Source of the DNA: a virus
Lineage: Duplodnaviria > Caudoviricetes
Length of the DNA: 64,000 nucleotides
Virus record (IMG/VR): IMGVR_UViG_3300023170_004399
Coordinates: 205,599 to 269,598 of that record
Direction: 5' to 3' (one strand)
This document shows, one piece after another, positions 1-64,000 of the stretch (the stretch's first letter is position 1; every line of letters starts with the position of its first letter). Position numbers and translations under genes: made by a program. The notes beneath the pieces are model-generated. The model saw nothing but the letters and a program-made list of their open reading frames with translations, made no database searches and was not told the DNA's origin.

Positions 1-1
1 A

Positions 2-850
2 ATGTTAGTTGAACCAACATCTGTAAATTGTGTAATCTATCATGCTAATTGCAATGATGGATTTGGAGCTGCATATTCAGCTTGGAAACTTTTAGGTAAT
101 CGTTGTGAATACATACCTTGTGTTCATGGTGAAACACCACCAGATGTAACTGGTAAAAAAGTAGCAATATTAGATTATTCTTTCAGTAACAAAGTTACTA
201 AAAAATTAATGAAACAAGCGGAGTCACTAATAGTAATAGATCATCACAAATCAAACATGGTTGAATTACATGATTTAACTAACACTATATTCGATTTAAA
301 TAAGTCTGGTGCCATGTTGGCTTGGGAGTTTTTTCATCCCGGGAAAGAACCTCCTAAATTTATACAGTACATAGAAGATAGAGATCTTTGGAAATGGGAG
401 CTGCCTTATTCTAAAGAATTCTCAGCAGCATTTGACATGGTACCATGGGACTTTGATGAATATGAAAAATTTGAAGATGACAGTGTTTTTGATGATGCTG
501 TTAAACGTGGTTCGTATATTTTAGCCTATAGTAAGACTGTTATTAAAAAGGTGTGCGACAAAGCTGTTAGAAGATCATATAAAGACATGGATGTAATGGT
601 TGTCAACAGTTCACACTGGATATCAGAAATAGGCGCTAATTTAGCTAAGGATTGTGACTTTGCTATGATATGGTATTATGATCACGATGAAAAAAATTAT
701 AGATGTTCGTTACGGGCTTTTCATGATACTGTCGACGTAAGTGAAATAGCAAAACAGTTTAACGGTGGCGGTCACAGGAAGGCAGCTGGTTTTACACTGC
801 CATTTACTAAACACCCAGATTGTATATTTAAAGGAAACAATGATAAGTAG
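2..850 (+). CDS. DHH/DHHA1 family phosphoesterase
   Basis: Motifs YHANCNDG, ILDYS, IDHH and C-terminal GGGHRKAAG. Confidence 0.9.
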   Translation: MLVEPTSVNCVIYHANCNDGFGAAYSAWKLLGNRCEYIPCVHGETPPDVTGKKVAILDYSFSNKVTKKLMKQAESLIVIDHHKSNMVELHDLTNTIFDLNKSGAMLAWEFFHPGKEPPKFIQYIEDRDLWKWELPYSKEFSAAFDMVPWDFDEYEKFEDDSVFDDAVKRGSYILAYSKTVIKKVCDKAVRRSYKDMDVMVVNSSHWISEIGANLAKDCDFAMIWYYDHDEKNYRCSLRAFHDTVDVSEIAKQFNGGGHRKAAGFTLPFTKHPDCIFKGNNDK

Positions 851-1268
851 ATATAAACAAAAATTAAATGTATTCGGTGAAATATGTAAATCAGTTGCGT
901 CACTATCGTACGACCCTAAATTTAAAGTAGGGACTGTAATTTTCACTGATGATTTTAGAGAAATATTAGCTATTGGTTATAATGGCAATTACAAAGGCGG
1001 GCCTAATAAACGTGACAGTAATGAGACAGGTAAAAGTGGTTTTTTACATAGCGAAGAAAATGCTTTGCTTCATTTGTCATACCCTTTCGCAAGTAGGGAT
1101 AAGTTGATATTAATGGTTACTTATAAACCTTGTCCTATGTGTGCTAAGCGAATAGTAAATGCTGGTATAAAAAAGGTAATTTATATAAATGATTATAATA
1201 AACTCGGGGATGAAACGGATGACATATTTAGTATAGGGAATGTTGTTTGTGAGAAACTCGGAGAATAA
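840..1268 (+). CDS. dCMP/cytidine deaminase family protein
   Basis: HSEENA and PCPMC zinc-deaminase motifs; start moved to ATG 840 after AAGGA. Confidence 0.88.
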   Translation: MISRYKQKLNVFGEICKSVASLSYDPKFKVGTVIFTDDFREILAIGYNGNYKGGPNKRDSNETGKSGFLHSEENALLHLSYPFASRDKLILMVTYKPCPMCAKRIVNAGIKKVIYINDYNKLGDETDDIFSIGNVVCEKLGE

Positions 1269-1269
1269 T

Positions 1270-2760
1270 ATGAGAAATCACATAAATGACTCGTTAGAGT
1301 CATTAACTTTTTTGTTAGATGAAACCATATTACTTTTGAATGATAGTATTCTGACAGAAGGTTTACTTGACGATGTTTATAAAAACATTGACATGAAAGA
1401 TACACAAAATATCATAGACGCTTTAAAATCATCTATAGAACCAGTTTTAGAAGCAATAGATGAAGCAAAAAAAGATTCACCAGTACCATTACGTGAGTTT
1501 CTATTTAGCGGCCGTTTGCGTGAAATACTGGGTGTTTTAGAAAATTTAAATAAAGAAGAAGAACAAACAAAAATAAAAATAGCATTATTGTTCTTAGCTG
1601 AGGTCAAAGACGCTCTGCAACTATTAAACATATTCATGGTAGGACTAGGTAGATATTATCAAAATTCAGACTTTTACAAAAACAGAGATTTTGAAACTAG
1701 TGGACCCGGCAATATGAAAGTTGGCGAAGCTAATTTAGTATACATGATAAAGTTAGATGATGCAGCCAAACAAAAGATTATGGCAGACGAAAATGCTAAA
1801 ACTATTCTTACTAAGTTAGTTGAAAATTATAACAAAATGTACCAAGATATTACAGCTGCTATTGGCAATGTTATTAACAATGGTGCATTGTCTAAGTTAG
1901 CAAAATACGAAAAATCTAGTTTTTTTGGCTTTATAAAATCTGATGTGAAGAATGATGATGCTGTTGAGCTGCTAAATGATTTAGAAGAAGAGTGTAAAAA
2001 ATTATTAGGTCCAATTGACAATCTTAAGAAAAAATTTAATGCAGACAAAATGGGGTTTGCGTTCTTGTTATCTCCAATAACTGTTGAGAACATGGCTTTG
2101 AAATTAAGAGGATCAGCGGAAAGCGTAGATAATGCCACAGCAAAAGCCGAAGATTTACACGATGATATGCAAGCTGCAGAAACTGAAATGAAAGAAAAAG
2201 AAGGGGAATCATTTGCCGATTTAAAATCTGAAGTTGGCGAATCATTTGTTGACAAGTTTTACAATTTTGCAAAAGGCATTGGTTTAGATGACGAAAAAAT
2301 CAAAAAAGCTTTTGTTGTATTAGCAGATAAAAAAGATCAGATTAAGTCATACTTAGGATTGAAAAAAGAATCTTTTACAAGGATGAATTTGAGCTTATTA
2401 TTTGAAGTTGATGAAAAATCTGAAAGCTTTATTAAATTTATAAATCAACTGTTGAAAGATTTAGGTGCAGAATATAAGGAAGACGACGTTAAAAAGTTTG
2501 TCTCTTCTCTAGATAGCGGTGTAGAAGACACTCAATCAAAACCAGCTATCAAATTAACACGAGGACAACACAGAGAGTTTATAAAAAACTTTATGCAACC
2601 ACCCGCGGGATCTGACAAGAAACATATGTTCCAGTACTTACAAAGTGTCAAATCAAAACCGGCAACAGATAAAAAAGTTGCAACTACTATAGGGAAACAT
2701 ATGAATAAAGCAATTAAGGCAACGGGTAAAGATAAATTTGCAATATTCCCTGAGGAATAA
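1270..2760 (+). CDS. Hypothetical helical protein, putative head-associated
   Basis: Long ORF, GGAG RBS; ILTE-G and LLFE-V candidate Glu cleavage motifs. Confidence 0.6.
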   Translation: MRNHINDSLESLTFLLDETILLLNDSILTEGLLDDVYKNIDMKDTQNIIDALKSSIEPVLEAIDEAKKDSPVPLREFLFSGRLREILGVLENLNKEEEQTKIKIALLFLAEVKDALQLLNIFMVGLGRYYQNSDFYKNRDFETSGPGNMKVGEANLVYMIKLDDAAKQKIMADENAKTILTKLVENYNKMYQDITAAIGNVINNGALSKLAKYEKSSFFGFIKSDVKNDDAVELLNDLEEECKKLLGPIDNLKKKFNADKMGFAFLLSPITVENMALKLRGSAESVDNATAKAEDLHDDMQAAETEMKEKEGESFADLKSEVGESFVDKFYNFAKGIGLDDEKIKKAFVVLADKKDQIKSYLGLKKESFTRMNLSLLFEVDEKSESFIKFINQLLKDLGAEYKEDDVKKFVSSLDSGVEDTQSKPAIKLTRGQHREFIKNFMQPPAGSDKKHMFQYLQSVKSKPATDKKVATTIGKHMNKAIKATGKDKFAIFPEE

Positions 2761-2820
2761 CTGTTTTTAATTAAAAATAACATATTTATATAAAAAATAT
2801 ATTTTTTATTGGAGAGCACA

Positions 2821-5800
2821 ATGGCGGTAATGTTAACTGAAAGTTATAAAAAACGATTAGCTAGAAAATATAATGATAAAAATTTTCGAACAAAGAATAT
2901 TAGAGTTTTAGTAGAAGCAGTTGATAGGACTAAAACAGAATATAATTATATATATGATGCATATGATTTGACTAAGAAACAAAGAGTTTGTTTAAAGTTA
3001 ATGTCTGAAATGTACAATGTGCCGCCAAATCAGCTGATTTTACAAGAAGATATATATAAAAAATTGTCTAGCTTTTGGCGCAAGTTAACAGGATCAATGC
3101 CGCAAGATGCTGCACTTGATGTTTCAGCTGATAAATCACCTCTTCATAATAAATTAATTGCACAAGCTGCAAAAGAACAACTTGATGGTAGCAATTTTAT
3201 TAAACGCGCTAAGCGTGGTTGGGCAGCTGGTAAAAGATCAGATAAACGTGGAGAAGGTTTTTGGGGTGGTTATGGTGTTGGCTCGAAATTTAGATCAGCA
3301 GTTGCTGACATGTCTTCAAATTTTCAGTTTGGTGTACATGGCGGCGTTGACAACGAAAAACTTGATGCAATACGTGGGGAATTTGCTGGATTGGTTGATG
3401 ATTTTGAAGCAACTGGTAAGGCAGCTGCAAAGGATTTAGTTGCTAAAATACACAAAGCAGCTGAGGAGAGCAATTTTCCAAATAATCCAAGCGCAGAAGA
3501 GTTTTGTAAAATTTTATTCGGCCATTCCCATATTGACGATTTGGAAGGTGATAACACTGAGGCTGGTGGAATATTAGGTGCAATATTTGCTTTTAGAGAA
3601 GATTTACAAGAATTAGTAAATAAACAATCTATGCCCGTTGATGTTGCGAATGCATTGCTAGATCAGCTGAGGAGAATATTAAAGAATTATGCCGGGCAAG
3701 TAAAAGACAGTTATGCCAGTAGACTTATAAAAACATCAGAAGGCGTGTTTGGTCGAGATGATTTGCTTTATAACGACAAGTACAATTTAAAGCAAAGGCT
3801 TCTTGAAGCAAATGAAGATAATGAAGATCAAGAAGGTGGCGAAGAAATCGATGAAGAACAAGCAAAATTAATTAAAGATTCTGAACGTTTCTTCAAGACT
3901 AAACAAAAGCAGAGTCGGCAAAAAAGTAAACAACTTGCTAACAAAATAGATATAACTTTAAATGGTGGAAAATATGCTGAAAAAGAAGAGAATTTTCCGG
4001 ATAAGTTAATTGTTAAATATAAAGACAAAGATGGTAAAGAAGTAGAAAAAGTTTATCAAACTAGTGAGGTCCTTTCCGGGACAAAGACAAACACCAAAGC
4101 TGACTTAAATAAACCTAATGCATCCATGGGTCAGAAATTCACGGCTTTGTTTAAAAAGTTTATGAAAAATAAGAAAGCGCAAAAGATTATCAAGCCGGCA
4201 GTTATTGACCAAGCTATTAAGACAAATCCGGAATATAAAAAATTGTTACAAAGAAAAGATTTGCAAGGTAAATCTTTAACAGATGAAGCTTATGAGAAAA
4301 TCATGGCTGATATCAAAAAAAATGAAAGTGTTTTAGGACCTTTGATTTTTGCATTAGTAGGTACAATTGGCATGGCTATGGGTGCATATGCTGGTGGAAG
4401 TGTTTTAGGTAATTTCGCTGCAGACACAAATGTTCAAAACTGGATAGCATCTTTACCTGGTACCAATGTAATGCAAACAGCTTCTTTTTTAGCAGATGCA
4501 AGTTTGCCTATTTCTACAACAGGACACTGTTTTACCGGTGTTCTTTATGACATTGGTCCCACATACGGCACGACTTTCGATGTAGCAAATCATACATCAA
4601 CTCTGAAAGATGCAAAAGCTGTATTGATACAGGCTTTTGGAGATGGAACCACTCTAACACACGCTCAACTACAAGCAGGTATGCCAAGTCTAAACGTTTC
4701 CCAGGCTTCTTTCGACGCTATGATGGATCCTGCTAATTCAACTCAAGCAATAGGCGATTTTTTCCACAGAAGTGGTACATTTAATGGTATTCTTCCAGGT
4801 TCGGAGTTTTATTTAGGTGCTTCGAAGGTTTTTGTAAAGCAATTGGTAATGATGGGTGGAAGATACTATGTTGCCAACACATTTTATGCTATGGGTGCCA
4901 GTGCTATGGGGGGAACATCATTAGCTGGCGCAGTTTCGGGTGTTGGTGGCATGACTGTAATTGCAACTGGTGGTACTGCAATAGCTGCAGCTGCATTAGC
5001 TATCGTAGCGTTTAGAAAATTAGGCACTAAAAGAAATAGAAGAAATATGATTATGTCATTAGTCGACTTGATCAAACCTATAGAGGGTGCTAGTAAACCA
5101 ATCGACCCGGATATAGAAAGAATTTCCCCTGTTGACACGCCACCGGTGGTAAATCCAACAAAAGACCCTAACTTAAAAGCATCATTTGATTTAGTAGTAA
5201 GATTTTTAAAGAAGAAAGGATATAATCCAAAAGACGCTTTAAAATTAATGCAAGCATTGTACAACCCAAAAACAAAATTAGGCAGAAAGAGTTTCAAAGA
5301 TTTTTATGATGAATCAGAGTCACAACAAAATCTTCGAGCGCATTATTCACGCACTGGAAAATACTCGCTTTTGGCTGTGTTATCAGAAGATATATCATAT
5401 AAAAGATATGCGAAAAGAATGAAGCGTGCTGCGAAAAAAGCAAAAGTACCTTTTTTAAATGATGAGCAGTTAAGAGCAGCTGCTATTGCTATTAACAATG
5501 CATATATTATTGGTGATATTGACGAGACAACATTTCCTAAAGATATAATGGAAAAAGTAATTGAAGTTGAATCTGAAGAGCTAAAGAAAAAATATGAAGA
5601 TGCTTTGAAAGAAAACGAAGAATTAGATAGAATAATGAAAAATGCTGTTGAAAGTGCTGCTGCAGAAATAGGTGTGCAAGCAGAAACAATCCAACAGTTG
5701 AAAGCTAAATTAGATGCTGCAATTAAAAAAGGTAATTTGAGTGAGAGTCAACTTCAAATGGCGATAAGAACAATTCAGGGTTTAGAACAACAAGTAGCAG

Positions 5801-6681
5801 CTTTACAAAAAAATGTTGATGAAGACATTGCTTATCTTTATGGTGAAATGTATGTAATGCATGAAATTTTAAAGAAAATAATGAATAATCCAGAGCTTAA
5901 AATTGATGACAATGAAGAAAAGAAAATGTCTGATATGTATGAAAAGTTAATTGCAAGATTAGATTTAGAAGGCAGCGCTGAATATACTAAATTTTTAGAA
6001 AACGGCACCAGTATTGGGCAGTTAAATAGCATATTCGCGAAAATAGATGAAACACCAAATGATTTTCTAGAAGATGTAATGAATTTGACATCATACCTTA
6101 ATGAGCTACATGCAAAATATATGGCTGCAAAATCATCTGAAAAGAAATACGAAGGTGATTTAGGTAATCTTCATACTTTATATTTAGCGCTATCGGGTGT
6201 TAGTAAAATTTTAGACAATGAGGGTAACGTAACTGCAGATGTAGAACAGGCTCGATCGACAGGTAACATAGCAGGTGCTCTTGATGCGGCTACAAACACA
6301 AAAGCTTTAGATAAATACAATAGAATAAGAAAGACTTTTAAAAGAAAAGGTTTTGATGTACCAGCTGATGAAAGGGCTGATATGATAAAAGATTTTAGTG
6401 ATGAAATGTCAAAAGGTTTTGATGCTGTTGGGGCAGCTGTAGAAAAAGGTGGTAATGTACGGGATGACGGTGCTGAAGCAGCATATTTTAAAAACAAGAA
6501 GAGAAAATATCCGCATGCACCATTCCCTGCAGATAGTGCTTTAGAAAAGAAGTTTGCTAAACAAGCTGAACGTCGAAGAAAAGATAGAGAAAGAAAAAGG
6601 AAAAAGCGACTACAAGCATGGAAAACAAATGATGGTAACTTGCTTATAGAAAGATGGCAAAAATTAGCTGGTTTAAAATAG
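2821..6681 (+). CDS. Large putative virion/ejection protein with hydrophobic Gly/Ala segments and coiled coil
   Basis: ~1286 aa, GGAGAG RBS; several L-x-E motifs, two hydrophobic stretches, C-terminal ERWQKLAGL. Confidence 0.65.
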   Translation: MAVMLTESYKKRLARKYNDKNFRTKNIRVLVEAVDRTKTEYNYIYDAYDLTKKQRVCLKLMSEMYNVPPNQLILQEDIYKKLSSFWRKLTGSMPQDAALDVSADKSPLHNKLIAQAAKEQLDGSNFIKRAKRGWAAGKRSDKRGEGFWGGYGVGSKFRSAVADMSSNFQFGVHGGVDNEKLDAIRGEFAGLVDDFEATGKAAAKDLVAKIHKAAEESNFPNNPSAEEFCKILFGHSHIDDLEGDNTEAGGILGAIFAFREDLQELVNKQSMPVDVANALLDQLRRILKNYAGQVKDSYASRLIKTSEGVFGRDDLLYNDKYNLKQRLLEANEDNEDQEGGEEIDEEQAKLIKDSERFFKTKQKQSRQKSKQLANKIDITLNGGKYAEKEENFPDKLIVKYKDKDGKEVEKVYQTSEVLSGTKTNTKADLNKPNASMGQKFTALFKKFMKNKKAQKIIKPAVIDQAIKTNPEYKKLLQRKDLQGKSLTDEAYEKIMADIKKNESVLGPLIFALVGTIGMAMGAYAGGSVLGNFAADTNVQNWIASLPGTNVMQTASFLADASLPISTTGHCFTGVLYDIGPTYGTTFDVANHTSTLKDAKAVLIQAFGDGTTLTHAQLQAGMPSLNVSQASFDAMMDPANSTQAIGDFFHRSGTFNGILPGSEFYLGASKVFVKQLVMMGGRYYVANTFYAMGASAMGGTSLAGAVSGVGGMTVIATGGTAIAAAALAIVAFRKLGTKRNRRNMIMSLVDLIKPIEGASKPIDPDIERISPVDTPPVVNPTKDPNLKASFDLVVRFLKKKGYNPKDALKLMQALYNPKTKLGRKSFKDFYDESESQQNLRAHYSRTGKYSLLAVLSEDISYKRYAKRMKRAAKKAKVPFLNDEQLRAAAIAINNAYIIGDIDETTFPKDIMEKVIEVESEELKKKYEDALKENEELDRIMKNAVESAAAEIGVQAETIQQLKAKLDAAIKKGNLSESQLQMAIRTIQGLEQQVAALQKNVDEDIAYLYGEMYVMHEILKKIMNNPELKIDDNEEKKMSDMYEKLIARLDLEGSAEYTKFLENGTSIGQLNSIFAKIDETPNDFLEDVMNLTSYLNELHAKYMAAKSSEKKYEGDLGNLHTLYLALSGVSKILDNEGNVTADVEQARSTGNIAGALDAATNTKALDKYNRIRKTFKRKGFDVPADERADMIKDFSDEMSKGFDAVGAAVEKGGNVRDDGAEAAYFKNKKRKYPHAPFPADSALEKKFAKQAERRRKDRERKRKKRLQAWKTNDGNLLIERWQKLAGLK
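6651..6672 (+). repeat. 22-nt repeat encoding RWQKLAG, copy 1
   Basis: AAGATGGCAAAAATTAGCTGGT identical to 13265-13286. Confidence 0.85.
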
Positions 6682-6688
6682 GTGATAT

Positions 6689-7135
6689 ATGAAAAGATTA
6701 AACGAAAGAAAGCTTTTACGTATAATAAAGCAAAAGTATAAGCAAAGATTAGCGGATCGTTTAATTGAAGCTAATCTTTCAGAAATGGATATTGCAGATA
6801 AGCGTGGAAATGTGTTGTTATCGCGTGGTTTAAAAGTCAGACATAAAAAAAGCGGGTATGTGTATACAGTAGACAGTGTTGAAGGCACCGGCGAAAATAC
6901 CAAAGTAGTTTTAAGGCACCCAGATGAACCAAGAGTTGACCCTGGGGATTCTGTTGATAGTTTACACGAGGATGATGGTTTAGGTTTTGATATTAATGAT
7001 TTGAACATGGACAGAATAGCAAATAGACCAGTTGATCCTACAAAGGCCGGATTTGCAAAAAGTAAAATGCAAAAGTCACATGACACAATAACAGTAAGTA
7101 AGAAAACTTTTGAAGAAGAATACGAATTAGCATAG
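6689..7135 (+). CDS. Hypothetical protein with SH3-like segment and leader motif
   Basis: RLIE-A leader; GLKVRHKKSGYVYTVDSV beta-barrel pattern. Confidence 0.55.
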   Translation: MKRLNERKLLRIIKQKYKQRLADRLIEANLSEMDIADKRGNVLLSRGLKVRHKKSGYVYTVDSVEGTGENTKVVLRHPDEPRVDPGDSVDSLHEDDGLGFDINDLNMDRIANRPVDPTKAGFAKSKMQKSHDTITVSKKTFEEEYELA

Positions 7136-7142
7136 GTGTAAA

Positions 7143-7850
7143 ATGGATGATTTAATTAAAAAAGCTGTAGAACAAAGTTTAAAAAGAAGTAAATACATTA
7201 AGAAGCATGCTGATATTAAATCTAGCGTTACTTTAAATGAAGCTTATGTTGTGCAAGCAAAAAAATATGATTTAGCTACAGATTTACTTTCTGGTAAAAA
7301 CAAACAAGCCCACAACCAGTTGTTAGCTAAGTACGTTGAAGATTTAAATGCTGTTTCAGCTAAGTTAGATGCTGCTGATAGAGATGATGCGAATTTAAAC
7401 CACAGTGAATTTAGATCATTAAAAATAGATGAAGTATACAATTTAAATGCTGCATTTTTGCATGGCATGTTTTTTGAAAATATATCAGATATGCAATCTG
7501 TAATCACTATGGATAGTTTGGCATATATGCGATTGTCTCGTGATTTTGGTACGTTTGATGATTGGCAAAAAGATTTTGTAGCATGTGCTATGTCTGCTCG
7601 TAATGGTTGGGCAGTAACAGTTTACAACACATTCCTTAAAAGATATATTAATGTTGTTGTAGATTTGCATTCTTTGAATATACCATTTGGTTCAATACCA
7701 GTTATTGTTATGGATTGTTGGGAACATAGTTACTATAGAGATTATTTAAAAGATAGAAAAACATATGTTTTTGCAATGATGAAAGAATTAAATTGGAATA
7801 CTATTGAAGACCGGTTTAAAAAAGCTGACAAAATATCAAAGGTTGGGTAA
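7143..7850 (+). CDS. Fe/Mn superoxide dismutase (ChrC-like) with N-terminal extension
   Basis: Four metal ligands: QAHNQ, FLHGM, MDCWEHSYY; DFGTFDDW and NGWA; 33-aa extension ending TLNE. Confidence 0.85.
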   Translation: MDDLIKKAVEQSLKRSKYIKKHADIKSSVTLNEAYVVQAKKYDLATDLLSGKNKQAHNQLLAKYVEDLNAVSAKLDAADRDDANLNHSEFRSLKIDEVYNLNAAFLHGMFFENISDMQSVITMDSLAYMRLSRDFGTFDDWQKDFVACAMSARNGWAVTVYNTFLKRYINVVVDLHSLNIPFGSIPVIVMDCWEHSYYRDYLKDRKTYVFAMMKELNWNTIEDRFKKADKISKVG

Positions 7851-7851
7851 G

Positions 7852-8655
7852 ATGAAAAGAAGACTTATGGAATTAGCAGGGATTATACATAGATCTGAAC
7901 CAATAAAGGGTAGACGTCTCCTAAGGGAAGAACCTGAAGATGATGCCGGCGACGCTGGTGGAGATGACGCAGGAGGTGGAGGTGCTGAAGGTGGCGATAG
8001 TGATAGTGGTGCTGATAGTCTTTTTGGTGATGAACCAGATGATGGAGGATTAGGTGATGATTCTGGTGCTGAGGGTGGAGAATCTGGAGATGCAGCATCG
8101 GGTGGAGAAGAAAAACCAGATGAACCGGAAGAGAAAGAGCCTGAGTTATCACCTGGTGATAAACAAAGATTTGGTGAAACAGTTGTCGGTGATGTAATAT
8201 ACACCAATATACAAGGTTCATTTCATAAAGCTGTAAAATCTCGGGAGGTAGGTGAAAGATATCACAGGGGTAAACCCGGGGAAACTTATGTAAAAACAGA
8301 ATCATTACATAGGTATAGTTTAAGTGAATTATTGTTCGAAAAGAAAGACAAAGAAGAAGAAAAGCCAACGCGTGTTGATTTAGCAAATTTTGATATGCAG
8401 ACTTATGCAAATGAGATAGCTCATAAAATAAAATATTACACAACACAGTTTGATTGGCAGGGTATGATTTTAAACATATCTAAGCAGTTTTTATTAAACA
8501 ATATTCATGAAAAAGAAGCACAGCAGGCTGTACAAGAGTTTGAAGAATTGTTAGCTAGAGTTGAAGGTCTCGATGATTTAATTGATGATTACGATGATCC
8601 AGAACCGATACACACTGCAGTTGGCGCCGTTGGTGGCGGAGGTGGGGGTGTTTAG
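7852..8655 (+). CDS. Acidic Gly/Asp-rich protein, putative head/scaffold-associated
   Basis: N-terminal RRLMELAGI and LLRE, long D/G/E linker, YSLSELLFE. Confidence 0.6.
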   Translation: MKRRLMELAGIIHRSEPIKGRRLLREEPEDDAGDAGGDDAGGGGAEGGDSDSGADSLFGDEPDDGGLGDDSGAEGGESGDAASGGEEKPDEPEEKEPELSPGDKQRFGETVVGDVIYTNIQGSFHKAVKSREVGERYHRGKPGETYVKTESLHRYSLSELLFEKKDKEEEKPTRVDLANFDMQTYANEIAHKIKYYTTQFDWQGMILNISKQFLLNNIHEKEAQQAVQEFEELLARVEGLDDLIDDYDDPEPIHTAVGAVGGGGGGV

Positions 8656-8924
8656 TGTCCAAAAGTAAAAGATATGATTTTACTAACAGGAAATCAATTC
8701 ATTTTCACATGACCAAAGATATACACAAAGAATTTAAAAAGAGGTTGTTTGATGATGAAATTACTATGCAAGAGTTTTTTGAAGAGTGCGCTATTAGGAT
8801 TGTTGAAGACGATGCCTACATGGTTAAACTTATTGAGCGACTTAAGCAAAAAAGGATTGAAAAAGAAAAAAGAATATATTCCGTCGAAGCTGATTCAATA
8901 TACGATGCAATCGAAAAAGAGTGA
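8655..8924 (+). CDS. Ribbon-helix-helix-like DNA-binding protein
   Basis: KSIHFHMTKDIHKEFK...ITMQEFFEECA pattern; GTG start overlapping previous stop. Confidence 0.5.
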   Translation: MSKSKRYDFTNRKSIHFHMTKDIHKEFKKRLFDDEITMQEFFEECAIRIVEDDAYMVKLIERLKQKRIEKEKRIYSVEADSIYDAIEKE

Positions 8925-9147
8925 TTTAGAAGAAGTACTCTCGAAAAAAACTCTTACTGACATGTCAAAAATAAAAATGACTCAGTCTAGCTTGTTGGTG
9001 TCAACAAAAGAAATTGCTAAAACACAAAATATGTTATTAACATATATACAAGATTTAGGCTATGAATTAGACGATTTAAAAATAGCTACTGGAATTTCCC
9101 GAAAAAAGAATATTTATTTCTATAAAACATCTGATAAAGGACACTAA
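8905..9147 (+). CDS. Hypothetical protein (start uncertain)
   Basis: Fills gap in a same-strand gene run. Confidence 0.45.
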   Translation: MQSKKSDLEEVLSKKTLTDMSKIKMTQSSLLVSTKEIAKTQNMLLTYIQDLGYELDDLKIATGISRKKNIYFYKTSDKGH

Positions 9148-9160
9148 TGGGAGAAATCAT

Positions 9161-9436
9161 GTGGCTACTAAAGAAGAAGTAAAAGATGCTATCAAATCAG
9201 CATTAAACGTTGAGCTTTCTGCGGAACAAAAAAAGGCCTTATACTTAAATAATAAGAAAAAAGGTATGTTAGACACTGTTCAAGAGAAAATTATATCAAG
9301 AAAATTATTAGTTTTTACTGTTGCAACAGCTTTAATGTGGTATGGTTTAGATTCAGACACGTGGGGTATGATTGCAATGACATATATTGGTGGTCAAACT
9401 GCTATCGATTTTGCTAAAGTTTGGCGTGGTGCTTAA
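9161..9436 (+). CDS. Putative holin
   Basis: ISRKLLV followed by two TM helices and YIGGQTAIDF; GGAG RBS. Confidence 0.6.
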   Translation: MATKEEVKDAIKSALNVELSAEQKKALYLNNKKKGMLDTVQEKIISRKLLVFTVATALMWYGLDSDTWGMIAMTYIGGQTAIDFAKVWRGA

Positions 9437-9753
9437 TGTTGTTAAAAATTAAAGAATATTGGCAGTGGCTTGTTGGTGCTATACTAGTTTTAGCTGCTTA
9501 CACGTTAGGTAAAAAACAAACTGGCATAAATTCTGATGATTTAGAAGACATGTTAGAAAACAGCGAAAATGAAAAGCAGAAGTTGATGAAAATTCAGAAA
9601 GATCACTTAAAAAATAAAAAAATTATTGAAGCTGATAATAAAAGACAGGTTATTGAGTTAGAAGAATGGAAAAAATCTGAGGAAGCACGTATTGAAGAAA
9701 AGAAAAAAGATTCAGATGATGTTTTCGCAGAGTTGGGTATTAAAAAGAAATGA
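9436..9753 (+). CDS. Putative inner-membrane spanin-like protein
   Basis: N-terminal TM (WQWLVGAILVLAAYTLG) then charged coiled coil; TAATG overlap with holin. Confidence 0.5.
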   Translation: MLLKIKEYWQWLVGAILVLAAYTLGKKQTGINSDDLEDMLENSENEKQKLMKIQKDHLKNKKIIEADNKRQVIELEEWKKSEEARIEEKKKDSDDVFAELGIKKK

Positions 9754-10148
9754 TTATATTGTTAACTAAGTTAGTTTTTGCGCAAACACCAGAATACACA
9801 TACATTGAGACTGGTGAACCAGCACCATTTTCTGGTCGTTTATTCAATGATGCTGCTAGCGAGCTGCTAAGTGAAACTATTGACGTTGGCTTGGAAAAAT
9901 GTAAATTAAATACTGAGTATGAGATTAAAAAACTGCAAATAGAGCATAATAAAGAGTTACAGAATTTAAAAAATGATTATAATATGGTCATTAAACAAAA
10001 AGATGCCAAAATACAAAAACTTAATAAGGATATAGAGATTCTTAATGATGTAAAAACACCACCTAAGCCTAAATTTTGGTTTTCATTAGGTGCTGGCACA
10101 ACTGCCGTTGTTTTTGGTACGTTAGCCTATCTCATTGGAGCTAATTGA
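9750..10148 (+). CDS. Putative spanin-like membrane protein
   Basis: Signal-like N-terminus, GEPAPFSG, coiled coil, C-terminal TM; adjacent to holin. Confidence 0.45.
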   Translation: MIILLTKLVFAQTPEYTYIETGEPAPFSGRLFNDAASELLSETIDVGLEKCKLNTEYEIKKLQIEHNKELQNLKNDYNMVIKQKDAKIQKLNKDIEILNDVKTPPKPKFWFSLGAGTTAVVFGTLAYLIGAN

Positions 10149-11281
10149 TGAAAATAAAAAAAAGCAAACTAGATAAAGCCATTGAAAATTGGTTGTTCGA
10201 AGATAGTGTACCTAATAGAAGAAATAATGTTACTGACGATAAAGTTGCAGGAACATTAGGTGATGAAAGAGATTTGGTACAAATGCCAATTGACCCGACT
10301 CCGCATGTTCCTTTGATATCAAGAAAAAAATTGCCAATAGACGACAGTAAATGGGAACCAGTCAACCCAGAAGAGTTAGCATATGCTGTAAAAGAATTAG
10401 CTGATGCAATACCTGATGAAAAGGTAGTGGCTGCTTATCAAATTATTAAAAAAACTATTGAACAAATTATTGAAAGGGAAAACCTTAAGGTTTCTGACAT
10501 TGCTTTTGATAAAGATTATAAAGAAAGTAATAAACCAATTAAGAGTATCAAAAAAGAGAGTTTAATAAGAGAAGCTGGCGGAGATGATGACGATGAAGAA
10601 TTTTTGCCGGACATTGATGACATTATAGAGTTTGCATCATTTAACCCGAATACAGATTTATCACTAGTGCCAGGTTTTGATGAAGCAATTGAAAAAGCTA
10701 AAAAAGAATATACTCTCGAAGACTTAGTTAATTTAGGTGTATATACTGGCGTTAAAACTAGTGGCCATATGAGAAATAAAATTGAAACAGAAATTTTTCC
10801 AGTTTTAGCTGCTAGTCGTAATGCTGTAGTGTTAATCAATAAACTGATAAGCTTTGTTAAATATTCCAAGTGGGCGCATGACATGTTTTTAGAAACCGGG
10901 CTTTTATCTGGCGCCTTAACTCATGACAATATTAATGATTTAAGGACAACTATTCTCATGTCTTCTTTAGACACTAGGGATAAATTTGGTTTTAAAAAAT
11001 CACACAAAGATATTCCAACAAGCTCACCACTTATGAGCGCATGGGGCTTCGTCATATATGAGGTTATAACAAAGCCAGCCATGAAATATTTAAAAAAATT
11101 AGATTATGACCCTGCTAATATTAATAATCAAGTAACGGTTGAAAATGCAGAAGCTATTATTGAAAAAATACAAGACCGTTGGAATACAATGCCAGCTAAA
11201 GGTGCTGGCACAACAAAGTTATCTATCTCTAAAAAAGCTTGGCTCGAATGGGCAGATTTTCAAATGAAATTTGGTAAATAG
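10148..11281 (+). CDS. Hypothetical protein, putative head-associated
   Basis: NWLFE-D and SLIRE-A motifs. Confidence 0.6.
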   Translation: MKIKKSKLDKAIENWLFEDSVPNRRNNVTDDKVAGTLGDERDLVQMPIDPTPHVPLISRKKLPIDDSKWEPVNPEELAYAVKELADAIPDEKVVAAYQIIKKTIEQIIERENLKVSDIAFDKDYKESNKPIKSIKKESLIREAGGDDDDEEFLPDIDDIIEFASFNPNTDLSLVPGFDEAIEKAKKEYTLEDLVNLGVYTGVKTSGHMRNKIETEIFPVLAASRNAVVLINKLISFVKYSKWAHDMFLETGLLSGALTHDNINDLRTTILMSSLDTRDKFGFKKSHKDIPTSSPLMSAWGFVIYEVITKPAMKYLKKLDYDPANINNQVTVENAEAIIEKIQDRWNTMPAKGAGTTKLSISKKAWLEWADFQMKFGK

Positions 11282-11283
11282 TT

Positions 11284-11616
11284 ATGAAGTTAATGAGTGT
11301 AATGGAAAAATATTTTGATAACGTGATTGCTGAAAGTGCAACACCGATAAAACCAAAACCAAGTACAAAAAAATGGATGCGTAAAGAAGATCCAAATCGA
11401 TTAGTACGCACATTCAATATAGAAGACAATAAAAAATATAATAAATTTCTTTACGCTGTTTTAGAACATCAGAGAAGTGTCAATCACCACGCAAAGATAT
11501 TAGCAGAATACCCTAATATTACAGTGGAGATATGGTCACACACAATAGAAGATATTACTGAGATGGATTTAGATTGGGCTCGAGATGTTTCGGCCTTATA
11601 CAAGAGAGAAAAATGA
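11284..11616 (+). CDS. Pterin-4-alpha-carbinolamine dehydratase-like protein with leader
   Basis: W..LVRTF...NHHAKI..YPNITVEIWSH..ITEMD..A pattern; leader ending VIAE. Confidence 0.75.
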   Translation: MKLMSVMEKYFDNVIAESATPIKPKPSTKKWMRKEDPNRLVRTFNIEDNKKYNKFLYAVLEHQRSVNHHAKILAEYPNITVEIWSHTIEDITEMDLDWARDVSALYKREK

Positions 11617-11957
11617 GTATCTATTATAGTGATGAGTTAGAAGGTAAAATTGATAAGTCACAGTTTGAGCGTGAGTTTAGACAAAATACATTGTATATGG
11701 TAAAGCCATTTAAACTGCAAGTCACTGAATTTAGTAAAAAACAGAGCGGCACGTATGTAAAAGTGTACATGAAAGACATTTATGACGAAGTTGTTGAATA
11801 TATATTGTTAGGTGGATTTGCAAATGATGAAACTGTTTTAGAGTTTGAGTATAATGGAAAACCAATAAGCTTTATTAATAAAGTAAATTTTTATGAATAC
11901 AGTTTTGCACATAAAGACTGGATGGTAATTGGTGAAGAAGTTAGGAGAAAAAAATGA
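11613..11957 (+). CDS. Hypothetical protein
   Basis: ATGA overlap with upstream gene. Confidence 0.55.
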   Translation: MSIYYSDELEGKIDKSQFEREFRQNTLYMVKPFKLQVTEFSKKQSGTYVKVYMKDIYDEVVEYILLGGFANDETVLEFEYNGKPISFINKVNFYEYSFAHKDWMVIGEEVRRKK

Positions 11958-12619
11958 ATCTAGACGATATTATAAAAAAAGCTACTATTAATAGCCTTAA
12001 AGAAAGTGGTCTTATAACAGAAGACCGTGAACAAGAAGAGAAAAGAGAGTTGCTACGTCAGCAAGCAGCCGCGGATGCATTTGAAAAAGGCGGATACAAA
12101 GCACCGACAAAAAAGGATAAAGAAAAAGATAAAACTTTACAAGATAAAAAAGGTGATGACGCTGATGAGGCAGAAGACGATGCTGGCTTAAAACCAAAAG
12201 AGCCAAAAAGTGAAAAACTGCCTTCAATAACTGTTAGAAAGGTAATAGATAAAATCGATGATATAAGAGCCGGTTATAGTTTACATACAAAAAAAGGCGT
12301 TAAAGACCTTACATTGTATTTCAATCGATTGAGCAAAAATGAACAAATAGCACTGTATGCCTTTCTTACGGGAATAGAACAAGTGATGGATTCAGAAACA
12401 GAAATTGATGGCCCGACAGCTGACATACCAACAAAAGATCCTTATGCTATTCAGATGAAAAGAAACAAGGTTATAAAAGCAAAAAAGAAAAAAGCTGCTA
12501 GTAAAAAATCAAAGCCGGGAAGTGCGGAAAGTCCTATCGTTGTAGGAGAAGCTGCAGATAAATCAACTATTAAACGTAGATTATTACAGATTAATCGGAA
12601 AAACAAAAAACGAGTATAA
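11954..12619 (+). CDS. Hypothetical protein, putative head-associated
   Basis: SLKESGLITE-D leader; GGAG RBS. Confidence 0.6.
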   Translation: MNLDDIIKKATINSLKESGLITEDREQEEKRELLRQQAAADAFEKGGYKAPTKKDKEKDKTLQDKKGDDADEAEDDAGLKPKEPKSEKLPSITVRKVIDKIDDIRAGYSLHTKKGVKDLTLYFNRLSKNEQIALYAFLTGIEQVMDSETEIDGPTADIPTKDPYAIQMKRNKVIKAKKKKAASKKSKPGSAESPIVVGEAADKSTIKRRLLQINRKNKKRV

Positions 12620-12647
12620 TTAATATTATATATTTTAGGAGACAATA

Positions 12648-13301
12648 ATGCGTTGGTCAGCAAAGAAACTTAAGAATTTCATACTTAAAGAGGTAAGATT
12701 ACTTGAAAAACATGCACACGGTCACGATCCAATGAAAAGCATGGGAATGAGTGGTGTATCAGATTATGATGATTACTACGATGATGAAGATTTAGGAATG
12801 ATGGATGTACATATCCATAGACATCATGATGATGAAGAAGAAATGCATCCTTATGATATAGCTGATCAAATGCACGATGAAGATCACAGTCATGACATGC
12901 CTCATGGTGCAATGCCAGATTATCACAATCCAATGGACGATATGCATGATGAGCACATGGGGGCTGAGCATGATGATTATGATGATTATCACGATCACGG
13001 ATTAGAAATGGACGATGAAGATATGGATTTGGGCCCAGCATCCGGATTTAGCCCTAACTCATATGAAGATGATTATCCTGGTGTGAAAGATTTGCATTTA
13101 TATGAAGCAGATGAAGATGTAGATGAAGATGAGCTTAATGAATATGATGAGTTAGAAGAAGACGACGAAATTGATGAAGGTGGGTGTGGATCTTCTCGAG
13201 GCGGAATGTACGGAGAAGGTGACGAAGACGAAGACGAAGGTGAAAAACTGGAAGAAGGTCTTCGAAGATGGCAAAAATTAGCTGGTCTTTTAAGAGGGTA
13301 A
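12648..13301 (+). CDS. His/Asp/Met/Glu-rich low-complexity protein
   Basis: ILKEVRLLE leader, H/D/M-rich core, C-terminal EGLRRWQKLAGL; GGAG RBS. Confidence 0.7.
   Translation: MRWSAKKLKNFILKEVRLLEKHAHGHDPMKSMGMSGVSDYDDYYDDEDLGMMDVHIHRHHDDEEEMHPYDIADQMHDEDHSHDMPHGAMPDYHNPMDDMHDEHMGAEHDDYDDYHDHGLEMDDEDMDLGPASGFSPNSYEDDYPGVKDLHLYEADEDVDEDELNEYDELEEDDEIDEGGCGSSRGGMYGEGDEDEDEGEKLEEGLRRWQKLAGLLRG
13265..13286 (+). repeat. 22-nt repeat encoding RWQKLAG, copy 2
   Basis: Identical to 6651-6672. Confidence 0.85.
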
Positions 13302-13304
13302 CAC

Positions 13305-14132
13305 GTGGATCATGAAGTTGAACTAGCTGTTCGAACATTACAGCAAAACAGTACTGATGTGCAAGCTGCAGCTAATTTTAAAAGAAGTCTAGATGATTAT
13401 ATTGACGATATTATAGAAGGCTTGGCACCTAAACTGGTTGATCATGTTAGAGAACAAGAAGTCGATGAAGATGTTGATGAGTTTTTTGATGGTGTAAAGC
13501 AAGCAGGTCTAGATAACTTTCGTGCTTATCAACAAAGTCAAGATATCGGTACATTTGAGTCATTGCTACAACAATATAAACGTACTGAGACAGACGATTT
13601 TATAGAAGGCTATGAGTATGGATGGAAAAATGGTGTCGATATACGTACATATAATAGCATCGATGAATTACCTATAGAATTGAAAGACGAATTAGTTTCA
13701 GTAGCTATCGATACTTTTGATGATAGACTTACAGAAGAATCTATAATCGCTGCAATGCAAGAAGCATGGCATCACTTAAACCCAATGAATATCTTACGAG
13801 CTCTAGGCACAGCTTTTAAAGAAGGTGACTGGAAATTGTTTCTTAAGTTAGCACTCTTTGAATTGTTTGAACATTATGTTTTGCCTACTGTTTTAGTGTC
13901 TCTGACTGGCAACCCTGCTTTTATGGCATTAGCAGCAATACCAATTGGTGAAGTTTTAATACCAATTTATTTAGCCATAGTTGGTGGAAAAGACAAAGGG
14001 CCCGACATCCCAGGTCATTATGATCAATATAAAGAACGAAAAGCTGCAGCTGCTAAAATACCGGAAGGCCGAGTCTATAAATTAAATGAAGCGCAAACTA
14101 GACTTTTTGTACAATCAGTTCTAAACGGATAA
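13305..14132 (+). CDS. Hypothetical protein with C-terminal hydrophobic hairpin
   Basis: LFLKLALF...VLPTVLVSLTGNPAFMALAAIPIGEVLIPIYLAIVGG. Confidence 0.6.
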   Translation: MDHEVELAVRTLQQNSTDVQAAANFKRSLDDYIDDIIEGLAPKLVDHVREQEVDEDVDEFFDGVKQAGLDNFRAYQQSQDIGTFESLLQQYKRTETDDFIEGYEYGWKNGVDIRTYNSIDELPIELKDELVSVAIDTFDDRLTEESIIAAMQEAWHHLNPMNILRALGTAFKEGDWKLFLKLALFELFEHYVLPTVLVSLTGNPAFMALAAIPIGEVLIPIYLAIVGGKDKGPDIPGHYDQYKERKAAAAKIPEGRVYKLNEAQTRLFVQSVLNG

Positions 14133-14159
14133 TATATTTATTACTAAAGAGGTAATAAT

Positions 14160-15497
14160 ATGCGTAATAAGAAGTTATTGTTAGAAGGGTCGATGGATAA
14201 TTTAATTTCTGGTAATTTTGGTGCCAGTTCACCGGCCGGTCAAGCATTAAGAAATTTTAACACAGTTTTCATTGGTGTAACTCGTAAATTGTTAAGAGCA
14301 ACAATCATGTCGATCGATGTTGCTTTATTTACATGGTTTCCAACATCATACAAAGATGTTTTAAGAGATTATAAAAACGATATTAATGGTATTGAGAATA
14401 GTTACTCAGCTGCTTTGTCACAACTAACAGAAAACTTGCCAGTAGCGCAAAAAAGTATGTTGTTGTTAAACCCTGCAGCTTATTTTTTATATCATGGTAC
14501 TGAAATTTCCCAAACAGTGTTCGATAGTAATTCAAGCTTATATAATTTAATGCAACAAACTGGGTTTGACAAACTACCTGGGATTGGTTGGGCTTTTAGA
14601 GATCAATCGACACACGTAGTTGACCCTGAAAGATTATCCGAATATATTGATAATGGTCAAAATGGACTGGCATTAGCATATTTGTTTGGTAATCAAAACG
14701 TTTTAGATGCATTGCAGGGTCAAAAACAGGGTGGCGGTTCCGATGGTTCCTTTATGTCAAAACTTTTTGGCAAAATAAATGATATATTTACTGGTAAGGC
14801 TGTCGTCGATTTATTTAGAGAAAGTAAAACAATTAATAGAAAAGTTATTTTAGAAAACAAAAAAGACAAAGATCTTGTAAAACTATATGCAATATTGCTT
14901 AAGAGGCTTTCTAAAATAGCAATCAAAAATAAGATAAGTTTGATCGATGAAAAGCAGCAAGAAAAAGTTTTAAAAATACACGCAGCTGCATGTAAAAACG
15001 CAACGAAGCAATTGACAGAAAGAATGAAAGCATTAAATATATTGTTGGCTCTTGAAGATAAATCAAAAGAACCCAAAGAATATTATGCTGCGTTAGCAGA
15101 GTATAAAAGAATTGTAAATGACAAGAAATTAAGTCTCAGCAAAATTAAATCTGACATTAAAAGTGAAATGCCTAACATGTTACGTGACAAGAAAATATTG
15201 CAAGATTACAAAAAGACTAGTAAACGTGGTTCAATTGATAAAAAAGCTTTCCAGCAATATTGTGAATTAAGAATATTAAATAGTATAATTAATCAGATAA
15301 AGGTAACAGCTTATTCTGCCGGCGAAGAATTTTATCAAAAAGTTGAAAAAGATCTTTTGTTTGGGATGACAGCAAAGCAGCTGGTTTCGGGTCCGCAATC
15401 AAATGAATACACTAAAAAAGTATATAAGCAGTATGAAGACACCATTAAAAACGTGGCACGTGCCACGCGTGGCACAATTGGTAAAAAAAATAAATAA
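14160..15497 (+). CDS. Hypothetical protein, putative head-associated
   Basis: KKLLLE-G leader, internal VILE-N; GAGGT RBS. Confidence 0.6.
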   Translation: MRNKKLLLEGSMDNLISGNFGASSPAGQALRNFNTVFIGVTRKLLRATIMSIDVALFTWFPTSYKDVLRDYKNDINGIENSYSAALSQLTENLPVAQKSMLLLNPAAYFLYHGTEISQTVFDSNSSLYNLMQQTGFDKLPGIGWAFRDQSTHVVDPERLSEYIDNGQNGLALAYLFGNQNVLDALQGQKQGGGSDGSFMSKLFGKINDIFTGKAVVDLFRESKTINRKVILENKKDKDLVKLYAILLKRLSKIAIKNKISLIDEKQQEKVLKIHAAACKNATKQLTERMKALNILLALEDKSKEPKEYYAALAEYKRIVNDKKLSLSKIKSDIKSEMPNMLRDKKILQDYKKTSKRGSIDKKAFQQYCELRILNSIINQIKVTAYSAGEEFYQKVEKDLLFGMTAKQLVSGPQSNEYTKKVYKQYEDTIKNVARATRGTIGKKNK

Positions 15498-15545
15498 ACA
15501 ACTGCAGCTAGTTTAGTATTATTATTTTTTATTTGGAGAAATAAT

Positions 15546-15908
15546 ATGTCAAATCAAAATCCTAGAAAGTGGCTGCCAGAAATTGTTTATGAAGAGTATG
15601 AAGGTGGATTAGCTGGACAAGCAATGCCGTTTATTCAGATCCCGGAAGGGAAAGAAATGCCTGATATGCTTTTTATTTTTGGTACCAAGCCAACAGGCGA
15701 ATTTGAACCTGATGCTGAAGGTAATGAACAGCCTATTATGGAGATGGAGCCATACAGCTTTGCAAACATGAAATATCTTGAAGATGAGTTAGACGAACAA
15801 ACTTTTGATAAGATCAGAGTTGTAATGGGATTGTTACCTCTCAGGGAAGCTAGGGAAAAAGGTAGACAATTGTCAAAAGACATGGTTGAAAAAAACTTAA
15901 AAAAATAA
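15546..15908 (+). CDS. Hypothetical protein
   Basis: GGAG RBS, clean ORF. Confidence 0.6.
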   Translation: MSNQNPRKWLPEIVYEEYEGGLAGQAMPFIQIPEGKEMPDMLFIFGTKPTGEFEPDAEGNEQPIMEMEPYSFANMKYLEDELDEQTFDKIRVVMGLLPLREAREKGRQLSKDMVEKNLKK

Positions 15909-15959
15909 TTAGAAACCTTTGACTACACACGTATAATATTATACTTTTCGGAGGTTATT

Positions 15960-16751
15960 ATGAACGAACAAAACTACTTAATTGAAAGAACTGATGTGGA
16001 AAACGCGCTAAAACATATGACGGAATTTTACAAAGATCTGTCTATTCTTCACGCAAAGTATGATATTGATTTAGAAGCTAATAGAGGTAGAAGAAATATT
16101 CTAATGTCCTCTGTTATGGAAAAGTTTCTATCAACTGAGCTTAACGAAAGACATGTATCTGCTGAAGCTGATGGCGCAACCGGGAAAGCAGACATTATTG
16201 TTGAAATTTCTGATGGCAAATTTGAAGAACTAGAATGTAAGTTAACTAGTCCGCACAAAAATGGTACAACAATTGCATTTCAAACAGATCATGACACTTT
16301 GCTTCAAAAAGGTTCTTTAGATTATATATACATAATCGCTAATGAAACGTTTGATGGATTTGTTGGCATACATTTTGTTGGCCTTACAGTTGACGATTTT
16401 AGACCGGTGTCTCCGGGTGCTCGTGGCAAAGCTCAAATGTACAAGCATCGAGGTATGAAAAAGGCTCGTGTTTTATTTGGGAATGCTGTTAAATTAAATG
16501 AAAAACATATAATGAAAATTAGGAAAGAAATAGTTGTATCAAAACTAAAATCAGAATACAATATATGTATGTGGAAAAAAGATTTAAAATCTGCTGACCC
16601 TTCTACAAGAAAATACCAACTTTTAATAGAAAAGATTGATAGAAGTAGAAGCAATCATGAATCATATGAAAACAGAAGACTTAACAAAATAGAAGAAATA
16701 TCATCACGAAATGAAAGATATTCATTCGAATATGAAAAATTAGAGGATTAA
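15960..16751 (+). CDS. PD-(D/E)xK (restriction endonuclease-like) nuclease
   Basis: MEKF helix, GKADIIV, ELECKLT; GGAGG RBS. Confidence 0.55.
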   Translation: MNEQNYLIERTDVENALKHMTEFYKDLSILHAKYDIDLEANRGRRNILMSSVMEKFLSTELNERHVSAEADGATGKADIIVEISDGKFEELECKLTSPHKNGTTIAFQTDHDTLLQKGSLDYIYIIANETFDGFVGIHFVGLTVDDFRPVSPGARGKAQMYKHRGMKKARVLFGNAVKLNEKHIMKIRKEIVVSKLKSEYNICMWKKDLKSADPSTRKYQLLIEKIDRSRSNHESYENRRLNKIEEISSRNERYSFEYEKLED

Positions 16752-16754
16752 AAA

Positions 16755-16955
16755 ATGAAATTACATCACACTACTATCGAAAAACTTATTAAACTATTTG
16801 AAATCAACGGCGGCTGGAAAGAACAGTGGAAGCTTAAAAAAGCATTGTCTGAATTAGATCTATCAGTTTATAAACAACAGTCTGGTCAAGAAATTATTGT
16901 TACTACTGAAGATTTGCAAAGAGAAGCGCGTGGGTCACAAACTGAGGCAGGGTAA
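16755..16955 (+). CDS. Hypothetical protein
   Basis: GAGG RBS, in gene run. Confidence 0.5.
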   Translation: MKLHHTTIEKLIKLFEINGGWKEQWKLKKALSELDLSVYKQQSGQEIIVTTEDLQREARGSQTEAG

Positions 16956-16957
16956 TA

Positions 16958-17377
16958 ATGGAATATAATGTTGGTGACATACTTTGGATTGTTACTAATG
17001 AGAGACCGGGTTTAATCGTTGGCCAAATTTCCGAAGAGATTGTTAAAAAAACACTTAAAGGTGAAAACAAAATCTATACAATTGATTTGGCCAGGGGTTC
17101 TAAAACTGTTAAAGTCAATCTTAGTAAAATTGCTGGTGACATATTTGCATCGGAAGATGAAGCTAAGTCAGCAATGCTAAAAGATGCAGAGGAAGCAATC
17201 AACGAATTGATTAATTATAATAATGAAAGTATCAAAAAACATTTTAATATCAATGAAGTTGCAGCAGCTGTTAAAATAGACAATAATCCAGATTATGAAT
17301 ATATTGAATTAGAAAATGGACAAAAAGCTAAGGTGAAAATACCAAAGGAGTTGAAAAATGCCCGAAAGAATAATTGA
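16958..17377 (+). CDS. Hypothetical protein with N-terminal SH3/KOW-like domain
   Basis: YNVGDILWIV...GQI pattern. Confidence 0.55.
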   Translation: MEYNVGDILWIVTNERPGLIVGQISEEIVKKTLKGENKIYTIDLARGSKTVKVNLSKIAGDIFASEDEAKSAMLKDAEEAINELINYNNESIKKHFNINEVAAAVKIDNNPDYEYIELENGQKAKVKIPKELKNARKNN

Positions 17378-17552
17378 AGGTGCACAACTAGAAAAACTAA
17401 GAACTGATGGCATTATTTCAGATAATGAAATTGCAATTCAGGAAGGTGATATTGTACTAGCAAAAAATGTGGTTAATCAGTCACGTCGTATTATTGGCAA
17501 AGTGTCTGAAATATTAACTGAAAGTAATAAGAAAAGAATTTTGAGGGACTAA
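17358..17552 (+). CDS. Small hypothetical protein coupled to groEL
   Basis: GGAG RBS; TAATG overlap with groEL. Confidence 0.55.
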
Positions 17553-19186
17553 TGTTTGAATCAACAACAAAAGATTTAGTATTTAACGATGAAGCAAGAA
17601 CTAAGTTGCTTGGTGGTGTTACTAAATTAGCTGACGCTGTAAGGGTTACTATGGGACCTGGTGGTCTTAATGTAGTAATAGAACAAGGTGAAAACTTATT
17701 GCCTGTTTTGACTAAAGATGGCGTCACAGTCGCTAAAGCTGTCAACCTTAAAGACAAAATAGAAAATATTGGTGTGCAACTAGTTAAAGAAGCTGCGTCT
17801 GGTGCTGCTGAAATAGCTGGTGATGGAACAACTACTGCTACTGTGTTAGCTCATTCTATATTTGATTTAGGGCTACGTAGCGTTAACTCTGGTTACAATC
17901 CAGTGAAGTTACGTAAAGGTATCAAGGCAGCTGCGCAAGATGTTGTTGAGATTATAAAAAAACAGAGTTTCCCAGTGTCGTCGAATGAGGACATAATTTC
18001 AGTTGGTACAATATCAGCTAATGGGGAAAGAGAAATCGGTGAATTACTGTGTCAGGCAATGGATGCTGTTGGTTTAGATGGCGTCATAACTGTTGAAGAG
18101 GCTAAAGGTTTTAAAACTAGTCTTACACAAGTTGAAGGTACAAGAATTGATCGAGGGTATCTTTCCCCATATTTTATTAATGATGAAGCAAGAAATGTTT
18201 GCAAACTTGACAAACCTTTAGTTTTGCTTACAAATAAAAAAATATCATCATTGAAAGAAATATTAGGATTATTAGAAAAAATTCACGCATCTCAAAGATC
18301 TTTATTGATAATTGCAGATGACGTAGATGGAGATGCCTTAAATGGTTTAGTTTTAAACAGTGCTAAAGGTATACTAAAAAACTGTTGCATCAGGGCACCA
18401 GAATTTGGTGTTGCTCGCATTAATGCCATGGAAGATTTAGCTTTTCTGTTAGGTACAGAAGTTATATCAGCTGCAGATGAGACTAGTTTAAATACAATAG
18501 ATACTAGTTTTTTAGGTACATGTGAAAAAATAGTTATTTCACGTAACGAAACTTTAATAGTTGGTACCAAAGTTAGTAAAAAAGATATTAAAAAACGTTG
18601 CGACAATATTAGAGAATCATTAATCGTACCCGGGTTAAGTGAAAATGATACAGCGACAATAAGAAGAAGATTAGCTAGATTATCTTCGGGTGTTGCCATA
18701 CTTAGAGTAGGTGGTGCAACTGAAGCCGAGCTTAGAGAACGTAAGGATCGAGTGGAAGATGCATTGCATGCGACACGTGTTGCAGCTATGTCTGGTATAT
18801 CGCTAGGTGGAGGAACATCATTGTTAAGAGCCGCAAATGAATTACAAACTGACAGTCAAGATTTAAGTTTTATGGCTGGTTATAATTTGTGTCTTAAAGC
18901 ATGCCAGGCTCCATTACGACAAATTGTTACTAATTCAGGCGGTGTACCGGAATTAATAATAGGTAAATTACTCGAAATGGATAATAAGTTAGGTTATGAT
19001 GCAAGAAATCAAAAGTTTGTTGACTTGTTAGAGAGTGGTATAATCGATCCTACATTAGTAATCGTTTCTAGTCTTGAGCATGCTGTGTCTGCTGCTGATA
19101 ATCTTTTATCAGTCTCTTGCGCAATGTACAATGTTAGTGATGATGAAGAGCCGGAGTTGCAACATTATGAACGTCAAAAAATATAA
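17552..19186 (+). CDS. groEL: Chaperonin GroEL (phage-encoded)
   Basis: [59 protein letters not shown]. Confidence 0.96.
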
Positions 19187-19370
19187 AGACATTGATTATT
19201 CAGTTATGTCTTCAAAAGCAATTAAAACATTAAAAAGCCACATTAAAAGAATGATAAAAGTATATAACATAACTGGAGATGATCTCCGTATGTTAGAAGA
19301 GGAAGTCGCTTGGATGTCATTTGAGATACAGTCTCGAGATATTTTTCCAGAAGACGAAATTAAATTTTAA
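19167..19370 (+). CDS. Hypothetical protein
   Basis: GGAG upstream; overlaps groEL end. Confidence 0.45.
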   Translation: MNVKKYKDIDYSVMSSKAIKTLKSHIKRMIKVYNITGDDLRMLEEEVAWMSFEIQSRDIFPEDEIKF

Positions 19371-19458
19371 AAAGGACAATAATTGTCCACATAGAAAAAT
19401 AAAACTTCTCATAACCGGTTATAATAGATCTATAACTACTAACTTACTCGGAGGTTAT

Positions 19459-19755
19459 ATGTCTAGAAGTAATTCTTGTGCACATATTCTTAAAATTAAC
19501 GATCTTCCTCAGACCGTGTTTAACACTAAGACATTTGTTAATGGTTCTTGTTGGCTTAATAATTGTCCTATTAGTTTTGATGTTAATCAAACTGTTGAGT
19601 TATATATACATACTGCAGTTGATAACACTGTTTACAAAGTCGATGCTGTTGTAACTCGAGCAAAGCCACGTGGCATCATCGAAAACTATAAGCTTAGATT
19701 AGTTGACACCAAAAAAATTGGTGATTTTGCTGACTTTGAATGGATTTGGAAATAA
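19459..19755 (+). CDS. Hypothetical beta-barrel protein (weakly PilZ-like)
   Basis: GGAGGT RBS; VNQTVELYI..YKVDAVVTR..YKL pattern, no RxxxR. Confidence 0.45.
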   Translation: MSRSNSCAHILKINDLPQTVFNTKTFVNGSCWLNNCPISFDVNQTVELYIHTAVDNTVYKVDAVVTRAKPRGIIENYKLRLVDTKKIGDFADFEWIWK

Positions 19756-19853
19756 TGATTTTATTATTATACATCGCGCTATGTTTATACATGGCTTATG
19801 ATATCGCAACTTTAATTGAAAAAAATAAAAAAAATAACAACAAAAGGAGATAA
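19755..19853 (+). CDS. 32-aa single-pass membrane microprotein (not in ORF track)
   Basis: MILLLYIALCLYMAYDIATLIEKNKKNNNKRR; TAATG overlap upstream, ends 1 nt before next start. Confidence 0.5.
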   Translation: MILLLYIALCLYMAYDIATLIEKNKKNNNKRR

Positions 19854-19854
19854 C

Positions 19855-20412
19855 GTGAAACTAGTTAGAGATCAAATACCCTCAATTATAAAAAGCCAAA
19901 ACAAAACATTAGATTATTATGTTGCTAGTAATGATGAACACAAAAGAAGGCTGTTCGAAAAAATGATTGAAGAATTGAATGAGTTCAGAGACGAACCTAA
20001 CGTTGAAGAGTTGGCAGACATGTATGAAGTGTTGTTGGCAATGTGTGAAGCATGGAACATTAGTCTTGGCCACGTAAAAGATATTGCTAATTTAAAAAGA
20101 ATTAATCATGGATCCTTTGATGGCAGAGTTGTCTTAGTAGCTGTTGATGGAGAAACTATATCTCCAGAAATTGTACGCGTCAAAAAAAATGTTGAAGAAG
20201 TTTTGTATACCAACGAAGTAGAAGAACATGTTGAAAAGTTATTACACCAGTATTCGATGAGCCCTACTTTTTTTATTAGTACAAAGAATGAATTAATGCT
20301 TATGGCACAAGGTGAAGATGCTGGTGGAATTAGAGATGAGTATTATGAAGGCAAAGATGACAAATATTTTCAGGATGTTTTAGATTTATTTGATAAAAAA
20401 ATAAAAAAATAA
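19855..20412 (+). CDS. MazG/phosphoribosyl-ATP pyrophosphohydrolase-like NTP pyrophosphatase
   Basis: KLVRDQIP, EELNEF, EELADMYEVL; GTG start after GGAG. Confidence 0.75.
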   Translation: MKLVRDQIPSIIKSQNKTLDYYVASNDEHKRRLFEKMIEELNEFRDEPNVEELADMYEVLLAMCEAWNISLGHVKDIANLKRINHGSFDGRVVLVAVDGETISPEIVRVKKNVEEVLYTNEVEEHVEKLLHQYSMSPTFFISTKNELMLMAQGEDAGGIRDEYYEGKDDKYFQDVLDLFDKKIKK

Positions 20413-20414
20413 TT

Positions 20415-20452
20415 CTGTAAAATTTGCAAATATATTCATAACGCATTATATT
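20415..20452 (+). promoter_or_regulatory. Conserved early promoter
   Basis: CTGTAAAAT-TTGCAA-N17-TATATT. Confidence 0.75.
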
Positions 20453-20484
20453 ATACTTGTAATCAAAAGAACATAGGGGGTTAT

Positions 20485-20844
20485 ATGATTATAAAATTTG
20501 AAACTTATCAAACAGCAACTACTATTTATACCGGTGAATTCATGATGACAATTGACGGTGTTCCGGCTTATGAATTTTTTGGTCCTGCAAATGGTGGTCC
20601 TGAAACTATTTTACGCAAGCGTCACGCTCCATATTCTGGGCGTTTAGTCTGGTTTCCGTCTTCTAATCCTTCTTTCTTAATTGCTAAATTTATCTGTCTT
20701 AAGAAATTCCTTAATCCACTTGGCGGAAGTTTACAAGCTCTTCAAGATAAATTTGGTCGTGTTTGGATGGATGATTCTGCGGAAGATAATCAGCGCATTG
20801 AAAATATTCTTAATCACGTAGCAACAGTCGGTATTTCAAAATAG
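20485..20844 (+). CDS. Hypothetical early protein
   Basis: Directly downstream of conserved promoter; GGGGG RBS. Confidence 0.6.
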   Translation: MIIKFETYQTATTIYTGEFMMTIDGVPAYEFFGPANGGPETILRKRHAPYSGRLVWFPSSNPSFLIAKFICLKKFLNPLGGSLQALQDKFGRVWMDDSAEDNQRIENILNHVATVGISK

Positions 20845-20852
20845 GAGAAAAT

Positions 20853-21068
20853 ATGAAAAACCCATTTATTACACTTACACTCATCGGCAACAACAAAGTC
20901 AAATGTCGTATCAACATTACTCACATCATGTCATATCGACAAAAGCAGTACTCCGACTCAAAAGGGAAATACACTTATATTTTACTCGCAGGTGGCAATG
21001 CACTTTCCAGAGAAGTAAATGAAACACCAGAAGAGATTGATGACATGATATCACAATTTTACAACTAA
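20853..21068 (+). CDS. Small FlbD/SwrD-like protein
   Basis: FITLT...INITHI...VNETPEEI pattern; GGAG RBS. Confidence 0.45.
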   Translation: MKNPFITLTLIGNNKVKCRINITHIMSYRQKQYSDSKGKYTYILLAGGNALSREVNETPEEIDDMISQFYN

Positions 21069-21114
21069 TATATTTTTTTAAACAACAACTATACAATATT
21101 ACAAAGGAGTTCAT

Positions 21115-21837
21115 ATGAACACAGCTTATCAAAAAACTATCAGTGATCACAAACTATTAAACCACACTCAGGAAATTGAGTTAGCAAAGCGTATTGAAGG
21201 TGGTGACCAACGTGCTCGAGAAATATTAATTAACAGTAATCTAAGACTTGCTATATCAATGGTTAAAAAATATGCAAAGTCAAAATATTCTATGGAAGAT
21301 TTAATCCAAGAAGCGAATATTGGTCTTATGATTGCAGTTGACAAATATGATTGGCGTCAAGGCACTAGATTTTCTACTTATGCTGTTTGGTGGATTAGAC
21401 AAACAGTTAATAAATATATTGACAGTCAAACACATGTTAAACTTCCTTCTGGTAACCGTATTTACATTGCTAAAATTAACAAATGCCGTACTGACTTCTT
21501 CGAAGAGTTTGGTTATTATCCAACTGATGAAGAGATTAGTGTAGCGACAGGCATCCCTGAGAAGTCAGTTAAAAATATTTACAATGCTATGCAATGGCCT
21601 GTTAATTTGGACGCACCAATCAAATCTGAGGATGGCGGAACACGTACTTTCGGTAGTGTTATACCTGACAATAATCACCAGTCTCCAGAAGACAAAATAG
21701 ACGGTGAATTACTAGTTTCTTTAATACAAAGTGCATTGTCAAAGCTATCTCCACAAGAAGAAAGAATTATAAGACTTCGATTTGGTATTACTGAAGATGA
21801 CAATGATATCGAAAACTTCCCACAGCAAGGAGAATAA
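21115..21837 (+). CDS. RNA polymerase sigma70-family factor lacking region 4.2
   Basis: NLRLAISMVKKY, DLIQEANIGL, RFSTYAVWWIRQ, PTDEEI, NLDAPI, IIRLRFG then stop. Confidence 0.9.
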   Translation: MNTAYQKTISDHKLLNHTQEIELAKRIEGGDQRAREILINSNLRLAISMVKKYAKSKYSMEDLIQEANIGLMIAVDKYDWRQGTRFSTYAVWWIRQTVNKYIDSQTHVKLPSGNRIYIAKINKCRTDFFEEFGYYPTDEEISVATGIPEKSVKNIYNAMQWPVNLDAPIKSEDGGTRTFGSVIPDNNHQSPEDKIDGELLVSLIQSALSKLSPQEERIIRLRFGITEDDNDIENFPQQGE

Positions 21838-21840
21838 TAT

Positions 21841-22059
21841 ATGTCTTTAGGTTTATTATATATTTTGCAAGCAATCTTTTTTACCGTTATAGTTTCACTC
21901 ATGTTAGAGAATCAACGTATTACTCGAGAACACTATGACAAAACAGAAAGATTAGTTGATGACTTAATATTAACACTCAAACTTAATAATAAAAATACAG
22001 AAAACAACTTTACACAAACTATAGTTCCTGAAACTACTTACTTACAAAAGGAGAAATAA
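21841..22059 (+). CDS. Small membrane-anchored protein
   Basis: N-terminal hydrophobic helix; GGAG RBS. Confidence 0.55.
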   Translation: MSLGLLYILQAIFFTVIVSLMLENQRITREHYDKTERLVDDLILTLKLNNKNTENNFTQTIVPETTYLQKEK

Positions 22060-22487
22060 TGTCTAGAAATTATTTTCAAACAGAACGCTGCGTCATAACT
22101 TTAGGTAGACTTTGTGGTTGGTCACACAGTACTGTCAAAGATATCTTTAAAGCACGTGACCAAAAACAAATCAACAAACTTAAAAAAATACTAAAAGATA
22201 ACAATGTTGATACTGATGTTACTAAAAGTATTTTGAATGATTATGAGGAATACTTGGATAGAGATGGTAAATCTTGTAACATTGAAAGTTATGATGGTCA
22301 TGGCAAAAATTATTTAGTGCATATCTTAGGGAAAACAGCAATAACTTGGACACCATCAAATGGTATACTTGAATATGTTAAAAACGTACCTACTTTAACA
22401 ACACTTAAATTATGGCGTGACACAAAGTCTACAAACTTACGTCATGGTGCAAATGTTTTAAACAATATTAAAAATATATTATCATAA
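22059..22487 (+). CDS. Hypothetical protein
   Basis: GGAG RBS, TAATG overlap. Confidence 0.55.
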   Translation: MSRNYFQTERCVITLGRLCGWSHSTVKDIFKARDQKQINKLKKILKDNNVDTDVTKSILNDYEEYLDRDGKSCNIESYDGHGKNYLVHILGKTAITWTPSNGILEYVKNVPTLTTLKLWRDTKSTNLRHGANVLNNIKNILS

Positions 22488-22542
22488 TCTTAACACAAAA
22501 TAAACAATTAACAATTAAACAATATAATTTAAGGAGTCAAAT

Positions 22543-22809
22543 ATGGCTATGCCTAAAGGTAAAAAACACGAAAATGGATACGCAACAGTTACAAACATGG
22601 GATTGGGTTACCGTGAAATTGCAGAGAAACTCACAGCAGAAGGTAGTAAGATGAATCATGCTACTGCACGTAACAAGTTTATTTCTGCTATTACAAAATT
22701 AGCTGTGCCTTTATCAAAAGTATCCGGCACCCCTGCAGATGAAATAGCAACTAATCCATTGTTTCAATCTGCTATAATCGATATGTTGAAATCAAATGAA
22801 AGAAAATAA
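22543..22809 (+). CDS. Helix-turn-helix protein resembling sigma region 4.2
   Basis: GLGYREIAEKL...MNHATARNKFISAITKL; AAGGAG RBS. Confidence 0.6.
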   Translation: MAMPKGKKHENGYATVTNMGLGYREIAEKLTAEGSKMNHATARNKFISAITKLAVPLSKVSGTPADEIATNPLFQSAIIDMLKSNERK

Positions 22810-23047
22810 AATTAAATTACACTTAAACAATATGCATCTTCACACCCAGTTGTTAGAAGCCAATGACTGGGATGAAGAAGCTACTAACAAGGTTATGGAA
22901 ATAGCCGCTAGATATTTTGCTGAATCTCATCAACAAGATTTAATGCATGTTTATGCAAATCTAGTTAATTTGGTTGGTGAGACAAATGCTGAAATATTTT
23001 ACAACTATCTCAAAGGATTTTTAAATGGAGAATTTAGCAATGATTGA
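22796..23047 (+). CDS. Hypothetical protein
   Basis: Overlapping gene run. Confidence 0.5.
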   Translation: MKENKIKLHLNNMHLHTQLLEANDWDEEATNKVMEIAARYFAESHQQDLMHVYANLVNLVGETNAEIFYNYLKGFLNGEFSND

Positions 23048-23441
23048 TATTAACTTATACGCAAAAAGAAGACGTACTTCTATATTTGACATTATCAAAT
23101 ATAAAAAATTAAGCACGTATCTAGAATTTCGTAACTTTTGTGTTGCGCATAAAATTACGCCTCCTTCAGAGGAAACTTATAACCAAGTTTTTAAAAAAAT
23201 AGTAGAGGAAGCAGAGCATAAACACGATGATCCCATAATAACAAAAGTAAATGTTACTACAACAGTTGGCGAAGAAGAGACTGATTTGTTTGAAAACGAT
23301 GTCAGTGACGAAGCACAAGTTGTAAATTTTGATGATTTGACTAAAAAAGATTTAATTCAGAAGTTAGATGATCTTGAAATAAAACATTCAAAATATTCAT
23401 CTAAAAAACAGTTAGTAGAATTATTAAAAAATAACCAGTAA
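23025..23441 (+). CDS. Hypothetical protein with C-terminal HeH/Rho-N-like domain
   Basis: FDDLTKKDLIQKLDDLEI..SSKKQLVELL. Confidence 0.55.
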   Translation: MENLAMIDINLYAKRRRTSIFDIIKYKKLSTYLEFRNFCVAHKITPPSEETYNQVFKKIVEEAEHKHDDPIITKVNVTTTVGEEETDLFENDVSDEAQVVNFDDLTKKDLIQKLDDLEIKHSKYSSKKQLVELLKNNQ

Positions 23442-23473
23442 ATTTTGCAAATATTCTTTTAATGAATTATATT
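23436..23473 (+). promoter_or_regulatory. Conserved early promoter
   Basis: CAGTAAATT-TTGCAA-N17-TATATT. Confidence 0.72.
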
Positions 23474-23503
23474 ACTTATGTACTTACCAACAAAGGAGAA
23501 ACC

Positions 23504-23668
23504 ATGACACGAATTACTATAATTAAACTTTTTATGATTTGGTGTTGTATTACAAATGTATCTAACTGTGCTAAATTCATTGAAGCTGGGAATAGTTTCG
23601 GTGCTGCAGTCACATTAACACTTTTTTTAGTATGTCTTACCGTAGTTTTTTACAATCCTAGGAGATAA
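23504..23668 (+). CDS. Small two-TM membrane protein
   Basis: AAGGAG RBS then ATG 23504; two hydrophobic stretches. Confidence 0.5.
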   Translation: MTRITIIKLFMIWCCITNVSNCAKFIEAGNSFGAAVTLTLFLVCLTVVFYNPRR

Positions 23669-23671
23669 TCT

Positions 23672-24208
23672 ATGTTTAGAAAAATATTGCACTACCCAGC
23701 TGAGCCACTTAAAAAATGGTGTGATGAATATAATGAAGCTGATTTTGAAAATACTGATGATTTGATATCATTGGCTACTGATCTTATTGATACTTGTAAC
23801 ATTTCTAATGGAGCAGGGTTAGCAGCTAACCAAATTGGTGTCTGCAAGCAAATGGTGGTTATTAAACCATCTGCATTCGGTTTAGAAAACCCTGAAGCTA
23901 ATGGAATTAATGATGATTATTTGGTAATCATTAATCCAAAAATAATAGTACAAGGTGAAGATAAACAGAAATGGTCTGAACAATGTCTAAGTGTTCCAAA
24001 CTTAGATGTTAATATTGTTAGGCATGAAAACATTGTATTACAATATAAAAATCTTAAAGGTGAAATGCAGTACGTTAAAGCAGGTTGGCCATTTTCAGGT
24101 GGCATCCAGCACGAATGTGACCATGTATTAGGGCATACAGTGTTAGACAAAGTTGATAAAAAACTTAAGTCGTTTTATATTAAAAGATATTATAAAAGAA
24201 ATAAGTAA
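23672..24208 (+). CDS. def: Peptide deformylase
   Basis: GAGLAANQIG, EQCLSVP, QHECDH. Confidence 0.93.
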   Translation: MFRKILHYPAEPLKKWCDEYNEADFENTDDLISLATDLIDTCNISNGAGLAANQIGVCKQMVVIKPSAFGLENPEANGINDDYLVIINPKIIVQGEDKQKWSEQCLSVPNLDVNIVRHENIVLQYKNLKGEMQYVKAGWPFSGGIQHECDHVLGHTVLDKVDKKLKSFYIKRYYKRNK

Positions 24209-24235
24209 CAGTATATTTATTAGTAGGAGTTATGA

Positions 24236-24529
24236 ATGTTTAATTTAGGTAATAAACCAATTGGTCCTCTTGGACACGCACAGCAAAATGCTAAACAGTT
24301 TGTTTTAAATATGGAACGTACATATTATTTTAATAAGTTAGTTGATGAGTTAGAAAAGTTAAAACCCTTATTAGAGTCGGAAAATGTTGCAGAAAAAACA
24401 TTAGCAATTGCGCTTTATGCTGAGCTGGAAGCACAGTTGGAAGAGATTATGCTCGGGGAGAACATCGATGACAAAAACAGCAGACGAAAGAAGTCGCTTA
24501 GTGAACTATTTAAAGGAAGTGTATTCTGA
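24236..24529 (+). CDS. Hypothetical protein
   Basis: GGAG RBS; preceded by ATATTTAT. Confidence 0.5.
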   Translation: MFNLGNKPIGPLGHAQQNAKQFVLNMERTYYFNKLVDELEKLKPLLESENVAEKTLAIALYAELEAQLEEIMLGENIDDKNSRRKKSLSELFKGSVF

Positions 24530-24710
24530 TTTATCAGACCTTCAACAAGAGAAAAAGTTGCATAGTATACTAGTACGCTTAAGTAATGTGCCAGATTTTC
24601 TAACTTTAGAAATATTGTTAGATATGGCACAGGTACTTAAGGATGATGGATGGAATATGATAGATATCTTAGCTCATTTTGATATGCTAGATTACGATGA
24701 AAGGACATAA
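24468..24710 (+). CDS. Hypothetical protein
   Basis: GGGGAG RBS before ATG 24468. Confidence 0.45.
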   Translation: MTKTADERSRLVNYLKEVYSDLSDLQQEKKLHSILVRLSNVPDFLTLEILLDMAQVLKDDGWNMIDILAHFDMLDYDERT

Positions 24711-24712
24711 AA

Positions 24713-24988
24713 ATGTTAGCCATAGATTTTCAACATTACAAAGATAATAAACAAATTAAAAAAATACCAGTTGAAGAACCAGCGGAAATAGCTGAACCAT
24801 CTTCAGATGAATTATTGTATGCGCTTGAATTGTCTATGCCAGAAATTATAATAGAGTTACAAGCTCGAGCAGAAGGTGGTGAAACCTTACACAGTGAAAT
24901 AAGCACTGATGTTTTATTAGCAGAAGCCATTGCTCGCTTGATAGGATATGAAAACTTTTTATTGGATTATGTAAATGAACAAACTTGA
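24713..24988 (+). CDS. Hypothetical protein
   Basis: AAGGA RBS, gene run. Confidence 0.5.
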   Translation: MLAIDFQHYKDNKQIKKIPVEEPAEIAEPSSDELLYALELSMPEIIIELQARAEGGETLHSEISTDVLLAEAIARLIGYENFLLDYVNEQT

Positions 24989-25301
24989 CCACATTGCTAT
25001 CAATGTTTCATCAATAAAAAACTCAATTGATTTTTACAGTCAGTTGGGTTTTTCCATTTTGTATGCGGATGAAACTTGGGCTCTTTTGCGTTTAAACGAT
25101 ATAAAGCTAGCTTTAACTTTAGCAGAACAGCATAAGCCTCATTTTGCTATTTCAGTAGCTGATGAACGCGATTTAATGTATTTTTATGACAACTATAATA
25201 AAGATATCGCAGAACATAGAGATGGAAGTAAATATATATATATAGATGATCCGGATGGAAACACTATAGAATACATTTATTGGCCGAAGAAAGATGAATA
25301 A
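24975..25301 (+). CDS. VOC/glyoxalase family protein
   Basis: LDHIAINV..SIDFY..LGF; HFAISV; YIDDPDGNTIEY. Confidence 0.85.
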   Translation: MNKLDHIAINVSSIKNSIDFYSQLGFSILYADETWALLRLNDIKLALTLAEQHKPHFAISVADERDLMYFYDNYNKDIAEHRDGSKYIYIDDPDGNTIEYIYWPKKDE

Positions 25302-26034
25302 ATTACGATATTTTATTAGAAAGATAATATTAGAAAATAAACAATCTTTTTTAAAAGACTTACTTAATCACCCTGACTGGTTTGAAGGTAGTAGTGCAGT
25401 TAAGACAAACAAAAATTTCATGTATAAAGAAGGAAGAAGAGCGGGAAGAGTAGTTAAGAAAATATGGGCGAAACATGTTGATCGAGCTTTTGTCGACTCA
25501 CTAATATATGTACACTACACTGATCCAACTGATTTTAAATATGGTGACACAGCAAAGTATTTTATTCCGGGTGGTAGTAAAGATGAGATATCATGTGAAG
25601 CATTCGATGATGAAAGGTTTGTAAGATATAAAAGTTTTCATGGTAGTATGGGTTTAATTATTCAAGGTCACGTAACGCTGCTAGCAAATGACGAAAACAA
25701 GGTACACACGTCTTCTAGTAAATATTATGACATGGAGTTACCAAATCTAAAAAATACATCGGGCATAAACAAAGGTGTCACAGAATATGTTGCTGACACA
25801 TACGTGCTTGACAAAGAATCTTTTGTAAGACCACGATCAGAAGCTTCTCGGAACGAAGCGCTTCTTGATAATTGGAACGTTGTTGCAGTTTTGTGTGATG
25901 ACAGAAGGCAAAGATCTAGTTTAAAGAAATTTTTGCAAGAAGAAGGATACGATGTTCCTGTTTTAGATCCATCTGTTGATGATTTATCTTCTTATACAAA
26001 CAAGGTGCACTATGAACAATCTTTATATATTTGA
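25294..26034 (+). CDS. Putative ADP-ribosyltransferase-fold protein with leader (paralog 1)
   Basis: LRYFIRKIILE leader; YVHY / EISC / GLIIQG / NEALLDNW. Confidence 0.5.
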   Translation: MNKLRYFIRKIILENKQSFLKDLLNHPDWFEGSSAVKTNKNFMYKEGRRAGRVVKKIWAKHVDRAFVDSLIYVHYTDPTDFKYGDTAKYFIPGGSKDEISCEAFDDERFVRYKSFHGSMGLIIQGHVTLLANDENKVHTSSSKYYDMELPNLKNTSGINKGVTEYVADTYVLDKESFVRPRSEASRNEALLDNWNVVAVLCDDRRQRSSLKKFLQEEGYDVPVLDPSVDDLSSYTNKVHYEQSLYI

Positions 26035-26677
26035 TTTTGATGATACGCTTGTCCACACAACTTCCAAAATATATGTACATCGTGGGAATGAAACATTTGG
26101 TTTTAACACCAAAGAATATCGCGATTTTAAAATACAAAAAGGCGACATGTTAGATTTTCATGAGTTTGATGATGTAAAAGATGGCACGCCTATTGCTTCT
26201 ACAATGGCTGCGCTAGAATTTGCTATTTCAACAGAAGGCGTAGAAAACGTGCATATTGTCACTGCTCGAGCTTATGCAGAACCAGTTAGAAGATTTTTAC
26301 AAGCAAAAATGCCTGCTGTACCAGAAGTGCATGCAACTGCGGGTGCTGAGAATAAAGCAGCTTGGTTAGTTAATAAGCTATCGCATGATGATTATAATAA
26401 AGTTATAGTGTATGAAGATTCTCGAGAAAATCTAGATATGTTTAAAGCTATTATAGACGTATACAATGTACAACATAATACTAGCATAGATTTTGAGGAA
26501 CACCATATTCATGAAGCAGCTGCAAATAGAAAAAACTTAATGTTAGATAGACCAACAATGCATGGAGGTTGGCCTAATGGTGAATATAAAAAACCAGTGA
26601 AAGATCAAATAATGGATTGGTTTGAAAGCATGGGTTTTGCGGAAACTGATTTTGAAGACAAGGTGTATGGGGATTAA
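26012..26677 (+). CDS. HAD-superfamily phosphatase
   Basis: YIFDFDDTL motif I, VTAR, NKA, VYEDS. Confidence 0.75.
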   Translation: MNNLYIFDFDDTLVHTTSKIYVHRGNETFGFNTKEYRDFKIQKGDMLDFHEFDDVKDGTPIASTMAALEFAISTEGVENVHIVTARAYAEPVRRFLQAKMPAVPEVHATAGAENKAAWLVNKLSHDDYNKVIVYEDSRENLDMFKAIIDVYNVQHNTSIDFEEHHIHEAAANRKNLMLDRPTMHGGWPNGEYKKPVKDQIMDWFESMGFAETDFEDKVYGD

Positions 26678-26681
26678 AAAA

Positions 26682-27269
26682 ATGATTTACAGAAATATAA
26701 TAAAAGGATGGAAGCGATTTTTACAAGAAGGCTCAGAAGCTATATCTTGCCCAAAAGCAACTCAAGATGTAAAGCTCAACACAATTAATAGAAACAAGTG
26801 TAGAGATGATCACGTGTATGGACCTATGAATCCACTTGATGAAAGCAATTCTTTTTGGCAAAAAATAGCTAATAAATGGAATAGCGCTAGCGCTCATGAA
26901 GCAAAGGGAATGCGGTGTGGTAACTGTATTGCTTTTGATGTTTCACCAAGAATGCGTGAATGTATTCCTATCGTACAGAGTCAATACAAAGATGAGCCAG
27001 TTTTGAATGGTAAAAACAATATTACGTTTAACATAAAAATAGAAAACGTAGAAGGCAACTCTTTTGATGACGTCGATAAAAAAATTGCAAAGAAAAAAGC
27101 AGCTGACTTCCCAGACATGCCAGAAAATGCTGATGCTGGTTTCGGCTACTGTTGGATGCATCATTTTAAATGTCACGGTGCAAGAACATGCGATACTTGG
27201 GCAGGCGGTGGACCAATAGTTGATGATGACCAGTCATACGATGAACAAGAGAAAATTAACCAGGAATAG
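26682..27269 (+). CDS. Cys-rich metal-binding protein (HiPIP-like spacing) with leader
   Basis: WKRFLQE leader; CPKAT, YGPMNP, CGNC, GYC, FKC, RTCDTW, GGP. Confidence 0.55.
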   Translation: MIYRNIIKGWKRFLQEGSEAISCPKATQDVKLNTINRNKCRDDHVYGPMNPLDESNSFWQKIANKWNSASAHEAKGMRCGNCIAFDVSPRMRECIPIVQSQYKDEPVLNGKNNITFNIKIENVEGNSFDDVDKKIAKKKAADFPDMPENADAGFGYCWMHHFKCHGARTCDTWAGGGPIVDDDQSYDEQEKINQE

Positions 27270-27798
27270 ATCTGTATAACATGTCCCACTTGTTACGCAG
27301 GTCTTTGTCATTCTTGCCATAATTTGTTACGTGCATACAGTCATCTTTGTAATGTATGTCAAGCATATCACCACAAATTGATTTAATTGTTTTAAACACA
27401 TCGTATGGCAATAGAATACCAATATAACCAACGAATTCATTTTCTAAACCATTTAAAAGAAAATCTTGTTTTGAGTTTAACTTTATGTTGTTAACACTGA
27501 ATGATTTTCCCGTTGTACAACACTTTGCTTTGTCAACGTTTTTGATTTTATCGTAAGTATCATTGATTGTATCGTAAGAAAATGCATGGCCTTGACAAGA
27601 TGGTGTTGTACGATATTTTTTATTCCAACATTTCTTAACTATAGGCTTAAGGTATTCGTCTGTAGTTTTATATATCTGCTTGTTATTAATACAAGAATTA
27701 ACTTTAGCAGTAGGCTTATGCAAATACCAACCGCAATCGGTTTCGTACCAACGGCAATACGCTTGTTCTTTGCCATGTTTAATATTGCCATTCCACAT
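27256..27798 (-). CDS. Hypothetical protein (TTPSCQGH motif)
   Basis: DEYLKPIVKKCWNKKYRTTPSCQGH resembles the phage xDxxIxxxV..T..SCxGH family. Confidence 0.45.
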   Translation of the reverse strand: MWNGNIKHGKEQAYCRWYETDCGWYLHKPTAKVNSCINNKQIYKTTDEYLKPIVKKCWNKKYRTTPSCQGHAFSYDTINDTYDKIKNVDKAKCCTTGKSFSVNNIKLNSKQDFLLNGLENEFVGYIGILLPYDVFKTIKSICGDMLDIHYKDDCMHVTNYGKNDKDLRNKWDMLYRSIPG

Positions 27799-27800
27799 AT

Positions 27801-28808
27801 CTATTTCTTTTTGGCTTTCGATTTTTTAACTGTTGCCCATGATTTACTTGGATTTGCAGAGTTTACACGAGCCATTGCCCATTGATGTTGTGACATTCCT
27901 TTACGAGAACCAGAGGTAGCCCATGCAGCAAGACCTTTTCTATATTCGGAATAAACAGAACCTGGTGTCAAGCCACGTGAATTTGCTTTCTTTCTAAGAG
28001 TTTCTTTTGTTTTTGCTGACAAACCACCTGACGAACTGGATTTTCTCTTTGTGCTTTTTCTTGTAGATTTTTTCCTTCTGCTTCCAGGTTTAGGCCCTGG
28101 TTTTTTACCTTTTCTGCGTCTCTTCCTTTTTTCTGTTAACTCAATAACTTCAAGTAGCAAGTCTAAATCGCTATATACACTTTCATTAGCAGATTTTGAA
28201 TCTGATCTAGGCACATTTTTGAAACTGTCCTTTTTCCTTTCCTCATCTTCTACCCTCGCACGGTCTGCATATATTTTTGCCTTTTTCTCTTTTGCCTGTG
28301 CAGCTGTGATTTTACCAGCCTCTAAATCTTTATCTATATTCTTTAATCCATCTGATGCATCAGTTAAATGTTTTCCGCGAGTTTGGCCTTTATGTGTCTT
28401 AGATTGTGGGCTATATTGTGGAGGGTGTTTCTTTGCTTCATCAGTTTCATTTAATTCTTTGCCAGTTGATGTACTATATTTTTTACCATCGAAGGTGAAT
28501 GATTTTTTACCAGCTTTTTTGGCCTTCTTTTTTTCTTCACTGAATGCCCACGTGTAACTGTTTTCATCTGTTTCATCTATTTCTGCTAAAATTTTGTCTA
28601 AACTTCTCACATGCATTTCTCTCGGCCCTCCTTCAATGGCAGATCTTTGTGCGTTTGCTTTCTTTTTACTAGTGTGGCAACCAGCTCTGACGTAACCAGC
28701 TTTTGTTTTCTTCTTCTTGGTCTTTTTTTTAGGCTTGTATTCTAAAACATATTTACCTTTTTTGCCATCAGACCTACGGCACTTAACTTTTCTAACTCTA
28801 TAAGGCAT
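27801..28808 (-). CDS. Lys/Arg-rich multi-module basic protein
   Basis: MPYRV..GCHTSKKKANAQ module; basic linkers; C-terminal YRKGLAAWATSGSRKGMSQHQWAMARVNS module; internal ELNE/LLLE sites. Confidence 0.65.
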   Translation of the reverse strand: MPYRVRKVKCRRSDGKKGKYVLEYKPKKKTKKKKTKAGYVRAGCHTSKKKANAQRSAIEGGPREMHVRSLDKILAEIDETDENSYTWAFSEEKKKAKKAGKKSFTFDGKKYSTSTGKELNETDEAKKHPPQYSPQSKTHKGQTRGKHLTDASDGLKNIDKDLEAGKITAAQAKEKKAKIYADRARVEDEERKKDSFKNVPRSDSKSANESVYSDLDLLLEVIELTEKRKRRRKGKKPGPKPGSRRKKSTRKSTKRKSSSSGGLSAKTKETLRKKANSRGLTPGSVYSEYRKGLAAWATSGSRKGMSQHQWAMARVNSANPSKSWATVKKSKAKKK

Positions 28809-28810
28809 TC

Positions 28811-29092
28811 TTACATTCCTTGCATACGGTTACTTTCTGTAATTTCTAAAACGAGATCACCATCACCTTTAATTATTCTATGATATTCGTTTTTTGGTAT
28901 AAAAAAGTGTAGCCCTTCATATATTTCAAAAGGGACTTCATTATCAAATTGAAATTGCCATTTACCGGAGACAACACGGATATGCCTATCATTAGCATCT
29001 CTGTGCCACACTAATTCTTTTTCTGGAGTTTCTTTTTTAAAAACTCTTTTAAATGTATGTTGATCAACTTTTATATCTTCGTAAGGTTTCAT
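28811..29092 (-). CDS. Small cupin-fold protein
   Basis: LVWHRD..R.V..G.W.FQ and IPKNEYHR cupin motifs. Confidence 0.65.
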   Translation of the reverse strand: MKPYEDIKVDQHTFKRVFKKETPEKELVWHRDANDRHIRVVSGKWQFQFDNEVPFEIYEGLHFFIPKNEYHRIIKGDGDLVLEITESNRMQGM

Positions 29093-29093
29093 G

Positions 29094-29750
29094 TTACCAC
29101 CATGTGAATTTACTTTTTCCGCCAGTTAGATTAGGGTATCTGCCAATACGACAAGCCCAATAACCGGCCGTAGTTTTATCTTTTTTCTCTGGGCATCGAT
29201 GTCTTGCTGAAAAGCTTTTTCTTCTTTTAGGGTCTTTCAATCCAACACTCATGCCTTTTGCGCCAAAAGAAACTTTTTTAATATTCTTTGTTTTAGGGTC
29301 GCGAACATAAACATAAAACTTCTTAGATCCACCACGAGCTGGTTTGTTCAGTGTAACTTTTCTGCCTTGATAATAAGAACCAGATTTTTTCTTAGTTTTA
29401 CTTTTAGACTTTCTTTTCTTTCGTCTTTTTTTGCGAGCTTCATCTAATACATAATCATATTCTATTGGCCAATCAAGTGGTACTAACTCACCGTTATAAT
29501 AATCAAATTTGCCTATATCAGTTTCTAATAGATAGTATTGCTCATCAGCATCTGCATTATACAGACCTTCTTTAAGATATATACGAGCTTCAAAAAATAA
29601 ATCAAAAAACTGTTTTGAATCTGGTCTAAATATATTTTTTGAAAGTGGTATTCCTTTCTCAATGTGGTATTTAAAACCTGATGAAATATTTTCACTGAGA
29701 AGGTTTTTATTTTTATTGCATCGATTGATGTATTCTAATAGTAAATTCAT
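29094..29750 (-). CDS. Basic protein with leader and C-terminal KKFYVYV..KKVSFG..RRKSFSARHRC..AGYWAC module
   Basis: LLSE-N leader, internal VLDE-A, K/R-rich linker. Confidence 0.65.
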   Translation of the reverse strand: MNLLLEYINRCNKNKNLLSENISSGFKYHIEKGIPLSKNIFRPDSKQFFDLFFEARIYLKEGLYNADADEQYYLLETDIGKFDYYNGELVPLDWPIEYDYVLDEARKKRRKKRKSKSKTKKKSGSYYQGRKVTLNKPARGGSKKFYVYVRDPKTKNIKKVSFGAKGMSVGLKDPKRRKSFSARHRCPEKKDKTTAGYWACRIGRYPNLTGGKSKFTWW

Positions 29751-30619
29751 TTTTTACTCTTTCCGATTATTGTTTCTATTGATTTAATAATGCCACTAGT
29801 GATAATGTTAACAATTTTATAAAAATTATTTAGATTAAAATTTTGTTTATCTTCATATTGGTGCCCATGGCGATAGTGAGGATGCTCTCGGTCAATTCCG
29901 TTTAAAACAATTTTTTTTCTAAAGTACTTTCCGTGATATCTATCCATGTAATGATCACCAACTATATTAACAGTTGCATTAATATTGTTTCTAGCCAATT
30001 CATTAATGATGTAGTTTTTATATTCTTCATTCAAACCTGTTTCATATGTTCTATCACGACGGTCTTGCCTCTCACCGGTGACGGGATGTAAATAATATGT
30101 TTTTATAGTTGGTATGCCAAATGCTAGGCCGGCTAACACTCGGCGGTGCGGATCTCTTTTATCAACTTCAGATAGTGTATATATATTAGTGTTTTTTATG
30201 TCAATTTTATATACGAGATATGGCTGGGCGTTTTTTGAATCTCCCGGCCAATATTGATTGTGAGTAATAGAAAACCTACCTATTTTTTCATCATTCTCTA
30301 AGATAGTATCACCTAACTCAGCGCAGTAATTATTTAATACGCCTATGATTTTGCTTCTTGCACCTTCCGACATACCCTTCATCGCGTTCGCATTGCCATC
30401 TGCACCAGTAAAAATTGGTCTTAGATTTACTAAATAATCAGGATCATCTTCTAATGTTGTTAATAAATTTTCGAACTGATGATATACCTCTACAGATGGG
30501 TCTTTTAAATGACGTTGTATCTTTAAGACATTAAGAAAAGCCTGGTCTTTTTCCTCCTGAGTTTTTTCAGATTCTAAAATTAATTTCTGTATATATTTTG
30601 TTAACAAATTGTTATTCAT
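29747..30619 (-). CDS. Hypothetical protein with leader
   Basis: LLTKYIQKLILE-S leader. Confidence 0.6.
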   Translation of the reverse strand: MNNNLLTKYIQKLILESEKTQEEKDQAFLNVLKIQRHLKDPSVEVYHQFENLLTTLEDDPDYLVNLRPIFTGADGNANAMKGMSEGARSKIIGVLNNYCAELGDTILENDEKIGRFSITHNQYWPGDSKNAQPYLVYKIDIKNTNIYTLSEVDKRDPHRRVLAGLAFGIPTIKTYYLHPVTGERQDRRDRTYETGLNEEYKNYIINELARNNINATVNIVGDHYMDRYHGKYFRKKIVLNGIDREHPHYRHGHQYEDKQNFNLNNFYKIVNIITSGIIKSIETIIGKSKK

Positions 30620-30626
30620 TTTTTAC

Positions 30627-30664
30627 CTGTAAAATTTGCAAAAGTTTTATATAATAATTATATT
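30627..30664 (+). promoter_or_regulatory. Conserved early promoter (uvsE), divergent from minus-strand block
   Basis: CTGTAAAAT-TTGCAA-N17-TATATT. Confidence 0.75.
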
Positions 30665-30690
30665 ATATATACTAAACTCAAGGAGAAAAT

Positions 30691-31602
30691 ATGTCTATTC
30701 GTTTCGGTTACGCTTGCATTAACCTACATTTATCTGAAACAAAGAAACTTACACCTGGTGGAACGTGTCGTAAAGCGACATGGCAATCAAAAGGTTTGCC
30801 ACACGTGGGTGAAATATTTGAACGCAATATTAACGCAATGTATGAAATACTGCAGTGGAATGCTAATAATGGGTTTAATGTATATCGTATGACTTCAAAT
30901 ATGGCACCATGGTCATCAGAATATAATCTTTCTGATTTACCTAATGCAGAACGTTGCTTCGCTTTATTAAAGCAATGTGGCGATTTTGCAAAACAAACAA
31001 ACCAAAGATTATCATTTCATCCTGGTCAGTTTGTGGTCTTAGCATCAAAGAATGAAAAGGTTATAAAAAACTCTATCAAAGAATTAGAAACACATGGTGA
31101 AATCATGGATTTATTGGGCGTACCAAGAAACCATTATGGTAAAATCAATATTCATGTGGGTGGTGCTTATGGTGACAAAAAAGCAACAGCTGACAGGTTC
31201 TTACAAAATTTTGCAAAGCTAAGTGATGCTGTTAAACCAAGATTAACTGTTGAGAATGATGACAGAGTAAGTTTGTTCAGCACAAAAGAATTACATGAAA
31301 TGATATATGAAAAATCTGGTATACCTATAGTGTTTGATTATCATCATCACGTCTGTCACCCTGATGGTTTGACAGAACAACAAGCGCTTGAATTAGGGCT
31401 TAGTACATGGGATAATGTAAGACCAACAACCCACTATTCTGAAAGTGCACAAGTAGAAGGTAAAAAAGCTCCTTTCCGTGCACATTCAGAATACGTGTAT
31501 TCATTTATTAACGATTATGGTAATGACTTCGATTGTGTCATTGAAGCAAAAGCTAAAGAGCAAGCAGTCATCAAATATTTAAAGGAGCATGGTAATGCGT
31601 AG
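30691..31602 (+). CDS. uvsE: UV-damage endonuclease
   Basis: RFGYACIN, YRMTS, LSFHPGQFVVL, INIHVGG, LTVENDD, VFDYHHH, HYSES, EAKAKE. Confidence 0.93.
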   Translation: MSIRFGYACINLHLSETKKLTPGGTCRKATWQSKGLPHVGEIFERNINAMYEILQWNANNGFNVYRMTSNMAPWSSEYNLSDLPNAERCFALLKQCGDFAKQTNQRLSFHPGQFVVLASKNEKVIKNSIKELETHGEIMDLLGVPRNHYGKINIHVGGAYGDKKATADRFLQNFAKLSDAVKPRLTVENDDRVSLFSTKELHEMIYEKSGIPIVFDYHHHVCHPDGLTEQQALELGLSTWDNVRPTTHYSESAQVEGKKAPFRAHSEYVYSFINDYGNDFDCVIEAKAKEQAVIKYLKEHGNA

Positions 31603-32608
31603 TGTGCATGAAAGTTATGGAGCACTTAAATACACATGTGAAAAAGATATAAAAGTTTTGAAAGAAAAATGTGTAAAATCAAATCTACCACATGCAGCAA
31701 AGTTTGTTGATATGTGTTTGAAAAATACTTACAAACTTATTCCTAAACGTGTGAGAAGACAGAACAGTCTTTCAAACAGTGGAAAGAAAAAACATAGGCC
31801 TTTGCGTAATAGAGCACATGGTATATATAAGGAAATGGCAGCTTGTCTAAATGTGCTTCATATAGTTCTGAACAAAAATGATAACGATATTTTTTTTGGT
31901 TTTAAAAATAATATAGATCCTCATTTTAAAATTTTAAACTCATTGTTTAAAAGTCTTAAATATTGTTTTACAAACCGGTTAAGATCTGAAATGGGCATTA
32001 TCCAGTTTTATATTCGGAATAAATTTTTTGACAGTTATGTAAATGATAATCAACAGTTTCTAGAAATATTTAATCTAAGAGTAAAAAAGTTTCAGAGACA
32101 AGGCAAAAAATACTCAATGGACGAACATGTTTTTAAGAAGTTAGTAGCTAGTCATGATGCTTACTTAAGTTACATACACACACATCATTTAGAGTTTGAA
32201 ATGGAAGCGTATGTAAAATTAAAAGATTACAAGCTAATGTCAAAAGAATATTTTAAACTTTACCATGTTGCTAGTATAATACATAACTACATAACTGGTC
32301 TAAGAAATCACGTGTTGCCTGAAGAGATAGACACTTTTATAAAACTTATGAACAGAAGAAGATTAGAATTAATTAGTATTAATCAAAAAACTCCGATCGG
32401 CACATTAGTAAAGTTAAAAGAAGGTTATATAGGCTGCTATTATGATGAAGATGAAGATCCTACTACTGTGGGAATTACACTGAGCAAAATATTTGGTGAT
32501 AGCAATTATCTTAATAGTGGAATGGTAGTAGAAGTATTGTGTAATAAAAAAGTAGAAATATTTAGAATAAAACATTTGGAAGTCATTAATGAGACCAATA
32601 AACAATAA
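31589..32608 (+). CDS. Hypothetical protein with C-terminal SH3-like domain
   Basis: PIGTLVKL..GIT..VEVL..LEVINE at C-terminus. Confidence 0.55.
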   Translation: MVMRSVHESYGALKYTCEKDIKVLKEKCVKSNLPHAAKFVDMCLKNTYKLIPKRVRRQNSLSNSGKKKHRPLRNRAHGIYKEMAACLNVLHIVLNKNDNDIFFGFKNNIDPHFKILNSLFKSLKYCFTNRLRSEMGIIQFYIRNKFFDSYVNDNQQFLEIFNLRVKKFQRQGKKYSMDEHVFKKLVASHDAYLSYIHTHHLEFEMEAYVKLKDYKLMSKEYFKLYHVASIIHNYITGLRNHVLPEEIDTFIKLMNRRRLELISINQKTPIGTLVKLKEGYIGCYYDEDEDPTTVGITLSKIFGDSNYLNSGMVVEVLCNKKVEIFRIKHLEVINETNKQ

Positions 32609-32846
32609 CAACACAGAAAATTTTGATAAGTCAACTAATGTCGGTAAACTAGCTAGATATTATATTTATAATAAAGATGGTTTTATTGAAGGCGTAAGTC
32701 ATGGAATTATCACTGAATTTAAATACTTAATGTACGGAGATAAATATTTATATTATTACACGATTATATCAGGAGGTTCTGCACCAATAACACTTGATGT
32801 TGATGATGTTGAAATTATCGAAGATGAAAATAGGGACTTTGGTTAA
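32589..32846 (+). CDS. Small SH3-like protein
   Basis: NVGKLARY..GIITEF..VEIIE. Confidence 0.5.
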   Translation: MRPINNNNTENFDKSTNVGKLARYYIYNKDGFIEGVSHGIITEFKYLMYGDKYLYYYTIISGGSAPITLDVDDVEIIEDENRDFG

Positions 32847-33018
32847 ATTTATTGAAGAAGAAACTAGACAAGAAATGGTTGGGATTATTGTCTCAAAACC
32901 TTATGAAAAATCATTTTCGTTTGACCCTAAACATGTAAGTATATACATTGCTGTTGATGTACAGTGTCATGACAAGTGTTATCAGGTACCCATATCAGAT
33001 CTAAAGAAGGTTACTTGA
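32824..33018 (+). CDS. Small SH3-like protein (MKIGTLV)
   Basis: MKIGTLVKF..GIIVSK..ISDLKKV. Confidence 0.6.
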   Translation: MKIGTLVKFIEEETRQEMVGIIVSKPYEKSFSFDPKHVSIYIAVDVQCHDKCYQVPISDLKKVT

Positions 33019-33323
33019 CGTATAATAAATATCTCTACGTTATCCAGTCCGATGTGACTGGTGCTGTAAAAATAGGAATATCAACAGACCCACAAAAAAG
33101 ACTAAAACAATTACAAACCGGTTCACCTTATAAGCTCAAACTTCTGTGTAGCATTGCTAACATGTCACACAGAGAAAAAATAATTCACAATAAACTAAAG
33201 GATTATAAGATGAGCTGTAAAGGTGAATGGTTTGATTTTTCTTGCACCGCAAGCTTACCGACATGGATTACTGAAGCGATCGATTGGAATGTAGCTAATA
33301 CTTGGTGGGAAAAAAATAAATAA
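33015..33323 (+). CDS. GIY-YIG (T5orf172-like) nuclease domain protein
   Basis: YLYVIQ, VKIGIS, KRLKQLQTGSP, EKIIH, GEWF; TTG start in TTGA overlap. Confidence 0.8.
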   Translation: MTYNKYLYVIQSDVTGAVKIGISTDPQKRLKQLQTGSPYKLKLLCSIANMSHREKIIHNKLKDYKMSCKGEWFDFSCTASLPTWITEAIDWNVANTWWEKNK

Positions 33324-33386
33324 ATTTTTTATACAAATTAAATTAGCGTATAGAATTTAATTACTAATTAACTAACCGGAGTACTT

Positions 33387-33848
33387 ATGAAAGAAAAATT
33401 GTGGGATCCACCTAATTTGTATAATTGGGAAGCACCATTAATTCAAGAACGTTATTTTCCTGATAGATGGAAAATGTTAGTCTGCTGTATATTGTTAAAT
33501 TTAACTAACATAAAACAAGTAAGACCAATGATAGATGATTTATTTAAATTAGCTCCTGATCCTTTATCAATGATAGAAGCTGATGAAGATACATTGATCA
33601 AATTGTTAAAGCCTTTAGGATTAGCTGAAAAAAGATGTAAAACTCTAAAAAAGTTTTCAGCTCAGTTTCTTAATTCTAATTGGTCTAAAGCAAAAGATTT
33701 GTATGGCATAGGGAAATATGGAGATGATTCTGATCAGATATTTTATTTAGGTAATTGGAGGTCTGTTGTACCCAAAGATGGCGCATTAATTAGATATCTA
33801 GAATATTTAGTGAAACATTATGATCAAGAACAATATAATATGAAATGA
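33387..33848 (+). CDS. MBD4-like HhH-GPD DNA glycosylase
   Basis: WKMLVCCILLNLT, LKPLGL, R..LKKFS..L, LYGIGKYGDDS.IF. Confidence 0.8.
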   Translation: MKEKLWDPPNLYNWEAPLIQERYFPDRWKMLVCCILLNLTNIKQVRPMIDDLFKLAPDPLSMIEADEDTLIKLLKPLGLAEKRCKTLKKFSAQFLNSNWSKAKDLYGIGKYGDDSDQIFYLGNWRSVVPKDGALIRYLEYLVKHYDQEQYNMK

Positions 33849-33908
33849 TCAGAGGCTTTTGTGCTAGCGTCGAGGGGGTGATTTTTTACGCTGGTGCCTC
33901 TGATTTTA
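33848..33908 (+). other. Long bulged intergenic stem-loop (terminator or structured RNA)
   Basis: ATCAGAGGC/GCCTCTGAT 9-bp stem plus GCTAGCGT/ACGCTGGT 8-bp stem with 2 G-U pairs, followed by T-rich tract. Confidence 0.55.
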
Positions 33909-33943
33909 TTAAAACAAGATATAATTAAAATAAGGAGAAAATT

Positions 33944-34582
33944 ATGACAAGTTATGCATTAGTTGCTGGTGCTTTTAAGCCACCACATTTGGGCCATGTA
34001 GCAATGGTTAACCATTATTTAAAATACGCGGATGAGGTAAAGGTTATTATTTCTGACCCTAAATCTGAAAAAACTCAAAGATATATTGGGTCTAAAGCAA
34101 TTACAGCTCAAGATTCTAAAGCATGCTGGGACCTAATGTTAGACAGTAAATACGTTACGGTGGTTGTTTCTAATTTGCCATCGCCAGTGTCTGTTGTATA
34201 TGATTCTGTGATGCCTGATACTACTCCATTTGTTGCGGGTGACGAGGTATATGTTGGTGTATCATCGAAAGGTAACGATGCGAAAAGATATGCTAGAATA
34301 CAAGGAAAAGCCGCTAGTGGTGTTATTGTAAAAGACCCAGTAAAATATGCTTCTCCAGCTGTTAGACTTCCGGAAGCATTTGCAAAGCTAGTAAAAAAAT
34401 GTCCATATTATGCAAATATACCTTCAATAAAGAAAGGCATTGACATTATGGAATATAGTGCAAGTGACTTGAGATTTTTTATAGAAATATCAGACAAGTG
34501 TGCTATAGCTAAAAAATGCATTGGCTTTTATGTTGGGAAAAGTAATGTAGAAAAATATATTCAAATATTAAAAGGAGCATAA
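33944..34582 (+). CDS. Cytidylyltransferase-like nucleotidyltransferase
   Basis: LVAGAFKPPHLGH (HxGH). Confidence 0.75.
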   Translation: MTSYALVAGAFKPPHLGHVAMVNHYLKYADEVKVIISDPKSEKTQRYIGSKAITAQDSKACWDLMLDSKYVTVVVSNLPSPVSVVYDSVMPDTTPFVAGDEVYVGVSSKGNDAKRYARIQGKAASGVIVKDPVKYASPAVRLPEAFAKLVKKCPYYANIPSIKKGIDIMEYSASDLRFFIEISDKCAIAKKCIGFYVGKSNVEKYIQILKGA

Positions 34583-34583
34583 G

Positions 34584-35528
34584 ATGAGTAATATGAAATT
34601 AATAATGGAAAGCTGGAGAAAATTTCTTCTTAGAGAACAACAAGACTTTAAAGTCTTGTCTGTTGAAGAATATGACAATTTGTCAAAAGAACAACAGTTA
34701 GAATATTTAAAATCTATAAAATTTGGTAATATGAAAAACGCATCGGGCAATAAATTTGCTAAAGTTTTCTCCGGAGGCTATATAACTCTTAAACCTGATG
34801 GACTATCTAATCTTGCAAGAACTAAACATAAATTTACAAGGCAGGAATACGAAGAAGTTAGAAGACCACGTTTAAAAGGCCCTAAAGGAGAAGTCCAAGT
34901 AGCTCTTGGATTTCGGAAGCCTTTACCAGGTCAATCAAAGATACCATCTTGGTTGCCATGGCTCAAAAAAATATTAGCAGGATCGGATCCAAAAAACATC
35001 GATGCAACAGGAACGTTAATAAAAAAAGAATGGAAAAAGCATGCTGACATGTCTTTTTTTAACCAGTGGGTCTGGGTACATGGGTTTCAAAAACCAGAAT
35101 ATCTTCGTGCTTTTATAGAAGGAAATGTTGTTGAACCAGAAGATGAAGTATCTGTTATTGGGTACCCAAAATCCGGTGTAGTTGATCGTACGTGGGGTGA
35201 TGTTGGAATTATTGTAGAAGGTGATTTGGTCTATGCTTTCGGTGGCGACGGGCAAACTGATAATTTCGCAGGGAAAAAAAGAGGAGAAGGGGTAAAAGAC
35301 GTAAAATTTACAGGGAAACCTGAATTATTGATAACAAATCAAGAGAATTTTTCTCATTACGGTCGAGAGTCAATGCATGAAGCTATTATAGATAACTGGT
35401 CTATTAAAGGTTTTGTCATGACTGAATATAGTTGGAATTCTTTGCCAGATGTGTACAAACAATTAATAATAAAATTTTCGGATAGATACCCGGTTTATGA
35501 TAAAGACTTTAAAGAGATAAAGGTATAA
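34584..35528 (+). CDS. Putative ADP-ribosyltransferase-fold protein with leader (paralog 2)
   Basis: ESWRKFLLRE leader; WVHG / EVSV / GIIVEG..YAFGGD / HEAIIDNW. Confidence 0.5.
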   Translation: MSNMKLIMESWRKFLLREQQDFKVLSVEEYDNLSKEQQLEYLKSIKFGNMKNASGNKFAKVFSGGYITLKPDGLSNLARTKHKFTRQEYEEVRRPRLKGPKGEVQVALGFRKPLPGQSKIPSWLPWLKKILAGSDPKNIDATGTLIKKEWKKHADMSFFNQWVWVHGFQKPEYLRAFIEGNVVEPEDEVSVIGYPKSGVVDRTWGDVGIIVEGDLVYAFGGDGQTDNFAGKKRGEGVKDVKFTGKPELLITNQENFSHYGRESMHEAIIDNWSIKGFVMTEYSWNSLPDVYKQLIIKFSDRYPVYDKDFKEIKV

Positions 35529-35552
35529 GTAAAAATAAAATGGAGAAGTTAA

Positions 35553-36449
35553 ATGTTTGTTTGTTTGTTAAGTTGTACACAAGATGTAAGTATAATAAAA
35601 AGATATGATGATACGCCCTATGATAGTGCTGTAGTTACAGATACACTAGATCCATGGGTTGAACCATCTGAACCTGGAAATACGGCATCACCCACATCAG
35701 AACCTAGTTCGGGTGATTTAAGTAAAACTGTAGGATTTGCAGAATTACATTTTGCTCAAATAGCTTGTCCTGCATGCGTTGGTGTTTCTAGTGAGTTTGA
35801 TATATCAGCTAATCTCAAATTACATCAACCAACCAGTGGTGATTATACAGAATGGCTAACACCAGTAGGCACATGTAGTGGTCAATTAATTGAAAGTTAT
35901 GTATCATCTACGCCATTAGCCGCTACACAAAGCGCTACTTTTAATGATATAGTTTTAGATCCGGCTGGACCCGGCGAATGGCTGGAAGAAAACATATATG
36001 AGTTTCAAGTACCAAGAAGAACGATGCTTTCTATCACAACACAGCATGGATCAGCGCCAAATGCTTTTAAAACTCTAGAAGGGTTTGATAGTATAGAACC
36101 TTATACGTTGTTATGGGTAGATCCATCTTATGCATTCGAAGCTCTTATATCAAAAAATTATCCAACACAATTTAGTTGGTACCCATCTGTATCTGGTGAA
36201 ATGTTTGAAATAATGGTAGCTGTATATTCCCCAGATGGTTCTCAACTTTTAGGTGTGGTCTCATGTATGGAATATGACACTGGCTCTATGTCGATACCTA
36301 ATTCTTATTTTCAGTCATACCCATATTGGTCATTAGCGGCTGTGTATTTAAGTAGACACAGTGTGCAGAAAGCTGAAGCACCTGAATTAGGTGGTATTAT
36401 TGAATCACATCAAACATGGACTGTAATTGGTACAGGGCACGTAGAATGA
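35553..36449 (+). CDS. Putative lipoprotein/secreted beta-rich protein
   Basis: Very short signal with LLSC lipobox, EPSEP/SEPSS linker, CPAC. Confidence 0.55.
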   Translation: MFVCLLSCTQDVSIIKRYDDTPYDSAVVTDTLDPWVEPSEPGNTASPTSEPSSGDLSKTVGFAELHFAQIACPACVGVSSEFDISANLKLHQPTSGDYTEWLTPVGTCSGQLIESYVSSTPLAATQSATFNDIVLDPAGPGEWLEENIYEFQVPRRTMLSITTQHGSAPNAFKTLEGFDSIEPYTLLWVDPSYAFEALISKNYPTQFSWYPSVSGEMFEIMVAVYSPDGSQLLGVVSCMEYDTGSMSIPNSYFQSYPYWSLAAVYLSRHSVQKAEAPELGGIIESHQTWTVIGTGHVE

Positions 36450-36634
36450 AATTTAATCATTTAAAAGAAAAGCAAACAAATTATAAAAAACATTTTATAC
36501 AAGCAATGTACTATTGTTATAATATTTTATTAGCTGCAATATATGTCTTTATTCATGCATTCTACCCGGACATATATACGGATGCAGCAAGTTCCAAACT
36601 TAAAAAAATACTCACTGAAATGGAGAAAAAATGA
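36446..36634 (+). CDS. Small membrane protein (HL..Y.KHF..A..IHAF.P..AS family)
   Basis: Motif pattern; ATGA overlap. Confidence 0.55.
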   Translation: MKFNHLKEKQTNYKKHFIQAMYYCYNILLAAIYVFIHAFYPDIYTDAASSKLKKILTEMEKK

Positions 36635-36834
36635 ATGTTGGTGATTTAGTTAAATTAAATTTAGGTAGCCCATCCGGTCTAGGCCCTGCCATGCAGGATG
36701 AATGGGGTTTTGGACTAGTAATTGGATTTGTTGAATCTAATATGCCAAACCATCTTCCATGGGTTAAGGTATACTGGGGCGCTTTAAATCATACTTCAAA
36801 AGGACCCACATCGTATTACAAGGTAATAAAATAA
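36631..36834 (+). CDS. Small SH3-like protein (MNVGDLV)
   Basis: MNVGDLVKL..GLVIG..VKVYW. Confidence 0.6.
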   Translation: MNVGDLVKLNLGSPSGLGPAMQDEWGFGLVIGFVESNMPNHLPWVKVYWGALNHTSKGPTSYYKVIK

Positions 36835-36891
36835 AAACTTTTTTAGCTGGTGTTAGCACCGTACTATATTTGCAATAATTGGAGGAAGTAA

Positions 36892-37470
36892 ATGAAAAAA
36901 TATGACATAATACTTGCGGATCCGCCGTGGCCGTATAATTCTAGAAGAATGGCACAAAACAATGGAACACATATTGCTGGTATTGAAGATGAATATGCGA
37001 CAATGTCGATGGAAGAAATGTGTTCTCTTCCAATCGGAAATGTAATGGCGAAAAATTGTGTTTTGTATCTTTGGGCGACAGGGCCTAAAATGCCTGAAGC
37101 GTTTCAATTAATGAAAGCTTGGGGCTTTAAGTATTCGACTATGGCATTTGTATGGGATAAACGAATCCCAAATCCCGGGTGGTATTCCTGTTCCCAAGTG
37201 GAGTATGTGTTGGTCGGGAAGAAAGGAAAGTGTCCTAAGAGAGCAAAGACAAATACTATGCAGTTTTTATCAGAAGCTAGGACAAAACACTCAAAAAAAC
37301 CTGAGGCTATTCAAGATCGTATCGATGAACATTGGGTTGACTGTGAGAAGCTTGAGTTATTTGCAAGAAGATATCGTCCGGGGTGGGACTGCCTCGGTCT
37401 AGAATTGAATGGTACTATCCAAGATTTTCTTGCAGGAGTTCCTATGCCCTTAAGGAAGGTTATAAAATGA
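36892..37470 (+). CDS. MT-A70 family adenine methyltransferase
   Basis: YDIILADPPW, LYLWAT, WGFKY.T..FVWDK, HSKKPE, ELFAR. Confidence 0.9.
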   Translation: MKKYDIILADPPWPYNSRRMAQNNGTHIAGIEDEYATMSMEEMCSLPIGNVMAKNCVLYLWATGPKMPEAFQLMKAWGFKYSTMAFVWDKRIPNPGWYSCSQVEYVLVGKKGKCPKRAKTNTMQFLSEARTKHSKKPEAIQDRIDEHWVDCEKLELFARRYRPGWDCLGLELNGTIQDFLAGVPMPLRKVIK

Positions 37471-37808
37471 AAACTTTTTTAGCGGGTGCTATTTTTGCAA
37501 TTGCTCAAACCTTGGCATGGTTCCAGTCAAATTCTGGCATTATTGGCGGATGGATGGCACAAAATTATATATATGTTGCTTTATTATTTGGCCCAATTGT
37601 CTCAGTTATGTTTGCTGTTGCAACTAAGATGATGTATGAACAAGGTGTCACTCTGTGGTCTATACGTTTTTTAACTTTCGGATTAGGTTATTTAGTGTTT
37701 ATACCTTTGACTTGGCATTTTTTAGGTGAAGAAATTATAACAGTTAAAAATGTGCTTTCATTTTTTCTTTGTTTATCTTTGATATCAGTACAATTTTTTT
37801 TAAAATAG
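37467..37808 (+). CDS. Small 4-TM membrane protein (DMT/SMR-like)
   Basis: Four hydrophobic helices ending FLGEEI..L..SLISVQFF. Confidence 0.6.
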   Translation: MKTFLAGAIFAIAQTLAWFQSNSGIIGGWMAQNYIYVALLFGPIVSVMFAVATKMMYEQGVTLWSIRFLTFGLGYLVFIPLTWHFLGEEIITVKNVLSFFLCLSLISVQFFLK

Positions 37809-37815
37809 GTTTAAA

Positions 37816-38418
37816 ATGAGCAAATCAATGAGAATAATCGGATCAACTGCACATGGCGCTGAAGAAAGACAAGTTAGAGATTATTACGCAACAGATCCTC
37901 AAGCACTGTTTGATTTATTTTCAGCAGTAAAAAAAGATGAGGGAAACTCTTTTTGGAAAGGCAACAATATTTGGGAGCCTGCATGCGGAGATGGAAATTT
38001 ATCAAACGCGATGAGAGAATTAGGATATACAGTACATGAAACAGATATTCATGATTATGGTACCGGTCACAAAGTATTGGACTTTCTAGAATATGACAAG
38101 CCTGACGAGTGGAAAGGAAACATAGTTACTAATCCACCATATAATATTGGTAAAAAATTTATTGAAAAGGCATTAGAGAGTATTGGTGAAGGGTATAAGG
38201 CGGCATTTTTAATGCGTATTCAATTCCTAGAAAGCAAAGGTCGCCACGAGTTTTTCAAGAAATTTCCACCAAAATTTGTTTACGTGTTTTCTTCCCGTAT
38301 CCGTATCTTTAAAAATAATGATCAGGTTAAATATAGTGGTGGTCAGCCGCTGTGTTATGCATGGTTAATTTGGGAAAAAGGATTTGAAGGTGACACAACA
38401 CTCAGATGGATTAAGTAA
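37816..38418 (+). CDS. N6-adenine DNA methyltransferase
   Basis: YYATD, IWEPACGDG, TDI, DFL, IVTNPPY. Confidence 0.85.
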   Translation: MSKSMRIIGSTAHGAEERQVRDYYATDPQALFDLFSAVKKDEGNSFWKGNNIWEPACGDGNLSNAMRELGYTVHETDIHDYGTGHKVLDFLEYDKPDEWKGNIVTNPPYNIGKKFIEKALESIGEGYKAAFLMRIQFLESKGRHEFFKKFPPKFVYVFSSRIRIFKNNDQVKYSGGQPLCYAWLIWEKGFEGDTTLRWIK

Positions 38419-38426
38419 GGTGAATA

Positions 38427-38585
38427 ATGAAAGTAGGTGATTTAGTACAAATGTGGGATGAGCAAAGTTATGGAATTATAATAAGTCCTGCATATTGCAA
38501 CACCCGGTGGCATGTCCTTCTACAGTCCGGAAATATAGTTGAAAAACCTGAAATTTTAATGGAGTTAGTCAGTGAAGGCAGGTGA
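38427..38585 (+). CDS. 52-aa SH3-like protein (MKVGDLV; not in ORF track)
   Basis: MKVGDLVQMWDEQSYGIII..WHVLL..MELVSE; AAGGTG RBS. Confidence 0.65.
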   Translation: MKVGDLVQMWDEQSYGIIISPAYCNTRWHVLLQSGNIVEKPEILMELVSEGR

Positions 38586-38805
38586 CCTAGTATACATACA
38601 ACATTATCCAGACCACGCAAACACGTGTAAATTTTCTGGCTGTCCTACTTGGAGACCAGCAGTTGGGTTATTAATAGAAAAGTTATACGAGCATGATGGA
38701 AGTCAGACAAGAGTTATCGTTTTGGTTGAAGGAAAAGAAAAGTGTTTTATGAATTATCATTTAAAACTTATGGAGACGCAAAATGAAGGTAGGCGATCTT
38801 GTTAA
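38572..38805 (+). CDS. Small SH3-like protein (MKAGDLV)
   Basis: GTG start after GGAG embedded in upstream gene; GLLIEK, VIVLV. Confidence 0.6.
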   Translation: MKAGDLVYIQHYPDHANTCKFSGCPTWRPAVGLLIEKLYEHDGSQTRVIVLVEGKEKCFMNYHLKLMETQNEGRRSC

Positions 38806-39013
38806 AAGAAAAGTATCTGAAGGTTGTATAAATAGGATGTTAATAAAAACGTCTGGCAAGTATGGCTTAATTGTTAGTGTCAATAAATATGATCCTACAT
38901 GTGTGATAGTTTATTGGGCATATTCAGGAAATTCATATTCTATAAGTAAATCATTTTTGGAGGTTGTAAATGAGTTGGGAACAAAGGATGAAAGATTGGA
39001 ATCACGTTGTTAA
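38783..39013 (+). CDS. Small SH3-like protein (MKVGDLV)
   Basis: GLIVSV, VIVYW, FLEVVNE. Confidence 0.65.
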   Translation: MKVGDLVKRKVSEGCINRMLIKTSGKYGLIVSVNKYDPTCVIVYWAYSGNSYSISKSFLEVVNELGTKDERLESRC

Positions 39014-39218
39014 TGTTGGTGATTTAGTTAGGTGGACTGGTGAACAAGGTTGGAAACCGGTAAAAACTGGGTCTGTTGGCATAGTTTTAAAAATGGATCC
39101 GTGGAGAGTTGTAGATTTTGACGTACTTTTTGAAGATGGCAGTATAATGACATGTCACAAAAAAGATTTAGTAATTTTACAAAAAGGAGGTAACAATGAC
39201 ACAAAAAAAGAAAAGTAA
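38970..39218 (+). CDS. Small SH3-like protein (NVGDLV)
   Basis: VNVGDLVRW, GIVLK, DVLFEDG, KDLVIL. Confidence 0.65.
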   Translation: MSWEQRMKDWNHVVNVGDLVRWTGEQGWKPVKTGSVGIVLKMDPWRVVDFDVLFEDGSIMTCHKKDLVILQKGGNNDTKKEK

Positions 39219-39531
39219 AAGTACAGGCGGAGGAGGGGTTGATTTAAAAGACAGGAATGAGGAGAAGTCTAAATTAACACCGCCAAAAAAATACAATGTA
39301 GTTTTTTATAATGATGACTATACCCCAATGGAATTTGTATGGTTAGTACTGATGATGGTGTTCGGACATAATGAGGCGACTGCATGGAAAATCATGATGG
39401 ACGTACATGAGAACGGTAAAGGAATAGCCGGTACATATAACAAAGAAATAGCAGCTATGAAAGTTAAAAAGTCAATGAGTTTAGCCAAAGAAAGTCAGCA
39501 TCCACTTTTAGTACAAGCAGAGGAGGTATAA
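39196..39531 (+). CDS. clpS: ATP-dependent Clp protease adaptor ClpS
   Basis: PKKYNVVFYNDDYTPMEFV, MMDVHENGKG, HPL. Confidence 0.92.
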   Translation: MTQKKKSKSTGGGGVDLKDRNEEKSKLTPPKKYNVVFYNDDYTPMEFVWLVLMMVFGHNEATAWKIMMDVHENGKGIAGTYNKEIAAMKVKKSMSLAKESQHPLLVQAEEV

Positions 39532-40412
39532 TGTATGAGTTACACGTGCATTTAGATGGTTCTATTAGACGCGAAACATTTTTAGAATTAGCTAAATATT
39601 ACAATATTGATGTCACATCAGATTTTGGTTTTAAAAAAGGCATGAGTTTGATTGATGCTTTAGGTATGTTCCATAAAACTGTGGCTGTCATGAAAGATAT
39701 GAATAATATCACTAGAATTACATCCGAGCTTTGTGACGATTTAAAAAATGACGGTGTTGAATATGCAGAGATAAGGTTTGCACCTCAGTTACACTCTAAA
39801 GATATTACTAGTGTAATTAAAGCAGCACATGATGGTTTAAAATATGGCTACAATCTAATATTGTGTGGACTATATGGGGAACACCCATCTATTTTAGAAA
39901 ACTTGATTGACAAAGGAAAAGAATTCCAATCAGTTGTAGGTATTGATCTAGCAGGTGCACCTCAACCTAATCATAAATATGGACTGTTTGATTATAAAGA
40001 TGCTTACAAAGAAGCTAAAAACCTGGGTTTCGGTAGGACAGCACATGTAGCTGAAGGCAGAAATTCTGTTGAAATATATCAAGCAGTTACTTATTTAGAA
40101 GTGCAGCGTATAGGACATGCTACAAGTGTGTTAGAAATACCATGGTTGATAGAGTTTCTTAGAGACAAAAAAATAACTATTGAGGCATGTGTAACCAGTA
40201 ATGTGCATACTGGAATATTCTTAAGTGAAGAAGACCATCCAATTAAGAAATGGATTGAGCTTGATATGCCAGTTGCTATATGTGCTGATAATACTTTGAT
40301 GTCAAAAATAACTACTAGTCAGGAAATTCAGAAACTTAGAACTAAGTGTGGTTTAACTGACAAACATATTAAACATTGCATGAAGTCAGCTAGGGCAGCT
40401 AGATTTTTTTAG
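39531..40412 (+). CDS. add: Adenosine/adenine deaminase
   Basis: ELHVHLDGS, YAEIRFAP, GIDLAG, TAHVAE, RIGHA, EACVTSN, ADN. Confidence 0.88.
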   Translation: MYELHVHLDGSIRRETFLELAKYYNIDVTSDFGFKKGMSLIDALGMFHKTVAVMKDMNNITRITSELCDDLKNDGVEYAEIRFAPQLHSKDITSVIKAAHDGLKYGYNLILCGLYGEHPSILENLIDKGKEFQSVVGIDLAGAPQPNHKYGLFDYKDAYKEAKNLGFGRTAHVAEGRNSVEIYQAVTYLEVQRIGHATSVLEIPWLIEFLRDKKITIEACVTSNVHTGIFLSEEDHPIKKWIELDMPVAICADNTLMSKITTSQEIQKLRTKCGLTDKHIKHCMKSARAARFF

Positions 40413-40420
40413 GAGTATAT

Positions 40421-40861
40421 ATGAAAAAAGAATTACAAGATGATTTATTTAAAAAGTATCCAAAGCTTTACAGACAAAAAGATGAGCCTTACACAAGATC
40501 ACTGATGTGTTTTGGCTTTGCGTGTGGTGACGGTTGGTATAATATATTAGATACCTTAAGTGCTGAAATTCAGGATCGTGTGGATTACATCAATGGTGAA
40601 GGTAAACATGCATATAGAAAGCAGTGGTTGCCTGAAGATCATGTTAACACAATAGTTGAAGCATGCCAGGTAAAAGAGAAATATGGGACACTAAGATTTT
40701 ACTATGATGGCAATGATGACTTTATAGAAGGATTGGTTTCATTTGCAGAATCATTATCAGCTAAGACTTGTGAAATATGTGGTCAACCTGGTGTTCTAGA
40801 AACTAAAGGTTGGCATAAAGTTAGATGTAAAAAACATGAAGGCTTACCGTTAAAATATTAA
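40421..40861 (+). CDS. Conserved hypothetical protein with C-terminal Zn-finger
   Basis: CGDGW, QVKEKYGTLRFY, TCEICG, RCKKH. Confidence 0.65.
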   Translation: MKKELQDDLFKKYPKLYRQKDEPYTRSLMCFGFACGDGWYNILDTLSAEIQDRVDYINGEGKHAYRKQWLPEDHVNTIVEACQVKEKYGTLRFYYDGNDDFIEGLVSFAESLSAKTCEICGQPGVLETKGWHKVRCKKHEGLPLKY

Positions 40862-40954
40862 AAAAGGAAAGGCTGTTTTGGTGTTTTATACAACAAAAGA
40901 AAAGGCTGTATAGTATATCATATTAGTTGTGATACTTCTTTATTGTTAGTTGTT

Positions 40955-40982
40955 AAGAGAGGGCATGTCCCTCTCTTTTTTT
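40955..40982 (+). terminator. Rho-independent terminator
   Basis: AAGAGAGGG-CATGT-CCCTCTCTT then T tract. Confidence 0.85.
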
Positions 40983-41004
40983 AATTTGCGGCATAGTTAT
41001 TAAT

Positions 41005-41436
41005 ATGTTTAGTAAAAATGATATTGTAGTAATATTAGGATCTACGAAAAAAGATGATTGTTATTCTAACTTTACTTTTAATCTGGCTACTGTAGTTGCT
41101 GTTGGAAAATATGATTTAGTTGTAAAAAACTTTAGTGGATTGTATAAATCTGATTTTGTTGTGTCGAAATCTGCTTGTCAGAAAATAGAGTTTAGTAAAC
41201 TAAAAACACATTGTACAAAAAAAGAGCCAAAAATTAATGATTTAGTTTTATACACAAAGAGAAAATATAAATCATATAAAGAAGACGATTTACTTTTTAT
41301 TGGTAACGGGATATTAATTGAAATAGAGGACAAGCCCGGTGAAAGTTTAATGTGTAAGATATTGAATGATAAAGAAACTATTACGGTTCCTATAAAAGAT
41401 GTTGTTGTGTTGGAAGACGTACGTGGTAAAAGGTAA
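41005..41436 (+). CDS. Tandem SH3-like domain protein
   Basis: Two units: SKNDIVV.. and KINDLVLY..GILIEI. Confidence 0.55.
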   Translation: MFSKNDIVVILGSTKKDDCYSNFTFNLATVVAVGKYDLVVKNFSGLYKSDFVVSKSACQKIEFSKLKTHCTKKEPKINDLVLYTKRKYKSYKEDDLLFIGNGILIEIEDKPGESLMCKILNDKETITVPIKDVVVLEDVRGKR

Positions 41437-41623
41437 TACATATATTGTAATAGAAGATTATGGCATTTTAAAAAAAGGCATGAAGTTGTATTGTGTCTGT
41501 GAAAACAATGATCATTATCACATGCTTGCTGACAGACCATTGTTTGATAACAATGATGCGTATAACAACTATTTCGAAATAAAACTTTCTAAAAAATTAA
41601 TGCACATATTGTCGTTAACATAA
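41423..41623 (+). CDS. Hypothetical protein
   Basis: Probable GTG start inside upstream stop region. Confidence 0.45.
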   Translation: MVKGNTYIVIEDYGILKKGMKLYCVCENNDHYHMLADRPLFDNNDAYNNYFEIKLSKKLMHILSLT

Positions 41624-41682
41624 TCTATACAATTGCAAATAATTCAATATAATAATCTACTTACTTATTTATTGGAGATAAT

Positions 41683-42072
41683 ATGAGCGATTTAAGAGAT
41701 TATTTAATTAGAGTGCTGACGGAAGGTTTGATAGTTGATACTAAGTCACAAAATTTAGCTGCTGATTTATGTACGTATTTTGATAATCATAATACTGCAG
41801 ATCTAAAAACGTTTTATGGTAAAGGCAGTTCCACTATATATTTTGAGAATTCAAAAGGTGTAACTTATCTTGAATTAGCTTGTATTGATAATAGTATATT
41901 AGTATTTAAAACCCCTGCTTACGATGGTATATTAAGTCCACTAATGTCTGGAAAAATATTAATGGTTGTTATGTCATTCTTGGAAAACAATGATGATATA
42001 AATTCTTATGATTTAGTAGGTGGTTTGGCAAATAAAAAAGAAAAAAATGAAGTAGATTTTGGTATTGTATAA
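41683..42072 (+). CDS. Hypothetical protein
   Basis: GGAG RBS. Confidence 0.55.
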   Translation: MSDLRDYLIRVLTEGLIVDTKSQNLAADLCTYFDNHNTADLKTFYGKGSSTIYFENSKGVTYLELACIDNSILVFKTPAYDGILSPLMSGKILMVVMSFLENNDDINSYDLVGGLANKKEKNEVDFGIV

Positions 42073-42081
42073 GGAGAAAAC

Positions 42082-43179
42082 GTGGAAACTAGATTATATA
42101 TTAAATACAAAGATGGAAATCAAAAAAACATGTATGTTGATTACCCTGTTAAAAGCAATGGGTATTCTGGCACTACAATAGGAGAATTGGTTTTTAATAC
42201 TAGTATGACTGGGTATCAGGAAATTTTAACTGATCCATCATATAAAGGTCAAATAGTATTGATGACTGCTAATCATATTGGAAACACGGGAGTAAACACT
42301 GCAGATGTAGAATCTGAAAGGGTTTGGCCTCGAGGTTTATTGGCTAGGAATATTGACTTAATTAAAAAACCTAGCAACTGGAGATCAGAGAAAAATATAG
42401 TTGAATACTCTAAGGAAAATAAGTTTTCACTGGTTAGTGGTATTGACACTAGATATATCACTAAATTAATTAGAAATAATACGAATGTTGTTGCATGTAT
42501 ATCTAGTGAGGATAGAAACTCTGTTAAGAAATTGTTAGATCAATTTAGTTATGAAGATGAATCTAAAGCTTCTGATGCTTCTAGATCATTTACTGTAAAT
42601 AAAACAAAAACTGGCAATGGTTTTAAAGTTAACTTAATAGATTGCGGTTACAAAAGTAATATCTCGAGATTATTAACTAAGTATGGTTGTGATGTCACAG
42701 TCGTTAATGTAAATGACAGTTTATTTAATTGGACAAATGACTGTGATGCTTTATTTTTTAGTAATGGACCAGGCGATCCCACTGTTATGACAGAGGCTAT
42801 CGACAAGATTAAATCTATAATGGGAACAAAGCCAATGTTAGGTATATGCATGGGTCATCAGCTGATATCACTTGCTATAGGCGGGAAAGTTTACAAAATG
42901 CCGTTTGGCCACCGCGGTGCAAATCATCCAGTTATAGATTTAAAAACTAAAAAAATAGCTATAACTAGTCAAAATCACGGTTATTGTGTTGATAGAAGTA
43001 TTGGTGAAATAGCGACAATAACACATATAAATTTAAATGATCAAACGGTGGCTGGAATTGAGTGTTATAAAAACAAGGTTTCTAGTGTACAATATCATCC
43101 TGAAGCCAAACCTGGCCCAGAAGAAAGTAACAAACTAATAGAACAATTTATTGAATTTGCAAGGAGTTTTAATGCCTAA
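42082..43179 (+). CDS. carA: Carbamoyl-phosphate synthase small subunit
   Basis: [45 protein letters not shown]; AGGAG RBS, GTG start. Confidence 0.95.
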
Positions 43180-45871
43180 AAGAAATGATATCAAAAAAAT
43201 TATGGTTATAGGTTCAGGACCTATAGTAATTGGACAAGCATGTGAGTTTGATTATTCAGGTACACAAGCTTGTAAGGTACTTAAGAATTTAGGGTACGAG
43301 GTTGTATTACATAACTCAAATCCGGCAACTATTATGACTGACCCAGAATTTGCTGATGCTACATACATTGAACCTTTGACAGCAGAATACGCTAAAAAGA
43401 TTATTGAGAAAGAAAAACCATGTGCAATATTACCAACAGTCGGTGGTCAAACTGGTTTAAATCTAGCAATGGAGTTATATAAGTTAGGTGTTTTAGATGA
43501 GCACAACGTTGAATTAATTGGGGCAAAGCCTGATGCAATAGAAATTGCTGAAGATAGAGAAATGTTTAAAAATAAGATGATTGAAAAAGGTATACCAGTT
43601 GCTCCTTCTGGTATAGCTCATAACTTAGATGATGCGAAACAAATATTGAATGATATTGGTTTACCATTAATTATCAGACCTTCATACACATTAGGCGGAG
43701 AAGGCGGTGGTGTTGCCATGACAGAACAAGAATTTTATTCAATAGTTTCATTAGGTTTAGATTTAAGTCCTATCAGTCAAGTGCTTATTGAAAAAAGTGC
43801 ATTAGGTTGGAAAGAATTTGAAATGGAATTAATCAGAGACAAAGATGATAATGCTATTGTAGTTTGTTCTATAGAAAACTTTGATCCTATGGGTGTACAT
43901 ACTGGTGACAGTATTACTGTTGCTCCAGCACAAACGTTAACTGATGTAGAGTATCAAAAAATGCGTACAATGTCTTTTGATGTTATTCGTGCAGTCGGTG
44001 TAGAAACTGGTGGTTCAAATATTCAGTTTGCTGTCGATCCTGAAACTGGTTATATGTTTGTTATAGAAATGAATCCTCGTGTGTCGAGAAGTTCTGCTTT
44101 GGCTTCAAAGGCTACTGGCTTCCCTATAGCAAAAATAGCAGCGCAGTTAGCAGTTGGTTTAACATTAGGTGAAATAAACAATGATATAACTAAAAAGACA
44201 CCAGCTTGTTTTGAACCAGCTTTAGACTACACTGTTGTAAAAATACCCAGATGGAATACAGAAAAATTCAAAGGTGCAACCAGTACCTTAACTACACAAA
44301 TGAAGGCTGTCGGGGAAGTAATGTCCATTGGCACCAGTTTTAGTGAAGCAATGCAAAAAGCACTTTTATCATTAGAGCTTAAGTTGCCTAGTTACAACTT
44401 AGTAGCAACTGAAGATTTGTTAGAAGATATTAAAGTGCCACAACCTGATAGAATATTTAAAATACTTGAGTTGATGTCACGTAATACTCCTATATCTGAT
44501 ATACATAATTTAACAAAGATAGACACATGGTTTTTAGAAAACATGTTTGCTGAGACCAAGCTAGATAACACTGTCTTTAAAATGGTTGACACTTGCGCAG
44601 CTGAATTTAAATCAGAAACGCCATATTTGTATAGCACTACTGGCTATGAGTGTGAATTACCAATAGATAAATCAAACATTGTAACGATATTAGGCAATGG
44701 TCCAAATAGAATAGGGCAAGGTCTTGAATTTGATTACTGTTGTGTACATGCGAGCATGGCTTTGAAAGAGTTAGGTTACACTAGTGCAATGGTTAACTGC
44801 AATCCGGAAACTGTTTCAACTGATTATGACACTAGTGATATATTGTTCTTCGAACCTATTACAAAAACATATGTTGATAATATTGTAAAGACATTAGACA
44901 CAAATCTAATAGGTTCCATTGTTCAGTTTGGTGGTCAGACACCTCTTAAGTTGGCTAATCAAATAGGTAATATTTGTGGTACTGATCCTGAATCTATTGA
45001 CATATGTGAAGATAGAGAATTGTTTAATAACATGATTAAAGATTTAGGCTTCAAACAACCACCAGGTTTTATTGCTGCTAGTATATCAGATGCGCATAAA
45101 GCAAAAGATGAATTAGGTTACCCAGTATTGGTTAGACCTTCTTATGTTTTAGGTGGTAAGTGTATGCACGTTTGTTATAATGATGTAGAATTTAATAGTG
45201 CAGTTACAAAGGCTTATGATGCTAGTAATGGGAAGCCGCTTTTGGTAGATAAGTTTTTATCAAATGCAATAGAATATGATGTTGATGTTGTTTGCGATAA
45301 GTTTGGTAACTATGAAATAGCTGCTGTAATGGAACACATAGAAGAAGCTGGTATACATTCTGGTGATTCTTCTTGTATTATACCATCACTATCATTAACG
45401 AAAAAACAGCGTAGTAAAATAGAAACAATATGTGATAAGCTATGTGATGTCTTGAATGTAGTAGGACTAATGAATATTCAGTTTGCTATTAAAGAAGATG
45501 AGGTTTATATTATAGAAGTCAATCCTCGAGCAAGCCGGACTGTACCTTTTGCTAGTAAGGCAACTGGTGTACCATGGGCAAAGATAGCAACCTACATGTG
45601 TATGGGTGAAAACCTAAATGAGACAATGAAGAAGTTTAAAAGAAATAGAAAGAATTTGTTTTATGTTAAATCACCAGTCTTCCCATGGAGAAAATTCTCT
45701 GTTGATGATACATTGTTAGGACCAGAAATGAAAAGTACTGGTGAAGTAATGGGTGTTGGAAGTACGTGGCATGAGGCTTATCTAAAAGCTTTGTTAGCAA
45801 GTGGCATTAATGTTAAGAAAAGATCTAATATACTGATCTCTATTGCTGACAAAGATAAAAGTAATTTATAA
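43172..45871 (+). CDS. carB: Carbamoyl-phosphate synthase large subunit (ends at frameshift before MGS domain)
   Basis: [75 protein letters not shown]. Confidence 0.95.
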
Positions 45872-46239
45872 AGTCACGTGATTATTTAAAACATTTGATA
45901 AATGATTTTGGTTGTGAAATATATGCTACTAAAGGCACGTATGAAATATTGACATCGATGGGATTAGAAGTTAACTTGTCTGAGAAATTCCTTGCAGGAC
46001 AGAATAGCTCAATAAGTTTGATAGCAAATAAAAAAATCGATTTAGTATTAAACACAACCAGTGGTGAAGAACATATTAATGAAGAAGCAAAATTGAGGTT
46101 AGCGTGTTTAAGGCAGGATATACCTTGTATAACAAGTTTATTTGCAATGACAAAGTTAATAAAAGCTATAGCCTCAAAAGCTGATAAAGAAAAAATAATT
46201 GTTAGAAGTTTACAACAAATAGGGGATAATAATGATTAA
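45865..46239 (+). pseudogene. carB: CarB C-terminal MGS domain in the -1 frame (or separate small ORF)
   Basis: Frame open from 45865: [38 protein letters not shown] continues the CarB MGS domain. Confidence 0.75.
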
Positions 46240-46426
46240 ACCAGGAAACAGAGTGTCTTTATTTTATGATATAACAAAAGAAGGTGAAGTAATAGACGTA
46301 GTGTATGTTCCAACTAATACATGGCTAACTGAAGGTACAAGCTCTAAAGTAGCAAAGTACAAAGTAAGATGGTCAGATGGAACTGAGAGTATACACCCTT
46401 TTGGAGAATTAATGAGAATTGATTAA
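46232..46426 (+). CDS. Small SH3-like protein
   Basis: IKPGNRV..GEVID..KVRWSDG..ELMRI. Confidence 0.6.
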   Translation: MIKPGNRVSLFYDITKEGEVIDVVYVPTNTWLTEGTSSKVAKYKVRWSDGTESIHPFGELMRID

Positions 46427-46444
46427 AGGCGTATACTTATTTAT

Positions 46445-46663
46445 ATGGGATCTTCTGAATATTCATGTGGCGAACTAATTATAATAGATAGATTTATGAA
46501 AGGTCAAAATAAAGGTTACAACGTTGGTATATATTTAGGTGACTATTATTTTGTTACAGGAAATCGATATGCAAAGGTTTTATTCAATAATGAAATAATA
46601 GAAGTCCCATATAAACATCTAAAGAAACTGCCGGAGAAAATGTGTGGAAGCCGTTTCAAGTAA
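46445..46663 (+). CDS. Small SH3-like protein
   Basis: CGELII..GIYLG..KVLFN..HLKKL. Confidence 0.55.
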   Translation: MGSSEYSCGELIIIDRFMKGQNKGYNVGIYLGDYYFVTGNRYAKVLFNNEIIEVPYKHLKKLPEKMCGSRFK

Positions 46664-46859
46664 TGATTTTTTTGAAATAGGTGATCTAGTAATGTTTGTC
46701 CAATCTCATTTAGGATTGGCAATGAAATATAAAAATGCTCAAACTATTTGGCACATTGGAATAATAATAAGCAAAGATTCACAAACAAATTTTTGCATAG
46801 TACATTATGATGATAAAATAATTCCAGTTACTTATGATAAATTAAAAAAAATAATATAA
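46644..46859 (+). CDS. Small SH3-like protein (EIGDLV)
   Basis: FEIGDLVMF..GIIISK..VHY..KLKKI; GTG start after GGAG. Confidence 0.6.
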   Translation: MEAVSSNDFFEIGDLVMFVQSHLGLAMKYKNAQTIWHIGIIISKDSQTNFCIVHYDDKIIPVTYDKLKKII

Positions 46860-46873
46860 TTAATAAGTAAAAA

Positions 46874-47326
46874 ATGGAGATTAGTATGCGTTATAAAATG
46901 AAGGCTAGCGATTTAGCTATTGTAATAGAAACCGTAAAATATTTAGCTAAAGCAACTCCTAAAAAAAGAAATCTCGTTGAGTGTGCATGTGAAGACATGG
47001 AAGAGATGGCGGAAATGGATGGCACTGATGTTATTTCTTTAGTTATGGGTGTCGGCAAAGATGACAACTATCCCGATGAACATCATGGTGATGGTGGTAG
47101 AATGATGGATTATGGTCATACTAAATCAGATTCACATGAAGGTCGTATGACTAAGGCAAAGCTTTTCAGAATGGCACAGATGGCACAACGTTTACACGAT
47201 AAATTAGTTGACGCTGATGATTTACCTGAATGGGTGCAGGATAAGGTCACTACTGCAGAAGATAGATTAGCTTCAGCTCACGATTACATACTTTACAAAG
47301 TGTGGAGAATGAATAATGAAAAATAA
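46874..47326 (+). CDS. Conserved phage protein (EGRM..LPEWVQDK module), putative head-associated
   Basis: NLVE-C; HEGRMTKAKLFRMAQMAQRLHD..LPEWVQDKVT. Confidence 0.6.
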   Translation: MEISMRYKMKASDLAIVIETVKYLAKATPKKRNLVECACEDMEEMAEMDGTDVISLVMGVGKDDNYPDEHHGDGGRMMDYGHTKSDSHEGRMTKAKLFRMAQMAQRLHDKLVDADDLPEWVQDKVTTAEDRLASAHDYILYKVWRMNNEK

Positions 47327-49550
47327 ATATAGCCTTAAGCGATATTTTTTAAATGAATTTAATAGTCGAACATCCGGTAGGCAAAGAAAGTTTGATTTTC
47401 CCCTTGTTTTTGATGATGTACATCCTAAAATCATTACTAAAGATGGAAACTACGATAATATTATTTTTTATGTAACCCCTAATAAAAGAAAAAACGACCA
47501 AGGGAAAGACGAGCGATACATATATTATTTTGACTCAGATGATCTATCTAAATATTTTAGCTTTAAAGCAGAATCAGGGAATTATCGCAACGTTTATGAG
47601 GAAATGACACCAACCGCTTTTCAAGGATTTATTGATACTTTACGTTTGCAAAAATCACTTTTTGATAATCAAAAATATAATGAATGGAAGACAAATATTG
47701 AAAATCAATTAATTAAAGAACATCAATATGAATTTCCTGATCCAGAAGAACTAGAAGATGACCGTGATATGTATGATTTTTATGGTGATGAAATTCCTAC
47801 ACAAGATCAATATCTGGAACAAAATGAAGCTAAATATAACAAACAAGCTTATCATAGTCATATTTACGACTGGTATGTAAGAGAAGTGACTAGTATAACA
47901 AAGAACTCCTTTGATATTCATGCTAATGGAAGATTGTTAAAAAAGGGTACTACGAATGATTATCATTTTTCATTTCAAAATGAAAGAGCAATGAAAACCC
48001 GAGGCTATTATGATATAGATAAATTAATCCAAGCTCGCGAAAATTATAAAAACAAACAAAAAGTAAATTTTCCGGTGACTAGTTTGCGAAATATTATTGG
48101 TTTTGAACCATCAACCAGTTTCAATAACAAATCCCCTAAAAGAAATGTGATAAGAAGGGGTGTTCATGGTCATTCGTCTTCCAAAAGCAAACCAGTCGTG
48201 TTTTTTTATGGTAAAATATATAAACAAGTGATAACCGGATACGATAAAACCACCGGATTACCTCTTGTCTCTGGGGGAAGAGAATACATTACAGAAGAGC
48301 CTATATGGATTAGCGCTGAAAATATTAGAACAGCAACAGAAAAAAGATCTGAGAAGAATTCACACATTAGTCAGGAAGAGTACAATATAGCTCACGCCTT
48401 TTTTGAAGGTCCAAACGCGTTTACTCCTTTACAGAAATCGGACATAGAAGAATTACTTAAACCAGACACAAAAGCGTATGCTTACGAAGAAGCAATAAAT
48501 AAGATTTATGGCACAAGTGTACCTAAAATGATGTTAGATGGGGAAGAATTAGAGTTAGAGGCTATAAACATCAAGAAAGCATGGGATTATAACCCGGGAC
48601 AAACAGGCCGAGGAGAATACTTAATGTCGGCCATTTTTCCTCACTTAGTTGTTGTCGGCGGTTCAGCTGCGGAAGCCGGTGTTGATTTAATTCATTATGC
48701 TAACCCAGATATCAAATACGAAGTAAAAGAACCGGATTTTCGTGTTGGTGTAAAAAGTGTAAAACCAGCGATAGAATTTAGTAATTTCATCGTGCCTCAT
48801 ATTAATTATTTAATTAAGCAGCTTGAATCTGTAAAAACTAAATCCTATAAAAATTTAATGGCTATGGCGAATTCTCGCGTACAAATTTTCTTAGATGGCG
48901 AAAGTGTTTCAGAAAATATTGGAAAAGAAGAATTAATGGAAGCTTCACTGTTAAAATCTGATTGGATGGTCAAAGAACATGAAATTGTTAGTGAAGATTT
49001 AGATATAATGCTTCGAATAATAAATTCAAAACAAATATCAATGGATCAGTGGGAAAAAGCTGTTGCCGAATATTTTAAATACACGATTGACTGGTGTCTT
49101 GATCAATGTGCAGAAATACTTCAGAGATCTCAAAGTTTAGAAGTAGCTCCATCTGTCATAACAGATTTAGTAGGTGCATACAATTATTATGATATTAGTT
49201 TTCCCCGCGGTATACAAAACACTGATCAGTATTTAGATCTTCTTAGGCGTAACTATGTAAAAGCATTAAACCCTGAAATAGTTTTATCTGGTACGACTTT
49301 AATGATAGTTGGCGAAACCCATTTTCGTATTTTAACACCAGGTAAACTAAAAGAGTTAGTAATGAAGAGCGTAAATGGTCAATTAGAAAAGAAAATTGCT
49401 TCGATAACTTCTGGTGGTGCTGGTTTTGATCTTAAAAAAATATATATGGAACAATTAGACGCTGATGTGACTGGCTTGTTAGATACTAATACAGAGGAAA
49501 GCTTAGGTGAATCAATTAACCGTTGGGTTAAGTGGGCCACGAGAAAATAA
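47316..49550 (+). CDS. Large protein with leader and PD-(D/E)xK-like nuclease domain
   Basis: YSLKRYFLNE leader; GRGEYL..GVDL..KYEVK; C-terminal ESINRWVKWA. Confidence 0.55.
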   Translation: MKNKYSLKRYFLNEFNSRTSGRQRKFDFPLVFDDVHPKIITKDGNYDNIIFYVTPNKRKNDQGKDERYIYYFDSDDLSKYFSFKAESGNYRNVYEEMTPTAFQGFIDTLRLQKSLFDNQKYNEWKTNIENQLIKEHQYEFPDPEELEDDRDMYDFYGDEIPTQDQYLEQNEAKYNKQAYHSHIYDWYVREVTSITKNSFDIHANGRLLKKGTTNDYHFSFQNERAMKTRGYYDIDKLIQARENYKNKQKVNFPVTSLRNIIGFEPSTSFNNKSPKRNVIRRGVHGHSSSKSKPVVFFYGKIYKQVITGYDKTTGLPLVSGGREYITEEPIWISAENIRTATEKRSEKNSHISQEEYNIAHAFFEGPNAFTPLQKSDIEELLKPDTKAYAYEEAINKIYGTSVPKMMLDGEELELEAINIKKAWDYNPGQTGRGEYLMSAIFPHLVVVGGSAAEAGVDLIHYANPDIKYEVKEPDFRVGVKSVKPAIEFSNFIVPHINYLIKQLESVKTKSYKNLMAMANSRVQIFLDGESVSENIGKEELMEASLLKSDWMVKEHEIVSEDLDIMLRIINSKQISMDQWEKAVAEYFKYTIDWCLDQCAEILQRSQSLEVAPSVITDLVGAYNYYDISFPRGIQNTDQYLDLLRRNYVKALNPEIVLSGTTLMIVGETHFRILTPGKLKELVMKSVNGQLEKKIASITSGGAGFDLKKIYMEQLDADVTGLLDTNTEESLGESINRWVKWATRK

Positions 49551-49561
49551 TTAAAAAATCT

Positions 49562-49599
49562 CTGTAAAATCTGCAAAAGCCTCGTATAGTTGTTATACT
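49562..49599 (+). promoter_or_regulatory. Conserved early promoter
   Basis: CTGTAAAAT-CTGCAA-N17-TATACT. Confidence 0.72.
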
Positions 49600-49634
49600 A
49601 TTAGTATAACTTAACTGCTAACCTCGAGGTCGCA

Positions 49635-50045
49635 ATGCCTAAAACCAACATTTTCGATTACAACCCTGAGCTTCCATCGCACAGGCACAAACTAGCTAAT
49701 AATATTTTAAACACGCTTCAAAAGTGGGGTTTTACTGTTGACGCTGAAAAAACAAGTGAGTCATGGGAATTTGTTTGTTCACGTGTTGATAAATACAATC
49801 CCTATAAAACCATATACGTATGGACCAGCATTGATAAAGTCAGTGGTTCAATACGTAAAAAATGGCAAGATAGAATTAGAGTAGCTGTAAAAAAAGAACA
49901 CAAGCCTACAACCAGTGACCTTCATAAGATAGGTCATTTCGAAGACCACTATTGGCGTCGTGCAGGTTGGGTTAATCGTTGCGGCACAATTTACAGTATC
50001 ACTTCGCGAATGTGTGATACAATAAAAAAAGCACAAAAATTATAA
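49635..50045 (+). CDS. Hypothetical early protein
   Basis: GAGGT RBS downstream of promoter. Confidence 0.55.
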   Translation: MPKTNIFDYNPELPSHRHKLANNILNTLQKWGFTVDAEKTSESWEFVCSRVDKYNPYKTIYVWTSIDKVSGSIRKKWQDRIRVAVKKEHKPTTSDLHKIGHFEDHYWRRAGWVNRCGTIYSITSRMCDTIKKAQKL

Positions 50046-50076
50046 ATCATTTCTAACATCAAACATAGGAGACAAT

Positions 50077-50469
50077 ATGTCACTAATATATTTACCAAAA
50101 TTCCGCCCTTTACAAATGGCTAACTATTTTCATTACAACTCAACTATAGAGTTATTTTCCGATAAAAATTTAGTTGTTTTAAATCCAGATAACGTACAAT
50201 TTGTTCACGTTGGCAGTAAACCTACAACAGCAAGTGGTTTTACTTTTTATCCAACCATTATTAGATTTGTTAATGGTGCGGAAATAAAAGTAGCAATTTC
50301 TTTAAAAGGTTACTTTGAAGCCAATCGTCACATTAATTTAGACAGTACTGAGCTGCGAACAGAGTATTTAAAGCATATTATTAAACCGGAAGAATATAAA
50401 CAAGGTACTAGTTCATATGACCCTAATCAAATGGAATTGCCTTTTGAAGACACTGTTGAAATAAACTAG
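50077..50469 (+). CDS. Hypothetical protein (weakly FlbD-like)
   Basis: AGGAG RBS; VVLNPDNVQFV..TIIRFVNG..V. Confidence 0.5.
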   Translation: MSLIYLPKFRPLQMANYFHYNSTIELFSDKNLVVLNPDNVQFVHVGSKPTTASGFTFYPTIIRFVNGAEIKVAISLKGYFEANRHINLDSTELRTEYLKHIIKPEEYKQGTSSYDPNQMELPFEDTVEIN

Positions 50470-50472
50470 TTT

Positions 50473-50501
50473 TTATAAATTTAAATTTATGGCTGTATAA
50501 T
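50473..50501 (+). promoter_or_regulatory. Possible promoter TTATAA-N17-TATAAT
   Basis: Same arrangement at 55106-55134. Confidence 0.4.
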
Positions 50502-50519
50502 AAATAGTCTTTACTTACT

Positions 50520-50535
50520 AACCCACTTAAGGAGA
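50520..50535 (+). repeat. 16-bp leader/RBS repeat AACCCACTTAAGGAGA, copy 1
   Basis: Identical to 51122-51137. Confidence 0.85.
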
Positions 50536-50539
50536 ATAT

Positions 50540-50878
50540 ATGTTAATAAAAGAATGTCGTCATTGTGAAGATGATTTTGATGCACACTCAGAAACTAAGA
50601 AACGTGTTGGTGGATATATCGATGAATGTCCGGATTGCGTTGAAGAGTTAGGTACTGAAACACATGTTAGGTATCGTGGTGTTGTATCTGGCAGCGGAAA
50701 GATGGCTGCTATTAGTATTGTATCGTTTGATTCAAAGGAGGATGCTGATAGCTATGTGCGTAGTTTTAATGCTAGCACCGGTTTCGGCGGTCGTAAATCA
50801 AATAAATGTAATCAAATTAAACATAAGCACGTAGGTGCTAACATACAAAATACCAATCACAAAGGAAAGGGAGAATAA
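50540..50878 (+). CDS. Zn-ribbon protein
   Basis: CRHC..CPDC; AAGGAG RBS. Confidence 0.6.
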   Translation: MLIKECRHCEDDFDAHSETKKRVGGYIDECPDCVEELGTETHVRYRGVVSGSGKMAAISIVSFDSKEDADSYVRSFNASTGFGGRKSNKCNQIKHKHVGANIQNTNHKGKGE

Positions 50879-50879
50879 T

Positions 50880-51101
50880 ATGAGCGAACAATTTACCACT
50901 ACAAACGTTTTACCAATGGTTTCTATCACAGATTACAATGGTGTATCTCACGACGTTAATGTTTATCACATCACAAAAATTACTAAAAGCACTGAGACAA
51001 TATTCTATATTGATCTGTCAAATCAAGTGTCTATTAAAGTGCGAGGTAATGATGATGATAGAGAAACGCTAAGAACTAAAATCAGTAAAGCAGTTTCTTA
51101 A
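50880..51101 (+). CDS. Small FlbD/SwrD-like protein
   Basis: MVSITDYNG..VNVYHITKI..IDLSN..IKV; GGGAG RBS. Confidence 0.45.
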   Translation: MSEQFTTTNVLPMVSITDYNGVSHDVNVYHITKITKSTETIFYIDLSNQVSIKVRGNDDDRETLRTKISKAVS

Positions 51102-51121
51102 TTGTTTTTTACCAGACTACC

Positions 51122-51137
51122 AACCCACTTAAGGAGA
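51122..51137 (+). repeat. 16-bp leader/RBS repeat, copy 2
   Basis: Identical to 50520-50535. Confidence 0.85.
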
Positions 51138-51144
51138 TTTTTCT

Positions 51145-51342
51145 ATGCTTTTACCAACTCTTATAATCAGTGCTGTCTTAGCTGTGTTTCTTTTATTAGG
51201 CGCATATACTGCAGTCTATTATATTTTGCACCATGATTACACACAGTATCCGGTTAAACTTATTATTCTAGCAGCAATATTTGATATGATTTTAATTTAT
51301 TTTATTTTAGATTATTTTCAGCAATATTTGCAAATACTTTAG
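51145..51342 (+). CDS. Small two-TM membrane protein
   Basis: Two hydrophobic helices; AAGGAG RBS. Confidence 0.6.
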   Translation: MLLPTLIISAVLAVFLLLGAYTAVYYILHHDYTQYPVKLIILAAIFDMILIYFILDYFQQYLQIL

Positions 51343-51356
51343 ATTTAGGTTATATT
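51321..51356 (+). promoter_or_regulatory. Conserved early promoter
   Basis: TTGCAA-N17-TATATT. Confidence 0.68.
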
Positions 51357-51398
51357 ATATATACCAAAACAACTTATTACTAACTTACCGGAGGTCAC

Positions 51399-52289
51399 AT
51401 GACTACTTTTGCTATTATAAATTCTAAAAACATTAACAATCCAGAAATTCGTGTTTATTTTAATCCTTCTGAAGAAGATATTAATTCTATTACGGAAGCT
51501 TTAACTGAAGGTTTTGAAATACTTGATTCAGAGGATGCACGTGTTGTATCACTTATATCACATGAAAAGCGTAACAACCCTAATTTCGATGAAAATAGTA
51601 GTTGTGCTATCTTTTCTGACTTTATTCTTGGCGGTTTAACTTCTACCACTGATGAAAGTGATGAAGTTACTATTGTTCCACCATCTAAGGTATCTCACAC
51701 TAAGGATGATATCATAGCCTTATTTGCTCTTGATCATCGTTATGTAGATGCTGCGATTAAAATCATTGGTGATAATCAAACAGCTGATGAATTAGCAGCT
51801 GGGACTACCGATGAGCACAATGGTGTTGGCTTCTCTGCTGCTTATGCACGTACAGGTAAAAATCTATGGACATGGGTAACTGGTGTTGACCCAAAAACTA
51901 ATGAAAGTAGATGGGCACCAAAAAGTATTGCGCATGAAAAGTCTGATTATGAGTTTCGCAAATACATTAGTGCTTATGAAGTTGCTAACGCTGTTGAATT
52001 TGCTGAAATGATTGTTGGAAAACATTGGCGACAGTTAGGTGCTTTGACAGATGCTAACTATCAATTACCTAGTTTGCCGCTTAAAAATCCTAAGCCAAAG
52101 TTTACTAGTAATAAACCGCCAGCAATGTATCAGTTAACTGGTGCTGTTATTAAGGATACTCGTGAAAAGGCAACACAGATTGTTTGGGATGGTAGGTTAC
52201 ATTGGTTACCTAACTCACAAATTTCTATTAAGCCTGGATATATTGAGTTGCCTGAGTGGATGGCTAAGAAAAAAGGGTTTATGAACTAA
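51399..52289 (+). CDS. Conserved hypothetical phage protein
   Basis: QTADE..T.EHNGVGFS module; C-terminal TREKA..WLPNSQI..LPEWMAKKKG module; GGAGGT RBS. Confidence 0.6.
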   Translation: MTTFAIINSKNINNPEIRVYFNPSEEDINSITEALTEGFEILDSEDARVVSLISHEKRNNPNFDENSSCAIFSDFILGGLTSTTDESDEVTIVPPSKVSHTKDDIIALFALDHRYVDAAIKIIGDNQTADELAAGTTDEHNGVGFSAAYARTGKNLWTWVTGVDPKTNESRWAPKSIAHEKSDYEFRKYISAYEVANAVEFAEMIVGKHWRQLGALTDANYQLPSLPLKNPKPKFTSNKPPAMYQLTGAVIKDTREKATQIVWDGRLHWLPNSQISIKPGYIELPEWMAKKKGFMN

Positions 52290-52317
52290 ACTTTTTAGTT
52301 ATAGTATTTGTTTAATG

Positions 52318-52345
52318 ACCGCATATTTATATATGCGGTTTTTTT
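52318..52345 (+). terminator. Rho-independent terminator with TATTTATA across the loop
   Basis: ACCGCATAT-TTAT-ATATGCGGT then T tract. Confidence 0.8.
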
Positions 52346-55105
52346 ATGAGGAAAATTATGAAAGGTTTTAAGAAAAAATATCCAAGTGTATACAAAGAAT
52401 TTCTTTTAAATGAAACACCCGAGGAGGACAGAAAGTATTTTGCTAACAGAGATGAACAGTATGCGTCAGGTGTGGAAGATGACATAGATGATTTATTTTT
52501 TGCAGGTGACAAAGAAGGTCTTGCAGCAAGAGGTGTAACATATAATCCGGATGCTGGCAATCCATTGAAAGATGATAGGCCAATGTTGCCAAAACATGAA
52601 AAAGATGGCGAGTATTATTACAAATGGTCTGAAGTAAAAACAAATGAATATTCTTTGCCGGAAGATTTAAAAGTTTTTTCTGGTGCATCAGGGAATGATT
52701 TATTACATAGTACTGCAGCTTGGAATGAGTTGCGGGAATTTGGGTTTACCCCTTCTGAATTAAAAAAATACATGTTAGTTAACAAAAAAATAAGTACTAA
52801 AGATTTAGTTGATGATTTAAGAGCGATGATGAAAATTATAAAAACCATTGAAGGGAATGAAAAACAGTTTTCTTTTTTGGTTTATTTACTAGGTTTATTA
52901 AGTTGGTCCGCGGAATTTGCAGCCGGCACCGGTGGTGCTTTTGGAACTGCACTGATGATCTTAGCTTTTTTTCTGAAAGGTGTTTCCACTGCTGGCGAAA
53001 AAATTATACTTGCAAGAGATTATGAAGATGCACAAACAGATGAAGATCTTCCGGAGCCAGACCCTTCTGAAGAATCAATTATCAGTAAAGGTATGAGAAT
53101 ATTTAGAAAATTATATCGTGAACATGTAAAACCCGAATCATTTAAACCCAGACATGTTGAAGCATATGCATATCTAGGATTTGCAGATCGTTTTGAAAAT
53201 CTTTCTTTTAAACATGTCGATGGACACGTAGAGCCAAATGCCACTGATATAAACAGAGATCTTGAAGATTTAATATATGCTAATGATGGTGGCATGATGA
53301 GACATTTTCTTTTTAAGCATCAAACTTTTATAAACGGGAGATATGAAGCAGCGAAACAACAACTTGAAAGTAAAAAAGCTGATCCAGAAATATTTAAAGA
53401 CCAAGTAAACTTAATGAAAAGAGCTATTAGAACAGTGTACTCTCACACGCCAGAAGATGTAAAAAAATATAAAATCGAAACTTTACAAAAAAATCTAGAT
53501 TATACCATAGACGCAGACGATATTGCAAAATTTAAAAGTGTAACTAAGGCTTTGTTTTCTATTAATACATGTATTCTAATGGTTAAAGAAGTACTTCATC
53601 GTAGACTTGAAAAAACGGGTTTTGAATTAGGGGAAAGTAAAAAACCTATAGATCCTCTTACAAAGTCATATCATCCAGAGTATTTCCCCTGGCTTTTGAA
53701 AAAATTAGAAACACTGAAAGACTTTATAAACAGCTCTCATAATTTTGGCAGAACAAAAGCTATAAATCAAGCCATTGTTAAAATGGGTCGCTTCGAAGGT
53801 TGGACGACAGCTGAACTTCAGCGATTTATTTTTATGTGGTACACGCCTAATGTTGAGGATAATAGTGAAGATTTTAAAAATGTTGAGGAACAATTACCGG
53901 TAAAAGATAAGGATTGGGAGCCGAGCAAAAATTTACATGGTTCCGGTTATAAAAGAATAGGTTACGAAGAGATTTTAATCAATAATAATTATAATAAATT
54001 AATAGAGCATGAATTAATTGATTGGTCGCAATTTTTCAAAGATATATATAATAGTCCTGAAAAAGGAAAGAGACTTATAAACTGGGTGTATAAAACATTA
54101 GGAACAAGGTCCGGCAGTTTTAGGTTTTTAAAGTTTCGCGTCGACGCCTTGAAAAAGTTAAAGAACAAAGACGAAAATGTGCGCGCAGAAATTGGCGCCA
54201 CCAAAATTAATTTTCAAGAAAGCAAACGAAGAAGAGAGCGTTTGTTATTGGAAGCAGCTGTCACTTATGCCGAGGCCGCACAGTCACATAAGCTTCTCAT
54301 AATTAGGGACTATGGCGGCATATCACCAAGAATATTTTTTGGACTTTTCAATGAACAAGCATTTAATGAAAACCCGCCAAGCTATAACGAAGGCAAAACT
54401 GGTTGGGCATTCGATGCAATTGCAGCTTTAAGTGATAAAACAAAAAATGATGAAGCAACAATGAAAAAAGTTTTTAATATATGTAGATCACTTGAAGCTG
54501 TCCTCGTGCTAAGACTTGGAACAGATGGTAATGGTTCTTTATGCAGAATAACAAACACAGCTTCAATGAAAGGAAGCAAGTTAGGACCTTTGCTATATGA
54601 TATTGCTTTTAGCTTTGTACATGACTTAGATTATGCCGGCACGATTTGTGACAGAGTTTCAGTTTCTAAACACGCTAAAAATGTATATACATTTATATTA
54701 GAGAATAGACCAGAGGATTTTGATATATATTATTTAGATAATGAGTACAACAATTATACTCCCACAAGGTCTGATAATATACCTTATACAAATTTTCATG
54801 ATATATATCATGCAAAAAATTATGGCATAGGCGCTCGGAAAGAAGACTGTGAAGATGAATATTATCTCGCACCAAGTGGACCAGCAGAAGGTATGTTAAT
54901 ATGGAAACCTGGAAAAGAACCTAATGATCCTTTAGATATGATATTTTCAATCAAAAATCCATTGCCTTATTCAGACATGTTGATAGATGATACGCCTATG
55001 CATGAAACGTTTAAAGAAGTTGGGCTCTATAGTCACGAAAACATTTTAAAAAATTTGTTAGTTAGTTTTTTCAACAAAGTCTATTCAAAAAAACATGATA
55101 GGTGA
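52346..55105 (+). CDS. Multi-domain protein with leader, hydrophobic hairpin and C-terminal GNAT-like domain
   Basis: EFLLNE leader; FLVYLLGLL..TALMILAFFL; internal RLLLE-A; KLGPLLYDIA..DRVSVS..A..VY. Confidence 0.6.
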   Translation: MRKIMKGFKKKYPSVYKEFLLNETPEEDRKYFANRDEQYASGVEDDIDDLFFAGDKEGLAARGVTYNPDAGNPLKDDRPMLPKHEKDGEYYYKWSEVKTNEYSLPEDLKVFSGASGNDLLHSTAAWNELREFGFTPSELKKYMLVNKKISTKDLVDDLRAMMKIIKTIEGNEKQFSFLVYLLGLLSWSAEFAAGTGGAFGTALMILAFFLKGVSTAGEKIILARDYEDAQTDEDLPEPDPSEESIISKGMRIFRKLYREHVKPESFKPRHVEAYAYLGFADRFENLSFKHVDGHVEPNATDINRDLEDLIYANDGGMMRHFLFKHQTFINGRYEAAKQQLESKKADPEIFKDQVNLMKRAIRTVYSHTPEDVKKYKIETLQKNLDYTIDADDIAKFKSVTKALFSINTCILMVKEVLHRRLEKTGFELGESKKPIDPLTKSYHPEYFPWLLKKLETLKDFINSSHNFGRTKAINQAIVKMGRFEGWTTAELQRFIFMWYTPNVEDNSEDFKNVEEQLPVKDKDWEPSKNLHGSGYKRIGYEEILINNNYNKLIEHELIDWSQFFKDIYNSPEKGKRLINWVYKTLGTRSGSFRFLKFRVDALKKLKNKDENVRAEIGATKINFQESKRRRERLLLEAAVTYAEAAQSHKLLIIRDYGGISPRIFFGLFNEQAFNENPPSYNEGKTGWAFDAIAALSDKTKNDEATMKKVFNICRSLEAVLVLRLGTDGNGSLCRITNTASMKGSKLGPLLYDIAFSFVHDLDYAGTICDRVSVSKHAKNVYTFILENRPEDFDIYYLDNEYNNYTPTRSDNIPYTNFHDIYHAKNYGIGARKEDCEDEYYLAPSGPAEGMLIWKPGKEPNDPLDMIFSIKNPLPYSDMLIDDTPMHETFKEVGLYSHENILKNLLVSFFNKVYSKKHDR

Positions 55106-55152
55106 TTATAAAAAATTGATCCTGCAGGTATAATATCTTTATAGGAGGTATT

Positions 55153-55530
55153 ATGTTTGCAGAAGAATTAAATAGTCTTACATACACAGCTAGATATGTT
55201 GTATCTGGACCAATATCATTTATTGCAGAAGGACACGAATGTGACACTGATTTGATATTAGTGCCTGGCTGGAAAGGTGATCTAAGAAATCATGATCATT
55301 TACAAGTTAGGGTATATACAAAAGATGTTTTGCCACATATTGTGGATTTGCATGATGTACATGACCCTGATGACTGGGCTCGTATGATGGCAAGCATTTG
55401 GGGCGGTGGTGCTGGTGGTGCTGCTTACTATATTCATATCAATGACATTAAGTTTAAAACTGTCCCTTATCCGGATGATCATCCTATTACTATTGCTTTG
55501 CGAAAATATAAGGAATTTCAAACTTATTAA
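55153..55530 (+). CDS. Hypothetical protein
   Basis: AGGAGGT RBS; preceded by TTATAA-N17-TATAAT. Confidence 0.55.
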   Translation: MFAEELNSLTYTARYVVSGPISFIAEGHECDTDLILVPGWKGDLRNHDHLQVRVYTKDVLPHIVDLHDVHDPDDWARMMASIWGGGAGGAAYYIHINDIKFKTVPYPDDHPITIALRKYKEFQTY

Positions 55531-55556
55531 CATAATTACTCTTAGCGGAGTATGTA

Positions 55557-56363
55557 ATGCGTTTAGTAAGATCCTATATTAGAAATATATTGTCAGAAAG
55601 CTTTCAAGTTAGAGGTTATATAAAGCCTATAAAAGCTTTCAAGACATTAAAAGAATGGGAACACATAGCTAGAATGCTATTGTTATATCAGCGATCAGGT
55701 ATTAGCGTAAGAAATAAAACTATACCCGGTCCTATATACGATATAATACAACAAAACTTTGGCTATTTACTATATGATGAAGTAGCTAACTATGACAGTT
55801 TCAACACAGAAAACGTGTTAATATTCATTGAAGATTTTATTAATCACAGAGTGTGGTCTATTAAACGTCAATATGCACCATATTTTAAAGATATTGATTC
55901 TTTAAGATTTGCATATTTTTACAGTCGTGGAGATATTGAACCATACGTCTTAATGAATAGGGAATTTACATACCAAATTTATGGCAGTAACAAGAATCTG
56001 AAAATAGTAAGTCATTTTACTAACCAAGAGGGTATGAATAGAATACAATATTCTATAGAAAAGCAAGAACCTATAGACATTTCTGCTTTTACATATATGA
56101 TGGATAGTTATTTTGATGAGAAAGCAAATATTAAATTAAAATTAATTGGTAATGTAAAAGCTGCCTTTAAATCAGATATTAAATCTGTTGTGGTAGATAA
56201 TGGTATGCGCGCATGTAACATGTTAAGATTAGATTATCCGGGTGAAGAAACAAATATATGTTATGACTTGGATGAATGCGACGAGCCTAACAAAACTAGT
56301 TTATGGAATGAATATATTGTAACACCAGTAAAAATATTAGATGCGAGTACAGTAAATGATTGA
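55557..56363 (+). CDS. Putative ADP-ribosyltransferase-fold protein with leader (paralog 3)
   Basis: VRSYIRNILSE leader; SHFTNQEGMNRI / DISAF / LIGNVKAAFKSD / WNEYIV. Confidence 0.5.
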   Translation: MRLVRSYIRNILSESFQVRGYIKPIKAFKTLKEWEHIARMLLLYQRSGISVRNKTIPGPIYDIIQQNFGYLLYDEVANYDSFNTENVLIFIEDFINHRVWSIKRQYAPYFKDIDSLRFAYFYSRGDIEPYVLMNREFTYQIYGSNKNLKIVSHFTNQEGMNRIQYSIEKQEPIDISAFTYMMDSYFDEKANIKLKLIGNVKAAFKSDIKSVVVDNGMRACNMLRLDYPGEETNICYDLDECDEPNKTSLWNEYIVTPVKILDASTVND

Positions 56364-59300
56364 TGAAATTGGCATAAGAAAATATATAAGAATTCTTTTA
56401 GAGCAGAGACCGGAAAAAGTAACTTTTGGCAATGCAGAAACCCAAAACGATTTTGAAAATAGAACAAAACAAATTGATACAAGATTGCGTGACTACATTG
56501 GTAGCGGTGATTTTCAAATATCATTCCCAAAAAAAGGTGTGTCTAGAGGGAAAGATACTATTATTAATAAGATTTTGCAACAGCAACAACACATTACTAA
56601 TTCTAAGGGTAGGTACAAATATTTTAAAAGACAACATTTTAGTAAAGCTGATTTAGAAAAACTTTATGCTGATACAGATCCGGCCAATGCACAGAAATGG
56701 TTACCTCGTTTACCAGCAATAACTGGCAACGAATTTTTAGGGTTAATATCAAAATATTATACATTTTTTAATCAGATAGATATAGACAATGATGGAATAC
56801 CGGGAGATATTGATGATATCAGTATATCATTAGCACACTATTTTACTAAAAACGAAGAAGAAATTAAAAGTAATATCAAGAAAAATGTGTACAACAAATA
56901 TGTTAAAACTTTTAACCAGGATATAATAAAAGATTTTAAAAACGTAGATGTAAAATCAGTAACTGAAAAAGAAATAGAAAGTTGGATGGAAAGATCACAG
57001 CAATATATGAGAACAATGATGCGACCATATCTAGAAGTTTTTGAAAAAGAAATAATAGATTTTATGTATGACGAGCTCTATTTTGGCGCCATCAATGCTA
57101 CAACCCAAAATATGCAATATAACACGACAGTGCTTTTACCCTACCCTAATCTTTATTATTCATTTAAATACATAGGTAACGCTTCATCAATAGGCTATCA
57201 CAACATTAAATCATTTTTTCATGAGTTATATAATCAAGTTTTAAATATGAAAAAAATATTTGACCCAAATACAAACCGCGACAAAATGCTACGTATTTTA
57301 GGTGACAGTAAGAAATTTAATTTTGTTCTTTATTCTTTTGATTTAATTTGGTCTCCAAATCTGATTATCGATGAAAAAGAACATGAAGATATAATGGCAT
57401 CAGATTACTACAAAAACCCAAATGCATTTTATGATTGGGAAATAAAAAAAGCACATGCTGAGCGTATTACGCCTCAAACGCTATCTCCAATGGACATTGA
57501 TGCATTTGCAAGAACACTTAAGTCACATGACAACAAGGAAATAGTGAAAAAACTTGAAAAAAGTTTAGAAAGAATATCAAAACAAAAAGATTATACTGGT
57601 GATAAAATAGAACGCATGCCGGCTACAGAGAAAGAGATTATGCAACTTTCCAGAGATGCAGCCGCAAAACCTAGGTACTCATACACAATAAAAGAGCTAG
57701 AAGAAATATTCGAAGAAACTTTAGATGTTGTTGAAGATATTACAGGTGTCAAACCTGAGGCAATGGTTGATGAAAACAATAACAGAACAGGTGACATAGA
57801 AAAAAGAGAAGAAGCTTTGATAGAAGCGGTTAAAGAATTTACAGAAATGTCAAACAAACTTAACAAATCTTGGTTTGATGCATATTATAATTCTAAAAAA
57901 TACAATGATTGGTGGGACTTAGGCGGAAGGTACGAAGATGTTACTAAAAATCAAAAGCAAGTAGTTGTACTTGATGGCGATGTAACTGGAATGCCAGTTG
58001 CTGGCGGCATAAAAATAAAACATGAAGATGTGCATCATTTTTTTAAGTCACTAGTTGACCCAGCTGGTGTAGTCAAAGAACCAACCCCGGCATTCCCAAA
58101 AGAAGGTATCAGTTCAGATAGGTCATTTACATTTATTGACAAGATAGGGTACCAAAGAAAACCCAGTGTCAAACTTGAAGGTGGTAAAATAAGAAAATCT
58201 TCTAATAAACCAACCCTAGAGTGGACAACGCACAATTTTTCACCAAAGGCATATGCCGATCATGTCATTGTACGCAAAGGAAATTATAAACCATTTTCTA
58301 GCTACGTAAAAATACCGGTAATTCATACAACCAGAACTAGCATGAAAGAGATGCAAAAAAAATACAGCATTAACAAGGATTTGTGGAAAGCACTAGATAA
58401 TTTGCCGCGGTTTAATCCACACAGAGATTATAGACAGGAAGAAACTATAGCAAAAAGAGAATTAATTCCAATAGCAGAATTTATAAAAAAACTAGAAGCG
58501 GCTGAAGATACACTTTTGAAAGATTATGCGGATTATGTTAAAGCACAAGAGAAACTTAAACTATTGGGCAGTGGTTCAGTCGCATCTTCTGTCATTGACT
58601 TGTTAAACATTTACAAGGAATTAATTGATGATTTAAATGAAATAGAAGAAGTGCATTCGCTAGCTGACAATCCTAAAAAAGTAACTGATGAAGAGATTCA
58701 ACGATTGATCAAATCTTCTGGAATGAATCAAATGGAAGCAGAAGAACTGAAACAAAAAATAGCTTCTCTTTTGGGCGCTTGTAGTATTGGTAATAAAGGT
58801 GCTTGCGACGAACTAAGAGAAATATTTCTAGATCTCGAAGCAAAAGAAAAGCAGTCTAGGGCAAGAAAACGAAAAGAACAGTTCCATAGATCGTCAGCTG
58901 GGTCTAAAAGAGCTTTCGGGAGAAATAACCAAGAATTCCTTGTAAATGCCGAAGCAAGAAAAGAATTATTTTTTAATATTGCTAAGTTGTTAAGCATGTT
59001 ACATCAGATGAAACAAAGCAGTGATAAAAAGCTTTTCTCTGAAGAGACCGGTGTTTTTATTGATAATATTATTAAAGGTGCTAATGCTGCAGCATTAAAT
59101 GCTGGCGGCGAAGCCAGCGGCCGCCGCCCCCAGCTCACGAATTACCTGGTAAATAAAAGTATTGTTGATGTATTAAAAGATAACCAAATATTCTCTGGTG
59201 AATTCGAGACAAAACATAGCCAAGCAAGCAGTGACTTAAAACAAACACAATCGTCCTTGCAACGAGTAAAAATGGACAATTTTAGATTCGATCTTGAAAA

Positions 59301-60567
59301 TCGTGTAAAACAAAGAACAAAGACTTTTAAAAGCCTGTCGGATTTTACTAAACACTCCCAAGAAACTTTAGATTTAATATCAGACATGTATGAAAATTTA
59401 TATCCTCACATACATGATAAATACTTTGGTGAAAAAAGATTGATTGCAGATGAATACCAAAAGCAATTAAGTAATTTTAAAAGCGGAAAGGCTTCAGACT
59501 TTGATGGAATGCCAATTGAAATACTAAAAACTGTTTTAAAAGCTTATAATGATATATTAAAGTATCAAACTTTTGAAACTGAATTTGCAAAAACCGGTCA
59601 GGCAACAACATACAGTAAAGGTGTTGAGTTAGCCTTAGAGAAAGAAATAACAGCTAACGAAGAATATTTACGAAAAATGAAAAAAGCAGCCGTTGATGAT
59701 GATATGGAATTATTTGAGCAGGGTAAGCACGAGCTTCAAAAAAGATTACAAAACATAATGGAAAAGATTGATGTCCCAGCACAAGAAATAGAACGAGCTG
59801 GCGATAAGGTAGTAACAGCAGCTGCAAAAGAGGGTTATGAATTAGTTCAATATATTAGTAATATGTTTGATGAAATAGAACATATCGTAGAACTCAAAGA
59901 AGATATGCAAAGACCAGAGATCAGTCATGGAAAACGAGCTGAAAAATTCTTCGAATATATAATGGGTACAATTGAGAATCATGACGGAGTTAGAGAAAGC
60001 TGGAGGGGTGAAGAAATAGATTATTTTGAAGATCTAAATGCAGTTTTTGATAATCCTATAGACCCGGATAAAATATTTATTGGTGTAACTATGCATCCCG
60101 AGAATTCAACAGGGTTAATGTCTAAGATGCAAGATAGATTTGGGGGAGATTTTGAACATTCAAAGGCAACTGATTATGATTTTGATGGAAGTATTTCTTG
60201 GAACGATTATCATTTAGATGATATAGATATAGTTTACGTACATATCAATATTGAGCCGGATGCCTTTTCGGGTGCAAAAGATTTTGACAAAGCGCAGGAC
60301 CTCGCGAGGATTTTATTTAGATTATGTGACATATTAGACAAACCAATGTACAAGGGTGAGGCTGACCGGGAAATTATTAAAGATCTTTTCGGAGCAGATG
60401 AAGCATATCTTGCGGGTGATATACGAAAATATTTTGTTGATGCAATAGATGCTAGCTTTTTTGAGAACGAGATAGATTTTTTTAGAGATATAAATGATCG
60501 TCTCTGGGTTTTTACAGAAAAATTAAAGAAAGATATTAGTCTTCATTTTATATTGCCTAAAAAATAA
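56356..60567 (+). CDS. 1403-aa protein with leader, function unknown
   Basis: IRKYIRILLE-Q leader; largely helical, no recognised catalytic motif. Confidence 0.65.
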   Translation: MIDEIGIRKYIRILLEQRPEKVTFGNAETQNDFENRTKQIDTRLRDYIGSGDFQISFPKKGVSRGKDTIINKILQQQQHITNSKGRYKYFKRQHFSKADLEKLYADTDPANAQKWLPRLPAITGNEFLGLISKYYTFFNQIDIDNDGIPGDIDDISISLAHYFTKNEEEIKSNIKKNVYNKYVKTFNQDIIKDFKNVDVKSVTEKEIESWMERSQQYMRTMMRPYLEVFEKEIIDFMYDELYFGAINATTQNMQYNTTVLLPYPNLYYSFKYIGNASSIGYHNIKSFFHELYNQVLNMKKIFDPNTNRDKMLRILGDSKKFNFVLYSFDLIWSPNLIIDEKEHEDIMASDYYKNPNAFYDWEIKKAHAERITPQTLSPMDIDAFARTLKSHDNKEIVKKLEKSLERISKQKDYTGDKIERMPATEKEIMQLSRDAAAKPRYSYTIKELEEIFEETLDVVEDITGVKPEAMVDENNNRTGDIEKREEALIEAVKEFTEMSNKLNKSWFDAYYNSKKYNDWWDLGGRYEDVTKNQKQVVVLDGDVTGMPVAGGIKIKHEDVHHFFKSLVDPAGVVKEPTPAFPKEGISSDRSFTFIDKIGYQRKPSVKLEGGKIRKSSNKPTLEWTTHNFSPKAYADHVIVRKGNYKPFSSYVKIPVIHTTRTSMKEMQKKYSINKDLWKALDNLPRFNPHRDYRQEETIAKRELIPIAEFIKKLEAAEDTLLKDYADYVKAQEKLKLLGSGSVASSVIDLLNIYKELIDDLNEIEEVHSLADNPKKVTDEEIQRLIKSSGMNQMEAEELKQKIASLLGACSIGNKGACDELREIFLDLEAKEKQSRARKRKEQFHRSSAGSKRAFGRNNQEFLVNAEARKELFFNIAKLLSMLHQMKQSSDKKLFSEETGVFIDNIIKGANAAALNAGGEASGRRPQLTNYLVNKSIVDVLKDNQIFSGEFETKHSQASSDLKQTQSSLQRVKMDNFRFDLENRVKQRTKTFKSLSDFTKHSQETLDLISDMYENLYPHIHDKYFGEKRLIADEYQKQLSNFKSGKASDFDGMPIEILKTVLKAYNDILKYQTFETEFAKTGQATTYSKGVELALEKEITANEEYLRKMKKAAVDDDMELFEQGKHELQKRLQNIMEKIDVPAQEIERAGDKVVTAAAKEGYELVQYISNMFDEIEHIVELKEDMQRPEISHGKRAEKFFEYIMGTIENHDGVRESWRGEEIDYFEDLNAVFDNPIDPDKIFIGVTMHPENSTGLMSKMQDRFGGDFEHSKATDYDFDGSISWNDYHLDDIDIVYVHINIEPDAFSGAKDFDKAQDLARILFRLCDILDKPMYKGEADREIIKDLFGADEAYLAGDIRKYFVDAIDASFFENEIDFFRDINDRLWVFTEKLKKDISLHFILPKK

Positions 60568-60580
60568 TAGGGAGAGTTAC

Positions 60581-61189
60581 ATGTTAATTAAAAAAACAAT
60601 ATTAAAAAAAATAATTAAAGAAGAGATTAGTAGAAAGAATGCTTTATTGTTAGAGGCAACTATGTGGGGTGTCTCTGCAGTTGGTATTCTAGTTATATGC
60701 CCAGAAGATCAAACCATGTACCTTCAACAAAGAAGCGACTTAGTAACTGGTGGAAGATTGCAATACTCATATCCTTCTGGCGGAATAGCTGCTAATAATG
60801 CGCGAGGTGTTAAACATTATGATACGAGAAATATTACGCAAGATATGGTGCCGCAAACACAAAAAGATTATGAGTTGTTAGCACTTGAAGAGTGGGAAGA
60901 AGAAACTGGTATGCCAATAATGTTTACGATAAAAGAAAATAAAATAACAGCCACAGTTGACAGTACTTGGAATTTTCATTTTTATATTGCTACATGCACG
61001 AAAAAGCAGAAAGATGCAATGATAGCGCAGGCAAAACCGGTCGACTTTGAATTTAACTGGGAAACAACGCCTGATAGTGGTGGCTGGTATCCAATGTCAG
61101 TTTTAGATGGCAGAGATAAAAATATAAACTTGTGGAATATTGCTTTTAATCAAGCTGTAAAAACACTGATCAGGAAGTATAGTAATTAA
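60581..61189 (+). CDS. Nudix hydrolase with leader
   Basis: ALLLE-A leader; AVGILV..LQQRS..YPSGG..ALEEWEEETG. Confidence 0.65.
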   Translation: MLIKKTILKKIIKEEISRKNALLLEATMWGVSAVGILVICPEDQTMYLQQRSDLVTGGRLQYSYPSGGIAANNARGVKHYDTRNITQDMVPQTQKDYELLALEEWEEETGMPIMFTIKENKITATVDSTWNFHFYIATCTKKQKDAMIAQAKPVDFEFNWETTPDSGGWYPMSVLDGRDKNINLWNIAFNQAVKTLIRKYSN

Positions 61190-61204
61190 GAGAAAGGGGT
61201 GTTT

Positions 61205-61741
61205 ATGTTTTTTTATTTATTATTTGTTTTAAATTGTTTAGCACACAACATTATATATGTCGATAAACCAGTAGTCGAAGGTGTAGGAAGTGGCATTGAA
61301 TATGATCAGATATATAGTGAGTTAGTAAGAAAACTCCCAATGTGGAAAAACAAAGATGACGAAGTGGAGTTGCACAATCCTTACAGTATTCGAATGAAGT
61401 TTAAAAACTGTGACTATGTTAATAAGGGTGCACACTGTTCAGTAGTAAATGAACATTGGTATTTAAGAACACACATATCTTACACTGTTGATGTAGCTAC
61501 TATTACATTGACGCTGTTTGATAATTTACATGTACCCGTGTCGTCTGCTACGTATGAAAATAAAAAAAAGGTAATAGTAATACCAAATGTTACTACGATA
61601 GAAACAAAGTCTAATGGTTCTCGTGGATTCTCAAGTGACACAACACAAATAATAAAACCACCAACCAGGGAAGAGCTTCCACCAGTCATACTGTCACATG
61701 ACATTGGCCAAGTTGTAGCATTTCTTTGGCTATCAATGTAA
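61205..61741 (+). CDS. Putative secreted/exported protein
   Basis: Short hydrophobic signal MFFYLLFVLNCLA; AAGGGG RBS. Confidence 0.5.
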   Translation: MFFYLLFVLNCLAHNIIYVDKPVVEGVGSGIEYDQIYSELVRKLPMWKNKDDEVELHNPYSIRMKFKNCDYVNKGAHCSVVNEHWYLRTHISYTVDVATITLTLFDNLHVPVSSATYENKKKVIVIPNVTTIETKSNGSRGFSSDTTQIIKPPTREELPPVILSHDIGQVVAFLWLSM

Positions 61742-61762
61742 ATAGTGCAATAGTTTTAAAAC

Positions 61763-61787
61763 AAGCTCTATTTATAGGGCTTTTTTT
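61763..61787 (+). terminator. Rho-independent terminator with TATTTATA across the loop
   Basis: AAGCTCTA-TTTA-TAGGGCTT then T tract. Confidence 0.75.
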
Positions 61788-61814
61788 GTATATTTATATG
61801 AAGAGGTAAGTTAC

Positions 61815-62483
61815 ATGAAAAAGTTGAGAAAATATATAAGACATTTAATTTTAGAGTCGAGCGGAAACAGTAAGATAGATGACATAATTTCAACCATCGA
61901 TGGCTTTGATGCTGGGATAAAGATTGTACCTGGTGAAAGAAAGGGAAAAATAGATATTGTTTACTGTGAAAAACCTAAAAATAAAAAAGAACCCGCAGAT
62001 TTTTTCTTTGATGAAAGCCATTTATCAGATCGTGCGAAGGCATACTACAAAAAGAACAAGTTAGATCTAGAAGATTTAGTAGGTGCGCTTACAATCATGA
62101 AAATGACTAGTGCTGATATCAGAAATTATGGTAATTGCAATGGAGCATACAAGGTCGATATAATAGAAGCCCCAGCCGGCTTTGGACCATTGTTGTATGA
62201 AGTTGCTCTTGAGTATTTATACAATTATAGAAGCAAAAATGGTTTAATACCTGATAGAAGAAGCGTTAAACCCGAAGCCGCAAATGTTTGGAAAGTATAT
62301 AATAGCAAGAGAGATGACGTAAAAAAAATACAGTTGCACCCCGATGATTGTGATATGGAAGTTGCAGGTGGAAAATCAAAATATAAAAAATCAGAGTTGT
62401 CAAAAATGTATGTGAAAAATAACACGAAGACAATAGAAATGTTAAAAAAGCGCAAAATGCTATACATATCACCAAAATTGTAG
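61815..62483 (+). CDS. GNAT-like protein with leader
   Basis: LRKYIRHLILE leader; CNGAYKV..GFGPLLYEVA..DRRSV..AANVW. Confidence 0.6.
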   Translation: MKKLRKYIRHLILESSGNSKIDDIISTIDGFDAGIKIVPGERKGKIDIVYCEKPKNKKEPADFFFDESHLSDRAKAYYKKNKLDLEDLVGALTIMKMTSADIRNYGNCNGAYKVDIIEAPAGFGPLLYEVALEYLYNYRSKNGLIPDRRSVKPEAANVWKVYNSKRDDVKKIQLHPDDCDMEVAGGKSKYKKSELSKMYVKNNTKTIEMLKKRKMLYISPKL

Positions 62484-62490
62484 GTATTAT

Positions 62491-63627
62491 ATGAAAAATT
62501 TAAGAAGTTTTATAAGGAAAATTGTATCTGAAGGCATGATTAACCCGAATAGTGGCGAAATATTGCAGAACTACGCGTTATATGCCGCAAATGATTACGA
62601 TTCTCCCTCGAGTGCCGGCGTTAAAATTTATATCCTTTATAACAAAACAGAAGTAGCAGAAAGATTAAGTGATAAAGAAACAATAATAGATATGTTCGCA
62701 CCGCTAATAAGAAAAACAGTGACCGGCAAGCTTGTATTAGGATTTAATGACTCTGGAGAAAGATGGAACTGGGATGATGTAAGATCCTTTTTTTGGGAAA
62801 TAATATATGAACACACATACGCAATTATAAAAACTAAAAAAAATGATATTGATTGCAATGGCGCAGTGCAAGTTGTAAGAGCCGCGGCAAAACAAGGTCA
62901 TGGTCCAACGTTGTATGATATCGTAATGTCTATTGAACCGAATGGTATAACTTCGGACAGAGCACAGGTTAGCTCCTCTGCTAGGGAAGTCTATAGATTT
63001 TACGCAGAAAAACGTCCAGAGATTGAAAAAAAATACCTTGATGGCGGCATGTTAACTGATATAACATCTGATGATTGTTACACATACATGACACCAAAAG
63101 AAATGTATAAAAACAGCTTACTAAGAAAAGCTGTTTACGAAGCTTTCGGTGACTGGTTAATTAGTTACAATCGTGAAATTTATCAAGCGCTTGACAACAA
63201 AGGCGGTTTTTACGATGTGGTAGATCACTTCGGAGGTCCAGATGATGTTATAAGATACATAATTGATTCTGTTGAGTTTGGAGAAATGTATGATGAAGGC
63301 GAGTTAAGTGAGCTGCAAACTAGTTGGTATGAAGAAAAAGAGGAAATAGAAAAAAATCTCTATAAACTAAAACCACCCGCCATTTTAGAACCCAAAGAAG
63401 AGCTTAACTTAAGTTATAATACTGATTATGCTGTGAGCGCTTTCAATAAATTAACGGCAGCACACGATAAATTTTTAGATGAAATGGAAATGGGGTTGTA
63501 CTATATGTTGCAAGAAATATATGGCCGTGAAGTGCCAATCGATGGTATGATAACCGATTTAAAACCAAGTTTTTGGGAAAATATATTATTGGATTTTTTC
63601 CATGCTCACTACGAAGGTGGCAAATGA
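62491..63627 (+). CDS. GNAT-like protein with leader
   Basis: LRSFIRKIVSE leader; CNGAVQV..QGHGPTLYDIV..DRAQVS..AREVY. Confidence 0.6.
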   Translation: MKNLRSFIRKIVSEGMINPNSGEILQNYALYAANDYDSPSSAGVKIYILYNKTEVAERLSDKETIIDMFAPLIRKTVTGKLVLGFNDSGERWNWDDVRSFFWEIIYEHTYAIIKTKKNDIDCNGAVQVVRAAAKQGHGPTLYDIVMSIEPNGITSDRAQVSSSAREVYRFYAEKRPEIEKKYLDGGMLTDITSDDCYTYMTPKEMYKNSLLRKAVYEAFGDWLISYNREIYQALDNKGGFYDVVDHFGGPDDVIRYIIDSVEFGEMYDEGELSELQTSWYEEKEEIEKNLYKLKPPAILEPKEELNLSYNTDYAVSAFNKLTAAHDKFLDEMEMGLYYMLQEIYGREVPIDGMITDLKPSFWENILLDFFHAHYEGGK

Positions 63628-64000
63628 GTAGTTTAAGATTATTAGTTTCACAAATTATTGCAGAAGCAATGAAAGATCCACGCAGTGATAAAGTACAAAC
63701 AAATTTTGCACTTTATCACGGTACTGCAGATTATTTATATAAAAACTATATTTTATATGATAAATCTAAAATGAAAAGCATGATGAGACATCATCTTAGA
63801 ACTGAAATTTCTGCTTACGCTGCTAACGAAGAACCCATCACCCCGGGTGACGAATATACTTTTTACATGTCATTAGAATTTGAATCTTCTCTGAGAAATG
63901 TGTTTACTGCAATACTTCCTCACTGTGTTGTCGCTGTAATACAAACAAAAGAACCCTTCGACAGCTGCAATCTCGCTTCGGAAGTAAGCAGAGCTGCAGC
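63624..64000 (+). CDS. GNAT-like paralog with leader, truncated by window end (not in ORF track)
   Basis: MSSLRLLVSQIIAE; NFALY..YILYDK..VAVIQTK..SCNLASEVSRAA aligns with 62491 protein; ATGA overlap. Confidence 0.6.
   Translation, partial: MSSLRLLVSQIIAEAMKDPRSDKVQTNFALYHGTADYLYKNYILYDKSKMKSMMRHHLRTEISAYAANEEPITPGDEYTFYMSLEFESSLRNVFTAILPHCVVAVIQTKEPFDSCNLASEVSRAA

Follow-up and report, generated by a model that had tools for sequence, protein, structure and literature searches.

Short basic leaders at the N-termini of a mostly unrelated set of phage proteins are probably capsid-targeting propeptides of the T4 type, belonging to an enlarged system with several leader classes, and we infer that the proteins so tagged are packaged, cleaved and co-ejected. 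They are encoded in a 64,000-nucleotide stretch of the genome of a 270-kb marine T4-like phage (the window; positions 205,599 to 269,598 of IMG/VR record IMGVR_UViG_3300023170_004399). The evidence consists of the N-terminal motif itself, selection acting on the peptide, the unrelated bodies to which it is attached, an (L/I)-x-E ending followed by a small residue, and a gp21-family protease in the same genome. The idea of such a tag had been put forward in an earlier note on this DNA and passed every in-silico test able to refute it; its count of tagged proteins, however, was too high, its Nudix call found no confirmation, and several of the cargoes are paralogues.

Class A leaders

The tight form of the leader (class A), with the consensus MKxLRKYIRxILxE, was matched by a regular expression seven times within the first 31 residues of the window ORFs and not once in 16,910 internal residues, the matches beginning at ORF residues 1–7. 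When 1,242 candidate starts from the window and the adjoining 8.5 kb were scored with a 13-column matrix built from a 289-kb related phage (G001) alone, the same seven ORFs came out again. The seven positions listed in the earlier note (25294, 30619 on the minus strand, 55557, 56356, 61815, 62491 and 63624) were correct, all of them lying at start codons.

The leader of 25294–26034 (plus strand; MNKLRYFIRKIILE, matrix score 15.1) precedes a 232-aa body of the “E-x-I-I-D-N-W” family, paralogous to 34584; a resemblance of this protein to DarT/ADP-ribosyltransferase is a weak Atlas lead only. On the minus strand, 29747–30619 encodes a 290-aa protein of no known family with the leader MNNNLLTKYIQKLILE (score 17.8), an ATAWTTA motif being found 42 nt upstream of the gene. 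The 268-aa protein at 55557–56363 (plus strand) starts with MRLVRSYIRNILSE (score 11.5), and the alignment with its G001 orthologue begins only at residue 16; the suggestion that this orthologue is leaderless was dropped, as the upstream frame, KNKLFELLFGELF, has no standard start codon and is ambiguous. A class A variant with a one-residue deletion, MIDEIGIRKYIRILLE (score 8.0), is carried by the 1403-aa protein of no known family at 56356–60567 (plus strand). Toward the end of the window, also on the plus strand, are a 222-aa GNAT-like protein at 61815–62483 (MKKLRKYIRHLILE, score 27.5), its 378-aa long paralogue within the GNAT-like family at 62491–63627 (MKNLRSFIRKIVSE) and a 355-aa paralogue with the class A variant MSSLRLLVSQIIAE at 63624–64000, which is cut by the window end. 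The array containing 63624 extends 8.5 kb beyond the window, and the G001 matrix detected seven further class A leaders there.

Enrichment over background

The general pattern H..HH(H).E (H, hydrophobic) was observed 23 times within the first 35 residues of the window proteins, against 8.9 expected (2.6-fold, p=5e-5), and 86 times at N-termini in G001, against 30.4 expected (~2.8-fold), whereas 100 kb of phiKZ had no N-terminal H..HH.E enrichment (13 observed, 11 expected). Enrichment of the motif, which the earlier note had left to be checked, is therefore borne out and specific to the N-terminus. For the loose leaders, and for these only, there is about an even chance that many are accidental matches to a common tripeptide: the 8.9 matches expected as background are a sizeable part of the 23, and [LI]-x-E, which is frequent by chance, occurs within the first 35 residues of 42 of the 76 window proteins. 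Against this, the overall excess is significant and missing in phiKZ, and several loose leaders are kept in orthologues. The excess of observed over expected matches implies ~12–14 genuine leaders in the window, so that the “about 24” first proposed was too high, with roughly half of the looser leaders at chance level. Across 135 kb of the window's genome there are 13–14 tagged genes, and the excess in G001 amounts to ~50 proteins; the leaders of the 135 kb occur in arrays and are nearly absent from replication and tail genes.

Class B, class C and looser leaders

Two other classes were defined by the consensus sequences MKITKRQLKRIIREE (class B) and MKLLxENWRxFLxE (class C, MKLIMESWRKFLLRE). 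The second form described in the earlier note held in part. The 314-aa paralogue of 25294 at 34584–35528 (plus strand) carries a strong class C leader, MSNMKLIMESWRKFLLRE, which scores 31.1 when the matrix is derived from unrelated database proteins, and the leader MKNKYSLKRYFLNE of 47316–49550 (plus strand), which contains KYSLKRYFLNE, is kept in the G001 orthologue, where the corresponding position reads MSKQKKYSLKRLLSE. The class C-like MIYRNIIKGWKRFLQE of 26682–27269 (plus strand), on the other hand, is weak and falls under the class C matrix threshold, and the leader of 52346 is likewise weak.

Among the looser forms, all on the plus strand unless indicated, five gained support. The 202-aa protein at 60581–61189 starts with the class B-like leader MLIKKTILKKIIKEE, with a score of 11.3 against 7.4 for the best shuffle. 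Four others, 6689, 7143, 10148 and 14160, have leader-like N-termini ending hydrophobic-x-Glu that are kept in G001 orthologues at 23–66% identity. The leader of 6689–7135 is a diverged class B-like MKRLNERKLLRIIKQKY...RLIE, for which the G001 orthologue reads MRKKLTERHIIKIIREEY (matrix score 13.5), and MKIKKSKLDKAIENWLFE at 10148–11281 is kept as MKIKESKLRSAIKDWLFE with a body identity of only 32%; by sequence, the leaders of 60581, 6689 and 10148 resemble class B. An Fe/Mn superoxide dismutase (SOD) at 7143–7850 has a 33-residue N-terminal extension ending TLNE, and the 445-aa protein at 14160–15497, starting MRNKKLLLE with K-x-LLLE kept in the orthologue, is no more than plausible as a leader protein. 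The looser forms at 1270, 2821, 11284, 11954, 12648, 29750 (minus strand), 46874 and 7852 found no support of their own. One of these, the pterin-4a-carbinolamine-dehydratase-like protein at 11284–11616, has a 17-residue extension ending VIAE, and the case for a leader is weak because the extension of the G001 orthologue differs, ending LLNE. Another, the very acidic, His-rich 217-aa protein at 12648–13301, has LKNFILKE at its N-terminus, an unsupported putative leader; it ends in LRRWQKLAGLLRG, a copy of the motif with which the scaffold protein ends, LDRWQVLAGIKK, and is likely a head-core component.

The fold was said to start right after the leader's Glu in three proteins. It does so in the SOD, for which PDB alignments place fold residue 1 at about residue 31, the leader ending at TLNE33. 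The Pfam match of the dehydratase (11284) covers residues 28–104, equivalent to profile positions 15–90; the third, 60581, contains a Nudix-box-like LEEWEEETGM, but neither Pfam nor PDB sequence search confirmed the Nudix family. In G001 the fold of an AAA_33/Zeta kinase begins at residue 25, and in the window the GNAT-like core of 61815 starts at about residue 30. GroEL, CarA, CarB, ClpS, UvdE, Def and MT-A70 were confirmed to have no leader: UvdE, Def and MT-A70 match their profiles from residues 3–5, which leaves no space for one, and in GroEL, CarA, CarB and ClpS the profile match begins later, yet no leader matrix scores any of them.

Cargo families and exchange of leaders

The tagged proteins are mostly, though not entirely, unrelated as claimed. 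By BLAST, the 38 leader proteins of G001 and the window genome fall into 26 clusters unrelated to one another, and 222 class B bodies fall into 160; two paralogue families were found, 61815/62491/63624 (together with one domain of 52346) and 25294/34584. If the tagged proteins were one diverged multigene family whose conserved first helix had been inherited as the leader, paralogues of this kind would be expected, but common descent is very improbable in view of the cluster numbers, of bodies that span SOD, GNAT-like, AAA_33/Zeta and HD folds, and of three non-homologous leader classes that alternate inside a single family.

That family is the GNAT-like one. For 61815, which has no Pfam match, the AF2 model (pLDDT 82) shows the leader as a detached low-confidence helix at residues 2–16, and structure comparison (VIA) gave GNAT-fold matches with Z 6–8 over residues 30–205, nearly all of the top 50 chains being GNAT enzymes. 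Foldseek against the PDB returned nothing at E<=0.001 (best E = 7e-3), and in Atlas clusters related to 61815 PF00583 is present in 14–55% of members. A word-based homologue search with 61815 returned two near-copies only, and a related-locus search with 62491 and an exact 50-mer search of IMG/VR had no matches. A profile search yielded 2,470 representatives of the body family, from which 77 diverged members were aligned; 53 carry class A leaders, 15 class C and three class B, and the well-supported branches of the tree require a minimum of 4, 2 and 3 changes of class. The description of the cargo as modifying enzymes is backed in part, by the GNAT-like fold here and by the Zeta-toxin-type kinase and HD domains of the relative; when 20 window proteins, either tagged or neighbours of tagged ones, were searched against Pfam and PHROGs, hardly any matches came up.

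Selection on the peptide and the putative cut site

Arg at leader position 5 is encoded by six different codons and Leu by five, and the codons differ in 154 of 341 pairs that specify an identical leader residue. Selection acts on the peptide, because synonymous codons vary freely. Tagged genes are indeed closely packed in arrays and their 5' ends are conserved, an arrangement favourable to recombination, and the conserved element might then act at the nucleic-acid level (as translation enhancer, RNA structure or recombination site for cassette shuffling) with the peptide as a by-product. This is barely credible: synonymous positions are free, including CGN/AGR and TTR/CTN switches that alter first codon positions, and what is conserved is an amino-acid pattern.

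Among the 77 members of the GNAT-like family, P1 is Glu in all and Asp in none, even though Asp is about as common as Glu in the proteome (6.9% vs 7.3%); P3 is Leu or Ile in all 77, and P1' is Ala, Gly or Ser in 68 (88%). Judged from sequence, this pattern is the T4 gp21 site, and leaders of classes A, B and C close with the same H..HH.E spacing as the T4 capsid-targeting sequence (CTS). In class B it is usually a second Glu that follows the first, where a small residue would be expected, and the actual cut may therefore be made at a second site near residue 22. A Sec/Tat signal peptide was considered and rejected: the leaders carry a charged residue every 3–4 positions and end in Glu, and have neither an uninterrupted hydrophobic core of 7–15 residues nor A-x-A.

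A T4-type head operon in the same genome

Prohead protease and capsid genes, which the earlier note expected elsewhere in the genome, were found 60 kb upstream of the window, within a T4-type head operon on a 269,730-bp contig that matches the window with 1 mismatch. Contig positions 152,875–173,087 contain Portal_T4, Peptidase_S77, the scaffold and the Gp23 capsid protein, and PF03420, PF07230 and PF07068 are all found on this contig. The Peptidase_S77 gene is a precomputed PF03420 match (L034, 2748–3356), and its product aligns with T4 gp21 (5JBL) with E=4e-15; the G001 protease reaches 89.9 bits against a Peptidase_S77 cut-off of 27. The motifs GELDHP and GISSRG align with two positions at which the 5JBL chain has Ala and supply His and Ser there; we take these positions to be those of the catalytic residues in the T4 enzyme. 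The capsid protein has VLRE|A where T4 has LTE|A, the ORF after the protease begins MAKLNKKALKQLIKE, and a 192-aa head-operon protein ends in the class A motif LLRKYIRNLIEV, its G001 orthologue ending in LREWIRLTLKRIL. A complex prediction for the protease and residues 1–45 of 61815 scored 0.02, a value that counts neither for nor against binding.

The leader could instead be an uncleaved docking or localisation helix that directs proteins elsewhere than to the capsid, such as the membrane, a replication/assembly factory or a hub protein, its terminal Glu forming part of a binding surface. Basic amphipathic helices have a generic membrane-binding character, the leader is a free helix in the AF2 model, and its cleavage is only predicted. 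This reading is nonetheless unlikely, since the absence of Glu-to-Asp exchange, the restriction of P3 to Leu or Ile and the small P1' residue are features of a protease site and not of a helix; moreover, the motif recurs in head-operon proteins and co-occurs with Peptidase_S77, and the three sequence classes have only their last turn in common. Several observations do speak against capsid targeting itself: the leaders, at a net charge of +3 to +5, are strongly basic, unlike the slightly acidic T4 CTS, with which they share no sequence similarity beyond the spacing; the cargo implied by the excess in G001 is far above that of any characterised head; (L/I)-x-E is frequent by chance; class B has its second Glu; and the strict class B pattern is missing from four cultured phages (see below).

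The ATAWTTA motif lies 15–50 nt upstream of 13 of the 56 genes with upstream spacers (~3.6 expected); six of the 13 are head/tail genes and five or six stand first in leader operons, a distribution that lends weak support to capsid targeting. The proposal that leader genes have promoters of their own was rejected, most of them lying inside operons with no spacer.

Proposed mechanism and comparison with known systems

Capsid targeting would proceed as follows. The leader would form a basic amphipathic helix of 14–18 residues whose hydrophobic face, made up in class A of positions 4, 7, 8, 11 and 12, attaches the newly made protein to the prohead scaffold core. Its last turn, (L/I)-x-E followed by Ala, Gly or Ser, would be the cut site for the phage's gp21-family prohead protease, which would strip the leader once the shell closes. 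We infer that the mature protein then stays in the head, exits with the DNA at the next infection and acts in the next host. Leaders of the different classes, of which there are three or more (A, B and C), would be interchangeable, and the cargo would be fast-evolving small proteins and enzymes, mostly array-encoded, such as the GNAT-like acyltransferases here and the Zeta-toxin-type kinase and HD-domain proteins of the relative.

In the T4 CTS, MKTYQEFIAE, residues 4 and 7 serve targeting and residues 8 and 10 processing, which is blocked by Asp at position 10 (PMC9026906; PMC8442874), and T-even phages have variable internal-protein loci with CTS-like starts (PMC9026906, PMC3012670). As with the T4 CTS (IPI–III, Alt; gp21), the leaders described here are short, predicted N-terminal propeptides on unrelated, fast-evolving proteins, with H..HH.E hydrophobic spacing and an (L/I)-x-E end, in a genome that holds a gp21-family protease, a gp22-like scaffold, a gp23 capsid protein and a gp20 portal. 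They differ in being longer (14–18 residues instead of 10) and strongly basic, in having three or more distinct classes, which replace one another within a single cargo family, in a cargo that includes recognisable enzyme folds, and in tagging an order of magnitude more genes than the ~6–8 of T4. Only the spacing pattern is shared with the T4 peptide, the peptides being too short for a homology test. The jumbo phages phiKZ, 201phi2-1 and SPN3US also have a gp21-related protease cutting after Glu and many internal head proteins, and two SPN3US paralogues have an identical 15-residue N-terminus that was likened to the CTS (PMC5694885). These phages, however, cut at S/A/G-x-E, have propeptides mostly of >100 residues and share no portable tag. 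In encapsulin cargo loading and P22 scaffold-fusion loading, too, a short portable peptide suffices to direct unrelated enzymes inside an HK97-fold shell, but those tags, either C-terminal or engineered, stay uncleaved and have no link to DNA delivery.

Among portable peptides that direct proteins into a phage head for injection, only the T4 CTS is well studied, and it acts on just a few proteins. The principle seems to be extended here to dozens of genes per genome, through several leader classes exchanged on one cargo family, and to recur across abundant marine phages. Confirmation would provide a sequence rule for virion-delivered effectors in uncultured phages, a large untapped pool of candidate anti-defence or host-takeover proteins, and new, possibly orthogonal tags for packaging foreign proteins in phage capsids. 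The chances fall a little short of even for a broader proposal, that a cosmopolitan clade of marine T4-related phages (140–290 kb) sends at least one-tenth of its proteome into the capsid via at least three interchangeable, secretion-signal-like leader classes. For thousands of uncultured phages, the set of injected effectors would then be readable from sequence; it would include enzymes of toxin-like kind (GNAT, Zeta-type kinase, possibly ADP-ribosyltransferase), which the leader may also hold inactive until the head protease takes it off.

Distribution in other phages

Searches of open-access full text with the leader strings, and for CTS in papers on marine phages, jumbo phages and cyanophages, found no description of these leaders (closed-access literature was outside the scope). 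The cultured phages S-PM2, Syn9, HTVC008M and Mel-JY01 had no match to a strict class B DNA pattern, even when 3 mismatches were allowed. Class B was found in >116 IMG/VR stretches. Of 27 large class B records, 18 have Peptidase_S77, and among the 16 with a completeness of 50% or more the number is 15. Related leaders, MKKSQLRQIIKE, MKKSELVKLIKEE and MKKSQLREIIRKE, are carried by the cultured Flavobacterium phage vB_FspM_immuto (NC_055915), which has an S77 protease and a scaffold ending RWQKLAGIIK.

Leaders at the N-terminus

The window carries a real, modular and peptide-level system of N-terminal tags. All seven leaders of the tight form (ORFs 25294, 30619-, 55557, 56356, 61815, 62491 and 63624, named by start coordinate in the window) lie where the earlier note had placed them, every one at a start codon; the corresponding regular expression matches 7 times within the first 31 residues and 0 times in 16,910 internal residues. 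To avoid circularity, a 13-column matrix for this class A (MKxLRKYIRxILxE) was made only from leaders of G001, a related phage genome. Applied to the window and a further 8.5 kb (1,242 candidate starts), it selects 13 class A leaders, all beginning long ORFs, and since 7 of the 13 lie just beyond the window end, the leader array continues past it. G001 itself contains 14 class A leaders in a single array at 31.9–45.3 kb. A second type, MKITKRQLKRIIREE (class B), accounts for about 25–29 further leaders there, most of them heading proteins 80–140 residues long.

A generic signature, H..HH(H).E (H = LIVFYWM), was counted in the first 35 residues against the number expected from its internal rate. 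The window holds 23 versus 8.9 expected (p=5e-5), G001 86 versus 30.4 and phiKZ (100 kb) 13 versus 11, and the control motif [SAG]-x-E has no N-terminal enrichment. Both the tight and the generic motif are thus enriched over background at window N-termini. The leaders on window proteins are real, but they number about 12–14 rather than the 24 or so first proposed, because 8.9 of the 23 are expected as background and support differs from form to form. In the second form, the 34584 leader MSNMKLIMESWRKFLLRE clearly belongs to a third class, MKLLxENWRxFLxE (class C), scoring 31.1 against a matrix derived from unrelated database proteins, and that of 47316 is kept in its G001 counterpart, while 26682 and 52346 are weak. 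Among the looser forms, 6689, 7143, 10148 and 14160 keep N-termini with a terminal hydrophobic-x-Glu in orthologues of merely 23–66% identity and 60581 has a class B score; nothing independent supports 1270, 2821, 7852, 11284, 11954, 12648, 29750- and 46874.

The conserved unit of the leader is the peptide, not the DNA. Across the aligned leaders, synonymous sites show free variation: Arg5 is encoded by six codons, both CGN and AGR among them, Leu positions by up to five, and 154 of 341 codon pairs for identical residues differ. With leaders removed, the 38 tagged proteins of the window genome and G001 fall into 26 BLAST-unrelated clusters, so that the bodies are largely unrelated as claimed, apart from two paralogue families (61815/62491/63624 with a domain of 52346, and 25294/34584). 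A fold starting after the leader holds for SOD (7143; fold from about residue 31, leader end TLNE33), and 60581 was not confirmed as Nudix by Pfam and PDB sequence search. In G001, a Zeta-toxin/AAA_33 kinase body begins at residue 25, after the leader, as does an HD-domain body after its own. GroEL, CarAB, ClpS, UvsE/UvdE, Def and the MT-A70 methyltransferase do lack a leader: none scores with any leader matrix, and Pfam matches begin at residues 3–5 in UvdE, Def and MT-A70 and later in GroEL, CarAB and ClpS.

Leader exchange in the 61815 family

A 61815-family profile search of 1.84 billion proteins gave 2,470 representatives (50% identity clustering); the best 149 of these include 81 class A and 4 class B leaders by score, with many others of class C or variant types. 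When 77 short members (about 30–40% identity to 61815) are aligned, only ten columns are invariant, and the leader Glu is among them. Asp never replaces it, although Asp is as frequent as Glu in the proteome. P3, counted from the putative cut, is Leu or Ile in 77/77 members, and in 68/77 a small residue (Ala, Gly or Ser) occupies P1'. On the tree of the bodies, members with leaders of class A (53), C (15) and B (3) are intermingled, and at least 4, 2 and 3 class changes are required even if only well-supported branches are counted. The classes are thus interchangeable modules that meet the body at a conserved (L/I)-x-E↓small junction.

The AF2 model of 61815 built with the 77 sequences is confident (pLDDT 82) and shows the leader as a detached, low-confidence helix. 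Structural matches of the core are almost exclusively GNAT acyltransferases, at middling Z of 6–8, and include the tRNA-acetylating toxins AtaT, TacT and KacT. For the 25294/34584 family, a likeness to DarT/ADP-ribosyltransferases is a weak lead.

Head operon and protease

About 60 kb upstream of the window, on the same contig (stretch L034), lies a head operon encoding Portal_T4, a 280-aa ORF, a Peptidase_S77 (202 aa), small ORFs, bS21, a 604-aa scaffold (L034 6024-7838) with poly-acidic and poly-Arg blocks, and the Gp23 capsid protein. A gp21-like protease, on which the earlier note had made its proposal depend, is therefore present in the genome. It aligns to T4 gp21 (5JBL; E=4e-15), with His and Ser, presumably the catalytic residues, at positions that are Ala in the 5JBL chain. 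In Gp23, VLRE↓A lies roughly where T4 has LTE↓A, and the ORF after the protease begins MAKLNKKALKQLIKE, which is class B-like. A 192-aa protein of the operon (L034 5142-5720, about 57 kb before the window) has the class A motif as its C-terminal end (LLRKYIRNLIEV; LREWIRLTLKRIL in the G001 orthologue), and could be a core component using, or competing for, the leader docking site.

The scaffold ends in a R-W-Q-x-L-A-G-[IL] motif (LDRWQVLAGIKK), as do the scaffolds of G001 and of Flavobacterium phage immuto and the acidic, His-rich protein 12648-13301 (LRRWQKLAGLLRG); a related ELAGIIHRS is found near the 7852 N-terminus (7852-7900). The motif is a candidate second docking element, with shell or portal as conceivable partners. 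The bS21 homologue (L034 5721-5972) sits between the core proteins and the scaffold, a layout also seen in G001.

Distribution and relation to known systems

A degenerate class B DNA pattern occurs in at least 116 IMG/VR stretches, as many as 7 copies lying within a few kb. Among the matches listed, there are 256 class B starts on ORFs of median length 100 residues, the 222 distinct bodies fall into 160 clusters, and Peptidase_S77 is found in 18 of 27 large records with class B, including 15 of the 16 that are at least 50% complete. Related leaders also occur in the cultured phage vB_FspM_immuto, together with an S77 protease and a scaffold whose C-terminus is the same; the strict class B pattern is absent from S-PM2, Syn9, HTVC008M and Mel-JY01. 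Four otherwise different immuto proteins (L159 103806, 117631, 118632, 125241) share an N-terminus, MEN(T)FDLKKFLVENKLT..., a possible further leader class.

In T4, the internal proteins and Alt bear a capsid targeting sequence of 10–19 residues (MKTYQEFIAE in IPIII), in which residues 4 and 7 serve targeting and 8 and 10 processing, Asp at 10 blocking the latter; any protein fused to it gets packaged (PMC9026906, PMC8442874, PMC3012670). The H..HH.E spacing of those four residues ends classes A, B and C here, whereas phiKZ-like phages combine an S/A/G-x-E site with long propeptides (PMC5694885). Judged from sequence, the tag system is probably the counterpart of the T4 capsid targeting sequence, greatly expanded and divided into several classes, with putative packaging, cleavage and injection. 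A search of open-access full text found no description of class A, B or C leaders.

Genome context

The source is an uncultured T4-related jumbo phage. Window G+C is 33–35% over 64 kb, and the window has 1 mismatch to metagenomic contig ENA ERZ27313218 k141_1002057 (269,730 bp; contig position 215,327 is window position 1). G001 (IMGVR_UViG_3300020473_000010; 288,697 bp, 96% complete), used as a test set independent of the window, is syntenic with it and has 37 of its 92 proteins in common at 23–77% identity.

ATAWTTA stands 5' of head and tail genes and several leader operons (13/56 spacers versus about 3.6 expected). Sigma-70-type promoters, TTGACT...TATAAT and TTGATC...TATAAT, precede untagged genes 15960 and 55153 (about 15900-15955 and 55100-55150). 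A GC-stem hairpin with T-run (CCGCATATTTATATATGCGG-TTTTTTT; 52300-52345) directly before 52346 and a GGGC-TTTTTTT before 61815 (61790-61800) look like intrinsic terminators; the former contains ATATTTA, one of the motifs counted as promoter candidates.

Genes for GroEL, CarA and CarB (carbamoyl-phosphate synthase), ClpS, adenosine deaminase, a sigma-70-family factor, UvdE (UV endonuclease) and peptide deformylase jointly occupy 17552-19186, 42082-45871, 39196-40412, 21115-21837, 30691-31602 and 23672-24208. ClpP, glutamine synthetase and DNA polymerase III alpha subunit genes lie upstream of the window (L029, L030), and two tail-sheath paralogues of 1037 and 996 aa stand side by side (L033/L034 13750-19893). 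Runs of small ORFs (52–82 aa) starting M-K-V-G-D-L-V or similar occur at 36631-36834, 38427-39218 and 46232-46859, and G001 has this family at 19–25 and 47–48 kb.
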